Below, piece after piece: positions 1 to 64,000 of a stretch of 64,000 nt of DNA. The DNA comes from a virus. Taxonomy: Duplodnaviria; Caudoviricetes. The DNA lies in the IMG/VR virus record IMGVR_UViG_3300024229_000651. One strand, given 5' to 3'. Under the pieces are notes generated by a model. It had not been told where the DNA came from, did not search any database, and was given only the letters and a program-made list of their open reading frames with translations. The translations under genes were made by a program, and so were the position numbers. How positions within the stretch are numbered: the first letter of the stretch is position 1; each line of letters opens with the position of its first letter.

Positions 1-35
1 CATAAAGGGACAAAGGTCTCACCCAATCAGTAGTC

Positions 36-61
36 AATAGGTCCGGACCTATTATTTTTTT
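36..61 (+). terminator. Hairpin plus T-tract, probable intrinsic terminator
   Basis: Perfect palindrome AATAGGTCCGGACCTATT at 36-53 followed by ATTTTTTT. Confidence 0.5.
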
Positions 62-70
62 AGATACAAC

Positions 71-1141
71 TTAATTCTGTAAATGCGACTGCATGTTTAG
101 TGCCTGCGTATATAGTTGCTCACTCGCCAGATTCTTAGCCTTGGCCTCGCACTGAATATCAAAATCCTTCCAAAATGTAATAGCCCAGTCGTTAGCTTCA
201 TAGTTAGGATAGTAATCGCTGTGTGCTCGAAGTTTTTGCTTCTTAGCACCTGTGTCTAATAGTGCGGATATGTCATGAAGGGTGGTATGTCGTGTTCCTT
301 CATCAATTCGTGTTGACTGGTTAAGCCATTCATCTCTGCTATAGCTGTAATGTAAAGTAGGCCTAACACCACGCCAACTGTCAATGACCATTTTAACACG
401 GTCGTCATCTGCTTGTATATATTCTTCATCTCTAATCCAATGGTGGTGTATATCTAGTACTAGTGCCACATGATCTTTAAGCATAAGACTTGCATCTAAG
501 CCGTGGCACATTTCGTCGTTTTCAATAGCAAGTGTATTTCTTGCTTCAGGTGAGAGCCTAGGCAACACATCAATAATACCCTGGTAACCCTTTCTACCTG
601 ATATATGAACATTAAGCTTCATGTCCATAAACTCTTTACCATAGCCCATCCATCGGGCCATATTAGCATGGTACTCAAATTCGTCAATACTACGTTCTAC
701 TACGTCATCGTTATCGCTAGCCAGAACGCAAAACTGGCCAGGATGGAAACTGATACGCACATCAAGATCACGAGCCAATTGGCCCACCTTGGCGAATCCT
801 TTCTCCAATATTCGGATATTATTAGGATCGTCCCACAAGTAGCGCCAATTTGGCTCAGTAGCCATAGGTATTTGATTACTTCCAAGTCTAACCATACGTC
901 TGTTATCAGGTAGTCCACCTACGTATTTAATCAAATTGTATGCACTTTGCATGTTATGCTGTACAAGATCGAGCATTCGTTGCTCTGCTACGGCTTTTTC
1001 TTGCCGATTGCACCAAGCCACAGTTGTAACTTTTTCTGTAAAATTCTGCTGTAACTCCTTGAGTACCTTAGGTTTTTGCGATTGGTCTGGGTCAAGATAC
1101 TTGCAGCAGAAACCGATACGTTGTATAGACTGGTCGAACAT
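71..1141 (-). CDS. uvsE: UV damage endonuclease (UvsE/UvdE family)
   Basis: Motifs RIGFCCKY, RISFHPGQF, NVHISG, IENDE, LDIHHH, RAHSDY, DIQCEAKAKNLA. Start moved to ATG 1141 (MFDQSIQR), downstream of a sigma70 promoter and an ACAGGT RBS. Confidence 0.92.
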   Translation of the reverse strand: MFDQSIQRIGFCCKYLDPDQSQKPKVLKELQQNFTEKVTTVAWCNRQEKAVAEQRMLDLVQHNMQSAYNLIKYVGGLPDNRRMVRLGSNQIPMATEPNWRYLWDDPNNIRILEKGFAKVGQLARDLDVRISFHPGQFCVLASDNDDVVERSIDEFEYHANMARWMGYGKEFMDMKLNVHISGRKGYQGIIDVLPRLSPEARNTLAIENDEMCHGLDASLMLKDHVALVLDIHHHWIRDEEYIQADDDRVKMVIDSWRGVRPTLHYSYSRDEWLNQSTRIDEGTRHTTLHDISALLDTGAKKQKLRAHSDYYPNYEANDWAITFWKDFDIQCEAKAKNLASEQLYTQALNMQSHLQN

Positions 1142-1175
1142 AATTATACCTGTAATATGCAATTGAACAAGCCTT

Positions 1176-1204
1176 ATTATAGCAAAGAACACATTCAATG
1201 TCAA
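1176..1204 (-). promoter_or_regulatory. Sigma70 consensus promoter for uvsE
   Basis: TTGACA-17 nt-TATAAT on the minus strand, a perfect consensus. Confidence 0.85.
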
Positions 1205-1210
1205 TAAATA
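1204..1210 (+). promoter_or_regulatory. T4-late-type promoter ATAAATA
   Basis: ATAAATA 5 nt before ATG 1216. Confidence 0.65.
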
Positions 1211-1215
1211 GTTGT

Positions 1216-2043
1216 ATGAAATATGACCTTATTATTGCTTGCGGTGACAGCTTCACCGAAGGGTGCCAAGATGCACTCAAAATACCTGTTGAACAAACAT
1301 GGCCCGGGTTGCTTGCGGAAAGTTTAGGCATTCCTTTTGTAAACTTAGCTATAGGGGGGTCATGTAATTTAGAGATTGCACTGCAACCACTGAAATCCGC
1401 CACAGCGGCAGAGCTCGAAATTATACATAAAGCCAAATGCCCTTTAATATTATTTAACTTTACTGTAATGGAAAGGATGCCATACGCTAGTCTTAGAGCG
1501 GGCTTCACTGAGTCGTGCTTCTCTATTTTACCAGAACACACAGAGGGACTTCGGATATCATATATAGATAAGACCGTTAAAGAAATGCTAATCGACAATT
1601 TTGTAAACCTTGATACGGAATGCGCATGGGATGCATATTCTATAAACCAGTCTGATGGTGATCGACCGGACAGAAATATTGACTGGTTTGTTTTTTCAAC
1701 AATGCAGGCAATTCGGACATGTATGAATTGGGAAAAACTAATCCCCAATTCAACTGTGGCATGGGGATTCATTCATATTAATACCAGCTTGGTTGGTAAC
1801 GGATTAGATCAATATTTTAATATGTTCAGTGACCACCCACACGAGCAGAAACTTAACTACCCATACTTAGAGAGGTGTTACAACAAATGCTTAAATATGA
1901 AGGAAGTTCAATCTATACTATATGACGAACATCTTCAATTCAGACAAGAATGTATAATAGCGCCACATGACGTCCACCCAAATCCACTGGGAATAGGCAT
2001 CATCGCTAAGTGGTTTGAGGATTACATTAGTGAAAACCTTTGA
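1216..2043 (+). CDS. SGNH/GDSL-like hydrolase, tandem copy 1
   Basis: ACGDSFTEG, NLAIGGSCN, HDVHPN. Start taken at ATG 1216 (MKYDLII). Confidence 0.7.
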   Translation: MKYDLIIACGDSFTEGCQDALKIPVEQTWPGLLAESLGIPFVNLAIGGSCNLEIALQPLKSATAAELEIIHKAKCPLILFNFTVMERMPYASLRAGFTESCFSILPEHTEGLRISYIDKTVKEMLIDNFVNLDTECAWDAYSINQSDGDRPDRNIDWFVFSTMQAIRTCMNWEKLIPNSTVAWGFIHINTSLVGNGLDQYFNMFSDHPHEQKLNYPYLERCYNKCLNMKEVQSILYDEHLQFRQECIIAPHDVHPNPLGIGIIAKWFEDYISENL

Positions 2044-2755
2044 TAGTATCATTGCATGCGGTGACAGTTATACCGAAGGCCATCGAGATGTTCTCGGAAT
2101 CGGTGTCGATCAAACTTGGCCTGGTAAGGTAGCAAAACATTTTGATGTACCGTATGAGAACTTAGCTGTAGGTGGAGCATGTAATTTAGAGATTGCACTG
2201 CAACCAATGTTAAGTCAACAAATGCAATATGCGAATCCTTTATACATATTCAATTTTACAATTGACGAACGATTGCTCATGCTGAACTCAGAGCCTGAAA
2301 AGGTTTTTCGAACATTATTTTCTCTACTAGAAGAGGACACACAGGACATACCTTTTTCTAATGAATATCGAAGAATCATAAATTATTTCTTGACCAAGCA
2401 TAACAGTGATGGACTTGACGGTTTCCAAACTCATACATTAAGATCTATACAACTTGCGCACAACGTTATGACTGTCAATCCAAATGCATCAGTGTTGTGG
2501 GGATTCATACACAGCGATCGCACGGGGGACGAAGACACTATTTTTGATCGTGGTGGTTTTGATTTTAATAATTCCACCACCGTTAATTTGCCTAATATAG
2601 AAACTTGCTATAATAAATATGTGGGTCACAAGCCTTTACAACATTTTATCGATGACAATTCGATGATAATAAGCAATCAAGACCCCCATCCTAACTTTAA
2701 AGGAATAAAAGTACTTGCCGATCATATGACAAGTATTATACAGAATGCAATTTGA
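2015..2755 (+). CDS. SGNH/GDSL-like hydrolase, tandem copy 2
   Basis: ACGDSYTEG, NLAVGGACN, QDPHPN. Confidence 0.7.
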   Translation: MRITLVKTFDSIIACGDSYTEGHRDVLGIGVDQTWPGKVAKHFDVPYENLAVGGACNLEIALQPMLSQQMQYANPLYIFNFTIDERLLMLNSEPEKVFRTLFSLLEEDTQDIPFSNEYRRIINYFLTKHNSDGLDGFQTHTLRSIQLAHNVMTVNPNASVLWGFIHSDRTGDEDTIFDRGGFDFNNSTTVNLPNIETCYNKYVGHKPLQHFIDDNSMIISNQDPHPNFKGIKVLADHMTSIIQNAI

Positions 2756-3566
2756 TGCTATAATAGCCTGCGGGTGCGACTATACCGAAGGGTGGCGAGA
2801 AATATCAGGCTTTTCCATAGAAGAAACATGGCCCGCACTAGTAGCAAAACATTTTGATGTACCTTATGAAAACTTAGGGCACGGATTTGCTTCTAACTAT
2901 CAAATTGCCACTCAGCCTTTTTACCACCAGAAAAATAGCTACAAACAACCTTTGTATATTTTCAACTTTACAATAGATCACCGATATCCCATTTTCGATC
3001 CGGAGCAATTAACAATCGATAGTATATCATCTATTCATGCTGATTGGATACATATGCACGAATGGGGTGTTGCTAATAAAATATCTATGCAGTACATGTT
3101 AGACAAAACTGTAGCAAACTATCCTGGTGATACAGAATGGCATAGATACCACGAACTTCACTCCAGTAAATCTTCATTAGAAGATAAAGTTAAAATGAAA
3201 AAGATGGAAACTGATGCTGTTTCCAAAAATGATTTTATAGATGGTTATCAGCACCTTACAAAAGAAGCAATACTTCTAGCACATCGAGTTACTGTTCAGA
3301 ACCCTAACGCTAAAATATTGTGGGGCTTTATATACGGGGACTATGAAATAGGTATGCCTAGTAATGTGCATATTAGGAATAATAAAACCGTGCTGTTTCC
3401 AAAGATCGAAAACTGCTACAACACACTATTTCAGGATAAATACTTACATGAGTACATTGCGTCTAACGGTTTTGTACTCGGCACAGAAGACATACACCCA
3501 AACAAAAAAGGCATTAACTTATTAAAAAATATGTTTGTTGACGCCATAAATACCAAATTTAAATAA
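2745..3566 (+). CDS. SGNH-like protein, tandem copy 3 (nucleophile motif altered)
   Basis: ACGCDYTEG in place of GDS, NLGHGFASN, EDIHPN. Confidence 0.6.
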   Translation: MQFDAIIACGCDYTEGWREISGFSIEETWPALVAKHFDVPYENLGHGFASNYQIATQPFYHQKNSYKQPLYIFNFTIDHRYPIFDPEQLTIDSISSIHADWIHMHEWGVANKISMQYMLDKTVANYPGDTEWHRYHELHSSKSSLEDKVKMKKMETDAVSKNDFIDGYQHLTKEAILLAHRVTVQNPNAKILWGFIYGDYEIGMPSNVHIRNNKTVLFPKIENCYNTLFQDKYLHEYIASNGFVLGTEDIHPNKKGINLLKNMFVDAINTKFK

Positions 3567-3569
3567 ATA
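3563..3569 (+). promoter_or_regulatory. Late-type promoter ATAAATA
   Basis: Motif upstream of GGAG RBS and ATG 3602. Confidence 0.5.
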
Positions 3570-3601
3570 AGCAATATAATCGATTATACGGAGTAACTAA
3601 A

Positions 3602-4189
3602 ATGGCAGACATTTTTAACTTTGCACAAAAAGGTTTAGCTAACCTAGTGCAATTCGGCAAAAGAGGTCTCAAACTTGTCAGTAATACTAGCGGAGAATAC
3701 TTCTCGTTTACAGCAAACGATGGTACAACACTAGTAGAAGTACGTGGTGCTAACGCAACTGTTGCAGAAGCGTTCATCACAAAAGGACAATTTGATGCTT
3801 CCACCTCAGCTATCACACAGTACGTTAGTACAGAAGTAGCATTTGATAATGGTACTACAACATTATTTGAGATCCCTAGCAATTCTATGGTTTACAGTGT
3901 GTCTGTAGACGTAGGTAGCCCATGGGTAAGTGCTGATGCATCTACTGCAATTAGAGTAGGCGACGATAGTGACGATGACAGGTTATTTACTGATGACGAA
4001 GCTGACATGACTCAGACTTTCCAATTCCATAGTAATTACCAGCATATTTACGATTCACCTGCAAATATAACTTGTACAGTAGCAGGCGGTAGTGCATCGT
4101 CAGGTATTGCCACGGTAACATGCGTAGTTGTAACAGAGAACTTAACTGTTAAAGATTACGGTAGTGTCGCGGATGCAGCTGGTCTATAA
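3602..4189 (+). CDS. Probable virion structural or decoration protein
   Basis: Beta-rich, Thr/Ser/Ala-rich, C-terminal DYGSV; late promoter, RBS and terminator flank it. Confidence 0.45.
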   Translation: MADIFNFAQKGLANLVQFGKRGLKLVSNTSGEYFSFTANDGTTLVEVRGANATVAEAFITKGQFDASTSAITQYVSTEVAFDNGTTTLFEIPSNSMVYSVSVDVGSPWVSADASTAIRVGDDSDDDRLFTDDEADMTQTFQFHSNYQHIYDSPANITCTVAGGSASSGIATVTCVVVTENLTVKDYGSVADAAGL

Positions 4190-4213
4190 TTAAAAAATAG
4201 ATTGACACTAAAG

Positions 4214-4241
4214 AAGCCTGCTTCACAGCAGGCTTTTTTTT
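4214..4241 (+). terminator. Rho-independent terminator
   Basis: AAGCCTGCT-TCAC-AGCAGGCTT followed by a T run. Confidence 0.85.
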
Positions 4242-4259
4242 GCTTTTAAAAAACATATG

Positions 4260-4266
4260 ATAAATA
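4260..4266 (+). promoter_or_regulatory. Late-type promoter ATAAATA
   Basis: Just after the terminator, upstream of AAGGA RBS and the lysozyme ATG. Confidence 0.65.
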
Positions 4267-4295
4267 CAACTATATTAACAGCGTAAGGAACAAGT

Positions 4296-4739
4296 ATGGA
4301 CCGCAAAGCAATATTTGAACAACTAAAAATCGACGAAGGAGTTGTTTATGAAATTTATAAAGACCATCTGGGCTACCCAACTTTCGGAGTTGGCCACCTG
4401 GTCACAGAAAACGATCCAGAGCACGGAGCAGAAGTCGGAACATCCGTATCTGAGTCAAGAGTGGCAGAATGCTTTGAACGTGACCTTGACACCTCAATTA
4501 GTGAATGTGTTGCGTTATACGGAGAACAGTTTAATGAATGGCCAGGAGAAGTACAAGAAATCCTAGTTAACATGATGTTCAACATGGGCAGAACACGTTT
4601 AGGCAAGTTTAAAAACTTCCGCAAGGCACTAGAAGCTCAAGACTGGAAGAAAGCAGGAATTGAAGGCAGAGATAGCCGTTGGCACAAACAGGTAACTAAC
4701 CGTGCTGAAAGACTAATGGTAAGATTAGAGGAAGTATAA
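4296..4739 (+). CDS. T4-type lysozyme/endolysin (GH24)
   Basis: QLKIDEG...YKDHLGYPTFGVGHL catalytic E-x8-D-x5-T pattern; NMMFNMG; RWHKQVTNRA. Confidence 0.9.
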   Translation: MDRKAIFEQLKIDEGVVYEIYKDHLGYPTFGVGHLVTENDPEHGAEVGTSVSESRVAECFERDLDTSISECVALYGEQFNEWPGEVQEILVNMMFNMGRTRLGKFKNFRKALEAQDWKKAGIEGRDSRWHKQVTNRAERLMVRLEEV

Positions 4740-5407
4740 TGACTGTGTATACCTTCGGGTGTAGCTTTACTTACGGATGTGAAGGTAGCGACTACAATGC
4801 AACTAGTTGGGTTGAGAAACTTGCACAGAGATACCCAGATATAGAATTTGAAGATTTTGCTTATCCGGGTACATGTATAGAGTACAGTTTATATCATTAT
4901 GAAAAAGTTGCTAAAAGATTGCAGCCAGAAGATATAACTGTATTCCAGTTTACAATTCCATTTAGATACACAACATGGACTAACAGTGCAGTATTTGATG
5001 ACCCGCAGAACAGGCATAAAAAATCGTCGAACTATACAAAATTTGTACCAGATTTTAATATCAATTTAGAAAGATATATAGGTAATTTACGAAATTGGCA
5101 GTATCACGATAATCAGGAATTGCTAGATAAGGAATTTCATACAAAGTATTATACAAAATTTAACGAGGGTAAAGAGATGGCGGCATACAATGCTATCGCA
5201 AACTATCTTAGGAGTAAAACAACATTTACGTTTTTTCACACTGAGCCGCCAGCTGGCGTGGATGATAAAGACAGTGTTGTAATACAAAACATTTTAGGTA
5301 AACAGTTTAAAAAATATACGTGGGACTGGGGACGACATTTTGGTGACGAAGGCTGTAATTTTGTAGCCGACATTGTTGAAGAAAACATAGGATTAAAAAA
5401 CAAATGA
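4739..5407 (+). CDS. SGNH-like protein
   Basis: TFGCSFTYG, FAYPGTC, RHFGDEG; TAATG-coupled to the lysozyme gene. Confidence 0.55.
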   Translation: MTVYTFGCSFTYGCEGSDYNATSWVEKLAQRYPDIEFEDFAYPGTCIEYSLYHYEKVAKRLQPEDITVFQFTIPFRYTTWTNSAVFDDPQNRHKKSSNYTKFVPDFNINLERYIGNLRNWQYHDNQELLDKEFHTKYYTKFNEGKEMAAYNAIANYLRSKTTFTFFHTEPPAGVDDKDSVVIQNILGKQFKKYTWDWGRHFGDEGCNFVADIVEENIGLKNK

Positions 5408-6177
5408 AATTAAATGATTTAGGCAAAAAGTATCTAGAGTTAGAGAATGGTACAGGAAATTTTAATATAAAAGTTGGCGGTGAAACTATCAATACTGTTG
5501 CTGGGAGTGACCGTGCAAATAAATTTGTTGAGTCCTTGAAAAGAAAAGGCATCACGGCAATAGCAGAAGCGGACGAGCCCACAACTGATAAAAGTGCTAG
5601 AGCTAGATTAGATCTTAATCTACGTGATCGAGGACACAGCGTTGAAAAGCCTAAAAAAGGCAAAGGATCGTATGCACGTTCAGACAAGCATAAGAAGCCA
5701 GTGTCTGAAGGGCCACTAGTGGTTAGTAGATCATCCGACTTAATGGGGATGCTTGATGTATTACTAAAAGATTTCAAAAGCAAAAGTCCAAGCGATGAAG
5801 AAATGATCGCTTTAGTAAAGTCGCTTGGTTATAACATGACCAAAGATGGTGAGCGCACTACGTTAGTTAAAGAAGAAGATTGCGATATCGACGAGGGTAA
5901 CGGTAACATACGCAAAGGCTTAGCCGCAGTAGCGTTGATTGCTGGGTTGTGGAGTGTTAATGACCATGTAGCACAGAAGGCATATGATGCCAGTCCACAA
6001 CTACAAAAATTAACAGCATATCTAGAAGTAGCAAAAGACCATAACGATCAGCGTATGATTGATCAGTTAGAGCAACGTATTGGAAACCACAAGACCAGAA
6101 TCGATATTGGTAAGGGCGAAGTGATGGGTAACGATGGTCGCCCAGTGGACGTTAAATACGACAAGGAAGCTAATTAG
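5404..6177 (+). CDS. Modular protein with an internal ArfA-like motif; probable head-associated polyprotein
   Basis: RGHSVEKPKKGKGSYARSDKHKK at aa76-98; xxE sites IAE, VSE, VKEE, IDE; hydrophobic KGLAAVALIAGLW. Confidence 0.55.
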   Translation: MKLNDLGKKYLELENGTGNFNIKVGGETINTVAGSDRANKFVESLKRKGITAIAEADEPTTDKSARARLDLNLRDRGHSVEKPKKGKGSYARSDKHKKPVSEGPLVVSRSSDLMGMLDVLLKDFKSKSPSDEEMIALVKSLGYNMTKDGERTTLVKEEDCDIDEGNGNIRKGLAAVALIAGLWSVNDHVAQKAYDASPQLQKLTAYLEVAKDHNDQRMIDQLEQRIGNHKTRIDIGKGEVMGNDGRPVDVKYDKEAN

Positions 6178-6720
6178 TTATTGTTTCGATATAAGCTCTT
6201 TTGCAGCTTCATCACTCATAGGTTGTCTTCCCGGATTATTAGGAAAAACGCAACAAGGTTGTACATTGTAAAACTCTCCACGTTCTTCGCACCACAGACG
6301 TTGCCAGTAATTGCCGTCAACATCTAATTCAATGTGCAATCTTTTATCTGTGTCCATAAAAACGTCAACCATGTCCTTGCCTTCCTGAAAAGATGCTGTT
6401 CGTGCAAGTTTATCAAGATATTCCCCTTCAGGTGATAATCCAAACAAAGGAACAGCACCATCCCAATCTGGATGATCTGCTTGCCAGGACTCTTCGGTAA
6501 TATCCCACTGGGGTGCATAAGTTCCTAATAAATCGGAAAAATTATCACTTAGCCAGAACTTTTCATTTTCCCAGTCATCAAACCCATCTAACTCGATCTC
6601 TTCGCCGTTATAGTTTTTTGTTAGACTTTCTCCGCCGTTGTCTGTAACATATTGCAAGTTTTCATTAATTGTACAAGTCAATCTGCCTATTGTTTGATCA
6701 TGTATCCATGTAAGTTTCAT
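6178..6720 (-). CDS. Hypothetical acidic protein
   Basis: 180-aa ORF with GCGGAG RBS, its own ATAAATA, and a stop convergent with 6177. Confidence 0.7.
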   Translation of the reverse strand: MKLTWIHDQTIGRLTCTINENLQYVTDNGGESLTKNYNGEEIELDGFDDWENEKFWLSDNFSDLLGTYAPQWDITEESWQADHPDWDGAVPLFGLSPEGEYLDKLARTASFQEGKDMVDVFMDTDKRLHIELDVDGNYWQRLWCEERGEFYNVQPCCVFPNNPGRQPMSDEAAKELISKQ

Positions 6721-6745
6721 TGAACATCTCCGCTGGTAATGTTAT

Positions 6746-6767
6746 TATTTATTATTTTCAATAAATA
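6746..6767. promoter_or_regulatory. Back-to-back late-type promoters
   Basis: ATAAATA on minus (6746-6752) and plus (6761-6767) between divergent genes. Confidence 0.6.
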
Positions 6768-6792
6768 GTACACACATATAAAGGAGAATCAA

Positions 6793-7080
6793 ATGGACTT
6801 ACTAGACCGACTACTATCGGATCAATTATGGATTTACACTGCTATACTAGGATCTTTAATAGGTGCAGCATTTTTAGCATGGTTCCGTAATACACATATG
6901 GGATTATACCTTATGGGTAAGTTCGATAGTTTTTTAGATTATCTTGCTATACGCTGGGGCTGGACATTACTACAAGATGACCCAAACGCATGGCGTAAAC
7001 GTTATCCTAAAGTTACTAAGAAAATTGACGACCTAGAACAGCGAATCATTAATCTAGAAAAGAATAAAAAATTAGACTAA
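6793..7080 (+). CDS. Small membrane protein (holin-like candidate)
   Basis: One TM segment LWIYTAILGSLIGAAFLAWF, basic coiled C-terminus, AAGGAG RBS. Confidence 0.5.
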   Translation: MDLLDRLLSDQLWIYTAILGSLIGAAFLAWFRNTHMGLYLMGKFDSFLDYLAIRWGWTLLQDDPNAWRKRYPKVTKKIDDLEQRIINLEKNKKLD

Positions 7081-7084
7081 GATG

Positions 7085-7091
7085 ATAAATA
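7085..7091 (+). promoter_or_regulatory. Late-type promoter ATAAATA
   Basis: 6 nt before ATG 7098, no Shine-Dalgarno. Confidence 0.7.
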
Positions 7092-7097
7092 TTATGT

Positions 7098-7613
7098 ATG
7101 AAAATATATGAAATTACAGAAGCAGAAGGCGATAACTGTGAAAAATGTCGTGGCCGAGGCAAGTTAGACTTACATAGTGAAGATCCACATAAGTGTAATG
7201 CGTGTGATGGCACTGGCAAACAAAAGTGGAAACCAGAACCAGTTAATTTCAGTAAGTTTAAGAAGGTTGGCGAGCAGGTTGAAGAAACCATTGACAACGA
7301 TGATGATTTTTTTGAAGCATACGGCTGGATAGACGGCGAATCACTCGAAGAAGCAGAATATCAAGGACGTAAAGTTAAACTAGGCAAGCCTATGCAAGGT
7401 GATGTTAAGAAGTTTAAAGTTTATGTTAAAGATCCTAAAACAGGTAATGTTAAAAAAGTTAACTTTGGACACGGCGGAAGCAGTGTTAAAGGTAAAGCAA
7501 TGAAGATTAGAAAATCTAATCCTAAGGCTCGTAAGAGTTTCAGAGCAAGACATAACTGTGATAATCCAGGGCCTCGCACTAAGGCACGTTATTGGTCATG
7601 TAGGAAGTGGTAG
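7098..7613 (+). CDS. Leader-tagged protein with DnaJ-type Zn finger and basic C-terminal module
   Basis: MKIYEITE leader; CEKCRGRG and CNACDGTG; after LEE a K/R-rich module KKFKVYVKDPKTG...KSFRARHNC...YWSCRKW. Confidence 0.7.
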   Translation: MKIYEITEAEGDNCEKCRGRGKLDLHSEDPHKCNACDGTGKQKWKPEPVNFSKFKKVGEQVEETIDNDDDFFEAYGWIDGESLEEAEYQGRKVKLGKPMQGDVKKFKVYVKDPKTGNVKKVNFGHGGSSVKGKAMKIRKSNPKARKSFRARHNCDNPGPRTKARYWSCRKW

Positions 7614-7622
7614 TAGTGTAGA

Positions 7623-7892
7623 ATGAATAAAACATACACAGACAAACATGTAACCCAATCTGTTTTTGAACGTATATTTGACCTTAAAGATGACAACGAA
7701 GAACTTACATGGCATACGCATGATTGTTCAAGATTTATCAAAGTACTAGAAGGCTCAGGCTGGAAAGTACAATTCGATAACGAACTCCCTAAAGATATTA
7801 TTCCCGGAACAACAATACACATTAATAAAAATTCTTATCATAGACTACTCAGAGGTCATTCCGAATTAGTAGTCAGGATTGTAGAACTTTAA
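7623..7892 (+). CDS. Small cupin-like protein
   Basis: WHTH...KVLEGSGWKVQFDNELP...IHINKNSYHRL. Confidence 0.55.
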   Translation: MNKTYTDKHVTQSVFERIFDLKDDNEELTWHTHDCSRFIKVLEGSGWKVQFDNELPKDIIPGTTIHINKNSYHRLLRGHSELVVRIVEL

Positions 7893-7903
7893 AGGACACA
7901 CAC

Positions 7904-8473
7904 ATGAAGAAGGTACTAGTTACTGGTGGCACTAACGGCATCGGCGGAGCGTTATGTGCTCTACTAAAAGATGACTACGATGTTATACCAATGGATGTGC
8001 ACACTGGGCACAGTTTTAGAAGCAAAGAAGTATTAGAAGAAGTATACAACACTGCATTAAACTGCGATGTATTTGTTAATAATTTATTCCATCATGATTC
8101 CCAACTATCTCTGTTTAAGAGAGTATATGATGCATGGAAAGAAGATCCCACTAAACATATTATAAACATAAACAGTAAACTAAGACTGAAAATTCCTCGC
8201 GGTCCGCACGACATTGTCGCTGTTAATGGATACACTGAATTAAAAAAAGTATTACACAACGAATGGCTGTCAGTATTACACGAACCTGGCAGGAAAGTAA
8301 AAATATCTAATGTTAGCCCAGGTTTTGTCGATACAAAATTTTCAAAACAAAATAAACTACCCGAAGGCATGAAGCTAGAAGCCAGTGAGGTTGCAGAATA
8401 TATTAAATGGACGCTAGAACAGCCGGACTTTATTGAGTTAGGCGAAGTATCCTTTTGGCGTATTAAAAGATAA
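7904..8473 (+). CDS. Short-chain dehydrogenase/reductase, copy 1
   Basis: TGGTNGIG, FVNN, YTELK (YxxxK), SPGFVDT. Confidence 0.85.
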   Translation: MKKVLVTGGTNGIGGALCALLKDDYDVIPMDVHTGHSFRSKEVLEEVYNTALNCDVFVNNLFHHDSQLSLFKRVYDAWKEDPTKHIININSKLRLKIPRGPHDIVAVNGYTELKKVLHNEWLSVLHEPGRKVKISNVSPGFVDTKFSKQNKLPEGMKLEASEVAEYIKWTLEQPDFIELGEVSFWRIKR

Positions 8474-8476
8474 ATA
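8470..8476 (+). promoter_or_regulatory. Late-type promoter ATAAATA
   Basis: 10 nt before ATG 8487. Confidence 0.5.
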
Positions 8477-8486
8477 CACATATTAT

Positions 8487-9050
8487 ATGAAAAAGATTGC
8501 TATAACAGGACATACACAGGGCATAGGCAAAGCAGTTGTAGATTTATGCAAACATGATTACGAAATTTTAGGATTTAGTAGAGCCACTGGGCATAATTTA
8601 CTGAAGCCTGGTGTTGTAGAAAGAATATTTGAAGAAGCAAAAGACTGTGACATTTTTATTAACAATGCTTTTTCCACAGATGCACAAATGAAGCTATTTG
8701 ATTTATTTTATAATCACTGGAAAGATGATGTGACAAAGTTTATCATTAATGTTAACAGTAAAAATAGATTTCGGGCAGGCGATGGTAGCTTCGGAGATAA
8801 TGGTTACGCCGCTGTAAAAGCACTATTGCATAAACAGTGGATAGACGTATTACATGAATCTGGGAGACTATGTAAAATATCAAACATATCTCCGGGATTT
8901 GTTGATACATATTTAATAAGTCATTTTTCTGTACCTGAGTGGCTCAAACAGCCGCCAGAAGAATGTGCAGAAACAATTATGTGGCTTATTAACCAGCCAG
9001 ATAATGTAGAAATAGGCGAAGTAAGTTATTGGAGACGTAAGGCACAATGA
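8487..9050 (+). CDS. Short-chain dehydrogenase/reductase, copy 2
   Basis: TGHTQGIG, FINNA, YAAVK, SPGFVDT; paralog of 7904. Confidence 0.85.
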   Translation: MKKIAITGHTQGIGKAVVDLCKHDYEILGFSRATGHNLLKPGVVERIFEEAKDCDIFINNAFSTDAQMKLFDLFYNHWKDDVTKFIINVNSKNRFRAGDGSFGDNGYAAVKALLHKQWIDVLHESGRLCKISNISPGFVDTYLISHFSVPEWLKQPPEECAETIMWLINQPDNVEIGEVSYWRRKAQ

Positions 9051-10666
9051 AAAAAGCTATAATATACCCAGGTCGGTTTCAACCAATGCTACCACATCAC
9101 GCAGAAGTATATCGCAGACTGCAAAGTACTTTTCCTGATGCTGATGTATTTGTTGCTACATCGGACAAAGTTGATCCTCCGAAAAGCCCTTTTCCATTTT
9201 CTGAGAAGGTACAAATCATGCAAGAAATGCATGGCATACCTAAAGACAAAATTTTAATTGCTCCCCAACCGTACCTAGTAGACAGTTTCAAAGACAAGTT
9301 TGACTCTGAAAATACAATGGTTATTTTTGCGGTGGGTGAAAAAGACAATGACCGTTTTCCTATGAACAATGTTGATCCTGCTACAGGATTAGATATGACT
9401 GTGCGCGGAGTTACCAGGCCAAAATACTATCAGATGATAAATACATTAAAGACTGATCCTCCCATGTCAATGAATGAGCGAGGTTATATTTACAATGCTC
9501 CAAGCATTGAAGGATTGGACGGAGAAGTAGCTAGTGCAAGTGCTTTTAGAGAAGCATTCACAAGTGTTGATAACGAACAGCAGCAACGTGCTATATTTGA
9601 AAAATATATGGGTACGTTTAACGAAAATATATTTGCACTGTTTAAGAATAAACTAATAGGTGATAAAATGAAAGAATCAATTGAAAAACTAAAATTTTTA
9701 GCAGGAATGTTAGAAAGTGCTCCTGTAGATTTTGATGATGAACCAGAAGCACGTTTATCCGATGAAGAAGATGATGACTTGAAGCCAGGCTTTGCTCAAA
9801 AAGGCATGATCAATCAGTTAGGTAAAATTGCTGACAGCGAAGATGCTAGTCAAGATGCTGATTCAATGAAAGTTAAAAAGTTTTCTAAGCTAACTACTGT
9901 TACAACAGATGATGGCGATGAAATAGAACTATCAGGAAGCGAAGCTAAAGCTCTTATTAAAATGTTTAACATGTTATCTGCACAAAGAGCTGGTGACGAG
10001 CAATCACCTAGAGAAAGATTCATCCGTGCTATCCAAACTACAAAAGGTTTAGACAGCATGACCGCTTTTGCTAAAGCAAAAGGACTTGTAGAAGAAACTG
10101 CTGAAGATCAGTATACATTAGATTTCGATGACATCCGTTCAGACTATGGCACTGAAGACAAAAGCAAACGTCAGATAATGGACGCTGTAGTACAGGAATT
10201 GGCTGAGTTGGCTAAATGGGTACAGGAAGCAGATTATCGTTGGAGTGAAAGTATGTATGACGAGTTCAATGCCGCAATTGAACCTATACTGGACCACGAA
10301 GATCTTATAAAACAATTAATGGACCCACAGCATGAAGTAATTTATCCTGAAATGGAAGAAGAGGACGAAGGAACGATTAAGTCAATAATAGATAGATTGG
10401 CAAAGAGATTGGCAGATTTTAGAGTAGGCTCTGTAAAAGAAACTGCTGTAGACGAAGAAGAGATCGATGAAGTTGCAGGACCTGAAGATTGCTGGCCCGG
10501 TCATAAGAAAGTTGGTACACAACCAGGAACAGGCAAGAACAAAGGCAAGCGTGTTAACAAATGCGTTAAAGAAGAAGAAGATGATGACGAAAGTGCATTA
10601 GAAGAAACTACTAATATCGCGATGGCAGCTGCATTAGAAGAGTTAAGAAAATTAGCAGGCATTTAA
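9047..10666 (+). CDS. Cytidyltransferase-like (HIGH superfamily) domain fused to an acidic modular region
   Basis: IIYPGRFQPMLPHH, ATSDK, PFPFSEK, SASAFR in aa1-207; then acidic modules, CWPGHKK...NKCVKE, C-terminal LRKLAGI. Confidence 0.7.
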   Translation: MKKAIIYPGRFQPMLPHHAEVYRRLQSTFPDADVFVATSDKVDPPKSPFPFSEKVQIMQEMHGIPKDKILIAPQPYLVDSFKDKFDSENTMVIFAVGEKDNDRFPMNNVDPATGLDMTVRGVTRPKYYQMINTLKTDPPMSMNERGYIYNAPSIEGLDGEVASASAFREAFTSVDNEQQQRAIFEKYMGTFNENIFALFKNKLIGDKMKESIEKLKFLAGMLESAPVDFDDEPEARLSDEEDDDLKPGFAQKGMINQLGKIADSEDASQDADSMKVKKFSKLTTVTTDDGDEIELSGSEAKALIKMFNMLSAQRAGDEQSPRERFIRAIQTTKGLDSMTAFAKAKGLVEETAEDQYTLDFDDIRSDYGTEDKSKRQIMDAVVQELAELAKWVQEADYRWSESMYDEFNAAIEPILDHEDLIKQLMDPQHEVIYPEMEEEDEGTIKSIIDRLAKRLADFRVGSVKETAVDEEEIDEVAGPEDCWPGHKKVGTQPGTGKNKGKRVNKCVKEEEDDDESALEETTNIAMAAALEELRKLAGI

Positions 10667-10667
10667 T

Positions 10668-10961
10668 ATGAACGAAATGCGTAAATTAATGGAGACTGTT
10701 GCTCCGCTATTTCAAGAAGAGCAGCCAGTTGTAGAAGCAAATACAACAGAAGCTGTTGAGGAACTTCATAGCATTCTAGACCATCTTGAAGAGCTAGGCG
10801 AACAAGCAAGAAATATTGTAGCAATGCTTGATCGAGGAGAAGCCGAAAGATTAGATGCGTACGGCGCATTTGATTTTGGTAGTAGCTCAAACAGGCACGA
10901 TACTACACTAGCAGGTTTTGTGGAAGACTTAGAAAGCGGACAGTATGATGAACGAGATTGA
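10668..10961 (+). CDS. Hypothetical acidic protein
   Basis: 97-aa ORF coupled to the upstream stop; starts MNEMRKLMET. Confidence 0.65.
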   Translation: MNEMRKLMETVAPLFQEEQPVVEANTTEAVEELHSILDHLEELGEQARNIVAMLDRGEAERLDAYGAFDFGSSSNRHDTTLAGFVEDLESGQYDERD

Positions 10962-11283
10962 TAGAATTAAATATTTGTCAGGGATAATCAACGAAGAAGA
11001 TGTAACAAAAGTTGCTGTTGGACATGTTGACGACGAATCTGATATGATGCGCAAAGAGCTTTACAAAATTGGAAAGCAGTCCATAGAACTTTACAAAATG
11101 ATGGGCGAATTGCCAGACGGAGATTTCCCTCACTGGTTTCAATCTAAACTCGTCAAAGCAGGCGAATATATTAGCTCTGCAAAACATTATCTAGAAGGTG
11201 AGCTATATGCACCTGAGCAAGAAGAAACTGCACTAGACAAGCAAGACGATGTCGACGACGATTTAAGTCCCTCAGGAGTTTAA
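10945..11283 (+). CDS. Hypothetical head-associated-like protein
   Basis: IDRIKYLSGIINEE N-terminus; helical GHVDDESDMMRKELYKI...WFQSKLVKAGEYISSAKHYLE module. Confidence 0.6.
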   Translation: MMNEIDRIKYLSGIINEEDVTKVAVGHVDDESDMMRKELYKIGKQSIELYKMMGELPDGDFPHWFQSKLVKAGEYISSAKHYLEGELYAPEQEETALDKQDDVDDDLSPSGV

Positions 11284-11293
11284 TACAAAGTCA

Positions 11294-11326
11294 TAAAAAA
11301 AGGAGCATTGATTGCTCCTTTTTTAT
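11294..11326. terminator. Bidirectional intrinsic terminator
   Basis: A-run, GGAGCA-loop-TGCTCC, T-run between convergent gene blocks. Confidence 0.85.
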
Positions 11327-11344
11327 TATCTGATATAAAGTTTG

Positions 11345-12103
11345 TTAACCGGTTTTCTCAATAAAAACAGGATTATGTATACACCACATCGGTGGTAGTC
11401 TTCTTGATACTATTCTAGCAGTGTCTGGTAAATTAATACTCAAATATTCATCTAAGTACTGTGCGTTCCAAAACCAAGAATAATGTGTAGCTTCTACAAC
11501 GGCATCTTCGCCTGAAGTGGCTACACGTTCTACGTTTGTTTGAAGATTATCATTATCAATCAGACAAATCACATCAGCATTTTCTGTATCTTCAACTAGT
11601 CCGGTAGGCAATACTCCGTACTCGTGTGTCCTACGGACAATAAAGTAATTTAATGCAACTTCACGTATAAATGTACCAAACACAATTGCACCGCCAACAT
11701 TTAAATGTTCATAGCATTCGCTAATAATGTTTTTTAATATCTCAGGATCTAAATTACCTGTTTTCATATATGAAAAAATGATATCAAACTTTTCATCCGG
11801 AGAAGACCATGGCATAGGTTCATCTATGTTACCTTCTGGATTATTCATTTGATTATGATGATTCCACTCACGGAAGTCTGCGTTAGGAAACATTTCTCTG
11901 CCTTCCTCTATCGCTTCAGCATCAAATTCAAACACTGTGTAATTTTCTTCTTTGAATTCGCACTCCGGATCATTGAGTAATGTTCCTGCGTTTCCGTACA
12001 ATTCTAAAATTTTTGTGTCCGCAAAAACTGGAGTGTTGTAAGATGAACTGCCTAATGTAGTATTAATATATCCAAATTTAGGAATATATGCTTCGATAGT
12101 CAT
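11345..12103 (-). CDS. Class I SAM methyltransferase-like protein (degenerate motif I)
   Basis: KILELYGNAG, FDIIFSY, HLNVGG; paralog of 15853. Confidence 0.55.
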   Translation of the reverse strand: MTIEAYIPKFGYINTTLGSSSYNTPVFADTKILELYGNAGTLLNDPECEFKEENYTVFEFDAEAIEEGREMFPNADFREWNHHNQMNNPEGNIDEPMPWSSPDEKFDIIFSYMKTGNLDPEILKNIISECYEHLNVGGAIVFGTFIREVALNYFIVRRTHEYGVLPTGLVEDTENADVICLIDNDNLQTNVERVATSGEDAVVEATHYSWFWNAQYLDEYLSINLPDTARIVSRRLPPMWCIHNPVFIEKTG

Positions 12104-12128
12104 TGATGTATCCTTTGTGTGTTAAAGA

Positions 12129-12135
12129 TATTTAT
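12129..12135 (-). promoter_or_regulatory. Late-type promoter ATAAATA
   Basis: Upstream of AAGGA RBS and ATG 12103. Confidence 0.55.
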
Positions 12136-12819
12136 CTACCCTAAAAATTCGTCTTTATCCAAACTGGCAATCAGGTGTATACGTACTTCATTGCTGTAAT
12201 TAGTTGCACAATGAATTTTTGATGTGTCTAACAGATACGAATTAGGTGTCTTAAAATTAGCCATTTGTAGCGTAATTTCTTCACCTGAGTGCTCAACAGA
12301 TGTGAAGTCGTCTGGCCAACCTACTATGAAAGCTCTGTTGGAAGTTTTGATAGGAAAGTGTAACCTCCATGTAAGTATAGCAGATCCTCCTTGCAAGGAA
12401 GGCATATGGTCGTGTCCATCTACGTGTATGCTTAAAGTAGTCCTAGGCGGCAATATACTAATTCGCCATCTATACGCACCTTTTATCGACTGCACAAATT
12501 CTTCTAGATATGTTCCTTGTATTTGCTTCAAGGGATGTATGTATTGCCTTTCGTTAAGCATTTCGTTCTGTTCTCTAGTGAGCTGTGTAGACAAACTAAC
12601 CGATGTATCTAGTCTTGTATTGTTAACAAACGTTTTGCCGGCGATACCATCTGCCCAGTCAGTAGAATCTTTCTCAGAAACTGTTATACTCTGATTTCGA
12701 TATGCTAAAATTTCATTCTCTGTGCCGGCTGCCTCTGCGATAATAGAGTTATACGTAGTAAGGACATCCTTACGTAACTTCATAAAATCAAAGTCTACAT
12801 CTACTTTTTCAAAAATCAT
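12136..12819 (-). CDS. Fe(II)/2OG-type DSBH oxygenase (Asp/Asn hydroxylase-like)
   Basis: LSIHVDG, RLHFPIKT, IHCATNYSNEVRIHLI. Confidence 0.65.
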   Translation of the reverse strand: MIFEKVDVDFDFMKLRKDVLTTYNSIIAEAAGTENEILAYRNQSITVSEKDSTDWADGIAGKTFVNNTRLDTSVSLSTQLTREQNEMLNERQYIHPLKQIQGTYLEEFVQSIKGAYRWRISILPPRTTLSIHVDGHDHMPSLQGGSAILTWRLHFPIKTSNRAFIVGWPDDFTSVEHSGEEITLQMANFKTPNSYLLDTSKIHCATNYSNEVRIHLIASLDKDEFLG

Positions 12820-13487
12820 AACGGTATATTAGTGGAGTCCGATAAATGCAACGAGTCAGGTCCAACCATTCCAGTAATAGTTAAACAATATCTAGGCCAA
12901 TAGCCTACATTACCAGTAGCATGATAGATACCTTCTCTCCAGCAGTGTATATCCCCGATTTTATACTGGTGTAATACTGTATTACCAATTAATACATAGT
13001 GTCCCCAATTCCAATCGTTTAACTGAACAAGATACCTAATTATTTCTGTGTCGTCACTGACTTTTGCAAAATTACGTCTATAATTATTATAACTGTCCCT
13101 ATGCCAGGGTATAGACTTACCTGGTGGTTGTTTTAAAAACATTATTTGCGGATTTACCAAACCCGACTTCTCTGCCATTTTATGAAACAAGTTTGGTAAA
13201 TTATTGCGGCGTTGCATGCCTCCGGTATTGTGTTGAGTGAATCCAGCTGAAGTAATATCGTTGTGATACCCTTCCATTATGCTTTGTGCTTCTGGGTTAT
13301 ATGCTGTTCCCTTGAACTCTACTTCGCTATATGCATCAGTGCTTTCAAAACCATCGTCTGCTAATTTTACAGCATCGTTCAAATCTTCGTGAACAAATCT
13401 GCCAACATGTGTGACGTCATTGTATGCACATGAAGGATCATAATGCCAATCAAAATTTTCGTTATTCCAATCCCAATAACTTTTCAT
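12816..13487 (-). CDS. Fe(II)/2OG-type DSBH oxygenase
   Basis: QPPGKSIPWHRD, YHATGNVGYWPRYCLTITG. Confidence 0.65.
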   Translation of the reverse strand: MKSYWDWNNENFDWHYDPSCAYNDVTHVGRFVHEDLNDAVKLADDGFESTDAYSEVEFKGTAYNPEAQSIMEGYHNDITSAGFTQHNTGGMQRRNNLPNLFHKMAEKSGLVNPQIMFLKQPPGKSIPWHRDSYNNYRRNFAKVSDDTEIIRYLVQLNDWNWGHYVLIGNTVLHQYKIGDIHCWREGIYHATGNVGYWPRYCLTITGMVGPDSLHLSDSTNIPL

Positions 13488-13489
13488 TG

Positions 13490-14200
13490 TTAATAAAATT
13501 CTCCTGTAAAAAATATTCGTCTATGCACATTGTTTGAGCAAAAATCTGTTCCGTGCCAAGTATCAGCACCAGGTGCCCACATCATCGCATATCCGTTTAC
13601 ATATTCTATTTCTTTTATTAAATTAAAACCAGAGTAGCCGCCGTCATCGTTATAGCCAGCCTCTTTTTTCGTATATAATTTTGTACCATATTCAGCATAA
13701 TCGCGAGAATCATCTCCGGTGTACATCACAAGTTTTATTATCCCGACTTCCGTTGATAATCGATTGATTGTATTTTCTCGAATTAGTTCTACTGGATCAT
13801 CCGTATGCGGATATAACACTGCCGATTCTAACTCTATACTAGTTTGATTAACAACTGTTGATTCATTAGGAGTACAATTCCACTTGGCTTCTGCCGCTGA
13901 ATTATATTGTTTAGAAAAATACTCTTGTGATATAAGATTAAGTAAGTCCGTTGGATAGTCATACATCAGCTCGTCAGGTATATCGTCAAATGTACCTCTC
14001 GGAAATCCCACGTTAGCCTGCGCGGATCCGTTAATTACATTTGAAAACGGTTGTGATTTCATACCTATATTGAAAGTCCTTGTGCATAGTTCTTTTAGAG
14101 TATCACTAGTAAACACGATATGTTTAAACGGATGATCGTATACATAAAGCTCTAAACTACTATCAAATTCTGCTAGTTTTTCATTTTTTATTTTTTTCAT
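13490..14200 (-). CDS. 2OG-Fe(II) oxygenase
   Basis: LYPHTD, YGTKLY, TWHGT...RRIF. Confidence 0.6.
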   Translation of the reverse strand: MKKIKNEKLAEFDSSLELYVYDHPFKHIVFTSDTLKELCTRTFNIGMKSQPFSNVINGSAQANVGFPRGTFDDIPDELMYDYPTDLLNLISQEYFSKQYNSAAEAKWNCTPNESTVVNQTSIELESAVLYPHTDDPVELIRENTINRLSTEVGIIKLVMYTGDDSRDYAEYGTKLYTKKEAGYNDDGGYSGFNLIKEIEYVNGYAMMWAPGADTWHGTDFCSNNVHRRIFFTGEFY

Positions 14201-15035
14201 AATTTGTTACTAACTCCTCTGCTTGCTCTCCCCAAAACTTACCAGCTTTAGGACCTCCATTTGCTTTTCCATCGCTCTCACCAGGTATTTTAATCCATAG
14301 GAATGCATCACATTTTTCTTCGCCTGTATCTGTAGTAGGAGGAGAGCCTAACGATCTTCCAGGAGGATTACACCATTCGTTTCCATGTGGGCCGTTGCCG
14401 TTGCGACTAGTGTCTATAACAAAATGATCGTTTGGTCTGAGCTCGCATATTTTTAATGCCCATTCCATGCTTTCTTTTGTTGTTCGATAATTACTTACAT
14501 TTACCGAAAATCCTTTAACCTTATCGTTACATACACTATTTAACAATTTTGCAGAATCTTCGGCATTTAGCCAATTACTGTGTCCTATATCAACGTACAC
14601 AAGCGCATTGCATCTGCTAGTAAAAATTTCAAGACCTTCTCTCATCATATCTAGACGCCATGATGCTTCGTCCTCGTCCATTTCAACTGTATGAGGAAGA
14701 CTGTCAGGTTCAAATATTACTATCGGAGACTGGTCTTTTATGCCATCAGCGAAACTTTCTAAAAAGTAAAAATAACTATCTTTAGAATGTGCTCCGCCTT
14801 TACTATAGTGTCCCATATCTCTATTAGGCATATTGTAAACAACTAATATAGGCAAGCAAGGATGTGTTCTTTTTAGCAATCTAACAATACTATGATCTAA
14901 GTCACGCATTTCTTTGCCGTTTCGCTCACCATACCAGAACGAGACCGGATGGTTGAATATTTTACTTGCTAAAGGATATTTTAGTTTGTGATCTCTTACT
15001 CTATCGAAGTTGTTGACCCAGAGAGGATAGTCCAT
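14181..15035 (-). CDS. Glycoside hydrolase family 6 (endoglucanase-like)
   Basis: VVYNMPNRD, IFEPDSL, YVDIGHSNW, GFSVNVSNY, FVIDTSRNG, WCNPPGR, DAFLWIKIPGESDG. Confidence 0.92.
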   Translation of the reverse strand: MDYPLWVNNFDRVRDHKLKYPLASKIFNHPVSFWYGERNGKEMRDLDHSIVRLLKRTHPCLPILVVYNMPNRDMGHYSKGGAHSKDSYFYFLESFADGIKDQSPIVIFEPDSLPHTVEMDEDEASWRLDMMREGLEIFTSRCNALVYVDIGHSNWLNAEDSAKLLNSVCNDKVKGFSVNVSNYRTTKESMEWALKICELRPNDHFVIDTSRNGNGPHGNEWCNPPGRSLGSPPTTDTGEEKCDAFLWIKIPGESDGKANGGPKAGKFWGEQAEELVTNYEKNKK

Positions 15036-15041
15036 AATATA

Positions 15042-15347
15042 CTATGGGAACATAGGTGCTAGTTCGTCATTGGCATGCATTTCTGTAATAATGTCACATC
15101 CGCCAACTAATTCACTGTTAATAAATAATTGCGGGAATGTAGGCCAATTGCTAACACTGGGTAATGTAGTTCTTACTTCGCTGTCTGCTAAAATATCAAT
15201 GTATGCAAACGGCTTACCCACTTGAATTAAACATTCTATTACTCTGGCACTAAAGCCGCATTGTGGTTGTTGTGGACTCCCCTTCATGAATAAAATGACG
15301 TCATTGCCATCTATCATTTCTTGTATTTGTTCTGCTACTGAGCTCAT
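15042..15347 (-). CDS. grxD: Monothiol glutaredoxin Grx4 family
   Basis: LFMKGSPQQPQCGFS, WPTFPQLFI, VGGCDI. Confidence 0.93.
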   Translation of the reverse strand: MSSVAEQIQEMIDGNDVILFMKGSPQQPQCGFSARVIECLIQVGKPFAYIDILADSEVRTTLPSVSNWPTFPQLFINSELVGGCDIITEMHANDELAPMFP

Positions 15348-15362
15348 TGAATTACCAGTTAA

Positions 15363-15491
15363 TTAATAAAAAATACCGTAAGCTGCACACCATATTTCTA
15401 GTGCAACCATATAAAGCGAATCTGCGGCGAGTATACACAACACGAGTCCTGTAGCAATTAACAATTGCTGTTTCTTTAATAATGCTAACAT
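15363..15491 (-). CDS. 42-aa hydrophobic peptide (not in ORF track)
   Basis: GGAG RBS, then MLALLKKQQLLIATGLVLCILAADSLYMVALEIWCAAYGIFY. Confidence 0.55.
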   Translation of the reverse strand: MLALLKKQQLLIATGLVLCILAADSLYMVALEIWCAAYGIFY

Positions 15492-15512
15492 ACGGACTCC
15501 TTGCTGTAAAAT

Positions 15513-15588
<76 letters not shown>

Positions 15589-15599
15589 TATATCATTAT

Positions 15600-15851
15600 T
15601 TATTCGAAATGTGATTCGAATTCATCAAAATAAGGTTGTTTTTCTTCGAAAGAATCAAACCTAACGCTATTAACGTACTCAGTGAGATCTTCTACGCTTT
15701 CTAGTGTTACAAGCATTTCCCTAGGTGATTGTTTTGTAAGTCTACAAAGTTCTGTCATTACTAAGACTAAGTGATGATGACCAATATCAAGTCTTTCGCA
15801 CAGTAAACGTACATCAGGTTGGTAGTCGGTTTGTGTGGTATCGTCTATCAT
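15600..15851 (-). CDS. Hypothetical protein
   Basis: 83-aa ORF, coupled to upstream gene. Confidence 0.6.
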   Translation of the reverse strand: MIDDTTQTDYQPDVRLLCERLDIGHHHLVLVMTELCRLTKQSPREMLVTLESVEDLTEYVNSVRFDSFEEKQPYFDEFESHFE

Positions 15852-15852
15852 T

Positions 15853-16617
15853 TTATTTTCTCCCGTTTTTTACTATAATTGTTTTTTGTACGTGTCCAGT
15901 CGTAGGAAAACGCATAACATTTTTATACCCAGCTTCCTCAAGTTGTTTAGATAGCCAACCTGGATGGTAGACCGAAACCATATGTTCTAGATGTTTATCT
16001 GAATACAATTCATCGACAATAAGATCACTGTCCACAAGGTACTTGTAATCAACAACACTGGTTTGAAGTTCTTCTATTGTAACACAGCGTCTATTTGGAT
16101 AGTCTACCTTACGTTTCTCTAGGAACCACTCTGCTCCTTGTAAGTCTACAAATGTGACAGCTATCTGTCCGAACGGCTTACATACTCTTCTCATTTCAGC
16201 AAAATCAAAAAGTAATTGTTCATATGTAGTATGACTGTAAACACTATATGCTAATACAAAATCAAACGTGTTATCCTCGTACGGAAATAATAGTTCTTTC
16301 TCTCCTGCAGGATTATACATATGGTTAAATGCATTATGGTGTTTCCAATTAGCAGTCGGACATAATTTCTCACCATAATTTAACGCATCGTTGTTTACAT
16401 CTAAGCAATAATAATTTTCAGGATCAACATCGTTAGATCCATCAACACAATCTAGGATGAAGTTGCCGCAGTTGCCGCCGATGTCTAATATTTTCTTATC
16501 TTTCCACTCGGGCTTACGTAAAATTACATCAAAGAATTTAAAACGTTGCACTCTGGGAAATATACTACTGTTAGTAGAATACCGATTAGTACCTGCTATA
16601 TCTATTGCTGTGTCCAT
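15853..16617 (-). CDS. Class I SAM-dependent methyltransferase
   Basis: KILDIGGNCGN, CLDVN, FPYEDNTFDFVLAYSVYSH, RRVCKPFG. Confidence 0.85.
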   Translation of the reverse strand: MDTAIDIAGTNRYSTNSSIFPRVQRFKFFDVILRKPEWKDKKILDIGGNCGNFILDCVDGSNDVDPENYYCLDVNNDALNYGEKLCPTANWKHHNAFNHMYNPAGEKELLFPYEDNTFDFVLAYSVYSHTTYEQLLFDFAEMRRVCKPFGQIAVTFVDLQGAEWFLEKRKVDYPNRRCVTIEELQTSVVDYKYLVDSDLIVDELYSDKHLEHMVSVYHPGWLSKQLEEAGYKNVMRFPTTGHVQKTIIVKNGRK

Positions 16618-17480
16618 TACAGAGTAATTTTTGTATCATCGGGTAAGCGTTCTTTGCCTGATGTGTTAATACTATCAAACTGCCCTGCGCCTTTGGGATT
16701 GTAATTTCCAAGATCAGCAAAAGGATTAATTTCTCCGGCTACATATTTTTCAAATGTACTTGGAGATTCTACAACGCCAATACGTTTCAAGAACCAATCA
16801 ATTTTACTAGCATGGTGCATACGAGCTTGCGTCATATTAGGATGATTGAAATCTTCTGGATCTTCTGGATTTCCTTCCTTATATACTCTGTCGGCAAATG
16901 TTTTATCATCGTTGCCGCCAGTCAAGTCTGCTCTATCATGCAAAATTTCAATATCGATTTTTTCATAGATGCCGTTCATTCTAGCAATAACACTCACCCA
17001 TGTATCGTTTTGTGCGTTAATACTCCAAGCGTCACATAGAACAAACCAGTCTGCAGGAATAATTGGAAAAATTGCGAAAGGGTGGTCATGATTATCTTTA
17101 GGGGACAATAACTTAAACTGTCCGTCATTTTCCCTAACAGTGTCGTCCCATCCTTTAGTCTGCATTAGTGCATCATCATTCCAAAGGAACAACCATTCTC
17201 CTGTTGATGCATGGCATAACAAGTTCACGTAAACATTTAATTTACTATAGCCCAATGGCTTAAACATTTTTGCTTTACATCCGCATCCATATGGCTTAAC
17301 AAAGTCACCAGCTTCCTTATTGATCCACTCAATAGTTTCTTGGTCGTCTTCATCTACACCCAACATAATTTCAACCGTTGATGGATCGGAAGCATTATCT
17401 AATAAACTCTTTAAACTTTTCTGTAATGCACCGGATGCACGACCTCGAGTGGGTAAAATTATACTAACTCTATTTTTCAT
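16617..17480 (-). CDS. Glycosyltransferase family 2-like (GT-A)
   Basis: VSIILPTRGR, LGVDEDD, FLWNDDA, NDTWV. Confidence 0.85.
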   Translation of the reverse strand: MKNRVSIILPTRGRASGALQKSLKSLLDNASDPSTVEIMLGVDEDDQETIEWINKEAGDFVKPYGCGCKAKMFKPLGYSKLNVYVNLLCHASTGEWLFLWNDDALMQTKGWDDTVRENDGQFKLLSPKDNHDHPFAIFPIIPADWFVLCDAWSINAQNDTWVSVIARMNGIYEKIDIEILHDRADLTGGNDDKTFADRVYKEGNPEDPEDFNHPNMTQARMHHASKIDWFLKRIGVVESPSTFEKYVAGEINPFADLGNYNPKGAGQFDSINTSGKERLPDDTKITL

Positions 17481-17481
17481 T

Positions 17482-18348
17482 TTATTTTCCTGTGATCAAT
17501 TTACGAATGTTTCCGCGGAATGTATAATGCCCAACATGATTGAGTGCTGTGCGTGGATCTAAGTATACTTCGCCACCCATATCTTGCCAGCGCCTACAGA
17601 AGGTATAATCCTCAGATAAATAACGTCTGCTTTCAGGGTCAATAATACAATCAAACAATGCGTACATATGCTTTTCAAACTTTTCATCAACATTAATGTC
17701 GTTTGCATATTTTAATTCAGTGTGCTTTTCGAACATCTGTGCTATAACTTCCTTCTTAATACACATAAATCCTGTACCAGCATCTTTAAGTTTAATAAGG
17801 TTGTCAGTTATTTGAATTTGTGGGATGGGATTTCCCTCGTCATCCTTAACAAAATCAAAGTTCACAACATAATTTGAACTGTGTCCTTCAATTGTTTCAG
17901 GAGTTTCTTCTACGTTCTTTCTAGAAGCTTCGATAATGCTGCCCCAATTAATTGCTTTTTTGGGATATGCACCAACTGTAATTGGCTTATCGTATGCTAC
18001 CATCCGCAATAGATCATTGGGATCGAATTCAATATCTGCATCAATAAAGAACAAATGCGTTGCTTCTGGGTGCTCCATAAAAAAGCTAACTAGTGTGTTT
18101 CTGCCTCTAGTAATTAGGCTTTCGTTAGCCAGTGTACTAATTGTGTACTGAATATCGTACTTGTTACATAGTATAGCAAGTCTCATCATACTTCTAAAAT
18201 ATGGCTCACCAATTTGCCCACCGTAACAAGGTGTAGCAATAAAGATATGTTTGTTTCGTAGTAGTTGGATCGGAATTTCGATCTTGGCATCTAATAAATC
18301 ATGCAGAACCTGATCTGCAGGTTTATCAGAAGTCGTGTTGTCAGACAT
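17482..18348 (-). CDS. GT-A fold glycosyltransferase-like protein
   Basis: IFIATPCYGG, ESLITRGRN, LFFIDADI, AGTGFMCI, SEDYTFC, LNHVG. Confidence 0.8.
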   Translation of the reverse strand: MSDNTTSDKPADQVLHDLLDAKIEIPIQLLRNKHIFIATPCYGGQIGEPYFRSMMRLAILCNKYDIQYTISTLANESLITRGRNTLVSFFMEHPEATHLFFIDADIEFDPNDLLRMVAYDKPITVGAYPKKAINWGSIIEASRKNVEETPETIEGHSSNYVVNFDFVKDDEGNPIPQIQITDNLIKLKDAGTGFMCIKKEVIAQMFEKHTELKYANDINVDEKFEKHMYALFDCIIDPESRRYLSEDYTFCRRWQDMGGEVYLDPRTALNHVGHYTFRGNIRKLITGK

Positions 18349-18385
18349 AATTGTGTTCCTGTGTGAATGTATGTTCTAGTATGTT

Positions 18386-18414
18386 ATACTACACTATTTA
18401 CACAATCATGTCAA
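18386..18414 (-). promoter_or_regulatory. Sigma70-like promoter with embedded late motif
   Basis: TTGACA-17-TAGTAT; GTAAATA inside the spacer (18395-18401). Confidence 0.6.
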
Positions 18415-18433
18415 TGATTATTTTGTTTTCTGG

Positions 18434-18607
18434 TTACCGGGCGCTATCGGAAGGTCTTTTGGAAATGAACGAATTAAGTTTTTCTGCTTCTGAAATAATA
18501 TCTTCAGTTGACGGCATATTTTCAGGCTTACTGGATTTCGCTTGAAGAATTAATCTTGCTTCCTGAATAAGCTCTAATCTAATTTCATACGGGGTTTTAC
18601 TCGACAC
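18434..18607 (-). CDS. 57-aa hypothetical phage protein (not in ORF track)
   Basis: TAGGAG RBS and GTG start; MSSKTPYEIRLELIQEARLILQAK...EDIISEAEKLNSFISKR. Confidence 0.75.
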   Translation of the reverse strand: MSSKTPYEIRLELIQEARLILQAKSSKPENMPSTEDIISEAEKLNSFISKRPSDSAR

Positions 18608-18656
18608 TTAACTGCTCCTACAACAATATTAATATTCTATTTTAGTCCTACACCAT

Positions 18657-18663
18657 TATTTAT
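18657..18663 (-). promoter_or_regulatory. Late-type promoter ATAAATA
   Basis: Upstream of the 18607 GTG gene. Confidence 0.5.
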
Positions 18664-18664
18664 C

Positions 18665-19369
18665 TTATTTAAACAATTTTCCGGACATATACTTTCGATG
18701 CATTACGTTTATATCACACACATCTTCAACCGATGCCGTTAGAATAACTCTGTCAATATCCGACTCTTCGTTATAACCACGATGCATATGTAGAGTATTC
18801 TGAAACCCAGGAACAGTCTGGTTAGTCCATTCCGAAAGTATTTCTGCGTCAGGCAATTCGTCTCGGCTAACGTGCCGCATTCTGTCATACTCTACGGGAT
18901 CAACATCCTTGAATCTAGGAAAGGTTGCCCATTGAGCTTTACTGTTAACAAAATCACCTGACATAGGGAAATTTAATCCGCATCGTCTATCATGGTATGT
19001 TGGACCTTCTGTATGCCATCGACCACTTAACCCCGCGGGTGTTCTTAGCATAACTACATGTGTAAATTTTACGTTTAAAGTGTCGTGCAACCATTCTTTT
19101 AATAATTTAGACAAATCTAAATTTGCCTCTTCGTACATGCCTACCGCAGATGGATCACGCTTATTAAATTTAGAACCTTCGTACGGAATAAAACTGTGAT
19201 ACCAGTTTGCTAGATTAGTTCGTGTTTTGCCTAATGCTACTTCTGGACTTTTTGATTCCAATGCTGTTGACTGTCGAACATCTTCTGGTATTAAAAACGG
19301 CTCTAGATCAAAAGGAGGCATCGGCAACTCCGGAACTTCAAAATAATAAGGCATATGTTCTTTAGACAT
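18665..19369 (-). CDS. DSBH oxygenase-like protein, paralog A
   Basis: GRWHTEG, CGLNFPM, MHRGYN...RVIL. Confidence 0.55.
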   Translation of the reverse strand: MSKEHMPYYFEVPELPMPPFDLEPFLIPEDVRQSTALESKSPEVALGKTRTNLANWYHSFIPYEGSKFNKRDPSAVGMYEEANLDLSKLLKEWLHDTLNVKFTHVVMLRTPAGLSGRWHTEGPTYHDRRCGLNFPMSGDFVNSKAQWATFPRFKDVDPVEYDRMRHVSRDELPDAEILSEWTNQTVPGFQNTLHMHRGYNEESDIDRVILTASVEDVCDINVMHRKYMSGKLFK

Positions 19370-19943
19370 TAATTAATTCTCCAGCCGTATACGCTTCGTA
19401 GACGTCTTGTATTGGGTTATTTAGTGCGGCACTTACAACTATTCTATTCTCATCTGTAAAATTAAATACACGATGCCAATGCATTGTATTATATACAGTA
19501 GCTTGGTTTTGTGTCATTCTATGTTCACTTAATATTTCCATATTCTCATTTTCCCACCAAGCGCCTTTAGTATCATTTAGTAGAATATCATCTTCGTTTA
19601 TTTTACTCCATTGCACATACGAATTCACAAAGTCTCCTGAAATCATAAAGTTTAGTGCACACTGCCTTCCAAATAGATTAGGACCCTCGCTATGCCATGG
19701 ACTCGAACCGTTTGCATTTGTGTTCAACAGTGTAATTGACCCGATCTTAATGTTAAGTTTTTCATCCAAATACTGCTTGATCGCTGCATGCCAATCTGTT
19801 GGGACAGCTCTATACTGGAATGTGTTGCCTCCCATGCCTTTACCAGATGGGCTAAGGAAGTCCATCGGGTGTTGTTTGTATGGCATACTGCTGAATTCTG
19901 CAGGAAGCTGTAGTTGTGGTATATCAAAATAGTAAGGAATCAT
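19362..19943 (-). CDS. DSBH oxygenase-like protein, paralog B
   Basis: SPWHSEG, CALNFMI, WHRVFN...RIVV. Confidence 0.55.
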   Translation of the reverse strand: MIPYYFDIPQLQLPAEFSSMPYKQHPMDFLSPSGKGMGGNTFQYRAVPTDWHAAIKQYLDEKLNIKIGSITLLNTNANGSSPWHSEGPNLFGRQCALNFMISGDFVNSYVQWSKINEDDILLNDTKGAWWENENMEILSEHRMTQNQATVYNTMHWHRVFNFTDENRIVVSAALNNPIQDVYEAYTAGELINV

Positions 19944-19949
19944 AGTAAA

Positions 19950-19956
19950 TATTTAT
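19950..19956 (-). promoter_or_regulatory. Late-type promoter ATAAATA
   Basis: 6 nt before ATG 19943. Confidence 0.7.
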
Positions 19957-19970
19957 CTATGGGTAGATAA

Positions 19971-20999
19971 CTAGCGAGTTTTACTGATAGATATGTCGCT
20001 TAAATTATTACAAAATTCAAACGGGCACACAGTTTCACTTATTGGCAAGTCCCAGTTTTCGATCTGTGTAATATTACCAAAGCTCTTTGCACCGCACCAA
20101 CTACTAATAACCTCACCATTCATATCTATGTTAATGCTATCATAGCCTAATTCACATTTCATGCCTTTAAACTTGTTTAAGCCTTCATTAATAATCTGGT
20201 GGCTCTGTACGTAATGAGTAGATCCGTCGTCATACAAAAATTCTGTACTCCAAAATCTAGGGTGGTCTTGACTGTCGTCATGATCCTGTTGATCTTGTTG
20301 TACCGGTTCCGGAGGTCTAGGTAGTAATCCCGGTCGCTGTAAAATAGCCATTTCATCATCAGTGTAGGCGTAATAAGGATCTTGGTTATTATCGTTGTCG
20401 CCTAAGTATTTGTTGTACAGTGTTTTTACAGTAATATTAACATCATAAATACTTTGCTGTTCGTTGTCTATAAATAACTCACGCAATCTATCTGCAACTG
20501 TGCCTAACTCTTGTACTTGTCCACCTACTCCGGCAATATTTAAATCTATAGTACAATGACCTATTAGTGTTTTAACGACAGCAAATAAATGATCTTCGTC
20601 CATAGTGAGCGGGTGATATGTTATCACAACACCCGATAAATATTCTCTAGCTTCTTCCCACCAGTCTACAGTTCTGCTACCATTAGTGTATATTGTACAA
20701 CTTGAATTATAAGAATGTATTTTTTCAATAATCTTTTCAAATCCAGGTATAGTTGTAACTTCGCCACCAATTAATTCCCAGTGCATGAAGCGACTTTGAT
20801 TACGTTTGTAATGCGTTGATATTTTGTCTACAATGTCTAAATATTGTTGTGTAGACATCCAAGATCTAGAACCATTGTGCAATTCAGTTGGACAATAATC
20901 ACAACTAAAATTACACACATTACCCATACTCCATTGTATCTTAACTGCACGATCTGGGTCAGTAGTATGAGGTCCTTTGACAGATATTAGATTGGCCAT
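19971..20999 (-). CDS. Radical SAM enzyme with C-terminal SPASM/twitch-like Cys cluster
   Basis: CNFSCDYC, IGGEVT, TNGS, C-terminal CELG...SWC...CPFEFC. Confidence 0.88.
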   Translation of the reverse strand: MANLISVKGPHTTDPDRAVKIQWSMGNVCNFSCDYCPTELHNGSRSWMSTQQYLDIVDKISTHYKRNQSRFMHWELIGGEVTTIPGFEKIIEKIHSYNSSCTIYTNGSRTVDWWEEAREYLSGVVITYHPLTMDEDHLFAVVKTLIGHCTIDLNIAGVGGQVQELGTVADRLRELFIDNEQQSIYDVNITVKTLYNKYLGDNDNNQDPYYAYTDDEMAILQRPGLLPRPPEPVQQDQQDHDDSQDHPRFWSTEFLYDDGSTHYVQSHQIINEGLNKFKGMKCELGYDSINIDMNGEVISSWCGAKSFGNITQIENWDLPISETVCPFEFCNNLSDISISKTR

Positions 21000-21004
21000 G
21001 CATA

Positions 21005-21011
21005 TATTTAT
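21005..21011 (-). promoter_or_regulatory. Late-type promoter ATAAATA
   Basis: 5 nt before ATG 20999. Confidence 0.7.
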
Positions 21012-21020
21012 CTTAATATA

Positions 21021-21959
21021 CTACTTGACAAAAGGATACACAAGGTCATTCCAAAATTCTCTGTGTGCAAATGCATGTGGGTGAGATCCTATACTTACTT
21101 CATTAGCCATTTCATCGAAATCGTACGGAGTTTTATCGGGATATTTTTTTGTGTAATAATCTATAATATTTTCATTTGTTATCAAATACGGCTTCACATA
21201 TCTGTCGTATTTTGCTTGGCAATAATTTAACCAATCAGTTGGTAAGTTATCCCACCCATGAAAATACCCCAACTTAATGTTGTTTAATTTACAGTATTGT
21301 GATAGTATTTGTAATTGATCTAATGCTCGGATATAGTATTCGTTAATGTCTGCACAGTAGTCTGCGTAGTACGCACTATAGATTCTTAGCTTATCCTTAC
21401 TTTCCTCTCTTTCTACCATCTGTACATTAATATCTCCAGATTGCTTAATGTATGTAATCTCGCCCAGACGGTATATGTCATATTCCGATCTTTCTCTAAT
21501 TGTTATGTCTAAGTCACGTTGATTTAAGGTTAACACTTCTCTTCTAGCAAAACCGGTTATCTGATATACAACTGTATCAACATCTGAATGGTTTTCCAAG
21601 TAATTAATTACCGCTCTGGCGGATAAACTATTACTTGCTGAACCTTCCCCAGCAAAACATATCCTATATTGATCAACATTTAACATTTTACATTTTTGTA
21701 TGAACGCTAGAGAATCGTATTCCGGGTCATCAACTCCGTGATACTGGGTGTGCCACTTACGTTGCATTCGTAAAGGGTCTTGTGTAGTCCTTGGGTTGGG
21801 GCACTGTGCTGGATCGCCTAAGCCGCATGCATTCAGACCAAAATGATCAAGGCTTCCGTCAGAATCGTATATTGGTTCATATGCTAAAGGTCGTGCGCAA
21901 TAAGCCCAGCTATCACCGCTATGAGTAAAACTGCATCCACCAAATACTAAGTGTCTCAT
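21021..21959 (-). CDS. SGNH-like protein
   Basis: FGGCSFTHSG, GEGSASN, GSHPH. Confidence 0.55.
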   Translation of the reverse strand: MRHLVFGGCSFTHSGDSWAYCARPLAYEPIYDSDGSLDHFGLNACGLGDPAQCPNPRTTQDPLRMQRKWHTQYHGVDDPEYDSLAFIQKCKMLNVDQYRICFAGEGSASNSLSARAVINYLENHSDVDTVVYQITGFARREVLTLNQRDLDITIRERSEYDIYRLGEITYIKQSGDINVQMVEREESKDKLRIYSAYYADYCADINEYYIRALDQLQILSQYCKLNNIKLGYFHGWDNLPTDWLNYCQAKYDRYVKPYLITNENIIDYYTKKYPDKTPYDFDEMANEVSIGSHPHAFAHREFWNDLVYPFVK

Positions 21960-22813
21960 TTTATCGAATCTATCAAGTCTGCTATTACCTGTTGAGTTGC
22001 CATAGGATCAAACGTCATAACTGCATCAACTTTTTTCCAGTCAGTATCTTTCCAAACCTTGCCTTGTTGTACCCAATTATACACTTCTGTCATTTCTGTA
22101 GGAATTGGGAAGTCGGCATGATGATTAATTATAACATCTTTAGCAAGATCATTCTCATACCCTTGTTTGCAAAATCCGTGCGTTACATTGAAAAACTCTA
22201 CGCACTGGCTGTTTGTCTCGTTGGCAAATATTTTAGATTTCTCACTGCTAGTCCAGTTATCATCTGAGCCGTGATATAATTTAACATTATAGTTTTTAGC
22301 ATTATAAAACGCAGATTCAAACGGCCATAAATTTCCATAACAGAGAGCAAAAAAAGCATCGTCGGATAAATTATCCATATGATGACCTAGTATTTGTGCA
22401 AGTGTGTCGGCTCCCCAACTGAAACCAACAAAGGAAATTCTATTAATATTAATTACTTGAAAGAGACTGTCTATATTACTCTTTATATAGTCAACCGCTT
22501 TCATAGTTTCAAATGCCCGTACTTTAGGACTGATATAACTACTCTGACTATCCCAACTCAAAGAACTAATATTTCTGCCTGTAAAACTGTCTACACACAG
22601 GCATGCAATGCCCGCATCAGTTAAACTGTCCACAAACAGTTCTGTGTCACTGCCTAATCCACCACTGCCGTGGCTGATCACACATAAAGGCGTGTCGCCT
22701 GTAAATTTGTTAGGTATAATAACTTCACAGCCAATATCTATTTCAGTGTTGTCCCAAAATATGTTTCGTTGGCTTTTAACGCTGAACAGAATTCGCTTTA
22801 TGTATTTTTTCAT
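21956..22813 (-). CDS. Alpha/beta hydrolase (dienelactone hydrolase-like)
   Basis: ISHGSGG, VGFSWGA, YHGSDDNWT, THGF. Confidence 0.8.
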   Translation of the reverse strand: MKKYIKRILFSVKSQRNIFWDNTEIDIGCEVIIPNKFTGDTPLCVISHGSGGLGSDTELFVDSLTDAGIACLCVDSFTGRNISSLSWDSQSSYISPKVRAFETMKAVDYIKSNIDSLFQVININRISFVGFSWGADTLAQILGHHMDNLSDDAFFALCYGNLWPFESAFYNAKNYNVKLYHGSDDNWTSSEKSKIFANETNSQCVEFFNVTHGFCKQGYENDLAKDVIINHHADFPIPTEMTEVYNWVQQGKVWKDTDWKKVDAVMTFDPMATQQVIADLIDSIK

Positions 22814-23414
22814 CTGATATCTCTTTAAACTTACTGTGATGTATTTTCCATGATACTTGGGGTACTTTATAGAATTCGAATATACCTTCTGGCTCTGCTA
22901 TACCTTTTCTCATCCACCAGTTTCGTTTTATGTAATCTGTTATTTGTGTTGTACTTTTTACATAACTTCCTGAGTACGATTTGTTTGCTAGAGTTGTGCC
23001 AAACGTTGCAACAAAGTCTTTCTGTTTAGATGCCCAGTCACAATTAAAATAAAGTAGCCCGTCGAATTCTGGCATAATGGTCCTGTCGAACCTTGCTCTG
23101 TAATTCATTGGTATATCTGCGTTAGGTATTCGAGCGAGGCGAGTCCAAACACGATAATATCCTTGTTTGTATTCGGGCATGTGTTCTACACCGCCTACTG
23201 CATAAATTTTGTTTGTATGCATATGTACCATACAATGGTACTTAACTTTGTCTACCTTCATAGCATCAAGTGATTCGTTACTAACGTATCCTAGTGATTT
23301 AGCGACAGAACAAAACTCTTCTAATTCTTTTTGCCACGCAGGAGTATATTCTATACACCCAATTTGTCCATCGAAAAATGTTCTTAATGTTTCTGTATCG
23401 GCCATATCATCCAT
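22776..23414 (-). CDS. Hypothetical protein (possible GNAT-like fold)
   Basis: Long ORF, start near MDDMADTE; IYAVGG...RVWTRL weakly GNAT-like. Confidence 0.45.
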   Translation of the reverse strand: MDDMADTETLRTFFDGQIGCIEYTPAWQKELEEFCSVAKSLGYVSNESLDAMKVDKVKYHCMVHMHTNKIYAVGGVEHMPEYKQGYYRVWTRLARIPNADIPMNYRARFDRTIMPEFDGLLYFNCDWASKQKDFVATFGTTLANKSYSGSYVKSTTQITDYIKRNWWMRKGIAEPEGIFEFYKVPQVSWKIHHSKFKEISDEKIHKANSVQR

Positions 23415-24151
23415 CTTCCTACATCGAGTTCGTACCAACGAGTGCTAAAAGATAGCCTTCTTGGAACTGCATGATGATTATTATGTAAACTTTCTCCCCA
23501 AGTAAGGAAAACAAACCAAGGATTATTTGTGCTGTTGTTTTTAGTTTCTGTGGTGTAGTACGTAAGTTTACTGATAGGTGTATGCCCAAATACGTTAACA
23601 AATCCACTAATGAACACAGACAATATACTAGCATTAAGACTAGAAAGGATTAACATTCCATCATATTGCCACCAACTTAACAAAGCAATAACAAGCAAAT
23701 TTGTTATTACTAATAACGCATAATTCTTATGGCACCAAAGGGAATATTGATCTAGTGTTCGTCGAATTTTATATATTTCTTTTGTTGCGAAAGCATGATT
23801 GTCTTTTTGAAATATCCACCCAATAAACGCATACCATTTACCTTTAGTAGGCGTGTGCACATCCTTATCACTATCTGTATGTGCATGGTGACTTCTATTG
23901 TGTAATAATGTCCAAGTAACCGGTGATCCTTGGGCTCCTTGACAACCTAAGTACAATAATGCTTTTCTTATAAACTCGTATGTGGTAAAACTTTTATGAC
24001 TATGCAATCTATGAAATCCTACGCTTATTCCATAACCGCTGTATAATACTGTGAAAACAAAAGTAGATACAAAAAGATGGGATGTGCCATAAACTACTGA
24101 CCATATTAAGCTGGCGAGACAAGCTGGCAAGAAGATCATATAGAATAGCAT
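23384..24151 (-). CDS. Membrane fatty acid desaturase, copy 1
   Basis: His boxes HRLHSH, HNRSHH, HNNHH; GESLH; TM segments. Confidence 0.88.
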   Translation of the reverse strand: MLFYMIFLPACLASLIWSVVYGTSHLFVSTFVFTVLYSGYGISVGFHRLHSHKSFTTYEFIRKALLYLGCQGAQGSPVTWTLLHNRSHHAHTDSDKDVHTPTKGKWYAFIGWIFQKDNHAFATKEIYKIRRTLDQYSLWCHKNYALLVITNLLVIALLSWWQYDGMLILSSLNASILSVFISGFVNVFGHTPISKLTYYTTETKNNSTNNPWFVFLTWGESLHNNHHAVPRRLSFSTRWYELDVGRWMIWPIQKH

Positions 24152-24960
24152 TACTGCAAAACTCCTTTAATCACCCAGCCACTAATATCTATTTCAGACC
24201 AATGCTGACTGTTACTAACTGCTTTCCATTGTCTATGGTGATTATTATGTAACATTTCACCCCAAGTTAAGATAGACCCAACTCTGTTGTTCACACTGTT
24301 ATCTTTAGTTTCGTGGTTCCTATAACCGAACCACGGCATATGGCTAAGTGCTGTTACCAAACTTGTGTTTAGCAGTGTAAACCATACGCCAATTGCAAAT
24401 CCATAGAATGCTAACTCTACACTAAACAACGATATCAACACAAGAGTGCCTAGATTAATCGCAATGTGATAGTCATTTAATATTGTATAATACTTATTAT
24501 TTACAAAATTACGCTTAATATATTTCACTAGTGTGCGGCGATCAATAGCACTATCAAATTCGTATTGGTGTTTATGCCATATTAGAAAACTGTGCCAAAA
24601 GCCTTTTATAGGGGAATGGGGGTCCTCTGGTTTATCACTATGTTTATGGTGGCCTACTTCGTGAATCATAACCCAAGGAAAAATACTACCATATCCGTTA
24701 AAAATAGATAATGTAGTAACAATATATTCTTTCCATTTGGGCATATCGAATGAGGCATGGCTCCAATATCTGTGCAACCCTATAGCCATGCCTACACAAC
24801 CAAATAAGAAATAAAACGCTACTGTTGACCACAGCCAACTGTAGGATTGCGTGTATAGCAATGTTACTAAGGATGCAATTCCAATAAGATGTACTGGAAC
24901 AGTGTAACACCAAAAATTGGTGTTTGCTTTATCGTTAAAAAAGTTTGTTAATAAATTCAA
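24151..24960 (-). CDS. Membrane fatty acid desaturase, copy 2
   Basis: HRYWSH, HEVGHH, DPHSP, GEMLHNNHH. Confidence 0.88.
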   Translation of the reverse strand: MNLLTNFFNDKANTNFWCYTVPVHLIGIASLVTLLYTQSYSWLWSTVAFYFLFGCVGMAIGLHRYWSHASFDMPKWKEYIVTTLSIFNGYGSIFPWVMIHEVGHHKHSDKPEDPHSPIKGFWHSFLIWHKHQYEFDSAIDRRTLVKYIKRNFVNNKYYTILNDYHIAINLGTLVLISLFSVELAFYGFAIGVWFTLLNTSLVTALSHMPWFGYRNHETKDNSVNNRVGSILTWGEMLHNNHHRQWKAVSNSQHWSEIDISGWVIKGVLQ

Positions 24961-25888
24961 AATCGGCTCCGTGGTGTTCTTCCAACATTTGTTTCAATGC
25001 TGTATCAACTTTTACAGTGTATTGTAAACTGGCGAATTTCATTGTTAAGTAGCCGAATTGGGCAATACGTTGTCTAAGTTCTTTATCGTATTTATCATGT
25101 CCGAAAAAAGTTTTTAAAAGTTCTATGCCGATTAGTTTTTCTGTCGTAGGTTCTATGTCAAAACCAGCTTGACGTATAGTTCGTATTTCCGATTGGTAAT
25201 ATCTGTGCGGGGCATTATCTACAAAAGACTGAGTAGGAGACTTTAGCACCGCTCCATAACTTTCTGTAAATAGCCAACTGGTATACATATTGACATCATG
25301 CTCTTGAAAATTTGTATATTCTTTACCGAAGAAAGAGGCTGCATGTTCCTGTGTTTCGTGTGGCACAAAAGGCATGAAGCCATTATTTTTAGATCGTGTC
25401 CACTCACTGTTACTTACATGCATCATGAAGCCTGGATATACTATACAGCAGTCTGGCAACATATCAAAAAACTTCCCCATGATTGTCATCTGGGGCTGTG
25501 TTGTAGGAAAATGTTCTGCATAGTATTCTATTTCATTTTCAAAAAGGTGAGGTACATCAATATGAAATAGTTCATATGGTATATTTCTTTTTTTGCAGTA
25601 TTGTATTGTGCAGTCATTTTCTCGTTTGGAAAGATCATTACTTAATACAGGTATAGCCGCAACAAAATCTATTCCAGCCATTATAAATCCTTGCATGGCT
25701 ATCTGTGCGTACATGTGCTGAACACTATAATCTTGTATCACATATAATGGTTTCGTAAACTTTTTCCTAATTTTTCTTGCAGTGTTTACTGCTTCCTGCA
25801 TAGGAGTACCAGGTTTGGCATCAGGTGCATTCATCATCATGTCTACATTCTGACCACCACTAAATTCAGTAAAAGATATACCCCTCAC
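24935..25888 (-). CDS. Hypothetical protein, possible degenerate adenine-nucleotide alpha-hydrolase fold
   Basis: 317-aa ORF; AGIDF...CKKRNIPYELFHID spacing resembles this fold but SGGxDS is absent. Confidence 0.4.
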   Translation of the reverse strand: MRGISFTEFSGGQNVDMMMNAPDAKPGTPMQEAVNTARKIRKKFTKPLYVIQDYSVQHMYAQIAMQGFIMAGIDFVAAIPVLSNDLSKRENDCTIQYCKKRNIPYELFHIDVPHLFENEIEYYAEHFPTTQPQMTIMGKFFDMLPDCCIVYPGFMMHVSNSEWTRSKNNGFMPFVPHETQEHAASFFGKEYTNFQEHDVNMYTSWLFTESYGAVLKSPTQSFVDNAPHRYYQSEIRTIRQAGFDIEPTTEKLIGIELLKTFFGHDKYDKELRQRIAQFGYLTMKFASLQYTVKVDTALKQMLEEHHGADFEFINKLF

Positions 25889-27021
25889 AATGACTTCCTA
25901 TACAAATGCAAATCATTTAAATTGTATGTTCTTACCCATGGGTCACCGGGCTCTAAGAGTTTTATAGGCTTGCTCATAGGCATCCAATACTCTCTGATAC
26001 TAAACGGTGGAGAATCATACTCACGATTATAATATTTTTCTTTGCATTCTTCGTATGAAGGTTTACTGTCTATATCACATGATATCATGTGCATTTCAAA
26101 ATATTGCTCCCCATTAATATCAAATTGAAACCTGTGAAACATGGCTTGTCTATATTTAAACGTGCCGAATAGCCACCCTGTATTAATATCAAAATTAATG
26201 CCTCTAGGTAAATCTATCGAACAATCTATGACATCAGGATTTATAAACTCCGATAACAGACAATTACCGTATAAGTATGACACAGCATCTCCCTTCTTTA
26301 CAGGCAGTAATTGTTCCCCAGCTACATATCGCAAATTGGAAACAGGAAAAAACTCGTATAGTTTCCTGTTTTTTGTATCATCAGTGACTACTCTCTTTGC
26401 CCAACTTGCACTACGAATAAAAGAATCGCTGTAAAAATCTAGTCTGTGGTCAATATTAATATTCTCGTTTTGTGCAAGTTTATCTGCTATGTATACCGAA
26501 GCAATATTAGAATCGGGTTGATTGTCTACTATGTAGTCATAACAATCGATCCAATTAGTATTACCGGATTTATCCGAACTACCCACTTTTAAGGTGTTAT
26601 CTGCACCAGCTGGGCTTAAATCTAATACAGGTAACTTGTCTTGGCCGCCGGCGCAAACAACTGTGTGCCCGTATTCAATTAATTCCTGAACTCTATTGTC
26701 GATGAGATAGTTTCTAGGAGTTTGCCATGGGAAGCATATCACTGTAGGTGGTATGCATAGTGCATCGTCAATGGCCTCTAAAACATCGTGTAATGAACGT
26801 TTGGCTGTGATGCATACGCAACTAGTATGTTGAGGTTTGTAGCTGGAAACGATGTTTAAATCGTCGGAATTAATACTTACTATGTTGTTATTTGTGGTAA
26901 TATCCAACATTAAATCGTAATCGCTCAAATTATGATCTAACACATAAGTATTATTTCTTAACTCTTTTACAATTTTGTAATTATTATCGTTGAATGTTGT
27001 TGCTAACTGTATTACTATCAT
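25885..27021 (-). CDS. Subtilase-like protein lacking catalytic residues, with Ig-like segment
   Basis: VQELIEYGHTVVCAGGQ, SPAGADNTLKVGSSD; no GTS; LPRGINFDINTGWLFGT. Confidence 0.5.
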   Translation of the reverse strand: MIVIQLATTFNDNNYKIVKELRNNTYVLDHNLSDYDLMLDITTNNNIVSINSDDLNIVSSYKPQHTSCVCITAKRSLHDVLEAIDDALCIPPTVICFPWQTPRNYLIDNRVQELIEYGHTVVCAGGQDKLPVLDLSPAGADNTLKVGSSDKSGNTNWIDCYDYIVDNQPDSNIASVYIADKLAQNENINIDHRLDFYSDSFIRSASWAKRVVTDDTKNRKLYEFFPVSNLRYVAGEQLLPVKKGDAVSYLYGNCLLSEFINPDVIDCSIDLPRGINFDINTGWLFGTFKYRQAMFHRFQFDINGEQYFEMHMISCDIDSKPSYEECKEKYYNREYDSPPFSIREYWMPMSKPIKLLEPGDPWVRTYNLNDLHLYRKSL

Positions 27022-27027
27022 ACAGCA

Positions 27028-27034
27028 TATTTAT
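27028..27034 (-). promoter_or_regulatory. Late-type promoter ATAAATA
   Basis: 6 nt before ATG 27021. Confidence 0.7.
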
Positions 27035-27050
27035 ACTTGGCTGATATTAC

Positions 27051-27314
27051 TTATCCAGCAAACGTGGTGCTTGCGCCGTCTGCATTATGTCCACATGTAG
27101 CTGGGTCTCCTGCACGAACAACAGGCTTGCCTGTGGCAAATACACTTCCACTTGCTCCAACAATAACCGCAGATGCGTGGGGAGGATTGCCATGAGGGGC
27201 TACTTTATCCTGAATAAGTGACACTTTCTGTCCTTCACAGAATACTGTTGCTGACCCGGGGCCTGTGATTGTTGCTCCTGCTGTGTTAGCTGTTACTCTT
27301 GTTAATGCTGGCAT
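27051..27314 (-). CDS. PAAR-domain spike tip protein (T4 gp5.4-like)
   Basis: VFCEGQKV, HGNPPH, GKPVVRAGDPATCGH. Confidence 0.88.
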   Translation of the reverse strand: MPALTRVTANTAGATITGPGSATVFCEGQKVSLIQDKVAPHGNPPHASAVIVGASGSVFATGKPVVRAGDPATCGHNADGASTTFAG

Positions 27315-27331
27315 AATGTATCCTTTTGTTT

Positions 27332-27338
27332 TATTTAT
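27332..27338 (-). promoter_or_regulatory. Late-type promoter ATAAATA
   Basis: At the nrdB stop, upstream of AAGGA RBS of the PAAR gene. Confidence 0.65.
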
Positions 27339-28424
27339 CTATAAAGATAACCCACTAAATGTATTCTCGTCTACATCCTGTTTTGTGCCGCCAATTACAT
27401 AACTTGAGATTTCTGTTTCTTGTGGTGCGACTTGTACTTCTCCACCGCTAATCCACTTTTGTGTCCAGGGTAGCGGATTTGTTGGAACACTATACACTTT
27501 TTCCAAATTCAAAGATGACATTCGTTTACCTGCTATATGCTCAACATACTGCTTTAGCAATTCGCCGTTTAATCCAATAATACTACCATCTTTAAACAAA
27601 TAATCTGCCCATGCTTTTTCTTGTTCCACTGCATCGACGAACATCTGAGTACATTCTTCTTCTGTTTCTTTTGCAATATTCTCGAAGTCCGGATCATCTG
27701 TTTTTAATAATTTTAACATATGCTGGGTACTTGCTAAATGGATATTTTCATCTCTTGCAATTAACTTGATAATTTTAGCATTGCCTTCCATCTTCTTCAA
27801 TTCTGCAAATGCCCAAGAGCATGCAAATGATACATAAAACCGGACACCTTCTAAAATATTAACAGCCATTATAGCAAGATACAAAGCCTTCTTGTGATCG
27901 TACGATCCATACCGTTTAGGATTATTATTAAATTTAATAAGTTCGTCGTAGTACTTTGTAATACTATCTGCACAGTCAATAATCTCTTTTGTATGGTGCA
28001 TCTCATCAAATACTTTACTTGGGTTGCTATAGATATTACGTATAATATGAGTATAACTTCTACTGTGAATCGTTTCGCTAAATGCCCAAGTTTCAATCCA
28101 AGTTTCTAATTCTGGAATACTCACAATCGGTAAGAATGCTAAGTTTGGTGATCTACCCTGAACGCTGTCCAAAAGTATTTGTCTCTTCAAATTGCTTGTA
28201 AAAATGTGTTGCTCAAAATCTGTTAAATCCTTAAAGTCTTTGCTATCTTTAATAATGTCAACTTCCTCTGGTCTCCAAAAGAAGCCCAGTTGTTTATCAG
28301 TTAACTTATCAAATTGTCGATATTTAAGTGTATCGAATCGTTGCATGCCCATGCCGCCGTTCGGGTCTAGAAACATCCTTGCCTCTGTGTGCGCCGTCTT
28401 GTTTTTCATGTCTAACACTGTCAT
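27339..28424 (-). CDS. nrdB: Ribonucleotide reductase class Ia beta subunit
   Basis: FFWRPEEV, LLDSVQGR, ETIHSRSY, EGVRFYVSF, RDENIH; ATGA overlap with the nrdA stop. Confidence 0.97.
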   Translation of the reverse strand: MTVLDMKNKTAHTEARMFLDPNGGMGMQRFDTLKYRQFDKLTDKQLGFFWRPEEVDIIKDSKDFKDLTDFEQHIFTSNLKRQILLDSVQGRSPNLAFLPIVSIPELETWIETWAFSETIHSRSYTHIIRNIYSNPSKVFDEMHHTKEIIDCADSITKYYDELIKFNNNPKRYGSYDHKKALYLAIMAVNILEGVRFYVSFACSWAFAELKKMEGNAKIIKLIARDENIHLASTQHMLKLLKTDDPDFENIAKETEEECTQMFVDAVEQEKAWADYLFKDGSIIGLNGELLKQYVEHIAGKRMSSLNLEKVYSVPTNPLPWTQKWISGGEVQVAPQETEISSYVIGGTKQDVDENTFSGLSL

Positions 28425-30706
28425 ATTTTGCAACTCTCACAATCTTCATCATCAGTCTCACCCTGTGCAAGATCTGGTTTATCATCTTTATTAATATCAA
28501 TTTCGCCTTGGCCATCAAATGTATTGTTGTAATACAACTGCTTGCCGCCATACTTGTAAAACATCACAAGATGCTGTAGCAACATACTCATAGGAACTTT
28601 TTCATCTTCAAAATGTTCTGGGTTATAACTAGTATTCACACTAATACCCTGATCTATAAACTTTTGCAACACTGCCATGATCTTTAGATATCCTTCTGGA
28701 CTCTTCTGATCCCATAGCAGATCATATTTATTCTTGAGCCTAGGATAGCCCGGTACTACTTGTTTTAGTACGCCGTGCTTACTCTGTTTAACGCTAACGA
28801 AACTACGGGGAGGCTCGATACCGTTCGTGCTATTACTTATCTGCGCAGATGTTTCTGCAGGCATTAATGCCATCAACGTACTATTACGGATACCAGTTTG
28901 CTTCAACTGTTCACGCAAAGAATCCCAATCCTTTTTGTAAACAGGCTTTACTAATTCGTCAACATCCGATTTGTAAGTGTCGATTGGTAATATGCCTGCA
29001 TTATATTTTGTTTCATTTGCAGACAAACATTCCCCTTTCTCTTGTGCTAAATCTGCACTGGATTTAATTAGGTAATAACTCCATGCTTCCGTCCACTCAT
29101 GTATTAACTCCAAGTTTGGATCTTGATACGTAGAGTCGTTTTTAGCTAGCCAATATGCAAAATTAATTATGCCTACGCCTAACGGCCTTCTTTTCATTGT
29201 TGCATGATATGCAGCCAGAACAGGATAGCTTTGATAATCTAACAGTGCATCCAATCCTCGTACAGCCAAATCACATGGTTTAGCAAAGTCTTCCGGCTTT
29301 TTAATCGCACCCCAATTGATTGCAGTAAGTGTGCATAATGCTATCTCGCCATCCTCGTCCATAATATGTTCTAGAGGTTTAGTAGGTAAATCAATTTCGC
29401 AACACAAGTTGCTTTGTCTAATAGGGGCAACGTCTGCTATAAATGAACCGTGATCGTTTGCGTGATCTACGTTCATTAAGTATACTCGTCCAGTATCTTT
29501 GCGTTCTTGCACAAATTGACTAAAAAGATCTACTGCTTTGATCGTCTTCTTACGCAGTCGTGTATTACGTTCTGCTGTTTCATACAGTTCTTTAAACTTG
29601 TCTTGGTCTGCATAAAATGCATGATATAAACCTGGGACGTCTTGTGGGGAGAACAATGTAATGTCGCCGCCAGTTAATAGTCTTTCATACATTAACTTGT
29701 TGAATTGTACACCATAGTCCATATGGCGCACTCTATTATCTTCGGTACCTTTGTTGTTCTTTAACACCAACATGTCTTCTATTTCTAAATGCCAAATAGG
29801 ATAGTATAGCGTTGCTGCTCCGCCCCTTACACCACCTTGACTGCAACTCTTTACAGCAGCCTGAAACAACTTATAGAAAGGTATAACACCTGTATGTGTT
29901 GCGTCACCACTCCTTATAGGACTACCAATAGCACGAATATTTCCGGCGCCGATGCCGATGCCTGCTTTTTGACTGACATACTTGACAACTGCACTACTAG
30001 TAGCATTAATGCTATCCAGACTATCGTCTGTTTCAATTAATACACAACTGCTGAACTGTCTCTGTGGTGTCCTAACTCCAGCCATAACAGGAGTAGGCAA
30101 ACTAATTTTGAAATTACTAATAGCATCATAATAATCTTTTACGTATCGCATTCTTGTTTCAGTAGGATACTTATGAAAAAGTGTTGCTGAGATCATTATG
30201 TATGCAACTTGTGGTGTTTCAAATATTTCACCGGTTGCCCTGTTTTGTACCAAGTACTTCCCACGGAATTGTTCCATAGCCGCATATGTTAAGTTGCTGT
30301 CTCGGCTGTGGTCTATGAACGACTGTAGTTGATCTATCTCTTCTTTGGTATAATACTCTAAAAACTTTTCATCGTAAAAGCCTTTTTCGATATTTTCTTC
30401 AACAATATCACATAAGCAGGGAGGAGTAAAAGATCCGTAAACTTGCTTTCTTAGATGGTAATTAATTAATCTTCCAGCTACGTACTGGTAATGTGGGGTT
30501 TCTTCGCTAATTAAGTCTGCTGCGCTTTTGATTAATGTCTCTTGAATAGTCTCAGACTTAATTTTGTCATAGAATTGGAGTCGACTGTTGATTTCTACTT
30601 GACTAATACTTACTCCGGGTAAACTATCACATGCATAAGAAACAACACGGTGAAGTTTGTCTATATCTATATCCTCAACTGTACCGTCTCTTTTTAACAC
30701 TTGCAT
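28421..30706 (-). CDS. nrdA: Ribonucleotide reductase class Ia alpha subunit with ATP cone
   Basis: VLKRDG, SSCVLI, SNLCCEI, ALCTL, PAETSA, YYNNT. Confidence 0.98.
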   Translation of the reverse strand: MQVLKRDGTVEDIDIDKLHRVVSYACDSLPGVSISQVEINSRLQFYDKIKSETIQETLIKSAADLISEETPHYQYVAGRLINYHLRKQVYGSFTPPCLCDIVEENIEKGFYDEKFLEYYTKEEIDQLQSFIDHSRDSNLTYAAMEQFRGKYLVQNRATGEIFETPQVAYIMISATLFHKYPTETRMRYVKDYYDAISNFKISLPTPVMAGVRTPQRQFSSCVLIETDDSLDSINATSSAVVKYVSQKAGIGIGAGNIRAIGSPIRSGDATHTGVIPFYKLFQAAVKSCSQGGVRGGAATLYYPIWHLEIEDMLVLKNNKGTEDNRVRHMDYGVQFNKLMYERLLTGGDITLFSPQDVPGLYHAFYADQDKFKELYETAERNTRLRKKTIKAVDLFSQFVQERKDTGRVYLMNVDHANDHGSFIADVAPIRQSNLCCEIDLPTKPLEHIMDEDGEIALCTLTAINWGAIKKPEDFAKPCDLAVRGLDALLDYQSYPVLAAYHATMKRRPLGVGIINFAYWLAKNDSTYQDPNLELIHEWTEAWSYYLIKSSADLAQEKGECLSANETKYNAGILPIDTYKSDVDELVKPVYKKDWDSLREQLKQTGIRNSTLMALMPAETSAQISNSTNGIEPPRSFVSVKQSKHGVLKQVVPGYPRLKNKYDLLWDQKSPEGYLKIMAVLQKFIDQGISVNTSYNPEHFEDEKVPMSMLLQHLVMFYKYGGKQLYYNNTFDGQGEIDINKDDKPDLAQGETDDEDCESCKI

Positions 30707-30746
30707 ACATTGTTTCCTGTTTGTTTGTTTGTAAATTTACCTGTAG

Positions 30747-30775
30747 AGTATAACGGGTTTTGCTCTCGAAGTCAA
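30747..30775 (-). promoter_or_regulatory. Sigma70-like promoter for nrdAB
   Basis: TTGACT-17-TATACT. Confidence 0.75.
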
Positions 30776-30776
30776 C

Positions 30777-31232
30777 TTAAATATTTAGCAATTTTATATG
30801 TCCTAACCGCCGAAGTTCGATGCACATATCACCCACTTTAGATATGTGAACTTTTTTTCCTGGGCTTAAATTATACATATGGTCATCATACACAAATACG
30901 GCGCCGTCGTATCCTGTGATATGATTACTTATCACTTTCCACTCCACCAGTTCAGTATCTATATAACCTAGGCTTTCTAACGTGTGATATAGTAGTACAG
31001 AAATTCCAGTAGTGCAAAAGAAACCGTTTTCTACGATGTCGAACGGATTATACCAACTTTCAGGTGTATAGTAGTCTAAATACCTTGCTAGTACTTTTAT
31101 GTTGGCGAATGATTCAAGAACGGCTTGTTCGCTGGTTGAATCATTGCGGACGGCTCGCCATTGTTGTAGCCTTATTTCTAAGTCTGTGTGTTTTTCAAAC
31201 ATTACATAATGTCTAGTTATTGTGATTTCCAC
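30777..31232 (-). CDS. Hypothetical protein
   Basis: ORF after the structural gene; true start may be 31202 (MFEK). Confidence 0.6.
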   Translation of the reverse strand: MEITITRHYVMFEKHTDLEIRLQQWRAVRNDSTSEQAVLESFANIKVLARYLDYYTPESWYNPFDIVENGFFCTTGISVLLYHTLESLGYIDTELVEWKVISNHITGYDGAVFVYDDHMYNLSPGKKVHISKVGDMCIELRRLGHIKLLNI

Positions 31233-33922
31233 TTACGGACAACATATTTCATAATTACGTTGCTAGTAGTGGGAGATAAACTGTTGTTTGCAGTTATCGA
31301 AACAATATCTGAATTTATGGCAGCACTAAACGTTAGATTGCCGGTGAAATAATCATCTGTAGCTTCGGAACTAATATCTTGTAAAATTACTGCGCCTGAT
31401 GGTTCACCGTTAGCATCTTGTAATGCACTTGGATTTCCGTGGTATACTATTGTGCCAGCTCTATTATAATAACGTCTTATAGACGAATTGCTTGAGTCAG
31501 CCGCTTCTCCCACAACACTATAATCGATAAACATTGTGTCATACGAGTTTGTATCTGTGCCTAGGTCAGTTAATTGCACATTTGTGTTTGAACCAATAGA
31601 TAATTGTAGAGGCTGTGAATAAACTGTTTCTGCTTGTCCGGATTCTAGTGCTGATGTTGTCAACAGTTCAATATTTGTTTTAAGATTAATTAGTCCTCTT
31701 TTATCAGGATCATTACTTCTAAAATATAACTTGTTAACTATTGTGGCAAAGTTGCCTGCTTCATCATTTGAATCGAACTTAATTTCAGCAGTAGTAGGAT
31801 CTAAATCTACAAACCAAGAATTAAATCCGTTTATAACAGTATTATCGCTAGTGTATAAATCATTACAGAAAATGTCGGAAATAACATTAACCTTTTCGTC
31901 CTGGGTGAATCGATACAGCCAGTTTTCTAATTTAGATTTAACAGTATCGTCAGATCTAGTATATCGTCTAGGTGTGATGCCAATTTCTTGCCAAGAAGAA
32001 AATCCGTCAGTAGGATCATCGAAAAGTAAGTACTGACGTCTGTCGTCGCTTTGTAAATAAATCTCATCGTTAACATCCGGTTTCAAACTTGCCTTTAGCC
32101 AAATGTTCTTACCGTTAATAGTAGATAACACTCCGTTAAGTGTACTTGATGCAATATTTAAATGGTATGCTTCACTTACAGTGAGCCGATCATCTGCAGA
32201 TATGTTGCTAAGAACAGGATACCAATTGCCCGTAATCTCACTAGTGACATCAGAAGATGTAGGAATATAAAATGCATTTGTGCTTTCGTTGAACGGTTGT
32301 GGAGTAATTTGTGAGCCTGCTGTGTGGCTTCCAATAGCCTGATCTGAAACTATAGCAATATTTGCTACGGGCAACGAATGACTGTTTGAAACCAATTGCA
32401 CAACCTCTCCGTTAGAAGTTCCATAGTTAACAAACGAAATTGTGGAATTTGTTTCTGCTGTAGAAAATATTTGTTGGCCTAGCCCGCTTAGTGTGGTGCC
32501 GTCAGCTGGAAGACAAATAATATTACCGCCTACTAGCCTATCTACAGTAAATACTTCGTTGTGAAGTGTTTGATTATTTGCATCAGCATCAATAACAAAC
32601 AGTTTATCACCTTCTTCAATACCTGATAAATTTGCTCCAACAAATGTAACTAAGTTTGCTGTTTCTGAAACGTTTGCATTACTGACAGCTCTAACAGTCG
32701 TAAATGCATTTCCAGGAATACTAGTAGTAAACGATGTACCTGAAGAGTTTGCTAACACCGGTAATAGTCTACGGTGCAAGTAATTTCTTTCTGCAAATCC
32801 GCCTGCTCCGCCAGCGACTATGCCGCCGTTCTCGCCTTCTAAGTAAACATACCCGTTACTGCCAGTATCAGAACTTTCTGATTGTGTTAGTATTAAGTTT
32901 TGACTGATTGTTGAAAAAGATACAAAGTTTATATCCGTGTTACTAGGATCAGTAAAATCTTGTGTGGCTACTGCCGTAACATTACCTACACCAGAATATA
33001 CACCATCTGCATCAAACAGCGCAGGATCAATAGGATCTTTTGACAATATAATATTACCAGTTGTCAAACTAGATGTATCAAGTACACCTGTTCCTTCTGC
33101 AACAATATCGATATGCTTGGCTTCTAGCCCAATGTAACCGGTGCCAGTTTCTGCATTTATTAATACTAAGTCGTTATCAATCTCTCTGTATTTTGGTATA
33201 CTCGCATTGGCATAAAATCCTGTAAGCTGGGCGCCTGAAGCAATTACAGCATTACTTAAAATATTATGTACGTGGGTATTACTATAATACGTAACTGCTA
33301 CATCTGATGAGTTCACCGGTGATGCTTTTAAATTTAGAACATGGTCATCTGTTCCAGTGGAACCTGAAATAAAGTTATAGTCAAATGCTGCATTAACGAC
33401 CACACTAGAACTTGTTTTGTCACCTTCTTGTTTGATACCGTCAACTACGACAGTGATATCTTCTGCGTTAAAAGGTCTACCTGTTTGTGCACTAGTAATA
33501 AAACTATTACTCGAGACAACATCATCGAATACAGCTCTAGAAACGGCATTACCTGTGCCGTCTATAACGCCTGCATTAGCAGTAATATCTGTGTTTGCAT
33601 ACCAGGATTTAGTTTTGCTGACACCGTCAAAAGAATTAGATCCCCTTGGCCATCTGATATGCGGTACAGTGAATTTGATTATTTGTGTATTTGCTATGCT
33701 AAGAGCTCTAGCAGATGCACCGAGTGTATTTTCTAAATATACAGTTTTGTTATTTACACTAGCTCGTGTATTTTCTGTGTCTGCGCCTATATATACTTGC
33801 TGACTATCTACTGCAAAACCAATTTCTCCAGGACGTAACGGCTGAGGAAGGTCCTGTTTTAGGCCTCGCCGTTGCTGGATTCTACTGATTATAACTTTTA
33901 AATTTCCGTCGTCTTGCGCCAC
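31217..33922 (-). CDS. Large virion structural protein (tail or baseplate associated)
   Basis: N-terminal SRIQQRRG...LRPGEIGFAVD...VYIG motif typical of fibre/baseplate proteins; S/T/N-rich beta content; GTG start with TGGAG RBS. Confidence 0.7.
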   Translation of the reverse strand: MAQDDGNLKVIISRIQQRRGLKQDLPQPLRPGEIGFAVDSQQVYIGADTENTRASVNNKTVYLENTLGASARALSIANTQIIKFTVPHIRWPRGSNSFDGVSKTKSWYANTDITANAGVIDGTGNAVSRAVFDDVVSSNSFITSAQTGRPFNAEDITVVVDGIKQEGDKTSSSVVVNAAFDYNFISGSTGTDDHVLNLKASPVNSSDVAVTYYSNTHVHNILSNAVIASGAQLTGFYANASIPKYREIDNDLVLINAETGTGYIGLEAKHIDIVAEGTGVLDTSSLTTGNIILSKDPIDPALFDADGVYSGVGNVTAVATQDFTDPSNTDINFVSFSTISQNLILTQSESSDTGSNGYVYLEGENGGIVAGGAGGFAERNYLHRRLLPVLANSSGTSFTTSIPGNAFTTVRAVSNANVSETANLVTFVGANLSGIEEGDKLFVIDADANNQTLHNEVFTVDRLVGGNIICLPADGTTLSGLGQQIFSTAETNSTISFVNYGTSNGEVVQLVSNSHSLPVANIAIVSDQAIGSHTAGSQITPQPFNESTNAFYIPTSSDVTSEITGNWYPVLSNISADDRLTVSEAYHLNIASSTLNGVLSTINGKNIWLKASLKPDVNDEIYLQSDDRRQYLLFDDPTDGFSSWQEIGITPRRYTRSDDTVKSKLENWLYRFTQDEKVNVISDIFCNDLYTSDNTVINGFNSWFVDLDPTTAEIKFDSNDEAGNFATIVNKLYFRSNDPDKRGLINLKTNIELLTTSALESGQAETVYSQPLQLSIGSNTNVQLTDLGTDTNSYDTMFIDYSVVGEAADSSNSSIRRYYNRAGTIVYHGNPSALQDANGEPSGAVILQDISSEATDDYFTGNLTFSAAINSDIVSITANNSLSPTTSNVIMKYVVRKWKSQ

Positions 33923-33956
33923 TGTGTAAACTCCAAAGATGATATTGTTCTATATG

Positions 33957-33963
33957 TATTTAT
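33957..33963 (-). promoter_or_regulatory. Late-type promoter ATAAATA
   Basis: Upstream of the structural gene at 33922. Confidence 0.65.
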
Positions 33964-33983
33964 CACTTTGCACAGTATTGTGT

Positions 33984-35036
33984 TTAGAGTTTACATAGAG
34001 ATTTGCCAGATCTGGCTCCTTCTGTGTCTGTGAAATGTTCCACAAACTGCCTAGGTATCTTATCTAACCCCTCATATATAGTTTCCAGTTGTACTATTTG
34101 ATCTCCGTACTCATTGTAAAACTCGTACATTTTATCAACACTATCTAAGACTTTTAGCGCACCATTAATAACAATGTCTTTATAAATCAGTGCTTGAATA
34201 TTTGGACCTGGTTGCGGAAGCGTTGCATTGTAGTGCTTCATACAACCACAATAGCACATAATACTATCCATAGACATGTGTCCTATTGCAGACACAAAGT
34301 AGTCATTTCCGACATTTTCAAGGTACTTATCTATCGATATGTGATTAATAACGTTAGAAACTTCTTCCCGCATTTTATCTAAACTAGAATTCCTTTCTAC
34401 AACAATTGGTGTTACACCTACTGTTCTAAGCCACTCTGCTTTTTCCTCTGTGGAAGTAATACCGTATACTGTTGCCCCTAACAACTTTGCAATCTGTACA
34501 GCAATGTGGCCTACGCCGCCTGTAGCGCCGCTGACTAGTACAGTGTCGCCTGGTTGTACAGCTAATTGAGTCGCTATTGCATGGAATGCTGTTCTGCCTA
34601 CTAGCCCTTCTCTGACCATTGCCCGTGTGTACATGTCGTCAGTAGTTTCGCCGTCCCTGAGCTCAATTCCGTAAACTGCTCCTGGGACTGACAAATTTTC
34701 TTCGGTGATGCAACTTACTGTTTTCCATCCCGACATATGTACTACATAGTCTCCTACAGCGTAATCCGGGTTGTTGGATGCTATTACCTGGCCTGAAGCA
34801 AACACGCCTTTAACAGGTTTTTTAGGTTCTATATTTGGAAAATTAGCAGGTGTGTATCTTTTCGACAGCATCCTAGGGCGCATATAAGGATCGGTACTAA
34901 TATATGCATTCCTTACAAGAAATTCATTTTCTTGCAGATCATCTAGGTCAATCGATAAATTTTCTACTTTTAAAACATCGTCGGTGATCATACCGGAAGG
35001 GTAATAATCCATTACTACTTCGTACTCTTCTAACAT
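33984..35036 (-). CDS. NADP-dependent oxidoreductase (MDR, prostaglandin reductase/CurA-like)
   Basis: ISTDPYMRPRM, GDTVLVSGATGGVG, QIAKLLG, YLENVG. Confidence 0.85.
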   Translation of the reverse strand: MLEEYEVVMDYYPSGMITDDVLKVENLSIDLDDLQENEFLVRNAYISTDPYMRPRMLSKRYTPANFPNIEPKKPVKGVFASGQVIASNNPDYAVGDYVVHMSGWKTVSCITEENLSVPGAVYGIELRDGETTDDMYTRAMVREGLVGRTAFHAIATQLAVQPGDTVLVSGATGGVGHIAVQIAKLLGATVYGITSTEEKAEWLRTVGVTPIVVERNSSLDKMREEVSNVINHISIDKYLENVGNDYFVSAIGHMSMDSIMCYCGCMKHYNATLPQPGPNIQALIYKDIVINGALKVLDSVDKMYEFYNEYGDQIVQLETIYEGLDKIPRQFVEHFTDTEGARSGKSLCKL

Positions 35037-35698
35037 TTTCTGTAATACTCCTCAATTCTGTTAGCCCATAACTGACAATACATGTCAAACCTTGCTCCTT
35101 CAATTACAAATTCTTTAAATTTGAAGTCCCTACTCACCATGAGAATGACACCTTTTTTAATGTTTGTTCCGTACATTTCATTGTGTGCAAGAGCATAAGC
35201 ACAACACTGTATAAAATAGTCTTCGATCCATTCTTCTTTTTTAATCTTTTTAGATGTTTTGAAATCTATGATTGCTTCATCACCGTTATGGAGTCCAACA
35301 CAATCAGTTGTTCCTGCGTACAATTGAGGAGCTATCAATCCAATCTCTGTGCCCCAAACTTCGTCGACGTTTTTAAATCCTTCGTTAATAACTAGATCAG
35401 TCATTTGTTTTGCCATCACACTGACGTGGTTATTACCAAAAGAAACATCCTCTCCTAAGATATGTTTCTCTAATGCATTATGCACTTTAGTGCCGAGTCC
35501 AGCAGATTCTTTACTAACTCTATTAGCTTCGACATCACCTACACGTTTGCGCCAGGCAATAAGAGCAGTTTTATCTGATGTCTTATCCAGTATAGTAGTT
35601 ACACTTGGTACTGGTATGTTATCGTCACCGATATATCGTCTACCTTCTGCTGTAGTAACTCTTTCTAACTTTTTATACTGTATCTTTTCGTTTAACAT
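35030..35698 (-). CDS. PD-(D/E)XK exonuclease
   Basis: PSVTTIL, GTKVH, YAGTTDCV, IIDFKTS, QCCAYA; start at MLNEK after CAGGA. Confidence 0.85.
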   Translation of the reverse strand: MLNEKIQYKKLERVTTAEGRRYIGDDNIPVPSVTTILDKTSDKTALIAWRKRVGDVEANRVSKESAGLGTKVHNALEKHILGEDVSFGNNHVSVMAKQMTDLVINEGFKNVDEVWGTEIGLIAPQLYAGTTDCVGLHNGDEAIIDFKTSKKIKKEEWIEDYFIQCCAYALAHNEMYGTNIKKGVILMVSRDFKFKEFVIEGARFDMYCQLWANRIEEYYRKC

Positions 35699-36329
35699 TA
35701 AATAATCCTGCAAAATTTTTGTGTGTGTTTTCGCCGTAATGGACGCCATCTGCGCCTTTGTCTACTATTAAGTCTTTGTGCTCTTTTAAAAATCCGATAC
35801 TGCTGTAATTAAGAATTTGCAGTTCGATGCTATTGTTTTTACAAAAGTCCGATAAATGGCTAATTGACCTACTATTATAATACATTTTTGTTGCTGTGTC
35901 AATGTTTTTATAATCGTTAAAATGTTCGCTATATGGCATAAGTGCGTGTGACTTGCCGTCCTTGAAAATTACCAGTCGTTCACCGTGTGGGGCAAAAAAC
36001 ATTAATCTGCTGTATTGTTTTTCTTTATATATTGCAAAGGCAATATCTATCATATCAAAAACAGTTGCGCCTGGTACTCCGGCATTATAGGTGTTTTCAA
36101 AATATGTTGGCCATGGATTACTAACGCCTATTCCGAATGTATGACTACAACCAACTGCTAAATTAAAGCCGTCCGAAAACTCACTTAATTCTCGTTCTCT
36201 GTGCCAGTGTGTATTTAGAACGTACTCTATTTTTCCACTTGTGTCTGTAAAGAACTCGGTGTGGGGAGTATGTCGTTCGTATACAGTTGCACGAGCAACA
36301 ATGTTTTCCATTGTGTCGCTTATGTTCAT
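35673..36329 (-). CDS. SGNH-like protein
   Basis: AVGCSHTFG, NAGVPGA, ADGVHYG; CTAAATA 5 nt upstream. Confidence 0.6.
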   Translation of the reverse strand: MNISDTMENIVARATVYERHTPHTEFFTDTSGKIEYVLNTHWHRERELSEFSDGFNLAVGCSHTFGIGVSNPWPTYFENTYNAGVPGATVFDMIDIAFAIYKEKQYSRLMFFAPHGERLVIFKDGKSHALMPYSEHFNDYKNIDTATKMYYNSRSISHLSDFCKNNSIELQILNYSSIGFLKEHKDLIVDKGADGVHYGENTHKNFAGLFNVKRKDTV

Positions 36330-36347
36330 AATTTTATTTAGTAAGGA

Positions 36348-36695
36348 TTATTGTGGTAATTGGTCTTTTACGGAACTGAGTGCTTGGTCCCCGGCTAAGC
36401 CAGGAACATCAACTTCAGGCTCTTCAGGCTCTTCGCCGTCGAGCATATCGTTATCAATTTTACCTTTGGGAGTAATGGAATCTGCTGTAATACCGCTAAC
36501 AACATCCAATTTGTTCATAGCTGCAATAAGTTCTTCTACACTTAATAAAAACCCATCATCTGCTAAATCGTTTTTGAATTCTTGCGTAGGTATATCACTG
36601 ACATCTTCTCCAGCATACTTTGCAAGCCTGTCGCGGATTGCAACTTCTAGTTCGTCAAAAAATGACTCTAGTAAAAATACTTCCGCGATTCGCAT
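36348..36695 (-). CDS. Acidic hypothetical protein, probable head component
   Basis: MRIAEVFLLE leader; coupled to 36697. Confidence 0.6.
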   Translation of the reverse strand: MRIAEVFLLESFFDELEVAIRDRLAKYAGEDVSDIPTQEFKNDLADDGFLLSVEELIAAMNKLDVVSGITADSITPKGKIDNDMLDGEEPEEPEVDVPGLAGDQALSSVKDQLPQ

Positions 36696-36696
36696 T

Positions 36697-38010
36697 TTAA
36701 ATCTCTTCTACAGCGTCTACGTCAACTGGTGCTCTACCCATTGGCTCTTCTTCTGGACCTGCAGCTGCAGGAACATTGTCAACTGGTGCATCTAACTCAG
36801 GTTCAGCTAATCCAGCTTGCTGATCCATTCCAGCGCCTGCCATACTGCCTACGCCTGTTAGTGAACCTACCGTAGCATCAATTCCTTCCTTGCCCATTTT
36901 GTTAGCATCAAGTAATGCACCAAGTGATGCTTCCATACTAGACTTCATTTGTGCTGCTTGCTCTGCACCAAATTCAGCTGACATTTGATCTGCGATTGCA
37001 GGAATATCTTCGTTCATCATTCTGCCAATACGCTCGATGTGATCTTGTACGTCATCGGCTAACGCTCGTAGTGCCATTACAACTTCTGCTTGCTCAACTT
37101 CAACTTCTTCACTCAACATACTGCCTATAATGTCGTCGAACATGTTTTCGCTTTCTTCAACAGATTCTGTTTTGCTCATAGCATCTTTAACAGCATCTAC
37201 CGACATGTCAAGTTCTTGTGCAATTTCTTCAACGCTCTTACCATCATTCTTTAGCTTATGCATATATTGAATGCTGTCCAGCAAGTTTCTTTCTGCAATC
37301 TTTTTGCCAAACATCTGGATGCCGTTAACTAATGCTTCTTCGTCTAATCCATTTAAGAAACCAACTACAGCATCTCTGCTCTTGCCAGTTACTTCTGCAA
37401 ATGTATTAACTTTTTCTTCTATAGCGTTATAGCTTTCCATGCTGTTTAACTCTACACCACATTCTTTAGCAAGTTCGCTCAACAGATATTCTGTTAAATC
37501 AGTTTCGGGACTGACAAACTCTGCTAATGCTTCATCCATTACACTATCTTCAGACATGCTGCAAGATTCCATATAATCCTTAGTAGCTTTAAGCACTAGT
37601 GGCATAATAACTTGATCGTCGTATGCATATCTAGAATCTTTTCTAAATCTATTCATACATTCGGAACATGCTTCTTCATCAGTGTAGCCTCCGTCCATAA
37701 GCTCTTGAACAGTTTGCTTGACTTCATTGCACATGCTTTCGTATGCTGGGCTTTCTGCATACATGCCCTCACCTAGCATTACATCAATAACGTCTTTGAC
37801 TCCCAAGTACTTTGCATACTCTGGATCCAATTGGAAACGCTTATTAGTGTTTTTAATGCTAATTATTTTATTTTGTGCCTGCTCTCGCACTTTTTCTAGC
37901 TTGGCTTTTGGATGAAAGCCTTTTACAGAGATACCAAAATTTTCTTTTAGGTATTTGTTTAAATCGCTGACACGTTGTGCGGCAGGTTTGTTGAATGTAG
38001 TTAATTTCAT
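36697..38010 (-). CDS. Acidic helical protein, prohead core/scaffold-like candidate
   Basis: Very acidic, coiled, many xxE sites (YME, VEE, LSEE); late promoter at 38041-38047. Confidence 0.5.
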   Translation of the reverse strand: MKLTTFNKPAAQRVSDLNKYLKENFGISVKGFHPKAKLEKVREQAQNKIISIKNTNKRFQLDPEYAKYLGVKDVIDVMLGEGMYAESPAYESMCNEVKQTVQELMDGGYTDEEACSECMNRFRKDSRYAYDDQVIMPLVLKATKDYMESCSMSEDSVMDEALAEFVSPETDLTEYLLSELAKECGVELNSMESYNAIEEKVNTFAEVTGKSRDAVVGFLNGLDEEALVNGIQMFGKKIAERNLLDSIQYMHKLKNDGKSVEEIAQELDMSVDAVKDAMSKTESVEESENMFDDIIGSMLSEEVEVEQAEVVMALRALADDVQDHIERIGRMMNEDIPAIADQMSAEFGAEQAAQMKSSMEASLGALLDANKMGKEGIDATVGSLTGVGSMAGAGMDQQAGLAEPELDAPVDNVPAAAGPEEEPMGRAPVDVDAVEEI

Positions 38011-38040
38011 ATCTAGTCCCGAAGTAGATTATATTACAAC

Positions 38041-38047
38041 TATTTAT
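38041..38047 (-). promoter_or_regulatory. Late-type promoter ATAAATA
   Basis: Upstream of ATG 38010. Confidence 0.6.
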
Positions 38048-38066
38048 CAAAAAGATTAATTTTTTA

Positions 38067-38516
38067 TCAAGAAAAAATGTGCTTTAATTTTTTAACAAGA
38101 TGTCCCAGACGATGCGTAGAGAGATCGAGCCTAGTTTCTACAATAAAATAGCGCATTTCATCAGATGTTGTAGACATAGTATTTTTATAGAAAAATATAT
38201 CGTTATAATGCTTTTCTAATTCTGATCTATGTTTATGCAAATGTTTTTGTATGTGTGCAATTTTATTAATTACACGGTTTTTATCTGTTCTGTTTAAGCT
38301 GTTTGCACAAGTTTGTGCAAGCTCATGGATAATTATGTTCTTAATAATAGGCTTTTGAGTTTTAGCATCAACAATATCATACATGTCATACATGTTCTTT
38401 GCTGAAAAGAACATAGCCTTTCGAGCAACGTTATTCGATATTAACTCAAGTTGCTTAGATAACTTTTTCTTATCAATATTACGAGAATACTTTGTATTTG
38501 ACTTTGCCATTATCAT
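38067..38516 (-). CDS. Basic hypothetical protein
   Basis: 149-aa ORF in operon context. Confidence 0.6.
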   Translation of the reverse strand: MIMAKSNTKYSRNIDKKKLSKQLELISNNVARKAMFFSAKNMYDMYDIVDAKTQKPIIKNIIIHELAQTCANSLNRTDKNRVINKIAHIQKHLHKHRSELEKHYNDIFFYKNTMSTTSDEMRYFIVETRLDLSTHRLGHLVKKLKHIFS

Positions 38517-38682
38517 TTACCCTTATTAATACACCACTCATATATAAGTGATTTGCTTGATTATTGTCGCTCGGTGAAAGGTCACACAAATATATACCGC
38601 CTTCGTTCCGTATCTTGTCATATATCTGGAACCCTTTGCTGGACATTACAGTTTGTCCGTGTTTACCTGGTACTACTTTCAT
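38479..38682 (-). CDS. Small hypothetical protein
   Basis: 67 aa; GGTGTAG upstream. Confidence 0.55.
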   Translation of the reverse strand: MKVVPGKHGQTVMSSKGFQIYDKIRNEGGIYLCDLSPSDNNQANHLYMSGVLIRVNDNGKVKYKVFS

Positions 38683-38692
38683 ATCTACACCA

Positions 38693-38860
38693 CTACTTAA
38701 TAGATGATTGTACTTTTGGTCCAGGCTTTTTCTTAGGGCCGATCTTTTTAGGCTTCTTAGGTCGTTGCACTACTCTCTGTACATCGTTAGCAATGGACGG
38801 AATTGACGTTGCTACAGCGCCAGCTGTTATTGTTTCACCAATTATATCATGTATTTTCAT
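38693..38860 (-). CDS. 55-aa leader-tagged basic peptide (not in ORF track)
   Basis: MKIHDIIGETITAGAVATS...RPKKPKKIGPKKKPGPK; ATAAATA 6 nt upstream (38867-38873). Confidence 0.75.
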   Translation of the reverse strand: MKIHDIIGETITAGAVATSIPSIANDVQRVVQRPKKPKKIGPKKKPGPKVQSSIK

Positions 38861-38869
38861 ATGTACTAT

Positions 38870-40189
38870 TTATCTATTGTAGCAACTAAACACGTCTGTG
38901 AACCCGGGGTATATTTCTAACCATGATGAAACATCCTTAATTAGCATAGAATCAATGTGCTCTCGTTTACTAATAAAATTGTTGAAATTATGCTCAGTGA
39001 TTTCAATGTTTTTACTCTGTATATCTTGCCATAATACAGGAGAATCTTTTTTCATCTGTAAAGTTTCTAACTCTGCTAATATCATGTTAATTTTGTCCAT
39101 CACATTGTTTTGCTTGTCAAACATATTTGGATCATTATATAAATGGTCAAACGTTTTATACCCGTTTTTTCTTAAAAATTCAAATGTTCTACATGAACCT
39201 AAAATCATAAACGGTTGTTTCATTATGATAGGTTTATAAATTTTTTCTGTAACGTACACAGTATAGTCTACGAAGGTTTCTGTTATTATGTCGATCTCGC
39301 AGGATTTAAGTTGTTTTATAAAATCTTTATCTTGTGAGATCGACTTCATATGCACTTCTTCTTGTGATCGCCGATCAAGCACTAACGGATAATGATCTTC
39401 TAATGCTTCCAAATAAGATATGCCTTGCAACAACTCCGTTTGTGTTATACGATTTTCTAAATGTTGTTTGCCTAAGTATAGCACAGATTCTGCAAACAGT
39501 TTATTAAAAGGGACTGTAGGTGAACTAATCATACCATCTACATGCAGACCTCGCTGAATTAATCCTCCTAAAAGAAGTGCTCTGTGCGGTCTAGGAGCAT
39601 TATTAAGGCAACTAAACAACAGAGTTTTCTCTACACCATATGGATCAGCATCTTGTACTTTCTGAAACAAGTCTGCCATTGTGTCTTCTTTGTAGTTGTT
39701 AAGAAAAAACACTCTAAAATCATTTTTATATACACTGTTGTTATGTATATCAACAATGTTTTCAGCAGAATTACAATAAAATGTTTTACTTGGGTCTAAT
39801 CCAAAGGTTGTTGTTACCTGTGATATAAAATTAAATATAGAATTATCACAGTGGCCTTCTGCACTATTGTCAAACAATACGATTGGATTATTGCAATCTA
39901 GTATGTATTCGGGTATTATCTGTTTTGCTGCATCAAGTAATCTATTTTCCTCCCACAGTTTATAAATATTATCCGAGCCGATACCATCTAGACTAATAAT
40001 AAACAATACCGGCCTTTTGGACAACTTAGATATTTTATTATAGTGTATCCAGTTATCCGACATAAACTCGCACATACCTAACGCACAGTCTTTGCTAGTT
40101 GCTGGGACATTTTGGAGATCTATAATTTCAGATTTTCCACAGGAGGAAAGGAATGCTCGGAATGGGTTATCGATATCAGCAATAAACAT
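38870..40189 (-). CDS. Hypothetical protein, possible glycan-modifying (GT-B-like) enzyme
   Basis: FSCLNNAPRPHR, IITET, TEKIYKPIIMKQPFMILG; GTAAATA 6 nt upstream. Confidence 0.5.
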   Translation of the reverse strand: MFIADIDNPFRAFLSSCGKSEIIDLQNVPATSKDCALGMCEFMSDNWIHYNKISKLSKRPVLFIISLDGIGSDNIYKLWEENRLLDAAKQIIPEYILDCNNPIVLFDNSAEGHCDNSIFNFISQVTTTFGLDPSKTFYCNSAENIVDIHNNSVYKNDFRVFFLNNYKEDTMADLFQKVQDADPYGVEKTLLFSCLNNAPRPHRALLLGGLIQRGLHVDGMISSPTVPFNKLFAESVLYLGKQHLENRITQTELLQGISYLEALEDHYPLVLDRRSQEEVHMKSISQDKDFIKQLKSCEIDIITETFVDYTVYVTEKIYKPIIMKQPFMILGSCRTFEFLRKNGYKTFDHLYNDPNMFDKQNNVMDKINMILAELETLQMKKDSPVLWQDIQSKNIEITEHNFNNFISKREHIDSMLIKDVSSWLEIYPGFTDVFSCYNR

Positions 40190-40219
40190 GTTTGTTATTT
40201 ACCGGTATAGTAAGTAGTT

Positions 40220-40615
40220 CTATTTAATCTTTGGATTTCGGTAATTTTTTAAAGAATCGACTGCTGTATCAAGCATTTGTAGATAGAAAGGGTGCATTAT
40301 ATTTTCGCCACCAGTTGTGTTCATGGTCTGCAATTTAGACTTCAATCGGCGCCATTGGCCTTTTCTGCCGTCCGGGAAGGTTTGATGAACATGTGCAAGT
40401 ATATCTTGTAATATGATTCCTTTGTATGTATCTTTTGATTGATCTAACTTAGGAAAAAAATCTCTTACAAGCTGTCTATCACTTTCGTTTGTTTTCTTTT
40501 TCCTTTTAGGAAACACACTTGGGTTAGGTCTACGCAACATTTTACTAGCTGTTGCCGTGGAAGTAGCGATGGCGCCGCTGGTAGTAGTTTCTGTAATAAT
40601 ATCCGAAATCTTCAT
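40220..40615 (-). CDS. Leader-tagged hypothetical protein
   Basis: True start MKISDIITETTTSGAIATS at 40615; ATAAATA 5 nt upstream (40621-40627). Confidence 0.7.
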   Translation of the reverse strand: MKISDIITETTTSGAIATSTATASKMLRRPNPSVFPKRKKKTNESDRQLVRDFFPKLDQSKDTYKGIILQDILAHVHQTFPDGRKGQWRRLKSKLQTMNTTGGENIMHPFYLQMLDTAVDSLKNYRNPKIK

Positions 40616-40616
40616 A

Positions 40617-41204
40617 CTAGTATTTATCTGCAAACTGGTGATTAGCAGCTGCATGCCTGGCTTCGTCATCTCTAACTGCTTTCACCATATCAAAAAGTTT
40701 AGCATCTTTATCAAGTCCATAATAATCGATAGCTAGTTGAGGTGCATCTACATTCCTAACTTGTCTATTTTCTATCATAGTTAAATATGTCGTATAGCTA
40801 AGTACTGCTTCTTCTTCAAAAAATGCAATCATTTTGTGTGCTGTTCGAGGGAAAAGTACAAACATTACAAAATAAAAATTCCAAAATATAAATTGTGCTA
40901 ATAAAATTAGAAATCTTTCAAATATATTAGGTTTTGCAATTTCTATGAAGAACATTAGATGCATGCGTTCATTCTCTGCTTCTGCAAGCAGTTCGCGAAT
41001 CATTGGGCCGTATCCGGTTTGCAGCTGGCGTAAACTTTTTAAATGTATCCACATGCCTGCAACCATCCCCGGTACGCCAGCAATAGTTTCCAATACTACT
41101 GCCCTATGTCCATAGCGTTTTGCAAAAAAGAGATCAGCAAAAAAACGGAAAAATTTTGTCATAAACATAGCCGTCATGTCCGACAGCTTGTGCTGAAATG
41201 TCAT
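40617..41204 (-). CDS. aox: Alternative (ubiquinol) oxidase
   Basis: Di-iron motifs LETIAGVPGMV, ENERMHL, FEEEAVLSY, DEARH. Confidence 0.93.
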   Translation of the reverse strand: MTFQHKLSDMTAMFMTKFFRFFADLFFAKRYGHRAVVLETIAGVPGMVAGMWIHLKSLRQLQTGYGPMIRELLAEAENERMHLMFFIEIAKPNIFERFLILLAQFIFWNFYFVMFVLFPRTAHKMIAFFEEEAVLSYTTYLTMIENRQVRNVDAPQLAIDYYGLDKDAKLFDMVKAVRDDEARHAAANHQFADKY

Positions 41205-41216
41205 GGGTTGAAGCCT

Positions 41217-41756
41217 CTAGTTGTTTATTCTGATATTCACGACGTCCCAATCAATGATACGCCATATATTACTAAGGTATTTAGCTTTGTCGTGCTGATA
41301 GTCTAATGCCCACGCATGCTCCCACCAATCAATGAGCATTGCTATGTCATTTTTAATTTGGTGGTTAACTATTGTTTTGATATCACCGGATAAACTCATG
41401 TACACCCATCCGCTGCCTTGAATCTTCATTGCTACTTCTTCAAACTGCTCTTTGAAAGTCGCAAAGTCGCCGTATTTGCTATCTATAAGCTCTTTACTTG
41501 CCCCTGCAGGGTTATTACTACTACTTGGTGTTTTTAGCTGTGGGAAGAATACGTTGTGTAAGAATGCACCTGCTTCCATGAACTGTGCATCTCCTTTGCC
41601 TTCATTATATTTTGTAACGTATGCTTTAGCAAGTTTGCCGTAGTGAAAATTGATTGTGTCTTCACTCATTACAGGATCCAAGTCACTCTTGCTGTAAGGT
41701 AACTTTTCTTGCACTAACACTTTTTTATCTTCTGTTAAAAAATCGTGTAGTTTCAT
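41217..41756 (-). CDS. sod: Fe/Mn superoxide dismutase with N-terminal leader
   Basis: LPY, FHYGK...AY, LHNVFF, GSGWV, IDWWEHAW; N-terminus MKLHDFLTE. Confidence 0.9.
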   Translation of the reverse strand: MKLHDFLTEDKKVLVQEKLPYSKSDLDPVMSEDTINFHYGKLAKAYVTKYNEGKGDAQFMEAGAFLHNVFFPQLKTPSSSNNPAGASKELIDSKYGDFATFKEQFEEVAMKIQGSGWVYMSLSGDIKTIVNHQIKNDIAMLIDWWEHAWALDYQHDKAKYLSNIWRIIDWDVVNIRINN

Positions 41757-41950
41757 TTTTTCTTACCGCCTTTCATATTAGCACACCAGTGATACATTTT
41801 ACCCTTTTCACCACTGTATTTTTTAGCTTTTGCCCGTAAACTACTTACCGAACCTTTGCAACTTGCGCCTGCTTTTTTGACTCTACCTGGTCTGCTCTTG
41901 CCTTTCTTCTTACCGTCAGCAAAGTTTTCTGTAATTTCAACTATTTTCAT
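41753..41950 (-). CDS. 65-aa leader-tagged basic peptide
   Basis: MKIVEITE then NFADGKKKGKSRPGRVKKAGASC...HWCANMKGGKKK. Confidence 0.8.
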   Translation of the reverse strand: MKIVEITENFADGKKKGKSRPGRVKKAGASCKGSVSSLRAKAKKYSGEKGKMYHWCANMKGGKKK

Positions 41951-44900
41951 GCGTCTGGCTTGAATTCAAACGCAAACTTTCCGCCAATGCGTGAACTGTA
42001 ATAATTCTTGGCGCCGTCTAAGCGAATTTTACCCCGGAAATTAGGTGGATACAACGCTTCCCATCCTGTTACTCTAGCATTGTCGCCTTGTTTACCCATC
42101 TTGCAGTATAACTGAACAATACTGGACTGGTTAAGGAATGCAATAGCACCTGCACTAAATTGAGGTTCTTCGTTAATCATTGCTGCTACTTTTTTAGCCA
42201 GTAACGCAATTAACGCATATCCTACATTGAATCCAGGTATGTCCTGTTTAGGTGTTCCATAGTTAAATAGTTCTTTCGCCGATTTGCTTAATCCATCGTA
42301 ATCAGTTTTTCCTGCTTTAACGTACTCCATGATTTCTAGTTCTAACTTTTTAGGTAATACACCCAACAGTTCTGCTAATCTAAATGGTCCGTCGATTGCA
42401 GTAGATTCTTGTACAATCTTAATTATTTTAACTGTGTATGCATGTGCTTTGACTAATTCTGGTGGTGCTTTATCGATAGCATCTGCAATGTTCTTAGCAC
42501 TTGCTTTTGCACCCTTGCCGCCTTTACTACTGATGCCAACTTCGGTTCCGTCTGGGCCAATGAAAACACTATCAACCAGTGCATAGTTCATTGCTTGCGG
42601 CCAGAATACTCCAAACGTAGACCACTCGGCTCCGCCCATTAAATCTTGTCTAGCATCTTCAGCTTGTCCGCCCACCATGCCGCTCATCAATGCAACTGGT
42701 CCCATGATTTCACCAAAGTAATCTCTTAGTGCCGGTAAGTTCTGTATTTGGCCTTCAAATTCAGGATGTTGCTGTGCTTGGATACTGTGCAAAGCATCTA
42801 ATAGCTGTTGCTGTATTGCGTGTCCCTGGCTGTTATTCGAGACAGTGTTTATTATGTCATCTACGCTTGTATGCTGATTTTCGTTTTTGATTAAGTGCTG
42901 TGGGTCGATACCAAGGTCTAATTTTAATGCGCCAGCTTTTTGTAATTTCCAACCAGTTGGAACTTGATTATTAGCCCATGCTCCCATCATATCTACACGC
43001 TTCTGCTTAAAATATCGACCCCAGTACACTGGCTTATCATTATTACTAGGATCTGTAAGTGTTGCAATACCGAAAGCTAGACTACCGCTGTTTGGAGTGT
43101 TAGTCCACTCAATTTGTGCATTGAGCTGTTGTTCTATATCTGATGCAAAACTTTCACGCTCTGGTGCATCATCGAACTGTGCACGATCCTGTGGGTAAAC
43201 TTCTACACTGCTGAACTCAAGCGTACTGTCCCCTTTCTTAAATTGGTCGCCCACCACTCGTCCCATTAAACCTTTTGCTTCCGCAAGTATGCTCTTAACG
43301 TGAGAGGAACTCCACTCGTTTAATTTTATTTGACTTTGAACTTCTTCAGGTAGTGCTTGAGAGAAATATTTAACTATACCTCTAGCACATGCATCGTCGC
43401 CAGCTTGCGCTCTAAGATCATGAAATGCATCTAGCATTTCAGGTATAGGCATTACTTGGTATGCAAGCATTTGCTTCTTTAAATCACATACTGGAAAATG
43501 GTCTGCCATTAACCCATTAATAATTTCTGCTCTATTAAAATCGTGCACACTCTCAAAATTCAATGCTCGCATCTCACGCTCGAATTCCAAATCGTCTAAT
43601 TTTTTACGAGTGGCTGCTTTTTTAGCATCAAATTTTGCTGGACCATACTTATCCTGGTCTTTATAAGTTTTCCTATTAGCCGATCTCTTAACTGTTTTCT
43701 TTTTACCAGGTAAACCTTTTGTCCATGCTGTGTCTGGTCTACGATTAGGCAATGAAACTTTTTCTACCCGTTGAATACCCAGTTCTTTACTTGTGGGATT
43801 GGCAGGATCTTTGTATTTTCCATCAGCTGATGCTACTTTCCTTTTGGCACCTAGTCTTGTTTGAGCAACAACTTTTTTATTTGTGCCATCCCTATATACG
43901 ACATTATACAGATATTCACCAGTGCGCAATTCTACTTTTTCATCTTCAGGTGAGGCTTTAGAAGTATCTCTGCGAGCTTGTTTTGCAATTGCTTCATCAA
44001 TTTTATTTTTATCAATTTTTTCTAAAATGGCTAGTTGTTCCAATATTGGCAACTTATCAAATTTGTCAAACGGTGTCATTTTACTTTCCTGTACATCAAA
44101 TTTTATATTAAATCTCTGGCTTAGTAATTTACGATGGTCAGTTTTTAAAAAGCTGTGCGGAACGCCGATTGGTTCGCTCTGATATGTAGTACCAGCTGGA
44201 GCAAAGCCATACTTCTTGACAAACGCATCAACAACAGGTTTATATTCCATCTTTTTGGCTTCAAATTCTGCAATATCCTGTTGTCTTTGTCTAATAGAGC
44301 CTTTGAGTCTTTCTACTTTTTCTGGTTCAGCAACTTTAAGACCTTGCTTTATACCGTCGATCAGTCCTTGTTCATGTTCGATATAACGAGTAGCCTCGTC
44401 CACTTCAAAGCGAGCACGTTTAACTTTGTCTAACTCGTCATCGCTAATCACTTTAAAATCTTGTTGACTGATTGTTGCATTACTATCGGGCTTGTTATCG
44501 CCGAATAGGTCACCGAACAGTGCACGATGCTTATCTGTGGGTATTGCTATAACGTGTCCTTTAGGTGCAGTAATAGTGTATGATGCTTCCGGTGCGTTAG
44601 CATCCTGCTTTTTCAACAAGCTGTTTACAGCCGAAGCCATCTTTTCTAGTTTGTTGTGATGATCTCCCGGGAAGTTTTTCACAAACTCTGACTGTTGTAG
44701 TTCAGTCCACAATGCTTTAGGCGTTAAGCTGAAGTCTTTTAACGCTTGTCTAAATGCTGCAATAGCCGCCGATTTAGGTTCAGCCCTATTAGCACCGCTT
44801 GCAACGTCACTGGCTAACATAGCAAAAGCTCGCACAAAGTATTTCTGTGCTTTAATCATTGTTCTACGCCAGTCTTCGTCATCGCCTTCGGCTTCGAACG

Positions 44901-47028
44901 GCATCTCTTGTTGTGGATTAGCGTTCTTTGCACTTTGTGCATCTGCTAATTCCATGTATGCATTGCTCAATGATTCAATAGCATCTGTATAATGTTTTTC
45001 ACTTGCAATACTTTGGAAAGCAGCTAACACTTTATCGTTAATGCTTTCTGGGTCAACCATTGTTTGAGCTCTTTTAACAACATCGCCGCTTACTTCGTCT
45101 TTGCCTGCAATCATTTTAAACAGTGCTTTGATGTAGTCCTTGCGATATGCTTCTTCATCATGCCCGGCTTGCATCACTGCGGCATAACGGATAACTGCTT
45201 TCATCACTTTGTCGCTCATAGTGTGATAATCGTCGCCACCTGCAACACGGAATTCAATAAGTTTATTTTGCTCTACGTTTTTAGCATCTTTAAAGTTGAT
45301 ACTGCTGAACTTGCCATTACTGATGCCGCCTAACAGTATGTCTTCGAGACCAGCAAGGCTCTTTTCATCCTTGATATCGTTTTGTAGATTTTTGATATAC
45401 TTTCGTACTGTTTCTTGTTGACTCTGTGTATAAGTGTTATGCTCTCTGCCAAACTGCTTTAACACATACTTGTCGCCTAACAGCACAGCCATTTTTAGCT
45501 TGTTAGTTTTAGCGTAGTCCGAATCCATCCAACTCATTGTGACATGCAAACCAGTTGAACTGTTTGTTTCCACATTGTTGTTGTTCATGTACTCAAACAA
45601 ACTCTTCATCTCTTTGAGCATTTCTGCTGGGTTGTCATATACAGGTGAAATAATCTCTGCTTTTGCACCTTCGCCTTCGATTGAGGTGTCATCTTCCACA
45701 CGCCAATGGTCATTGTCTACGCCTTGGCCACTGTGATATACGCCCGGACGTACATCGTTGCTCTTACTGTTGTTGCTGGCCCAATCCTCTAGCATACTAG
45801 CTACAGCATCAACACCGCCGCCTTCGCCGCCTTCGTTGTACAAGTAAATGTCCATTTCGCCTAATAGGCTCCACCAACTGCCGCCGTGTTCTCTGCGAAC
45901 CCAATCGTCCATGTCGTATTGATCCATTGCACGTTGCCAGGATTCGTCCCATGCTTCGCCATTGTCGCGGATCTGTTCCTCTAGCCACTCAATAAATTCG
46001 TCTTCTTTGTACATTTCAACATATTCACGAGGCCATGCTTCATCGTCCCAATTGCTGTACTCTTCCAGCTCGTCCTGCATGTCGTCGATTTCTAATCGCT
46101 CCAGTTTGTCTGCCTTGTACTCTTCCACTTCGTCCATGTCAACATGATCGTTTACAAACTCATCTATGTACGCTTCATCTTCTTTGCGTTCGTTGACTAG
46201 CTCTAGGACAACGTCACTCTCTATTTCGTATACAACTTCTTCTTGTAGCCATTCGCGGTATGCTTCTTCCACACTCTCCACTGCACGTGATCCTTCTTGA
46301 TCGTAAATCAAATCACCGACACGGTTCCAATACAGGTCGTCTAGCCAACTGGTGTCGTCCTCGTCACTGCCTTCGCCTAGGTTAGGCCACACAGTTTCCG
46401 CTTCAAAGCCGCACTGTATGTTCGCATTCAGTGCACCTTGTGCAAGCTCTTTGCTGTTGAAGTTGATTTCAAAAATAGGCTCACCTTGTTCGGTCATTTT
46501 AATTTTACGGGTGAGCTTTTTGATCTTTTTTTGCAAACGATCCCGCTTAAAATGAAAATTACTTGTGCTACTTTTAGATAATTTGTCTAACTTGCCTTCA
46601 GTAAACTCTGGATTAGCCACAAACACTTCTTCGTCGGGGTCGTCTATAACTGAATATTCTTTTGTTTTAGGGTTCTGCACTACTACTGCTTCAGGCTTTG
46701 TGCCTTTTCCGATAGGAGATTTTACTACACCTGCTGATTTTCCATCTTTATCAAAGTATTCCATATCTGTTTTTAGTTCGCCTGCTTTAGCATTAATAAA
46801 TTTTGGAGTCTCTTGATCATTTGCTTTAGGAACTTCTAGACCAGGCGTGGTAGTAGGGCTTCCTAAATCAGGTTTGGCTGCTGTTTTACTTGTAGTAGGT
46901 GATTTTGTAGATGCATTTGCTTTTGCACTTGATCCCATGGATTGTTGGGAAGTAGGTGTACTTGCCCCTGGCTTCATACCATACTCCATAAGTAAATGAT
47001 CTATAGTCCTAATATCTGTGAATTTCAT
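41947..47028 (-). CDS. 1693-aa multidomain protein containing a putative amidoligase (COOH-NH2 ligase) domain
   Basis: GFEAET, WRVEDDTSI, AEIISP, TNSSTGLHVTMS, KFSSINF, IEFRVAGG; many xxE module boundaries. Confidence 0.7.
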   Translation of the reverse strand: MKFTDIRTIDHLLMEYGMKPGASTPTSQQSMGSSAKANASTKSPTTSKTAAKPDLGSPTTTPGLEVPKANDQETPKFINAKAGELKTDMEYFDKDGKSAGVVKSPIGKGTKPEAVVVQNPKTKEYSVIDDPDEEVFVANPEFTEGKLDKLSKSSTSNFHFKRDRLQKKIKKLTRKIKMTEQGEPIFEINFNSKELAQGALNANIQCGFEAETVWPNLGEGSDEDDTSWLDDLYWNRVGDLIYDQEGSRAVESVEEAYREWLQEEVVYEIESDVVLELVNERKEDEAYIDEFVNDHVDMDEVEEYKADKLERLEIDDMQDELEEYSNWDDEAWPREYVEMYKEDEFIEWLEEQIRDNGEAWDESWQRAMDQYDMDDWVRREHGGSWWSLLGEMDIYLYNEGGEGGGVDAVASMLEDWASNNSKSNDVRPGVYHSGQGVDNDHWRVEDDTSIEGEGAKAEIISPVYDNPAEMLKEMKSLFEYMNNNNVETNSSTGLHVTMSWMDSDYAKTNKLKMAVLLGDKYVLKQFGREHNTYTQSQQETVRKYIKNLQNDIKDEKSLAGLEDILLGGISNGKFSSINFKDAKNVEQNKLIEFRVAGGDDYHTMSDKVMKAVIRYAAVMQAGHDEEAYRKDYIKALFKMIAGKDEVSGDVVKRAQTMVDPESINDKVLAAFQSIASEKHYTDAIESLSNAYMELADAQSAKNANPQQEMPFEAEGDDEDWRRTMIKAQKYFVRAFAMLASDVASGANRAEPKSAAIAAFRQALKDFSLTPKALWTELQQSEFVKNFPGDHHNKLEKMASAVNSLLKKQDANAPEASYTITAPKGHVIAIPTDKHRALFGDLFGDNKPDSNATISQQDFKVISDDELDKVKRARFEVDEATRYIEHEQGLIDGIKQGLKVAEPEKVERLKGSIRQRQQDIAEFEAKKMEYKPVVDAFVKKYGFAPAGTTYQSEPIGVPHSFLKTDHRKLLSQRFNIKFDVQESKMTPFDKFDKLPILEQLAILEKIDKNKIDEAIAKQARRDTSKASPEDEKVELRTGEYLYNVVYRDGTNKKVVAQTRLGAKRKVASADGKYKDPANPTSKELGIQRVEKVSLPNRRPDTAWTKGLPGKKKTVKRSANRKTYKDQDKYGPAKFDAKKAATRKKLDDLEFEREMRALNFESVHDFNRAEIINGLMADHFPVCDLKKQMLAYQVMPIPEMLDAFHDLRAQAGDDACARGIVKYFSQALPEEVQSQIKLNEWSSSHVKSILAEAKGLMGRVVGDQFKKGDSTLEFSSVEVYPQDRAQFDDAPERESFASDIEQQLNAQIEWTNTPNSGSLAFGIATLTDPSNNDKPVYWGRYFKQKRVDMMGAWANNQVPTGWKLQKAGALKLDLGIDPQHLIKNENQHTSVDDIINTVSNNSQGHAIQQQLLDALHSIQAQQHPEFEGQIQNLPALRDYFGEIMGPVALMSGMVGGQAEDARQDLMGGAEWSTFGVFWPQAMNYALVDSVFIGPDGTEVGISSKGGKGAKASAKNIADAIDKAPPELVKAHAYTVKIIKIVQESTAIDGPFRLAELLGVLPKKLELEIMEYVKAGKTDYDGLSKSAKELFNYGTPKQDIPGFNVGYALIALLAKKVAAMINEEPQFSAGAIAFLNQSSIVQLYCKMGKQGDNARVTGWEALYPPNFRGKIRLDGAKNYYSSRIGGKFAFEFKPDA

Positions 47029-47029
47029 C

Positions 47030-47314
47030 TTATCGCCTATTTAAAGATTGTACTCTTCTGCTCTGAGGATTCAATCGTTTTGTTCGTCTAGCCTTTCTAG
47101 CCATTCTACCACCCATCTTTGCTTTTGTACGCTTGAGTGTTAGACGCTTTTTCATATTAATAGGCTTAGAGCATTGGCTAGGATTACTAACTACTCGGCC
47201 TTTTCGTCTACCAGATGTGCAACGAACTGCACGTTTTACAGTTTTCCCGGATCGACGCCATACCATACGGGTCTCCAGTAAACTATCTTCCTGTAACAGT
47301 TCGTCTAAACGCAA
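47030..47314 (-). CDS. Arg/Lys-rich leader-tagged protein
   Basis: TTG start gives MRLDELLQEDSLLE then TRMVWRRSG...RC...QC...RR. Confidence 0.7.
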   Translation of the reverse strand: MRLDELLQEDSLLETRMVWRRSGKTVKRAVRCTSGRRKGRVVSNPSQCSKPINMKKRLTLKRTKAKMGGRMARKARRTKRLNPQSRRVQSLNRR

Positions 47315-47315
47315 T

Positions 47316-47564
47316 TTATATACCGCCAAACATATTAAGTAATAAACCAACTAATATTGCTACCATAGTAGTAAACGTAGTGCCTACTATAGCCACAAGC
47401 CAGTTCTCAATTTTATTTAGGCGCACTTTTGTATCTTGCTTGAACTCTCTAACTTCTGTTGTGATACTTTCAATACGCAACATATCTGCAATAATGTGTG
47501 CTTCTAAATTATTACTCTCAGAATACTGAGTTTGTTGCTTTCGTTGTTGGTCGTAATCGTTCAT
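47316..47564 (-). CDS. Small protein with coiled coil and C-terminal TM helix
   Basis: LEAHIIADMLRIESI...KIENWLVAIVGTTFTTMVAILVGLLL. Confidence 0.7.
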   Translation of the reverse strand: MNDYDQQRKQQTQYSESNNLEAHIIADMLRIESITTEVREFKQDTKVRLNKIENWLVAIVGTTFTTMVAILVGLLLNMFGGI

Positions 47565-47963
47565 TTATAATAAGTCCTGTTTTGTAAATTCCATATTAAT
47601 AGAATTCTTAGTGTCGATGACACCCGAGTTTAAAACAATATCGTGCAACTCATCTATCAAGGTTTGTACAGTGTGTGCACCAGGCATTTCTGTAGCAAAT
47701 TTAAAGATGAATCCCGAACCAGTTATAGAAGAAGCACCATAGTTCTCTAGTAAATTTTGTCCTGTGCCGTTTAAATAAACTGGGTTGTTCATAACCGTAG
47801 GCATAGCCCGTAATCCAATCACTTGAACAACACTTTCAAAATCTTTTTGACTACTATCAGTGTAACTACCGGTAACACGAATATTCAAATTAGTATACAA
47901 TGTGAAAAATTCAATATTGCCTGTTAGCACTTCCAGCGAGCCCATTGCTCCGCGTCTAATCAT
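47565..47963 (-). CDS. Probable structural protein
   Basis: CAGGAG RBS; late promoter at 47982-47988. Confidence 0.6.
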   Translation of the reverse strand: MIRRGAMGSLEVLTGNIEFFTLYTNLNIRVTGSYTDSSQKDFESVVQVIGLRAMPTVMNNPVYLNGTGQNLLENYGASSITGSGFIFKFATEMPGAHTVQTLIDELHDIVLNSGVIDTKNSINMEFTKQDLL

Positions 47964-48009
47964 GTTTATCTCCTGTACGTGTATTTATCACGATACCGAT
48001 TATACAGCC

Positions 48010-48038
48010 AAAAAAAATCCCCAACTAAGTTGAGGATC
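48010..48038 (-). terminator. Intrinsic terminator
   Basis: ATCCTCAAC-TTA-GTTGGGGAT plus T run on the minus strand. Confidence 0.75.
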
Positions 48039-48060
48039 TTTAATTTATAAATTTTTAAAT

Positions 48061-48303
48061 TTATACGTTGTCGAAAGTTGCTACTACAGTTACACCTGTT
48101 ACTGCTGGTGTTGGGCCGCCTTGTACAACAAGGTGACTGCCGTCTGTTGTGCCTTCAACTGCTGCGATTGTGCCGCCTTCAACCATAATTTCTGCGCATG
48201 CAGCTTCTACGGATACTGTTGCTGTTGCTACAGATACGATAAAAGTCTTAGGGCCTAAACCGTTGGACTGACGTACTGCTGCATTTGGATTAGCTTGTGC
48301 CAT
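48061..48303 (-). CDS. Small Ala/Val/Thr-rich probable capsid decoration protein
   Basis: Monocistronic: late promoter 48357-48363, TAGGAG RBS, terminator. Confidence 0.55.
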   Translation of the reverse strand: MAQANPNAAVRQSNGLGPKTFIVSVATATVSVEAACAEIMVEGGTIAAVEGTTDGSHLVVQGGPTPAVTGVTVVATFDNV

Positions 48304-48396
48304 TTTATATCTCCTAAACTATTTTCATGCTTAATTAAATAAGCTCTGGTTACTGTTATTTATGCAAAAGAAAAGATTTAGTGTTGTTATAGATTT

Positions 48397-48900
48397 TTAC
48401 TTTCTAGGCTTACGAATATTGCTTTTCATAAGTTTATCTGCAACATTAACAAAATCTTTGCTAATATCTGCGCCTAATTCAGCTGAATCAACGTTGAATA
48501 CATCCCTAGCAACTTGTTTAATCTTGTCTTTTGCTGCTTTGTACTTGGCGCCGGGTGTTGTTTTCTTATCCTGATAATACTGATTACCCCATTTCTTTCC
48601 TGATTTATCGCTAACTCTGTCAACTGTAGTGCTCGTAGTTGGCTCTGGTCTGGTCATAGGAGTTCGTTTTATTTTTTGGGCAGGTTCTTCCTTTGTATCA
48701 GGGGATTGCTTTTGTTTTCTGCGTTCGATGTCCTGAGCCATGCCAATAGCGTCTAATGCACTTATACCTTTATTAGACACTATACGTTTAGCTCTGGATA
48801 TAACATTATTACTTAACGAAGATCCGTGCTGTGCTTGTATTTGAGCTATCTGGTCAACGGTTAAATTTTCGTCTTCTAGAATTATATCGCTGATTTTCAT
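48397..48900 (-). CDS. Leader-tagged hypothetical protein
   Basis: MKISDIILEDE N-terminus. Confidence 0.7.
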   Translation of the reverse strand: MKISDIILEDENLTVDQIAQIQAQHGSSLSNNVISRAKRIVSNKGISALDAIGMAQDIERRKQKQSPDTKEEPAQKIKRTPMTRPEPTTSTTVDRVSDKSGKKWGNQYYQDKKTTPGAKYKAAKDKIKQVARDVFNVDSAELGADISKDFVNVADKLMKSNIRKPRK

Positions 48901-49679
48901 TACTGCTTTTTCCTTCCGCTAGCCCAGTATCCGGCAATTGCCCCTATACCTGCGCCAGTAGTGCTAGATATTTTGTTTTTAGACACTTTAGGTACAACTT
49001 TACTGCCTACGTATGCTCCAGCTGCTGTTGCTGCAGCTCTTTTTAACTTACTTGGCTCATTGCTAACGGGCGTATCTTTGTAGGCTCGTTCTCTTTTCAT
49101 AGAAATCAAATGATTGAATATTTCTGTAGTTTGTGCTTTTACTGAACGCAAAGACTGTAGAATTTTTGCAACCACATATTGCTTCTGGCTGTATTTTAAA
49201 TTATCCCAGTCTACAACTAAGCGTCTTAGTTGTTTGTATAATGCGTTCTTGATACTTAACTGAGATTCAAGTCTAATTAGAAATGCAGACATTTCACTTT
49301 TTGTAATATCTGTGGTTGCTACTGTACGCATCATTCTGTAATGTCTGCGATTATCAAAACTTAAACTAGCAAGCGACTTTTCAACACTGCCTTTAAACCT
49401 TAAACTTTTGTAGTCTGGGTTCTTAATTGCAAACCCCAACATATATAAATCTGTTGCTGCTGTTCTATAAGCAGCATAAGGTCCGTATTGTGATGTTTTT
49501 TGTGCATAGGCTTTTGCATAATCTCGTTGATCGCCATCTTGCGAGAACATTAATACTGCTAGTGTTTCTAGAAAAAATACGTCTGCAATATTTTGCGCAG
49601 ACATACGGCGAAATCCATCTGTGTTTCTATACAGTCTGCTTTCGCATAAATCCTCAGAATTAACCAGTAAGAGATCCAT
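48900..49679 (-). CDS. Hypothetical protein with C-terminal Gly/Ala-zipper
   Basis: LCESRLYR N-terminus; AAATAAGAYVG and TGAGIGAIAGYW. Confidence 0.65.
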   Translation of the reverse strand: MDLLLVNSEDLCESRLYRNTDGFRRMSAQNIADVFFLETLAVLMFSQDGDQRDYAKAYAQKTSQYGPYAAYRTAATDLYMLGFAIKNPDYKSLRFKGSVEKSLASLSFDNRRHYRMMRTVATTDITKSEMSAFLIRLESQLSIKNALYKQLRRLVVDWDNLKYSQKQYVVAKILQSLRSVKAQTTEIFNHLISMKRERAYKDTPVSNEPSKLKRAAATAAGAYVGSKVVPKVSKNKISSTTGAGIGAIAGYWASGRKKQ

Positions 49680-50974
49680 TATGCTCCAGGCTTCCCGGAG
49701 CCGAAATTCAATCTGCTAAATTCTAATCTATCAACTAACTTTAACGCATTGCCAATCCTGTCAACTGCTACGAAACCTTCCTCGCCAGTAACTTCAAATC
49801 CGTCACCTGTTTCTACAAAAGTTCCTATTTGCCTGATTTGTTCTAACTTTTTAACTATACGAATTTTTGCTTCGATCAACTTTAAATATAAATCGTATAC
49901 TGCAACAATTCCAGGAATGTGCTCTTTGATAAACTTAACACCGCCTACCATTTTTTCAGTTTTAGCATCTTTAGTTTTTTGCATAGAAACTTTGTCTATT
50001 TCTTTCTTCATAAAGTTAACATATTTTTCAACAAAGCCTTGCGCAAATTTAGTAGGCTCATCGAAGTGGCCTTGACGCACTTGATTATTTGCATGAGCTT
50101 TTAGCTGTTGCAAAAAGTCTTTACCGATCAAGTCGTTGCCCTTCTCTAGCCAAGAAAATGTTTCAGAATCAACACTCTTTAGATATGATGCTGCATCTTG
50201 TATTGCTTGCATTGTAGCAGAGCTTTCCTGTGCAGTCATTGTAACAGTGCCGCTAAGATCTTTAATTATCGCATCTCTGTGCCAAACACCATTGGTCTGT
50301 CCTAACACACTGCTGTCGAAGCCAAATTTTGCAGTTGTATCAGCTAGTGTTGGGCCGCCTACGTATTCTGTATGCCAAACTATACCAAAGCCTGCTGAAA
50401 GAATTTGTTTTCCTAAATCACTATCAGCTGGAACAGCATATGTGATAGTGTTGGGCTTGAATACAATATGTTCTGTATTGTCTATAACAACTTTACGTAA
50501 ATCTTCTTGTCCTGCGAATAGCATGTCGCCTTGCGCTACAGTGTCCCAATTTAATCCTTGCAAATATTTTAATGCTAATTTTAATTTAGTACGCAATCCG
50601 CTCGAATCTTTACCCTTGGGATCTGCATGATTAACATCAATATCTTTGTTTGTAAAATTTATTTTAGGTGTTTGCGCAAAAACGCCCTTAGTTCCTACAA
50701 AAAACTTACCTGTTGCAGGATCTTTACCTGCTATAATAGCAGGAGCACCATCCCATTTTGTTGTCATACTGATCGGTGCTTTTGAATTACCTTCCAGCAT
50801 ATCGTGTAAACTGTACAAATATTCTACTGCTTCTTTAGCGCCGGCATACCCTTTATTAAATATGTTGTCTTCTAGGTGCTCAAGGTGCGTGTTTTTACCA
50901 TCCTTGCTTTCTGTAATTACAGATTCAGATAATATGTTAACAACTTTAGGCTTTGATATTTCTATAAACTTCAT
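49679..50974 (-). CDS. KxDG ligase/nucleotidyltransferase-like protein with leader
   Basis: KNTHLEHLED, TTKWDGAPAI, QGDMLF, FKPNTITY, EGFVAVD; N-terminus MKFIEI...LSESVITE. Confidence 0.6.
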   Translation of the reverse strand: MKFIEISKPKVVNILSESVITESKDGKNTHLEHLEDNIFNKGYAGAKEAVEYLYSLHDMLEGNSKAPISMTTKWDGAPAIIAGKDPATGKFFVGTKGVFAQTPKINFTNKDIDVNHADPKGKDSSGLRTKLKLALKYLQGLNWDTVAQGDMLFAGQEDLRKVVIDNTEHIVFKPNTITYAVPADSDLGKQILSAGFGIVWHTEYVGGPTLADTTAKFGFDSSVLGQTNGVWHRDAIIKDLSGTVTMTAQESSATMQAIQDAASYLKSVDSETFSWLEKGNDLIGKDFLQQLKAHANNQVRQGHFDEPTKFAQGFVEKYVNFMKKEIDKVSMQKTKDAKTEKMVGGVKFIKEHIPGIVAVYDLYLKLIEAKIRIVKKLEQIRQIGTFVETGDGFEVTGEEGFVAVDRIGNALKLVDRLEFSRLNFGSGKPGA

Positions 50975-52332
50975 TATATTCCCGCAAGTAACTTCATTTC
51001 ATAAATCTTAATTTCTTTTACTGGTATAAGCATTACATGACTAGTCACGCTCTCTGATACAAGAATTTCAAACCCTACATCTTCCCACGTAAACCCTGCG
51101 GCCTCTAATACTTTGCACATATGCTGATATGCTTCTTGTCGCATACTTCTTGCAAGTTTAGTGAAATGCGTATATGCCTGGGGGTCACTTTTGGCTAAGC
51201 CGCCTTTCTTCATTACTGGAGCAGCTGCTTGTATAAATTTATCTGCATCGTATCCTTTGGTTTTTAAATTACTTAATTTACCAACAAGTGCTTTTGCAGC
51301 TGCTAAATCACCTTGCAATGTCTTGGATTGTAGCATTTTAATTTCTGATGCAGTGGGACCTGGAACTGGCTTAGGGCCTTTAGGCTGTGCTGGTGCATCC
51401 GCAGCTGGTTGGTCAGTTGCTGGTTGGTCAGTTGCTGGTGCATCTGCGGCAGGTTGTTCTCCACCTTTACCTAACGCAGACATAGCTCGGCCGATACCAG
51501 CTCCCACTGTTGCGCCAGCTTTCTTTATAGTGCCAGCATCTGGATCTGATCTTGTTGCTGTAGCAAGTGGTCCGCCGATAGCATCTGCGCCTGCTTTTTT
51601 AATTTTGTCAATACCTTGTCTAATTTTTCCGCCTAGACTATCATCCGGTGCTTGTATAACACCTGTTTTAGGATCAGGTGTTCCAGCGGCTTTATCCAAC
51701 GATTTAGACATTCTACTGTTAGGATTTTCAGCACTCGCATTTGGATCAACAACACCCTTTTGATCTGACGGCATCCAACCTTGATCATTTCGTACAAAAT
51801 GCTTACCTTGAGGCGTCTTAACAATAGCGCCAGGTATCTTACTTGGGTCTTTAGACGCTGGAGCGGCTTGTGCAGGTGCTGCTTGTGGAGCGGCTTGTGC
51901 TGGTGCTGCTTGTGCTGGTGCTGCTTGTGCAGGTGCTGCTTGTGCAGGTGCTGCTTGTGCAGGTGCTGCTTGTGCAGGTGCTGCTTGTGCAGGTGCTGCT
52001 TGCCCTGCCTTCTTAGCGGCTATTGCTGCCTTCTTTGCCTGTATGGCTGCTGATCCGCCGGCTAGTGCATCCTGTGGTTGGGCTGTACTGTTTCCTTTTA
52101 CTTGGGATCTTAAGGCCGGGTCTGTTAAAATATTGCCTTTCTTGCCGGCGGCTGTTTGTTTTACAGGAGCAACTTTAGGTTGCTTAGGCTGTGCCGGTGC
52201 TGCTTTTTTCTTTTTATTAAAAATAGCATCGTAATTGCTACTAAAGTTTTTCTGTGCTTTTGCAGACTGATCTCCACGTAATGCGCCTGGTTTTCCGGGG
52301 ACGGGTGCTTCTTCTATTTGTTCAAGTCTCAT
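50974..52332 (-). CDS. Low-complexity leader-tagged protein with QAAPA repeats
   Basis: MRLEQIEE; ten QAAP(A) units; C-terminal MKLLAGI. Confidence 0.7.
   Translation of the reverse strand: MRLEQIEEAPVPGKPGALRGDQSAKAQKNFSSNYDAIFNKKKKAAPAQPKQPKVAPVKQTAAGKKGNILTDPALRSQVKGNSTAQPQDALAGGSAAIQAKKAAIAAKKAGQAAPAQAAPAQAAPAQAAPAQAAPAQAAPAQAAPAQAAPQAAPAQAAPASKDPSKIPGAIVKTPQGKHFVRNDQGWMPSDQKGVVDPNASAENPNSRMSKSLDKAAGTPDPKTGVIQAPDDSLGGKIRQGIDKIKKAGADAIGGPLATATRSDPDAGTIKKAGATVGAGIGRAMSALGKGGEQPAADAPATDQPATDQPAADAPAQPKGPKPVPGPTASEIKMLQSKTLQGDLAAAKALVGKLSNLKTKGYDADKFIQAAAPVMKKGGLAKSDPQAYTHFTKLARSMRQEAYQHMCKVLEAAGFTWEDVGFEILVSESVTSHVMLIPVKEIKIYEMKLLAGI
51856..52002 (-). repeat. 15-bp coding tandem repeat, ten units (one 12 bp)
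   Basis: (TGCAGGTGCTGCTTG)n on the plus strand, encoding QAAPA. Confidence 0.95.
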
Positions 52333-52594
52333 CTTTATTACTCTCCAACGTAACTTTTTTTAGTCCTCGAGAAAATTTAGCAGAATCACCTGATTTTAAA
52401 CTATTCATCAGTCGCTTTTCCAAATCTGCGGCTGTATCATCTTCATACAAATCGGATAACATTGATCTTATATTGTTCACTGTACTCACTAGATGCTGAA
52501 CTCTATTTTCTAAAATGTGGTTTTTATCTCTATCCACACTAATAGAGTTAAGCTCTTCAAGTATACTACGTGATCGTTTATCAGTCATTCTCAA
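52322..52594 (-). CDS. Hypothetical protein
   Basis: RSRSILEELNSI...; late promoter at 52613-52619. Confidence 0.65.
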   Translation of the reverse strand: MRMTDKRSRSILEELNSISVDRDKNHILENRVQHLVSTVNNIRSMLSDLYEDDTAADLEKRLMNSLKSGDSAKFSRGLKKVTLESNKDET

Positions 52595-52651
52595 AAGTCC
52601 TAATCTTTCTTATATTTATCAAAATATTTAAAATTTATTTAAGTAAGAATG

Positions 52652-54025
52652 CTAGAAATCATTCTTCTTCATAAACTCACGCATGTTAAGTGCTGTACTC
52701 ACTGTATCCTGCGCTTCAGGTTCTTGCGCAGAAATACTACTATTTCGTTTTAATTGATCTACTAGGCTACTTGTGGTAACAGTCATTGCATCGTCGTCGT
52801 CGTCATCTAAATCTTCAATACGTAATGTGTCAGGATTAAATTTTAAATCCACTTTACTACCGACACCACTACTGCTACGTGTTTTCATAAACTGTATTTG
52901 ATATCTACCACGTTCTCTCATAGCATTACTTGTAAATATACCTACAACATTATCTGCTGTTTGTATTTTACTAATGCCGCCTGCAATATGACTATGATCG
53001 AACTCAATCTCTTCTACAGCACTCCTGCCTAACTGCGATGCTGTTACTAATAATATATCTCGTTCAGAAGCCAAATTGCGTAATTCTTCGGATACATACT
53101 TGTCTTTCACGTATAGATTTTCAGGTGATATCTTAGCACTGATAGGCATCATCAAATCTAAGTAATCCACTAACACTGCATCCACTTTTATATCACTGTT
53201 AATCTCGTATTCTCGAATAAATGCTCTAATATCATTTGTATTAATTCCACTAGGCATTTGTTTTACTCTAAACTTTCCTGCGCCTTTGCCTTTCATTCGG
53301 ACTTTTAAGTCTACATCATCCATATTTTTCATAATTTCTCTGGCGCCGTAACCACTAACCATACTGTCCAGTCTCATACTAATAAGTGGCTCACTAAGTT
53401 CTAAACTTATGTATACAACATTAAGTCCAGCTAAACTCCAATTAACACCAAAGTTCTGTAAAAACAAACTTTTGCCTGCGCCCGATCCTCCTGCGAATAT
53501 TGTTATTTCGCCTCTGTTCAGGCCACCGTATAATTTTCGATCAATGCCTTGCCAACCTGTGCTAACTGCACCTGATTGACTTTTGATATACTGCAATCTT
53601 TCCTTAGGATTTTCAAAATACTCTAAACCTAAATCTTTGACTAGTCCAACTTGTACAGCCTCTTTAATTTTAGTTTCTACTGTACCGTAATCTTGGTTCT
53701 CTAAGAGATCTGTACTTTCAAGAATTGCTTTTTCTAGTGCTTTATGTCTACAAAACTGTTCGAAGTTATCTAGGAACCATTCTATATGATTTTCATTGAT
53801 TCCTTCAATACGTTCTAGTTCCACTCCGGTCTTTGCAGTTATTTGATCAATGGTAGGAATACTATTGTATTCGTTAGCATGATCTTGTAAAAATCCAACA
53901 GTTTCCCTAAAGCGTCTATTAAACATCTCCGGTTGCACTATATTACTTACACGTATAAACAACTCAGGATCTGTTACTAAAAACTTTAAATATAACTCTT
54001 GTATTTCTTCTGTGTATTCCTGCAT
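52652..54025 (-). CDS. dnaB: Replicative DNA helicase (T4 gp41/DnaB-like)
   Basis: GGSGAGKS, YISLELSE, VLVDYLDLM, TASQLGR, FMKTRSS. Confidence 0.95.
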   Translation of the reverse strand: MQEYTEEIQELYLKFLVTDPELFIRVSNIVQPEMFNRRFRETVGFLQDHANEYNSIPTIDQITAKTGVELERIEGINENHIEWFLDNFEQFCRHKALEKAILESTDLLENQDYGTVETKIKEAVQVGLVKDLGLEYFENPKERLQYIKSQSGAVSTGWQGIDRKLYGGLNRGEITIFAGGSGAGKSLFLQNFGVNWSLAGLNVVYISLELSEPLISMRLDSMVSGYGAREIMKNMDDVDLKVRMKGKGAGKFRVKQMPSGINTNDIRAFIREYEINSDIKVDAVLVDYLDLMMPISAKISPENLYVKDKYVSEELRNLASERDILLVTASQLGRSAVEEIEFDHSHIAGGISKIQTADNVVGIFTSNAMRERGRYQIQFMKTRSSSGVGSKVDLKFNPDTLRIEDLDDDDDDAMTVTTSSLVDQLKRNSSISAQEPEAQDTVSTALNMREFMKKNDF

Positions 54026-54031
54026 TTTAAA

Positions 54032-54838
54032 CTACTGCCTCTTAGAAAGTATTCTAGTCAATTCTTCTTTAATGTATGATGCTATCAGTTGATTGCCTTC
54101 TTGGTTTGGATGACCGTCTTCAAACCTGTGGTCTACAGATGCCGATGTTAGAGGTTGCGCCCAATTATCTAAATCGACTAACCCCATTAGTATTCTCATA
54201 TAATCCACACTGATCCCAGCAACGTCATTCATCATTTGTAATACATTTGACCCTATTGACATTGACGTAAACAGATAGGGGACTCCTGCATCTTTTAAAT
54301 AATTTTGCAAAAATAGCACTTTTTGTAAATACTCGATCTGCAAATTATTCTTATTCCACGTATATTTTAACATATCGCTTACTGCTAGTAAAGACTTTTG
54401 ATGCATCTTATTATCTTCTATCTTGTTTTGTAAATAAGCGTTGTCTACATGGCTGTCATACAAAAAATTATTGTTTAAAAAACGGGCACCCTCCCTAGTT
54501 TCAAACACGCATTCGCCTGTACAATAATTTATATAGTCTGCCACCAAATCACTATAAAATTCGTGGCGGAATATACTAGAAAATTGTATTACAGCTATCG
54601 TATCGTCAGTACCGTTTTTTTCTAACCATTCCACTGTCTGTCTAATTATTTTATCGTTGCTGTTTCCAGGTAGAGAAATATTATGCAATTCATAATCACT
54701 GGAATCGCTAATAAGGTTGGGCCACAAAAACCCCTCATCCTTAGAAGGACAATGCAAATCTTCTGCTGTTTCGCCGTCTACAATATGCACTAAATCTGCT
54801 CCGGCACTAAAACTGCATCCACTAACTAATAATCTCAT
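54032..54838 (-). CDS. SGNH-like protein
   Basis: VSGCSFSAG, NISLPGNSN, IQFSSIFR, EDGHPN. Confidence 0.6.
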   Translation of the reverse strand: MRLLVSGCSFSAGADLVHIVDGETAEDLHCPSKDEGFLWPNLISDSSDYELHNISLPGNSNDKIIRQTVEWLEKNGTDDTIAVIQFSSIFRHEFYSDLVADYINYCTGECVFETREGARFLNNNFLYDSHVDNAYLQNKIEDNKMHQKSLLAVSDMLKYTWNKNNLQIEYLQKVLFLQNYLKDAGVPYLFTSMSIGSNVLQMMNDVAGISVDYMRILMGLVDLDNWAQPLTSASVDHRFEDGHPNQEGNQLIASYIKEELTRILSKRQ

Positions 54839-55824
54839 AACATCTTTGCCTGTACTTGTGCCTTAATCTTGTTATCTACTGCATACTTAATTATGCTGGA
54901 TAAGGTTAACAACCTACCATATTTTTGTACAGCGTCGGCAGCGTCTTTGATGTCTTTTTCCCATGGAGGAAAACTTACTTCCCATCCTAATTCCAGTGCT
55001 TGCTCTATTAATTGCTTACCTGGTTGATCTCTGTCAGGACACAGTATAACACGCTTACCCAGTTTATCTATTAAATGTGCTTGCTCTGCTGTAACACTGT
55101 TACCTAATACACTTATACTGTCTATTAATACTGCATCTAGCACACCTTCTGTGACTACTACAATTTCACGCTGGGTATCAACGAACTTGTCAATATTAAA
55201 CACATACCCAGGTGGCATATTACTAAGATATTTAGGAGTCTTCTTGTCTAAAGGATTCACATGCCTGGACGTCCAACCAATCAAATTACCGTTATACATG
55301 AACGGCACTACTAATCGCTTGCTGTACTGTAATTTTAATTCAGTATTGTAGCCAAAATACAGTAGCGTTTTACCGAGCAAACCTCTTTCTCTAGCATACT
55401 GCTTAACATCATGGTCATCGGGTAGTAAATCAATTGTAGTTGCATTCTCGGGTAATTCTATAGTTTCAAACTTAGAAGCACTATACACATATTCGCCTGT
55501 GTCCTCTACATCCAATTCCTCACCGTACTTCATCAAATTCATAATTGTATCATGTATTTGTTTGTCCGGGACAGCTAATGCTGATAGTAATTTTTTGTAC
55601 TTTATACCTAATCTAGGACTCGGTGACCATCCTGTAGTGTAATCACAATTGAAGCAATGGTAACTAATCTTAGGTCCTGTTTGTCTGATGCCACCTCGTT
55701 TGCGCTTATCATCGCATATAGGACAATTAAGCGTAATCCAGCCGCTTGGAGTTTTACCGGATTTAATAGGTAAATTATCCAATAACAGTCGATGTACTTG
55801 TTCTACTAAGTCATGGTGTTGCAT
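54835..55824 (-). CDS. DNA primase (T4 gp61-like)
   Basis: CPIC...HCFNC Zn finger; TOPRIM VTEGVLDA, CPDRD, KDAADA. Confidence 0.92.
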   Translation of the reverse strand: MQHHDLVEQVHRLLLDNLPIKSGKTPSGWITLNCPICDDKRKRGGIRQTGPKISYHCFNCDYTTGWSPSPRLGIKYKKLLSALAVPDKQIHDTIMNLMKYGEELDVEDTGEYVYSASKFETIELPENATTIDLLPDDHDVKQYARERGLLGKTLLYFGYNTELKLQYSKRLVVPFMYNGNLIGWTSRHVNPLDKKTPKYLSNMPPGYVFNIDKFVDTQREIVVVTEGVLDAVLIDSISVLGNSVTAEQAHLIDKLGKRVILCPDRDQPGKQLIEQALELGWEVSFPPWEKDIKDAADAVQKYGRLLTLSSIIKYAVDNKIKAQVQAKML

Positions 55825-55830
55825 AAAACA

Positions 55831-55858
55831 ATTATAACACCTTAAGGGAGAAAGTCAA
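55831..55858 (-). promoter_or_regulatory. Sigma70-like promoter for primase/helicase
   Basis: TTGACT-16-TATAAT with extended -10 TGn. Confidence 0.7.
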
Positions 55859-56689
55859 CTAATTTCTAAGAAGTATTTTATCAACGGAGCCTGATGTTTT
55901 CACAAACTCTACACGTATCCAGTTAGTATTAATTGTAAAATTAAAAGGATCGACTCCTGAAAAAGCAGTTGTGTAAGGAATAACACTCTGGCCGAAATCA
56001 CCTTGCGGATTAATGTTATACCAATCGCTTTCCTGTGTAGGTGTAGACTCTAACGCACTGCCCTGAATTTGTATTTTACCAACAAACTCGTTAAGATAGA
56101 ACCCAATCGTGTGTCGACTATGTCTGTAATTCTTAGCCTGGTTTCCATACATAGCACTAGTGACAAATTTGTCTTCGGCATCACCTAATGTAACATTACC
56201 TGTTTGTATAAAAGATACACTTGATTGGCTAGGTAACGGATGATATTCTAACGGACTTTTTATTTCAAACTGTGTAATTACACCTTCATTTTGATTAGCA
56301 TAAAGTGCATACTGTGATTGTCCCGAATCTGCGCTTTTTGATATAGCCATTTTGTAAAAGCCCGGTCTTAGATCAGTTAGATCACCTGTGCTTAAATCTA
56401 AACGTACTTCCCCCACAGAATCAGCTACGTGCGTTAATTGTTTGAACATAACTCGAGTATTTGTATTCGGATCTATGACTGTGATATACAATGTTTCAGA
56501 TGAAACGTCTTGTAATACCCTATCTCTATTCCTAATAAAGAAATTCACTGTGTTAGTAAATCCTTTTTGCACGACTATTGATGTTTGATTCATTGGTTTG
56601 TTATCCACCTTGATTGTATCGCTAGAAAGAACCAAGTCAATTGACTGATTTTCCAACAAATATAAAATTTTGGCATTATTATTTGACAT
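55859..56689 (-). CDS. Probable structural (neck or baseplate-like) protein
   Basis: Beta-rich, FFIRNRDR, KIQIQGS, WIRVEF; late promoter at 56720-56726. Confidence 0.5.
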   Translation of the reverse strand: MSNNNAKILYLLENQSIDLVLSSDTIKVDNKPMNQTSIVVQKGFTNTVNFFIRNRDRVLQDVSSETLYITVIDPNTNTRVMFKQLTHVADSVGEVRLDLSTGDLTDLRPGFYKMAISKSADSGQSQYALYANQNEGVITQFEIKSPLEYHPLPSQSSVSFIQTGNVTLGDAEDKFVTSAMYGNQAKNYRHSRHTIGFYLNEFVGKIQIQGSALESTPTQESDWYNINPQGDFGQSVIPYTTAFSGVDPFNFTINTNWIRVEFVKTSGSVDKILLRN

Positions 56690-56719
56690 ATCATGTTCTC
56701 TGTACCATTCTTTGTATAG

Positions 56720-56742
56720 TATTTATCTCCTGCATATAAATA
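56720..56742. promoter_or_regulatory. Back-to-back late-type promoters
   Basis: ATAAATA minus (56720-56726) and TATAAATA plus (56735-56742), the latter 6 nt before ATG 56749. Confidence 0.7.
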
Positions 56743-56748
56743 TTACTG

Positions 56749-57120
56749 ATGACAAGTAATGATGATTTACAAAAAAAATTCCCTTTCTTAACGTGCATTA
56801 TCTTCAATAACGCAGAATATGTTGGTATAGTTCAGAACAAAGACAATCATATAATAAGTTTTTATGATATAGAGAAGTGTGCAAACAATAAAGAAAAACG
56901 ACTCATGTTAGACCATGGCGACCTATGGTGGTGGGAGAGCAACCGGCTCTTACCGATAGATGTATTTTTATACACTGAGATGAAGTCATTCAAACATACC
57001 TTAAGATCATTTATGGTGAAAGAAGTTGAAGTTGTCTTTGGCCCTGTAACCAGTATGCAGAATATTTTAAAGAAAAGAATCAAGCGCCGCACTGTGCAGC
57101 TAGTTAAAAAAGTAGACTAA
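56749..57120 (+). CDS. Hypothetical protein
   Basis: Only plus-strand gene in this region; EYVGIVQN, WWWESNR. Confidence 0.75.
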   Translation: MTSNDDLQKKFPFLTCIIFNNAEYVGIVQNKDNHIISFYDIEKCANNKEKRLMLDHGDLWWWESNRLLPIDVFLYTEMKSFKHTLRSFMVKEVEVVFGPVTSMQNILKKRIKRRTVQLVKKVD

Positions 57121-57692
57121 GTTAACCCCTCGCAAATCAAGTTTAATTGCACAATAATTGCTGTTGCAAACGCAATTGCATGCGCCTTCTTAAAATAATA
57201 CTCACCACTTACGGGTTTATCCCACACTGTTTTGACAATTTCTTCAAACGACTCGCCTATTAAATGCTTTTTAGCAGGACGTATAATAGCCAATATCATC
57301 GCCAATTGTTCTACATTTACAGGTTTATAGTCTTTAACTATGTGGGCATAGTTGTTAATGTGATATAACTGACTGACAACCTCTGCATGCAGTAGTAGGT
57401 CCCACATAGGCTCAGTATTTAATAGCTTATCTAAATGTGTTTCATCACGAACGGTTTGATAGATAGTGTTATTTAAAAAATCTACTTTGAAATATCCAGC
57501 TTTTTCAGCTTCTTTATGATCTATGGTACTGTAGCCCTTTAAAGGAAAAGTTGGTATAGGCTGGAAATAAACGCCAGTCTTATGCTTCTCAAATTCTGAG
57601 TCACGCTTTATAGCAGCAGGTATATGGTTGATCAAGTTCAAGAACTTGTCTCTATCAGCCATATCGATATCTACATCAAAATTAATCTGCAT
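57117..57692 (-). CDS. Compact DNA polymerase III alpha (DnaE)-like protein, probably part of a split polymerase
   Basis: DVDID, KHKTGVY, GYFKVDFL, LAIIRPA, FKKAHAIAF. Confidence 0.8.
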   Translation of the reverse strand: MQINFDVDIDMADRDKFLNLINHIPAAIKRDSEFEKHKTGVYFQPIPTFPLKGYSTIDHKEAEKAGYFKVDFLNNTIYQTVRDETHLDKLLNTEPMWDLLLHAEVVSQLYHINNYAHIVKDYKPVNVEQLAMILAIIRPAKKHLIGESFEEIVKTVWDKPVSGEYYFKKAHAIAFATAIIVQLNLICEGLT

Positions 57693-58023
57693 TTTTCATC
57701 TTATTAAGCATTTGAACATTTTCAAACAGTGAGCGTAATTCATTGTCTTCGGGTAAGTTATTAATTGTTTCAATTAGTGCATCAAGTAACTTAATTTTTT
57801 GCTCGTCGATTTTTGCACTTCCTACGTATAAAGAGTTATCTAGTTCTATAGTGTCACTAGAAGTGGGACCGGTTAGGATAATATCATCTAGATTCAATGT
57901 ATTCAAATCAAAGGATGTAATAGTATCAGTATACATTGAATCGTGTGTAGAAATACTTAAAGGTGAGTCTACTGTAACAACGTTAAAATCTAACGGGTAA
58001 TATGGGTCATTGGGGTCATGCAT
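57682..58023 (-). CDS. Hypothetical protein
   Basis: 113-aa ORF in operon context. Confidence 0.6.
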   Translation of the reverse strand: MHDPNDPYYPLDFNVVTVDSPLSISTHDSMYTDTITSFDLNTLNLDDIILTGPTSSDTIELDNSLYVGSAKIDEQKIKLLDALIETINNLPEDNELRSLFENVQMLNKMKNAD

Positions 58024-58264
58024 ATAAATTACTCCATTTTATTAATTTCTTTTGCTTCGCTATTTTACGTTCTTCTATATGGTCGTCGGTGACATAGCCG
58101 TGCTGTTTTAGTAATTCTATCATTAGTATAACATCACCGATCTCATCCTGCAAGTTATTTAAGTATTTTGTTTTTCCGTTACTGCGGATAACTTTACTAC
58201 AGGCTTGTATTAATTCGCCGCATTCTTCCATAGTGTTAACTAATAATTCAACTTGTCTTTCCAT
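58016..58264 (-). CDS. MazG-like NTP pyrophosphohydrolase
   Basis: MEECGELIQACSK...DEIGDV; GAGGAG RBS before ATG 58264. Confidence 0.8.
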   Translation of the reverse strand: MERQVELLVNTMEECGELIQACSKVIRSNGKTKYLNNLQDEIGDVILMIELLKQHGYVTDDHIEERKIAKQKKLIKWSNLYA

Positions 58265-58309
58265 ATTATAACTCCTCATATAAAAGGGCGTCCATGCCCT
58301 AGTAATCAA

Positions 58310-58750
58310 TTAAGATTCGCCATCCCAAGGATCGCCGTTATTACATAAGTCTTGCCATGCTGTTTCCTCAAAGGAAGCTACACCAGTAGGTTCATACCAA
58401 TCACATTGATTGTATTGACCATCGCCTGTGACATCACAATCACGGTACCAAATTTGATCATCGAACGTGTAACCATTTTCATGCAACTCATGCGCTTCAC
58501 ACCATTCCTGTGTTCCCTTCGGATTTGGATTTGGTGTGTATGGTGGTGCATCGACCTTTGTAGAAGGCCACAACTTTTTAAATTGTACGGTCTTCTGGTA
58601 AGGATGATAACTGTACAAGTTATCTTGTTGGGTGATAAAGACCTTCTCATCCTCACCAACAGTGTACACTTCACCATTACCATATTCGATAACGGTTTGT
58701 GCACTAGCACTCAAACTAACGAGTGTCAAACATAGTAGTAAATACTTCAT
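58310..58750 (-). CDS. Secreted or periplasmic hypothetical protein
   Basis: Signal peptide MKYLLLCLTLVSLSASA; Cys-rich C-terminus; CAGGAG RBS. Confidence 0.7.
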   Translation of the reverse strand: MKYLLLCLTLVSLSASAQTVIEYGNGEVYTVGEDEKVFITQQDNLYSYHPYQKTVQFKKLWPSTKVDAPPYTPNPNPKGTQEWCEAHELHENGYTFDDQIWYRDCDVTGDGQYNQCDWYEPTGVASFEETAWQDLCNNGDPWDGES

Positions 58751-58830
58751 ATATTGTCTCCTGTGTGTTAATTACCACGACATGCATTCACGTGAACGCA
58801 TGTATCGTAACCCCTACACAGTACTGCAAA

Positions 58831-59508
58831 TTAAATTTCCTTATTTTTAAACTCTTCTGCAAGTGGGAATATCTTTGCAATAACATCTGCTACAACATGG
58901 GCAATATCCATATGCTCTTGTTGTGTACCATTGGCCCCACGTAACTCAATGTAATGAATCCAACTACGCAACGTACCGTTAACGTACAGCCTGCTTAACG
59001 TGTTTCCTTCCGGTAGTACTGCTCTTGCCTGCTCTTTAGCAATACCGTTGCTTACAGCCCACGTATAAGCGTCTGTGGCGGCTTTTATCACTTCCCGTTG
59101 GCGTTTATGCCATTCGATTTCTAAGCCGTCATTGTCTGATTTAATGCTGTTCTGTCTATTCTTAGGATCTTGTAATCGTGCTTCACGAGTCATAAAGTCT
59201 AAGTCCTGTGTTGGGTCAGCATAACGTTGACTAAACTCCTGGAAACTAAAACTTCTATGACGTAGCAATTGTCTTGCTATGTCTCTGGTTGTTTCTACTT
59301 CCAAACAAACGCTCACCATTTCAAGTGGGGACCAGTGCTTGTGTTTCATCAAATACTTTACAAGTTTTTCATTTGTTAGTTTATTGTTTTGATTATCTGG
59401 ATTACTTACTCTTGCACAGTATGCAACTAAATCTAATGCTGAATCACTGTGATCCGGCGCTTGACTATGACTGATTAATTTTACTTTCATATATTTGCAT
59501 CCTTGCAT
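58831..59508 (-). CDS. thyX: FAD-dependent thymidylate synthase
   Basis: HWSPLE, RQLLRHRSFSFQEFSQRY, ARAVLP, QQEH. Confidence 0.96.
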   Translation of the reverse strand: MQGCKYMKVKLISHSQAPDHSDSALDLVAYCARVSNPDNQNNKLTNEKLVKYLMKHKHWSPLEMVSVCLEVETTRDIARQLLRHRSFSFQEFSQRYADPTQDLDFMTREARLQDPKNRQNSIKSDNDGLEIEWHKRQREVIKAATDAYTWAVSNGIAKEQARAVLPEGNTLSRLYVNGTLRSWIHYIELRGANGTQQEHMDIAHVVADVIAKIFPLAEEFKNKEI

Positions 59509-60155
59509 GCTTGTTTAATTGTTTCGACTTCCGCCTTGTTGGTTTTAAAGACTTTCATCCAAAAAGGAGGATCGATCAGTTCTTTAATCATTTCAACTTG
59601 CTCCGAAGACAGTCTTGTTAAAAGTTGATCTCCTGTGTTACACAGGTATAATACCCAAGGGCTAATTTTTGCAGCTCGGATATCATATACAGCTCTAGGC
59701 GAGGAAACTGTAGCAAAATAATCTTGCCAACTGTAGTCGCTTTCCTTGCTCCATTCTGCAAGATATATAATTGTGCGTTCTAGTGCTTTTAGTCCGGGTT
59801 CTTTTTTTAAGAACTCCCTCAAATATGTTTCATATTGTTTGTCGCTGGGCCAATCTTTTAATTTAATGCCGTTCTTTATAAGCCACTCTGTGTAAAGTTC
59901 TGGACTCATCCATTCATTTAATTTGCAAGCTCTTCCGAATTTGACAAACGCCTCATAGTACTGACTTTGTATAAAGTCTTCCATACTTTTAGGCTTAGTT
60001 GCAGATGTATTCATCTCATAAAACATTTGAAAGGCCCTATGGCCCAAGCGTACATGGCTCAAATCTTTATCGGACCAGCGTCTTTTTTTAACACACATAT
60101 GTGCACTTAGAGTACGCTCGGTAGTAAAGGACTTTTTACACCACTTGCATTCCAT
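59487..60155 (-). CDS. Hypothetical protein with N-terminal Zn finger
   Basis: CKWCKKSF...AHMC. Confidence 0.7.
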   Translation of the reverse strand: MECKWCKKSFTTERTLSAHMCVKKRRWSDKDLSHVRLGHRAFQMFYEMNTSATKPKSMEDFIQSQYYEAFVKFGRACKLNEWMSPELYTEWLIKNGIKLKDWPSDKQYETYLREFLKKEPGLKALERTIIYLAEWSKESDYSWQDYFATVSSPRAVYDIRAAKISPWVLYLCNTGDQLLTRLSSEQVEMIKELIDPPFWMKVFKTNKAEVETIKQACKDANI

Positions 60156-60619
60156 TACTTGAACACTTCCTTTATTTCTTTATTAGACATACCTGCAGAC
60201 ATAGCAAGGTCTTTTAGTTCTTCGTCTGTATTAATCGACAGTAACAAATCGACTTCGTCCTGTTTGAGGTGCGGTAGCAGATCTGCTATAAATTGAGAAC
60301 GCTTGTTCTTTTTACGCTTGCTATTGGGAGGCTTAATATAAGGATGATTCTGCACTTTACCGATTCCGGCGGCTGTAAATAATAGCCACTGTAATTCGGG
60401 ATGTTTGCTAACATCACTAAACTTGTGATTTACAAGCTCGTTAACCATCCACAAATAGTCAGGTGCACATGCACCTTGTACACTACTTGCATACCTCATC
60501 ATCATCCATGCGCTGAATGCTTTTTTCTTTTCATCAGTTAACTTATTATACCATCCTCTGTCTTTTTTGTCAATTGCTTTCATGACTTCTGATAAAGGTA
60601 TTTGGGGTGCTTTAGCCAT
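60155..60619 (-). CDS. Clamp loader small subunit (T4 gp62-like)
   Basis: VMKAIDKKDRGWY...FSAWMMMRYAS...HPELQW pattern; replication-gene context. Confidence 0.55.
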   Translation of the reverse strand: MAKAPQIPLSEVMKAIDKKDRGWYNKLTDEKKKAFSAWMMMRYASSVQGACAPDYLWMVNELVNHKFSDVSKHPELQWLLFTAAGIGKVQNHPYIKPPNSKRKKNKRSQFIADLLPHLKQDEVDLLLSINTDEELKDLAMSAGMSNKEIKEVFK

Positions 60620-61139
60620 TAATAATGCCTATGTAATGTGATTCGCCGTTGCTTACAGACTCTACCCAATCAACATCACTGTTCTCATTAGCAGAGTCGC
60701 TAACATACTTATAACAACGGAACTCGACACCTGCTGATTTACAGGCTTTTGCAATTGCGTATGCTTCCATTTCTACTACATCTGCTGGAAGTTCTAAGTT
60801 AGAATCCATTACAAAATCATCTCCGGTGCTACAAGTATACCCTTCACCCAAACTGATCAGATTAGGCTCTGGGGCAACTACAGCATCTAGTGTTTCAGGA
60901 CATCGATCCCTGTCACGCTCTACAAAGTTTTTTATTTCATATAATCCAGTACCCAAAGTAATACCTCCGCAAGTACCAAAATTCCAAACACGTTTCGGCT
61001 TATACCGCTCAATTAGTGTTGCCGCGGTGATAGCGGCATTAACTTTGCCTACTCCAGTAAAAAATACACTGGGCCATGTTGCCATCTCTGGCGCTTCTGC
61101 TTCTAATGCAATTAAAATTATATCATTCATCATCGTACT
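60612..61139 (-). CDS. mtnN: 5'-methylthioadenosine/S-adenosylhomocysteine nucleosidase
   Basis: TGVGKVNAA, NFGTCGG, STGDDFV, VEMEAYAIA, VSDSA. Confidence 0.85.
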   Translation of the reverse strand, partial: STMMNDIILIALEAEAPEMATWPSVFFTGVGKVNAAITAATLIERYKPKRVWNFGTCGGITLGTGLYEIKNFVERDRDRCPETLDAVVAPEPNLISLGEGYTCSTGDDFVMDSNLELPADVVEMEAYAIAKACKSAGVEFRCYKYVSDSANENSDVDWVESVSNGESHYIGIING

Positions 61140-61683
61140 CCAGTAGCGAAACACACTTGTATCCGCTATCTACAATTTTAGTAGAGCCGCCTAATACAGG
61201 AAGATCAATAACAGACAAAATCATTATATCCTGCTTAGGTATGCGCCACTCTTCGTGTATTAAACTTGCACATGCTATAGCTGTGCCGCCGGTGGCAATT
61301 AAGTCATCAACAACAAGTACTTTGCCGTGTATAGGAGACATTTCCTGTATGTGTAACTCTGCAGAACCGTATTCCAACTCGTACGATTTGTTAACGGTAT
61401 TATTTGGCAGCTTGCCCGGCTTTCGTGCCATTACAAAAGGAATAGTCAGTTTATTTGCTAACGGTGCACCGAATACAAACCCTCTGCTTTCAATACCCAC
61501 AACACAGTTAGCAGAAAACTGTCTTGCAACTTCTTCTAACGCATGTAATGTTAAAGAAAATCCAGTTGGGTGTTCTAACAGACTAGTTATATCTTTAAAT
61601 TGTATACCGGGTATCGGGAAATCTGGTACTGTTCGAATATATTGATCGAGATAATTATGGTTATAGGTCATCAAAATATCCAT
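61123..61683 (-). CDS. apt: Adenine phosphoribosyltransferase
   Basis: PDFPIPGIQFKDI, GIESRGF, RKPGKLP, LEYG, VVDDLIATGGT. Confidence 0.95.
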   Translation of the reverse strand: MDILMTYNHNYLDQYIRTVPDFPIPGIQFKDITSLLEHPTGFSLTLHALEEVARQFSANCVVGIESRGFVFGAPLANKLTIPFVMARKPGKLPNNTVNKSYELEYGSAELHIQEMSPIHGKVLVVDDLIATGGTAIACASLIHEEWRIPKQDIMILSVIDLPVLGGSTKIVDSGYKCVSLLEYDDE

Positions 61684-62407
61684 TCTCTTCTAAATATTCT
61701 TCAGAGTACAGATCATATTTGTCGTGCCATTTTTTATTCATATAGCCGACAGATGCGTAGTAGCCTTTACCAGTTGTGTCTGCGTAATCGAACTCAGCTT
61801 CTAATTCCTCTTTGTTATACCATACACGTTCTACGATGTCTGCAATAGTTGTTTCAACAGAACTAAAACACACCTTATCTGCATCAAAATCTTCACCTTC
61901 GGTTTCTACAAACCAGCAACCGAAGTTCCCCTTCTCTCCACTATGAAACGCTAAGACAGGAATTAAATCATCGTCATCTGTGTCTGGAATTTCAACATTG
62001 TGGTATGCTTCTCTGCTGAAAAGATGATTAGCTTCGAAATTTTGATCATTGTCGTAATCATAATCATCGGATCCGTCTGCAGGAACTTCATACGCTACCC
62101 ACTGACCGTCTGAGTATGCGCCGTTGACGTGTTCAACATCGTCAGTATCGAACCAAGCATTAAAATCCTCATCTATCTCTGGAGCGGCAGTATCTCTGCC
62201 ATCTTCTGTATCCCATTCGTAGCTATTGATATGGTCGATTAAATCGCCCTCGTCAGCCTCTTGGTCTAACCAATAATCCACAAAGTCCGAATTAATTTGA
62301 CCTATGGTTAACTCGCCGCCATATCTTCCTGCTTCGATACGAAAGCGTCTTTTACGACCTCTCAACTTTTCAGTCATTTTATCAATGTCTTCATCTAATG
62401 TGCTCAT
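61661..62407 (-). CDS. Acidic hypothetical protein
   Basis: 248-aa D/E-rich ORF. Confidence 0.7.
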   Translation of the reverse strand: MSTLDEDIDKMTEKLRGRKRRFRIEAGRYGGELTIGQINSDFVDYWLDQEADEGDLIDHINSYEWDTEDGRDTAAPEIDEDFNAWFDTDDVEHVNGAYSDGQWVAYEVPADGSDDYDYDNDQNFEANHLFSREAYHNVEIPDTDDDDLIPVLAFHSGEKGNFGCWFVETEGEDFDADKVCFSSVETTIADIVERVWYNKEELEAEFDYADTTGKGYYASVGYMNKKWHDKYDLYSEEYLEENGYFDDL

Positions 62408-62437
62408 TTGTCTGTCCTCTGTCTCAAGTTTTAAAAG

Positions 62438-62941
62438 TTAATCTAATAAATTAGCAATGTCTAATGTGTTAGGTATCTTGTTAAGTTCTTTAACGAACAA
62501 TGCACAAGGTGGGTTAGGTCCATCACTTAAAGGAACTACTAGCATATGTCCGTTTTTTAATTTAGGAAAAAACCATTTCACATCTTGATAGATATTAGTT
62601 ATCGAAATATCCTTGCACTCTAATCTACGATTGGATAACGGATTGATTGTAGCAGTTAAAAATCCTCTGTTGTTCAAACTAGTAAGAGGAATAACTTCTA
62701 GAGCTGTTAAATCCTCGTCAGTAATTGCTATACTCCAATCCATAGGCATCTGTATATCATGGTCTCCGATACGCAAGCAAACAGCTGGTGCATAGAAACT
62801 TTCTAAAAATATCAATGGTAGGAAGTAGTAGTCCATCCATTCCTTGTCGGACGTATCAAACACACTAAATCGTATGTCGTCTATCTGATCTGGTACTGTG
62901 TCTAGTTCGTAGACTGTGTTTTCAACAGTTAATATCTTCAT
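62438..62941 (-). CDS. Hypothetical protein coupled to uvsW
   Basis: TAATG overlap with the uvsW stop; MKILTVEN. Confidence 0.75.
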   Translation of the reverse strand: MKILTVENTVYELDTVPDQIDDIRFSVFDTSDKEWMDYYFLPLIFLESFYAPAVCLRIGDHDIQMPMDWSIAITDEDLTALEVIPLTSLNNRGFLTATINPLSNRRLECKDISITNIYQDVKWFFPKLKNGHMLVVPLSDGPNPPCALFVKELNKIPNTLDIANLLD

Positions 62942-64000
62942 TAATACTCCAGTTTTGTTATTTTAAACGGAAAGCCCTGTTCTCTATAAAACACTTTACG
63001 TTTTGTTAAATGCCTTTTACTATACTTTAAATTGCTAGTAATGTCAACCACACGCAAGTATTCTTTGTCTTCAGCTTTACGTATGCCCCTACCTATGCTT
63101 TGTATTACCCTTACAAAACTTTTGCCTGGCTCTAAAAGAACTAGATTAAAGATTCTGGGTATGTTAATACCTACTGCCGCTACGCCATATGTAGCAACAA
63201 TTACCTTATTATCCGCTTCACTAATTTCTGCATACTCGTCTTGCCGGTCAGTTGTTTTCATCCTGCCGCTAATAAATGCCCAGTCTGGATTCCTTTCCGC
63301 TAACATTTCTCCCGTTGCAATTCGATCAATCAGCACAAGTGTATTACCAGCGTCAGCTAACTTTGATATAATTCCGGTGAGCACATCTATTCGTGTAGGA
63401 TCTGTGACCAACCACTTCAGCTCCTGTGCATAGTTACCAAAGCCCATAACACCATCTTGTAGCTGGAATATATCAATATCTAACTCTGCTAATACACCTT
63501 TGTCCTGGAGTTCCTTACTACTCAAGTTACCAACTACAGGACCTATAGAGCACACACATCCTATTGCTTCATGCTCATCTTTAGGTATAGTGCCTGTTAG
63601 TCCCCACCTAATAGGAACATTAGCAAATGCGCCGCCTAATAAATTGCGCAATACATCAGCTTTTGCTTTGTGCACCTCATCGACCATAATACATACTACG
63701 CCGGTGAGAAATTGATCTATTGGAAAGTCTGCTTCAAATTTCTTACTTTTCTTATCCATGATACTGAGACTTTGCCACGTACAAATAGTATGCGTTTTGT
63801 CGTATTCCTTTCTGTCCCCGAAAAGTACGCCTACATCGAGCCCCAAGTTCTTGTAATCTTTTTCTGTTTGAACTACAAGATCCTTGTTGGGCACAATAAC
63901 TACACTGCGCCCGTAAGGCTCGCACAAGTTACTTAATGCGGCTGTAATCAATGTCTTGCCTGCGCCAGTAGCAATTTCCTGTATAGATTGCGGGTTTGCT
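62941..64000 (-). CDS. uvsW: UvsW-like SF2 helicase (5' end outside the window)
   Basis: EIATGAGKT read in frame past the ORF-track start; VDEVH, GLTGT, GINIP, QSIGRGIR. Confidence 0.92.
   Translation of the reverse strand, partial: ANPQSIQEIATGAGKTLITAALSNLCEPYGRSVVIVPNKDLVVQTEKDYKNLGLDVGVLFGDRKEYDKTHTICTWQSLSIMDKKSKKFEADFPIDQFLTGVVCIMVDEVHKAKADVLRNLLGGAFANVPIRWGLTGTIPKDEHEAIGCVCSIGPVVGNLSSKELQDKGVLAELDIDIFQLQDGVMGFGNYAQELKWLVTDPTRIDVLTGIISKLADAGNTLVLIDRIATGEMLAERNPDWAFISGRMKTTDRQDEYAEISEADNKVIVATYGVAAVGINIPRIFNLVLLEPGKSFVRVIQSIGRGIRKAEDKEYLRVVDITSNLKYSKRHLTKRKVFYREQGFPFKITKLEY

Follow-up and report, generated by a model that had tools for sequence, protein, structure and literature searches.

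A mosaic accessory-enzyme island in a T4-type marine jumbo phage and its possible part in late lipid and glycoconjugate tailoring

The window analyzed here is a 64,000-nucleotide stretch from a T4-type marine jumbo phage (340 kb) that encodes a Gp23 capsid protein and a homologue of the gp55-type late sigma factor. About 22 enzyme genes, most of them preceded by late-gene switches, form a conserved block of 16 kb that is bordered at one end by nrdAB plus a PAAR gene and at the other by a convergent late block (Table 1). The minus strand carries, between 11345 and 27021, 21 ORFs with a length of 83 aa or more and a tRNA-Thr gene, packed tightly or overlapping. The co-oriented, enzyme-rich cluster described here in a sequence-only reading is confirmed as an observation, and its positions and orientation are right, all genes from 11345 to 27314 being on the minus strand. 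The island is also flanked by the gene of a late 901-aa Ser/Thr/Asn-rich protein with its own box at 33957–33964. TM-like segments are confined to the desaturases, and every other island protein looks soluble.

Table 1. Features of the island and its upstream anchor; genes are named in the text by their left-hand coordinate
Feature	Position	Strand	Basis or remark
Late box GATAAATA, PAAR gene	27332..27339	-	At -5 in 10/12 relatives
PAAR-motif protein (tail spike tip)	27051..27314	-	PF05488 E 2.5e-10; upstream anchor, in all related loci
Late box TATAAATA, 6 nt 5' of ATG of 25885-27021	27028..27035	-	Retained in only 2/6 relatives
Decayed subtilase (S8)-fold relative	25885..27021	-	Catalytic Asp and His not conserved
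PP-loop (Asn-synthase/QueC-like) fold relative	24935..25888	-	DYSVQH in place of SGGxDS
Membrane desaturase B	24151..24960	-	HRYWSH, HEVGHHKH, HNNHH; DesA-family NF049918 E 2.3e-17
Membrane desaturase A	23384..24151	-	HRLHSH, HNRSHHAH, HNNHH; PF00487 E 5.9e-20
Predicted GNAT-like fold protein	22776..23414	-	Clade-restricted orphan family; AF2 pLDDT 65, pTM 0.65
Alpha/beta hydrolase, dienelactone-hydrolase type	21956..22813	-	DLH 21.5 bits, cut-off 21; GFSWG conserved
312-aa protein	21021..21959	-	N-terminal GGCSFT conserved; variable, missing in several relatives
Late box GATAAATA, radical SAM gene	21005..21012	-	Kept in 6/6 group A loci
Radical SAM enzyme, twitch/SPASM-like	19971..20999	-	PF04055 38.1 bits, cut-off 29.5; CxxxCxxC
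Late box GATAAATA, oxygenase pair	19950..19957	-	Kept in 7/7 loci
Two paralogous HxE...H oxygenase-like genes (19362-19943, 18665-19369)	18665..19943	-	PF05118, paralogy
Late box GATAAATA, 57-aa ORF	18657..18664	-	Kept in 13/14 loci
Conserved 57-aa protein gene	18434..18607	-	GTG start, GGAG Shine-Dalgarno; upstream of GT pair in every lineage
Sigma-70-type promoter, TTGACA-17-TAGTAT	18386..18414	-	TAAATA embedded; kept 5' of the GT gene in every group A locus
GT-A-like glycosyltransferase, DAD motif	17482..18348	-	phrog_1574 E 4.5e-44; GT-A Pfam sub-threshold only
GT-A (GT2-like) glycosyltransferase	16617..17480	-	phrog_14945 E 1e-6
Class I SAM methyltransferase (UbiE/Methyltransf_11 type)	15853..16617	-	Above Pfam cut-off
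Acidic 83-aa protein	15600..15851	-	Group A only
tRNA-Thr (UGU)	15513..15588	-	
Grx4-family monothiol glutaredoxin (CGFS)	15042..15347	-	TIGR00365 135.6 bits, cut-off 117.1
GH6 catalytic domain	14181..15035	-	PF01341 E 1.2e-51
Three HxD...H oxygenase-like genes (13490-14200, 12816-13487, 12136-12819)	12136..14200	-	PDB match, PF05118, motif
Late box GATAAATA, overlapping stop codon of 12136-12819	12129..12136	-	NATAAATA box in 4/5 relatives
Methyltransferase-like protein	11345..12103	-	Below cut-off; paralogue of 15853-16617

The genes of a desaturase operon overlap one another, and this block is kept in at least 11 contigs at 43–77% identity. Its two desaturases, already recognized in the first reading, are confirmed by matches to PF00487 and the DesA family; they are paralogues, each with three invariant His boxes and TM-like segments. 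The alpha/beta hydrolase call is likewise borne out by the above-cut-off DLH match and an invariant GxSxG. Two further members are decayed enzyme relatives. Gene 25885 aligns by hhalign (92.5%) with an intact group B S8 protein, itself a PF00082 match (E 2.7e-21), and has further weak S8 leads from PDB, PHROG and Atlas, while 24935, which is 75% identical across group A and has an Atlas lead to a PP-loop fold, aligns with group B/C homologues that retain SGGxDS, the ATP motif being lost here. The product of 22776, whose sequence homologues are close ones only, is predicted to have a GNAT-like fold, every top Foldseek match of its model being a GNAT acyltransferase (TM 0.35–0.48). Profile searches gave the SGNH call for 21021 no support, and this protein, whose one SGNH-like trait is a conserved N-terminal GGCSFT, is left unassigned.

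Among the remaining enzymes, the radical SAM protein (PF04055 above cut-off, with four invariant C-terminal Cys in addition to CxxxCxxC), the glutaredoxin (TIGR00365 above cut-off, found at this position in this genome only) and the GH6 protein are securely assigned, the last having its catalytic motifs intact, with EPD, DIGHSNW, IDTSRNG and PGESDG blocks invariant in 7 homologues. Of the two methyltransferases, 15853 is clear and 11345 falls below the cut-off but is supported by paralogy. The GT-A and most DSBH assignments sit below curated cut-offs, and both groups are best regarded as probable. The glycosyltransferases are called from phrog_14945 (16617) and from the DAD motif and sub-threshold GT-A matches (17482, the island's most conserved gene). 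As for the five DSBH oxygenases, 12136 matches the beta-hydroxylase Cpz10 (PDB 7v4f, E 1.7e-7) across the HxD, distal His and RxH region, and the other four are weak matches or motifs: PF05118 weakly matches 12816 and 19362, with only three such hits genome-wide, 18665 is called by paralogy, WHxEGP...HR being invariant in the HxE pair, and 13490 by an invariant HxD...H motif. Some relatives carry three copies of the HxE genes compared with two here. The gene of the 57-aa protein is among the best conserved in the island (55 family representatives), and Pfam and cultured-phage searches with it found no match. Since this small conserved gene lies within the cluster, the earlier remark that no precursor peptide could be recognized was premature, although the protein is at most a candidate.

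T4 late promoters carry a TATAAATA box and are served by gp55, gp33 and gp45. This phage resembles them in its box sequence, in having a gp55 homologue and in carrying such boxes at virion genes, whereas its own consensus is GATAAATA. There are 20 copies of GATAAATA in the window, compared with 5.6 +/- 2.3 in shuffled sequence, and genome-wide half of the [GT]ATAAATA sites (39/78) lie at most 40 nt 5' of a same-strand ATG. NATAAATA boxes also precede the portal, tail tube, virion protein and PAAR genes. Given the gp55 homologue, the virion genes downstream and the positional conservation in relatives, the evidence supports the boxes as real and as behaving like gp55-type late promoters. Of 42 genes led by a box, about 20 have their ATG just 5–8 nt past it, which suggests, at the level of sequence, leaderless or near-leaderless late mRNAs. 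The boxes reported before 12103, 19943, 20999 and 27021 stand, but the count in the island rises from four to six, with others before 27314 (PAAR) and before 18607, where the 57-aa ORF overlooked in the sequence-only reading starts. Genes 17482 to 12136 (6.2 kb) have no late box of their own and instead follow a conserved sigma-70-type promoter, so this stretch may be expressed earlier too.

The entire gene order is kept in at least 11 related contigs. In a presence/absence matrix over 28 + 10 loci, however, other lineages hold only a core, which consists of the 57-aa ORF, the GT-A pair, an S8/PP-loop pair and usually GH6; the desaturase operon, oxygenases and methyltransferases are missing from them. 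Islands of groups B and C contain non-orthologous analogues, with S8 and PP-loop proteins that are both intact, alongside Lipase_3 and 2OG-FeII_Oxy_5. Because related lineages retain the core alone, the view of a single cluster gives way to a modular one, and the block is, as judged from gene content, a patchwork of separable modules rather than one pathway.

The block is best described as a hyperplastic accessory-enzyme island, a mosaic of modules a–e. Module a, the lineage-wide core, comprises the 57-aa protein with its late box, the soluble GT-A pair, the subtilase/PP-loop pair and usually GH6; module b would be a seven-gene, translationally coupled acyl-tailoring operon (decayed subtilase, decayed PP-loop protein, two desaturases, one or two hydrolases and the GNAT-fold protein); module c is the radical SAM enzyme; module d the five AspH-like oxygenases and two methyltransferases; and module e, in this genome only, the monothiol glutaredoxin and tRNA. 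The six gp55-type boxes would drive the PAAR gene, the 57-aa gene, modules b and c, the HxE pair and the methyltransferase at the far end, and the sigma-70-type promoter would additionally serve the transferase pair through 12136. Once infection is past its midpoint, the desaturases, acyltransferase-fold protein and hydrolases may re-tailor fatty-acyl chains of the host cell, while the soluble enzymes (transferases, oxygenases, methyltransferases and GH6) may build and trim a glycoconjugate, hydroxylated and methylated, that is carried by a cytoplasmic acceptor. We infer timing, substrates and products from what was observed, that is, families, catalytic motifs, boxes, modularity and synteny. 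Late lipid and glycoconjugate tailoring is the best explanation we can offer, with about an even chance of being right. The earlier proposal of late tailoring survives in part, in that late boxes, synteny, which had been named as a check, and a genome free of TET/JBP favor it, but the idea of one cluster does not hold, and 17482 to 12136 has a promoter of another type. Against our explanation, two operon members have lost their catalytic motifs, the desaturases are unrelated to the tested cyanophage vFADs at E 1e-3, the GT-A and most DSBH calls are below curated cut-offs, and a single pathway would be equally compatible with the rigid ∼16-kb gene order of group A.

Such a pathway might act late to decorate a phage protein post-translationally, the oxygenases hydroxylating side chains, the GT-A pair glycosylating, and the methyltransferases and radical SAM enzyme finishing the group. 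The 57-aa protein, whose highly conserved gene always lies upstream of the GT pair, would then serve as acceptor, or else virion proteins such as the PAAR and 901-aa proteins that flank the island. It is consistent with this that the non-desaturase enzymes are soluble and cytoplasmic, as is virion assembly, that late boxes are common to island and virion genes, and that a GT homologue sits amid tail-collar genes in cyanophage ACG-2014f. We nevertheless consider it unlikely: lineages B and C have the 57-aa gene and GT pair without HxE oxygenases or methyltransferases, no leader or recognition domain was recognized, the helical, Lys/Glu-rich 57-aa protein is unlike typical precursor peptides, and membrane desaturases and lipase-type hydrolases fit poorly.

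It is more doubtful still that the island makes a late small-molecule natural product (e.g. a glycolipid, N-acyl amino acid/aminolipid or nucleoside-type compound) that is set free at lysis or stays in the membrane. A scaffold enzyme (NRPS, PKS, ATP-grasp or intact adenylating enzyme) is absent, the nucleotide-binding motif is gone from the PP-loop relative, and content is modular across lineages, even though Cpz10, the closest solved relative of 12136, belongs to a lipo-nucleoside antibiotic pathway. Ornithine lipids are synthesized and tailored by OlsB, OlsC, OlsE and OlsG, and the combination of a GNAT fold, di-iron membrane enzymes, AspH/LpxO-type hydroxylases and methyltransferases may by analogy recall those genes, but a search of the genome for PF13444, the OlsB-type acyltransferase family, returned nothing.

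The mom gene of phage Mu is a late gene, so late timing, once taken to argue against DNA hypermodification, excludes nothing by itself. That bases are hydroxylated after replication and then glycosylated or methylated is nonetheless very improbable, for all that the block comes after nrdAB, that the GT segment has an early-type promoter and that a 17482 homologue sits between gp46 and gp45 in the replication module of Sinorhizobium phage phiM12: the genome has neither Tet_JBP nor a C5 DNA methylase, leaving TET-type modification unsupported, the oxygenases are AspH/Cpz10-like rather than nucleic-acid oxygenases, the methyltransferases are UbiE-like, kinase, DNA-binding and base-flipping domains were not found, and DNA chemistry offers no role for desaturases, lipase-type hydrolases or GH6.

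The island and its enzymes have partial counterparts elsewhere. Cpz10 is a 2OG-dependent beta-hydroxylase of caprazamycin biosynthesis (PMC9814697), to which the 12136 family is distantly matched, other caprazamycin genes being absent here. The phage GH6 protein shares the full catalytic domain and all signature blocks with GH6 endoglucanases and cellobiohydrolases but is phage-encoded and has neither a signal peptide nor a carbohydrate-binding module; its relatives in the cultured-phage collection amount to three records. The Delta-9 desaturases of cyanophages are active lipid enzymes, and the vFADs are, like those described here, phage membrane desaturases with HRxxSH, HxxHH and HNxHH boxes of the Delta-9 kind (Roitman et al., PMC5776448). 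The island desaturases, however, have no sequence match at E 1e-3 to cyanophage records, the tested vFADs included, their nearest phage matches being in an Acinetobacter phage (28%) and pelagiphage Mosig (25%). Unlike vFAD, they form a pair of divergent paralogues in a fixed operon whose other products are hydrolases, the GNAT-fold protein and the two decayed enzyme relatives; the genome has no psbA.

The hypervariable AMG regions of cyanomyophages and pelagimyophages, including the ‘host recognition cluster’, similarly place variable genes between T4-type anchors, carry NATAAATA late boxes, and contain glycosyltransferases, Asp/Asn beta-hydroxylase-like (AspH-like) and radical SAM genes, peptide deformylase and desaturase, of the stearoyl-CoA type in pelagimyophages (PMC2984593, PMC7029224). 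Those regions lie at VrlC-gp14 or g15-g18, whereas the present one runs from nrdAB/PAAR to a convergent late block, in a genome twice as large and with no tail-fibre genes inside the island. Neither PMC2984593 nor PMC7029224 describes GH6, a twin-desaturase operon or the conserved 57-aa gene, all of which the island contains. Newly recognized in the present analysis are the decayed subtilase (25885), the PP-loop relative (24935), the putative GNAT-like protein (22776) and the conserved 57-aa gene.

The sequence-only reading had described a co-oriented block of some 16 kb of tailoring enzymes, and the island lies wholly on the minus strand with a gene order that is kept in relatives. Related IMG/VR loci (28 with the glycosyltransferase (GT) gene 17482 and 10 with gene 24935) fall by island content into three groups of lineages. 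In group A, represented by at least 11 contigs, the entire order, nrdA through terminal methyltransferase, is retained at 43–87 per cent amino-acid identity, and the synteny that the earlier reading proposed to check in related phages is conserved there. Group B retains the PAAR, radical SAM and 57-aa genes, the GT pair and GH6. Where group A has the desaturase operon, group B has genes for a class-3 lipase, a 2OG-FeII_Oxy_5 oxygenase and a peptide deformylase, together with an S8 protease and a PP-loop protein that are both intact. Group C is also without the radical SAM gene, and GH6 is missing in two of its loci. Given this presence and absence across the groups, the island is a hyperplastic region in which modules are exchanged around a stable core, and one theme recurs in its non-orthologous parts: protease-fold, PP-loop-fold, lipase/hydrolase, oxygenase and transferase.

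The IMG/VR record, 339,794 bp long, is 91 per cent complete (CheckV), and the window corresponds to its bases 153549–217548. Its genes include those for a major capsid protein of T4 type (PF07068, E 2.3e-81) and a gp55-type late sigma factor (289211–289528 in whole-genome coordinates, G000; phrog_234, E 7.4e-24), which the PHROG profile did find and a tblastn query with T4 gp55 did not. Upstream of the block lie nrdA, nrdB and the PAAR gene (PF05488); downstream it converges on a plus-strand block ending at 11283. The tRNA was the sole match of the block to cultured phages by megablast and the sole Rfam find over 11000–31000. At the far edge, relatives keep a 539-aa protein that combines a long acidic tail with a weak cytidylyltransferase-like domain (HxGH-type motif) at its N-terminus. 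Upstream of nrdA stands a 901-aa Ser/Thr/Asn-rich protein without a PHROG match, whose gene has its own late box, which places nrdAB between late genes that are probably structural.

Features of the island and its surroundings (window positions)
Start	End	Strand	Feature
1198	2043		gene containing the PF13472 match
1240	1368	+	PF13472 (GDSL/SGNH) match
9047	10666	+	539-aa protein
11345	12103	-	terminal methyltransferase
12136		-	probable HxD oxygenase
12816		-	probable HxD oxygenase
13490		-	probable HxD oxygenase
14181	15035	-	GH6
15042	15347	-	Grx4-type monothiol glutaredoxin
15513	15588	-	tRNA-Thr
15853	16617	-	methyltransferase
16617	17480	-	probable GT-A transferase
17482	18348	-	probable GT-A transferase (GT gene)
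18386	18414	-	sigma-70-type promoter TTGACA-17-TAGTAT with embedded TAAATA, conserved before GT gene
18434	18607	-	57-aa protein
18665	19369	-	probable HxE oxygenase
19362	19943	-	probable HxE oxygenase
19971	20999	-	radical SAM enzyme
21021	21959	-	protein without Pfam match
21956	22813	-	alpha/beta hydrolase
22776	23414	-	GNAT-like orphan
23384	24151	-	desaturase
24151	24960	-	desaturase
24935	25888	-	PP-loop relative
25089	25096	-	extra late box
25885	27021	-	subtilase-fold relative
27051	27314	-	PAAR
27339	28433		nrdB
28421	30706		nrdA
31217	33922	-	901-aa protein
33957	33964		late box of the 901-aa gene

The desaturase operon, seven overlapping genes that always occur together, is the clearest unit of the island. 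Its two desaturases are paralogous, and each has the three invariant Delta-9-type His boxes and the transmembrane-like segments expected of membrane fatty-acid desaturases (PF00487). These segments occur in the desaturases only; the other cluster proteins look soluble, and no signal peptide-like sequence was seen among them. The alpha/beta hydrolase scores just above the cut-off for DLH and keeps an invariant GFSWG, and 22776, an orphan restricted to this clade, has a GNAT-like fold (AF2 pLDDT 65, moderate) whose top Foldseek matches are all GNAT acyltransferases at low TM-scores; the OlsB-type profile PF13444 found nothing in the genome. The integrity of the operon, the intact di-iron and serine-hydrolase motifs and the acyltransferase-fold protein together point to a likely role in fatty-acyl-chain tailoring. 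Such tailoring has been shown for cyanophage vFADs (PMC5776448), to which the island desaturases are, however, unrelated: no cyanophage record matched them at E 1e-3, and their nearest phage matches are in an Acinetobacter phage and the pelagiphage Mosig. On this result and the absence of psbA from the genome, a cyanophage identity was dropped. The protein encoded by 21021, previously read as an SGNH protein, matched no Pfam profile, SGNH/GDSL included; judged by a profile match and the four conserved blocks, that call is not supported. The sole genome match of PF13472, a weak one, lies outside the block.

Two members of the operon are enzyme relatives whose catalytic motifs are lost. Gene 25885 aligns with the intact S8 protease that other lineages have at the corresponding position (hhalign 92.5 per cent, 76 columns), and weak but agreeing S8 leads came from PDB, PHROG and Atlas. 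No Asp or His is invariant at the places expected for the Asp-His-Ser triad, and the protein is a subtilase-fold relative in which these two catalytic residues are missing. The product of 24935 aligns with the PP-loop proteins of groups B and C, which keep SGGxDS; in all group A proteins the loop reads DYSVQH, and despite the lost loop the protein is ∼75 per cent identical across group A. An Atlas lead pointed to the PP-loop fold as well; a PDB sequence-profile search gave nothing useful, and the AF2 model (pLDDT 38) was unusable. In group A the two motif-less relatives are co-oriented and both strongly conserved; their intact counterparts in groups B and C are divergently oriented (compared at 2775–5479 of L012, one related locus).

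At the heart of the island are two probable GT-A transferases. The sequence-only reading had called two glycosyltransferases, and both calls stand as probable: 16617 shows an NDD motif along with its match to phrog_14945 (E 1e-6), and 17482 matches phrog_1574 and has a DAD motif, with Anp1/GT21 matches that stay below threshold (E 0.02–0.06). Neither matched PDB sequences. The GT-A family comprises at least 8000 metagenome sequence clusters and carries no annotation. In cyanophage ACG-2014f the homologue of 17482 has tail-collar, GT2 and epimerase genes around it, in phiM12 it lies inside the replication module, and because these contexts differ, cultured phages do not settle the acceptor. In the apparent gap of 317 bp before 17482 lies the 57-aa gene, which has its own conserved late box and is found at 60–85 per cent identity in every related locus, always upstream of the GT pair. 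Its family (55 representatives) consists entirely of small proteins and has no match in Pfam or cultured phages. The protein is helical and Lys/Glu-rich, and an ORF threshold of 60 aa misses it. Neither a leader/core signature of a RiPP precursor in this gene nor an intact class-defining maturase was seen. GH6 is a clear family 6 member (PF01341, E 1.2e-51; 176.8 bits, cut-off 27), with the blocks EPD, DIGHSNW, IDTSRNG and PGESDG invariant in seven homologues.

Profiles or conserved motifs bear out the earlier calls of GH6, Grx4, a radical SAM enzyme, two desaturases and an alpha/beta hydrolase. The radical SAM protein scores above the PF04055 cut-off, with CxxxCxxC and four C-terminal Cys invariant, and the glutaredoxin above that of TIGR00365. 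For the two methyltransferases the call holds firmly for 15853 (UbiE-like, Methyltransf_11 above cut-off), of which 11345 is a weaker paralogue. The five DSBH oxygenases are best described as probable: the HxD/E...H iron triad is invariant in each of four family alignments, and the PF05118 scores (14–18 bits) are all below the Pfam cut-off. When the whole genome was searched in six frames, PF05118 gave three weak matches only (12136, 12816 and 19362), all in the block; 18665 is a paralogue of 19362 without a profile match, and 13490 has the motif alone. The 12136 family has a match to Cpz10, a 2OG beta-hydroxylase (PDB 7v4f, E 1.7e-7). With hhalign the oxygenase families were linked neither to one another nor to the 2OG-FeII_Oxy_5 protein of group B, and a PDB sequence-profile search with the HxE pair gave nothing useful; PF13759 found nothing in the genome, and the one match of PF13640 lies outside the cluster. 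Eight cluster genes between 12136 and 24960 encode iron enzymes (the radical SAM enzyme, five Fe/2OG-type oxygenases and two di-iron desaturases), and the di-iron NrdB adjoins them. The glutaredoxin, of the monothiol Fe-S trafficking type, is inserted among them at this position in this genome only among the related loci.

Several lines of evidence point to gp55-type late promoters. The window contains 20 GATAAATA boxes, where shuffled sequence has 5.6 ± 2.3, and genome-wide, in a genome that is 93 per cent coding, 39 of 78 [GT]ATAAATA sites lie at most 40 nt upstream of a same-strand ATG. The NATAAATA boxes match the late promoter known from T4-like cyanophages (PMC2984593). Besides being enriched and placed near genes in a genome that encodes gp55, they lead genes whose recognisable functions are mostly virion ones: PAAR, tail tube, a tail-lysozyme-like gene, four 'virion structural' proteins and portal, the last at the head of the operon to which the capsid gene belongs. 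The ATG follows the box by 5–8 nt in about 20 of 42 box-led genes of the genome, a spacing that suggests leaderless or near-leaderless late mRNAs; the remainder have leaders of 17–50 nt with a Shine-Dalgarno sequence. An extra GATAAATA box inside 24935, at a distance of 129 nt from the start of desaturase B downstream, may act as a late promoter within the operon. A UDP-glucose dehydrogenase gene (G000 746–2038, plus strand) also has a late box, and sugar-nucleotide supply may therefore be late too.

Within the block the late motifs reported before 12103, 19943, 20999 and 27021 are present, and 27314 and 18607 are box-led as well. Box position is conserved among relatives for PAAR (10/12), the 57-aa gene (13/14), the HxE oxygenases (7/7), the radical SAM gene (6/6, group A) and the terminal methyltransferase (4/5); no late box was found before the GT gene or GH6 in any relative. 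In all group A loci the GT gene is instead preceded by a sigma-70-type TTGAC(T/A)-17-TAnnAT box with an embedded TAAATA, reminiscent of the overlap of early and late promoters that has been proposed for RB49 and S-PM2 (PMC2984593); in group C this position is taken by a tRNA gene. Sigma-70-like matches over the whole block are at chance (82 against 77.8), and the promoter argument uses only two of them, both intergenic and conserved. Late-box control of much of the block, as first proposed, thus stands for ∼9.5 kb; a further 6.2 kb (17482 to 12136) has two candidate promoters, the late box ahead of the 57-aa gene and the early-type one. At least half of 17450–27400 is present in 11 seawater metatranscriptome runs, a weak hint of expression for the region.

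What these enzymes might act on may be considered in this light. The GT, oxygenase, methyltransferase and GH6 genes suggest that a hydroxylated, methylated glycoconjugate would be built and trimmed on a cytoplasmic acceptor, alongside acyl chains tailored by the desaturase operon. The earlier preference for virion or lipid/glycan modification is to this extent partly supported, and the observations beneath it hold. A bolder proposal, which we consider improbable, is that the 57-aa protein, GT-A pair, HxE oxygenases, radical SAM enzyme and methyltransferases form a phage-run hydroxylate-then-glycosylate system decorating the small phage protein or virion proteins, with a lipid or acyl partner coming from the desaturase operon; late modification of this class, of virion or virocell, would be undescribed. 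DNA hypermodification is still disfavoured, its TET-type form being unsupported in a genome where Tet_JBP (PF12851) and C5 DNA methylase (PF00145) had no match at E 1 and the oxygenases are AspH/Cpz10-like; the earlier argument that DNA modification must be early was too strong, as phage Mu mom is a late gene.

If the operon re-tailors host lipids and the glycoconjugate is built and trimmed as suggested, the envelope chemistry of the infected cell would be reprogrammed in the late phase, with a bearing on lysis, superinfection and carbon flow. The hydroxylate-then-glycosylate system, if real, would be a new modification class in a lineage that ranks among the most abundant of marine jumbo phages, an abundance indicated by the occurrence of the GT-A family on contigs of 316–345 kb. 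The phage GH6, the two paired desaturases and the two motif-less yet strongly conserved enzyme relatives offer clonable test cases. Several parts of the island are undescribed: the GH6 in a phage, the operon in which paired desaturases stand with two decayed relatives of enzymes, and the conserved late 57-aa gene at the head of a GT-A family that is abundant and without annotation. As a whole, the island belongs to a known kind, the hypervariable accessory islands of T4-like marine phages, and in pelagimyophages the same kinds of genes lie in hypervariable regions that have been read as serving host-surface modification (PMC7029224).

Follow-up and report, generated by a model that had tools for sequence, protein, structure and literature searches.

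A compact superoxide dismutase of a T4-related jumbo phage with a candidate capsid-targeting leader

In the genome (~340 kb) of a jumbo phage related to T4 we have found a compact Fe/Mn superoxide dismutase (SOD) that is, to judge from its candidate leader, probably a capsid-targeted cargo enzyme processed by a prohead protease. The leader, MKLHDFLTE, precedes the canonical start of the enzyme, ends in the cleavage motif of a T4 gp21-type protease that the same genome encodes, and recurs on unrelated proteins of the phage. The mechanism is already known from the capsid targeting sequence (CTS) and gp21 protease of phage T4, and a phage Fe/Mn SOD would, on the sequence evidence, be new as its cargo; our literature search turned up no report of a phage Fe/Mn SOD carried in the virion.

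Results

Genome and gene

The window, the whole stretch of 64,000 nucleotides that was analysed, corresponds to bases 153549-217548 of an IMG/VR virus record that has 339,794 bp and an estimated completeness of ~91%. The SOD precursor gene, recognised by Pfam, AF2 and PDB matches, appears in the list of open reading frames on the minus strand at 41217-41756, stop codon included, and specifies 179 aa (20.7 kDa) from an ATG start. Codons 1-9 (41730-41756, minus strand) encode the leader MKLHDFLTE, and a prohead-protease cut predicted after L7-T8-E9 would leave a mature SOD of 170 aa (D10-N179; 41220-41729, minus strand; 19.6 kDa). The start of the gene overlaps the stop of a 65-aa gene upstream by 4 nt (ATGA), an arrangement expected for translational coupling, and an alternative oxidase (AOX) gene begins 12 nt downstream in the same apparent transcript. 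Megablast of the 20 kb around the SOD gene against cultured phages returned zero matches, and in PHROGs a family was absent for the SOD, the AOX and the small leader-bearing proteins.

Elsewhere in the window, at 1198-3566 on the plus strand, stand three tandem paralogues (281, 246 and 273 aa) with an IIACGDS(F/Y)TEG motif at the N-terminus and the look of SGNH-type hydrolases; further SGNH-like starts (GCSF) occur at 4739, 21021 and 54032.

The superoxide dismutase domain

Both parts of the SOD domain scored above the curated Pfam cut-offs (Sod_Fe_C, PF02777, 3.2e-22; Sod_Fe_N, PF00081, 4.6e-9), and the Sod_Fe_N match spans just positions 6-40 of the 82 in the profile, which points to a shortened helical hairpin. 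The AF2 model, made with 31 homologues, had a mean pLDDT of 91.8, and every one of its top PDB matches was an Fe/Mn SOD, with TM-scores (normalised to query length) of ~0.82-0.87. The best solved sequence match was SodFM2 of Bacteroides fragilis (8avm, ~31% identity), compared with which the phage enzyme is missing ~18 residues of the hairpin loop and ~8 residues of the sheet region.

The metal ligands H38, H67, D143 and H147 and the gateway Tyr46 align with the 8avm ligands and are invariant across the 31 homologues, which bears out the statement of a first-pass annotation of this DNA that all four ligands and the active-site Tyr are present. The position of the Fe-type second-sphere Gln is taken by Ala64, and the Mn-type position by N131-H132-Q133, of which N131 and H132 are invariant among homologues. 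The equivalent of His30 is Leu42, and the HHxKHH of cellular SODs reads HYGKLA here. SOD activity is plausible, and the predicted mature enzyme keeps the metal site complete in both sequence and model.

The N-terminal leader and the prohead protease

Residue 17 of the query aligns with residue 5 of the 8avm chain, so the phage SOD starts ~12 residues early; the extra N-terminus that the first-pass annotation had seen ahead of the canonical SOD start is thus upheld. The leader comprises 9-12 residues, ends L7-T8-E9, and has a core, DFLTE, that is invariant in close relatives. A signal-peptide reading was rejected by eye, the leader being short, acidic and without a hydrophobic core. In the AF2 model pLDDT averages 49 over residues 1-10 and drops under 50 at residues 7-9, and the fold becomes confident from about residue 11 onward. 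The model gives residues 3-6 as a short helix, and residues 1-10 are not packed on the fold.

In T4, gp21 cleaves after L/I-X-E; in the CTS of IPIII, targeting is the task of residues 4 and 7 and processing that of residues 8 and 10 (PMC9026906). The maturation site of gp23 in the T4 record reads FLTE/A (here and below, the slash follows the terminal Glu). The present genome encodes a Peptidase_S77 (T4 gp21-type) prohead protease (G000:C1:272084-272692; 5.8e-25), a gp23-type capsid protein and a T4-type portal (5.4e-114), and its head genes run in the order portal, 66-aa protein, acidic protein, protease, scaffold, capsid protein. When the scaffold protein (alignment A2) was modelled together with SOD residues 1-45, the complex scored 0.00, which speaks neither for nor against binding.

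The scaffold protein (G000:C1:270962-272074; P0273) belongs to a family with >4700 metagenomic matches at E <=1e-10, and the label of DtxR regulator or SbcC ATPase that some sources give the family looks like mis-annotation. The Phage_sheath_1 Pfam model had zero matches in the genome.

The first-pass annotation had also named the leader as the closest match in the window to the T4 sequence MKTYQEFIAE. This did not hold: by BLOSUM62 the helicase start MQEYTEEIQE comes before it and it shares second place among the real N-termini of the window, and its global score of 20 compares with a genome-wide maximum of 25 among 3118 frames. The aromatic and L/I-x-E positions do line up, though not beyond chance, and since likeness of this degree to the T4 CTS is expected by chance, the resemblance by itself is no evidence. 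What speaks for a T4-like capsid targeting sequence, as that annotation had called the leader, is the protease, the L-x-E ending, the recurrence, conservation and disorder of the leader, and the operon.

Conservation of the leader in the compact SOD family

Aquatic metagenomes are rich in the compact SOD family (2421 matches at E <=1e-5), whose N-termini were compared in 178 phage-type homologues in which they are intact. At least 8 residues stand before LPY in 169/178, and a hydrophobic-x-E leader is present in 162/178. Of these 162, 130 have Leu or Ile at P3 and 147 have the Glu 8-12 residues ahead of LPY; S, A, K or G predominate at P1'. The residues before the first ligand His number 25-31 in cellular-type SODs, 37 in this SOD and a median of 38 in the phage-type. 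The first-pass annotation had named the same extension in cellular SODs as a finding that would speak against its reading; the cellular-type homologues compared here have either no extension or long signal-like sequences.

The leaders are otherwise very diverse (e.g. MYNFIKYVVE/G and MSDIRNLINLVE/A) against a core that is 60-90% identical, and the leader pattern is conserved in >160 homologues, down to ~35% identity. Nine leaderless members start exactly at the canonical domain (MKLVLEK-LPY), some of them with C-terminal extensions. Since such leaderless orthologues exist and residues 1-10 are modelled at a pLDDT of 49, the leader is dispensable for the fold. In a leaderless subfamily (P0123, P0125, P0126, P0128 and L053) KYHRDNL replaces HYGKL and the C-terminal extensions have 70-190 residues; one member has a weak DUF5872 match, and a separate DUF5872 gene adjoins it.

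The SOD module is fused to other modules in the metagenomic proteins P0044, P0191, P0142, P0179 and P0180. A small N-terminal module of P0044 is joined to the SOD through LGLTE/SKK, with L-T-E where the leader ends in our phage, and P0191 runs on for ~480 residues past the SOD. By their sequences these fusions look like polyprotein cargo precursors, and the retention of the L-T-E junction in them fits protease processing.

Recurrence of the leader in the genome

For a leader matrix we used residues 1-10 of 34 metagenomic SOD homologues and nothing else, and scanned it over all 3118 ATG-started frames of at least 45 codons in the genome. The best three non-self matches, MKISDIILE, MKISDIITE and MKIHDIIGE in that order, all lie <10 kb from the SOD. 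They begin, respectively, a 167-aa basic protein (48397-48900, minus strand), a 131-aa basic protein (40220-40615, minus strand) and a 55-aa basic protein (38693-38860, minus strand) that is a paralogue of the 131-aa protein. Among 395 ORFs, 11 have starts of the form M-[KR]-hydrophobic-x-[DEQ]-hydrophobic, and 8 of these 11 belong to a single cluster of 18 genes (Fisher p = 5e-10). Recurrence of the leader is beyond chance. The sole full-pattern match outside the window begins the 66-aa protein beside the portal, which occupies the position of T4 gene 67 and is homologous to gp150 of phage PA5oct (41% identity, 5e-16).

Variants of the leader are both shorter (MKIVEITE, MKIYEITE and MRLDELLQE) and longer (on a 1693-aa protein and a DUF6267 protein). 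MKIVEITE begins the 65-aa basic protein (41753-41950, minus strand; pI 10.3) whose gene shares the 4-nt overlap with the SOD start. MRLDELLQE is found on a 94-aa very basic protein (47030-47314, minus strand; pI 12.0) with an apparent TTG start, whose orthologues in L010 and L020 start MKLDEV and MRLSDLTE. MKIYEITE begins a 171-aa protein encoded by an outlying leader-bearing gene (7098-7613, plus strand). In the SOD operon, the 1693-aa protein (41947-47028, minus strand) starts with MKFTDIRTIDHLLME, a leader that ends L-M-E; it has a weak amidoligase domain at residues 438-585 and an N-region that is Ser/Thr/Pro-rich and of low complexity. The DUF6267 protein (431 aa; 49679-50974, minus strand; Pfam 5.6e-99) has a 17-22-aa leader ending ILSE / ITE. 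A leader is present on the DUF6267 protein of Methylophilales phage Melnitz (L056, MINFSKYITE/D) and absent from that of cyanophage S-RIM44 (L055), and this presence or absence among phages is the same modular behaviour as that of the SOD leader. DUF6267 proteins are widespread in T4-like cyanophages (462 records). Two acidic proteins at 36348-38010 (minus strand), of 437 aa and 115 aa (MRIAEVFLLE), are syntenic with the PA5oct structural proteins gp237 and gp238.

The leaders of different genes use different synonymous codons (TCG against AGC for Ser; ATT, ATA and ATC for Ile). That the peptide is kept while its codons differ indicates selection on the peptide and argues against a signal for translation at the nucleotide level. 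Five of the small leader-bearing proteins are very basic (pI 9.8-12.0) and are candidate analogues of the DNA-associated internal proteins of T4, which are small and highly basic (PMC8442874).

Operon and putative late promoter

The motif GATAAATA occurs in 20 copies in the window, where 5.6 ± 2.3 are expected, and genome-wide 46 of its 61 copies are followed within 150 nt by a gene on the same strand; the T4-type portal gene and other large genes are among those that it precedes. Its enrichment and its position upstream of genes make it a plausible late-type promoter, and it probably does for this phage what TATAAATA, the canonical late promoter, does for T4; TATAAATA itself was not enriched (4 copies against 8 expected). 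Copies of GATAAATA directly precede several tagged genes, with distances of 5 nt for the 131-aa protein and 7 nt for the 171-aa protein. Examples of sites are 7084-7091 (plus strand) and 38867-38874, 40621-40628, 47982-47989 and 52613-52620 (all minus strand). In many genes just 5-8 nt separate the end of the motif from the ATG, so that the mRNAs would be almost leaderless.

Nearest upstream of the SOD is the copy at 47982-47989 (minus strand), 6.2 kb away from it, and the first gene of the operon (132 aa) begins 19 nt after this copy. A tightly packed run follows the motif, encoding proteins of 132 aa, 82 aa, 94 aa (basic), 1693 aa and 65 aa (basic), then the SOD and the AOX. Scans for intrinsic terminators and sigma-70 promoters stayed at chance level, with no terminator signal above chance between this motif and the SOD. 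Because the nearest recognisable motif is as far as 6.2 kb upstream, late transcription of the SOD, on a polycistronic message with the tagged genes, is putative. The AOX gene (40617-41204, minus strand; Pfam AOX 2.6e-67) has no leader, and the two enzymes may form a redox pair of which only the SOD is tagged.

Cultured relatives and PA5oct virions

The nearest cultured relatives of the SOD are those of Vibrio phage 2.275.O (43% identity) and the PA5oct group (40%), and the Vibrio phage 2.275.O and PA5oct genomes both carry a T4-type protease. The SOD of Vibrio phage 2.275.O is truly leaderless, with just seven open codons upstream, though the protease is present. When the SOD-leader matrix was run over the 3881 frames of PA5oct, EST35_0238/gp238 (MKIKDILVE) came first and EST35_0150/gp150 (MKINDIITE) second. 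Both are annotated as structural proteins detected by ESI-MS/MS, and gp150 is the small protein adjoining the portal; the third match, EST35_0271, is without ESI-MS/MS detection.

An ESI-MS/MS note is also attached to the PA5oct SOD homologue, gp261 (EST35_0261, annotated hypothetical), whose leader (residues 1-13) ends I-A-E, 9 residues before the (I/L)PY motif. The particles for mass spectrometry were PEG-precipitated and CsCl-banded (PMC7318152). The same virion data list GTP cyclohydrolase, QueD, FtsH, ligase and ClpP, all of them leaderless, so the detection of gp261 is weak and not specific. Searching PA5oct with gp261's own leader (KKYISIAEA) gave no convincing other protein, and a 250-kb relative (G001) searched with its SOD leader gave only weak, diverse matches. 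In the nearest phage relatives the SOD gene sits among genes for Clp, FtsH and ribosomal proteins rather than with the head genes.

Discussion

We favor the reading of the SOD as a capsid-targeted, protease-processed cargo enzyme, which would work as follows. The SOD would be transcribed late together with the small basic tagged proteins and the giant multi-domain protein, and would be translated from the ATG at 41756, a start that conservation supports. By analogy with the T4 internal proteins, MKLHDFLTE would hold the SOD precursor on the scaffolding core during assembly of the shell. The gp21-type serine protease would then cut after L7-T8-E9, as the motif and its conservation in the family suggest, whereupon the nonapeptide would leave and the 170-residue, 19,557-Da SOD would stay in the capsid with the DNA. 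Mature SOD might dismutate superoxide inside the particle or, once ejected along with the DNA, in the new host cell. Its proposed roles, the shielding of DNA in sunlit water and the quenching of reactive oxygen species (ROS) on entry, are speculation.

Several observations count against the cargo reading. The SOD is acidic (pI 5.7), whereas the internal proteins of T4 are small and basic. Fe/Mn SODs are normally oligomeric metalloenzymes, and ejection through a tail would need unfolding and re-metallation. The SOD of Vibrio phage 2.275.O is leaderless in a phage that has the protease, and EST35_0271 lacks detection. The chance-level likeness to the T4 CTS, the detection of leaderless enzymes alongside gp261, the failure to find gp261's leader on a second PA5oct protein and the 6.2 kb between the SOD and the nearest late-type motif count on this side too. 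The leaderless AOX directly downstream would suit an intracellular redox module.

Alternative explanations

That last point belongs to the rival that survives best, in which the SOD is a cytoplasmic auxiliary enzyme that acts with the AOX against oxidative stress late in infection, and the shared tag serves some purpose other than loading, for example regulated turnover, co-localisation at the assembly site without encapsidation, or efficient initiation of late-gene translation. We regard it as unlikely. In its favor, the AOX gene lies on the same apparent transcript, the SOD keeps company in the nearest phage relatives with Clp, FtsH and ribosomal-protein genes, and gp261 may be carry-over, given the leaderless enzymes in the PA5oct virion data. 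A start of MK plus a hydrophobic residue is moreover common, being found on 32/395 ORFs. However, the final residues of the leader match exactly the cleavage rule of the protease encoded in this genome, and in PA5oct the motif is borne by head-module and structural proteins detected by mass spectrometry. A role in translation initiation is further opposed by the variation of codons under a constant peptide and by the invariant Glu, which is held at a fixed spacing without an obvious role in translation.

It is much less probable that the extension is an intrinsic structural element of the compact SOD, such as an oligomerisation helix that offsets the short hairpin, and that its likeness to the starts of neighboring proteins is incidental. 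Such an element would account for the presence of the leader in most members of the compact family, for the 8-12 residues to which the leader-LPY spacing is held, and for the short helix predicted at residues 3-6. Yet the leaderless members (Vibrio phage 2.275.O and the MKLVLEK-LPY subfamily) keep the same compact core, the leaders are far more variable than that core except at their hydrophobic-x-E end, the first ten residues are modelled with low confidence and away from the fold, and unrelated proteins bear the same leader.

That the leader is an annotation artefact and translation really starts further downstream is hardly credible: codons 13 and 15 are GTG in this copy and the leaderless subfamily does start at the equivalent place, but close relatives have GTA or AAA at those positions and always ATG or GTG at codon 1, which speaks against a downstream start, the leader pattern is kept across the >160 homologues described above, and the ATG overlaps the upstream stop as translational coupling would have it.

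Comparison with known systems

The capsid-cargo reading places the SOD beside the CTS and gp21 system of T4, and T4-like phages have been suggested to pack varied proteins by means of CTS-like tags (PMC9026906). As in T4, an N-terminal extension of ~10 residues with an L/I-x-E end stands ahead of a complete protein, in a genome with a gp21-type protease, a scaffold, a portal and a gp23-type capsid protein; the tag is common to unrelated proteins, several of them small and very basic, and an enzyme as cargo has a counterpart in T4 Alt. The consensus differs, being here M-K-(I/L)-x-(D/E)-(I/F)-(I/L)-x-E over 8-9 residues. The cargo would be an acidic metalloenzyme, and the tagged set, known here from sequence, is much larger than that of T4 and includes the 1693-aa protein.

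On a wider view, which we put forward tentatively, aquatic T4-related jumbo phages may carry a capsid enzyme kit from which a tagged SOD is ejected with the DNA, where it would blunt a superoxide burst or a host response dependent on ROS within the first minutes of infection. The SOD of such a kit would be metal-loaded or capable of re-metallation, and would be addressed by a short cleavable tag. If so, it would be the first antioxidant enzyme demonstrated in the cargo of a phage head, cargo loading of the T4 kind, known for a few small anti-restriction proteins and Alt, would in nature take in whole sets of enzymes with an antioxidant metalloenzyme among them, and phage particles would deliver catalytic activities beside their DNA at entry.

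Parallels would then exist in the virion SODs of giant viruses of eukaryotes. A precedent is the Cu/Zn SOD of chlorovirus PBCV-1, which is late and virion-packaged (PMC7019647), and this protein (A245R) and that of Megavirus chilensis resemble our candidate as late viral SODs in the particle that are thought to lower superoxide in early infection. They differ in belonging to the Cu/Zn family, in their eukaryotic hosts, and in having neither a cleavable targeting peptide nor a T4-type protease.

With the cambialistic and Fe-type SODs of cells (8avm; 1qnn of Porphyromonas gingivalis) the phage enzyme has the two-domain fold, the four ligands and the Tyr in common. It is distinguished from them by its low identity (~31%), the trimmed hairpin and sheet, the 12-residue N-terminal extension, the HYGKLA sequence, the Ala at the Fe-type Gln position and the N-H-Q at the Mn-type position. 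Among phages, PA5oct gp261 has the same architecture: it is a compact SOD, 40% identical, with a leader ending I-A-E and a T4-type protease encoded alongside, whereas its leader is unrelated in detail to MKLHDFLTE and its gene has no adjoining AOX or cluster of tagged genes.
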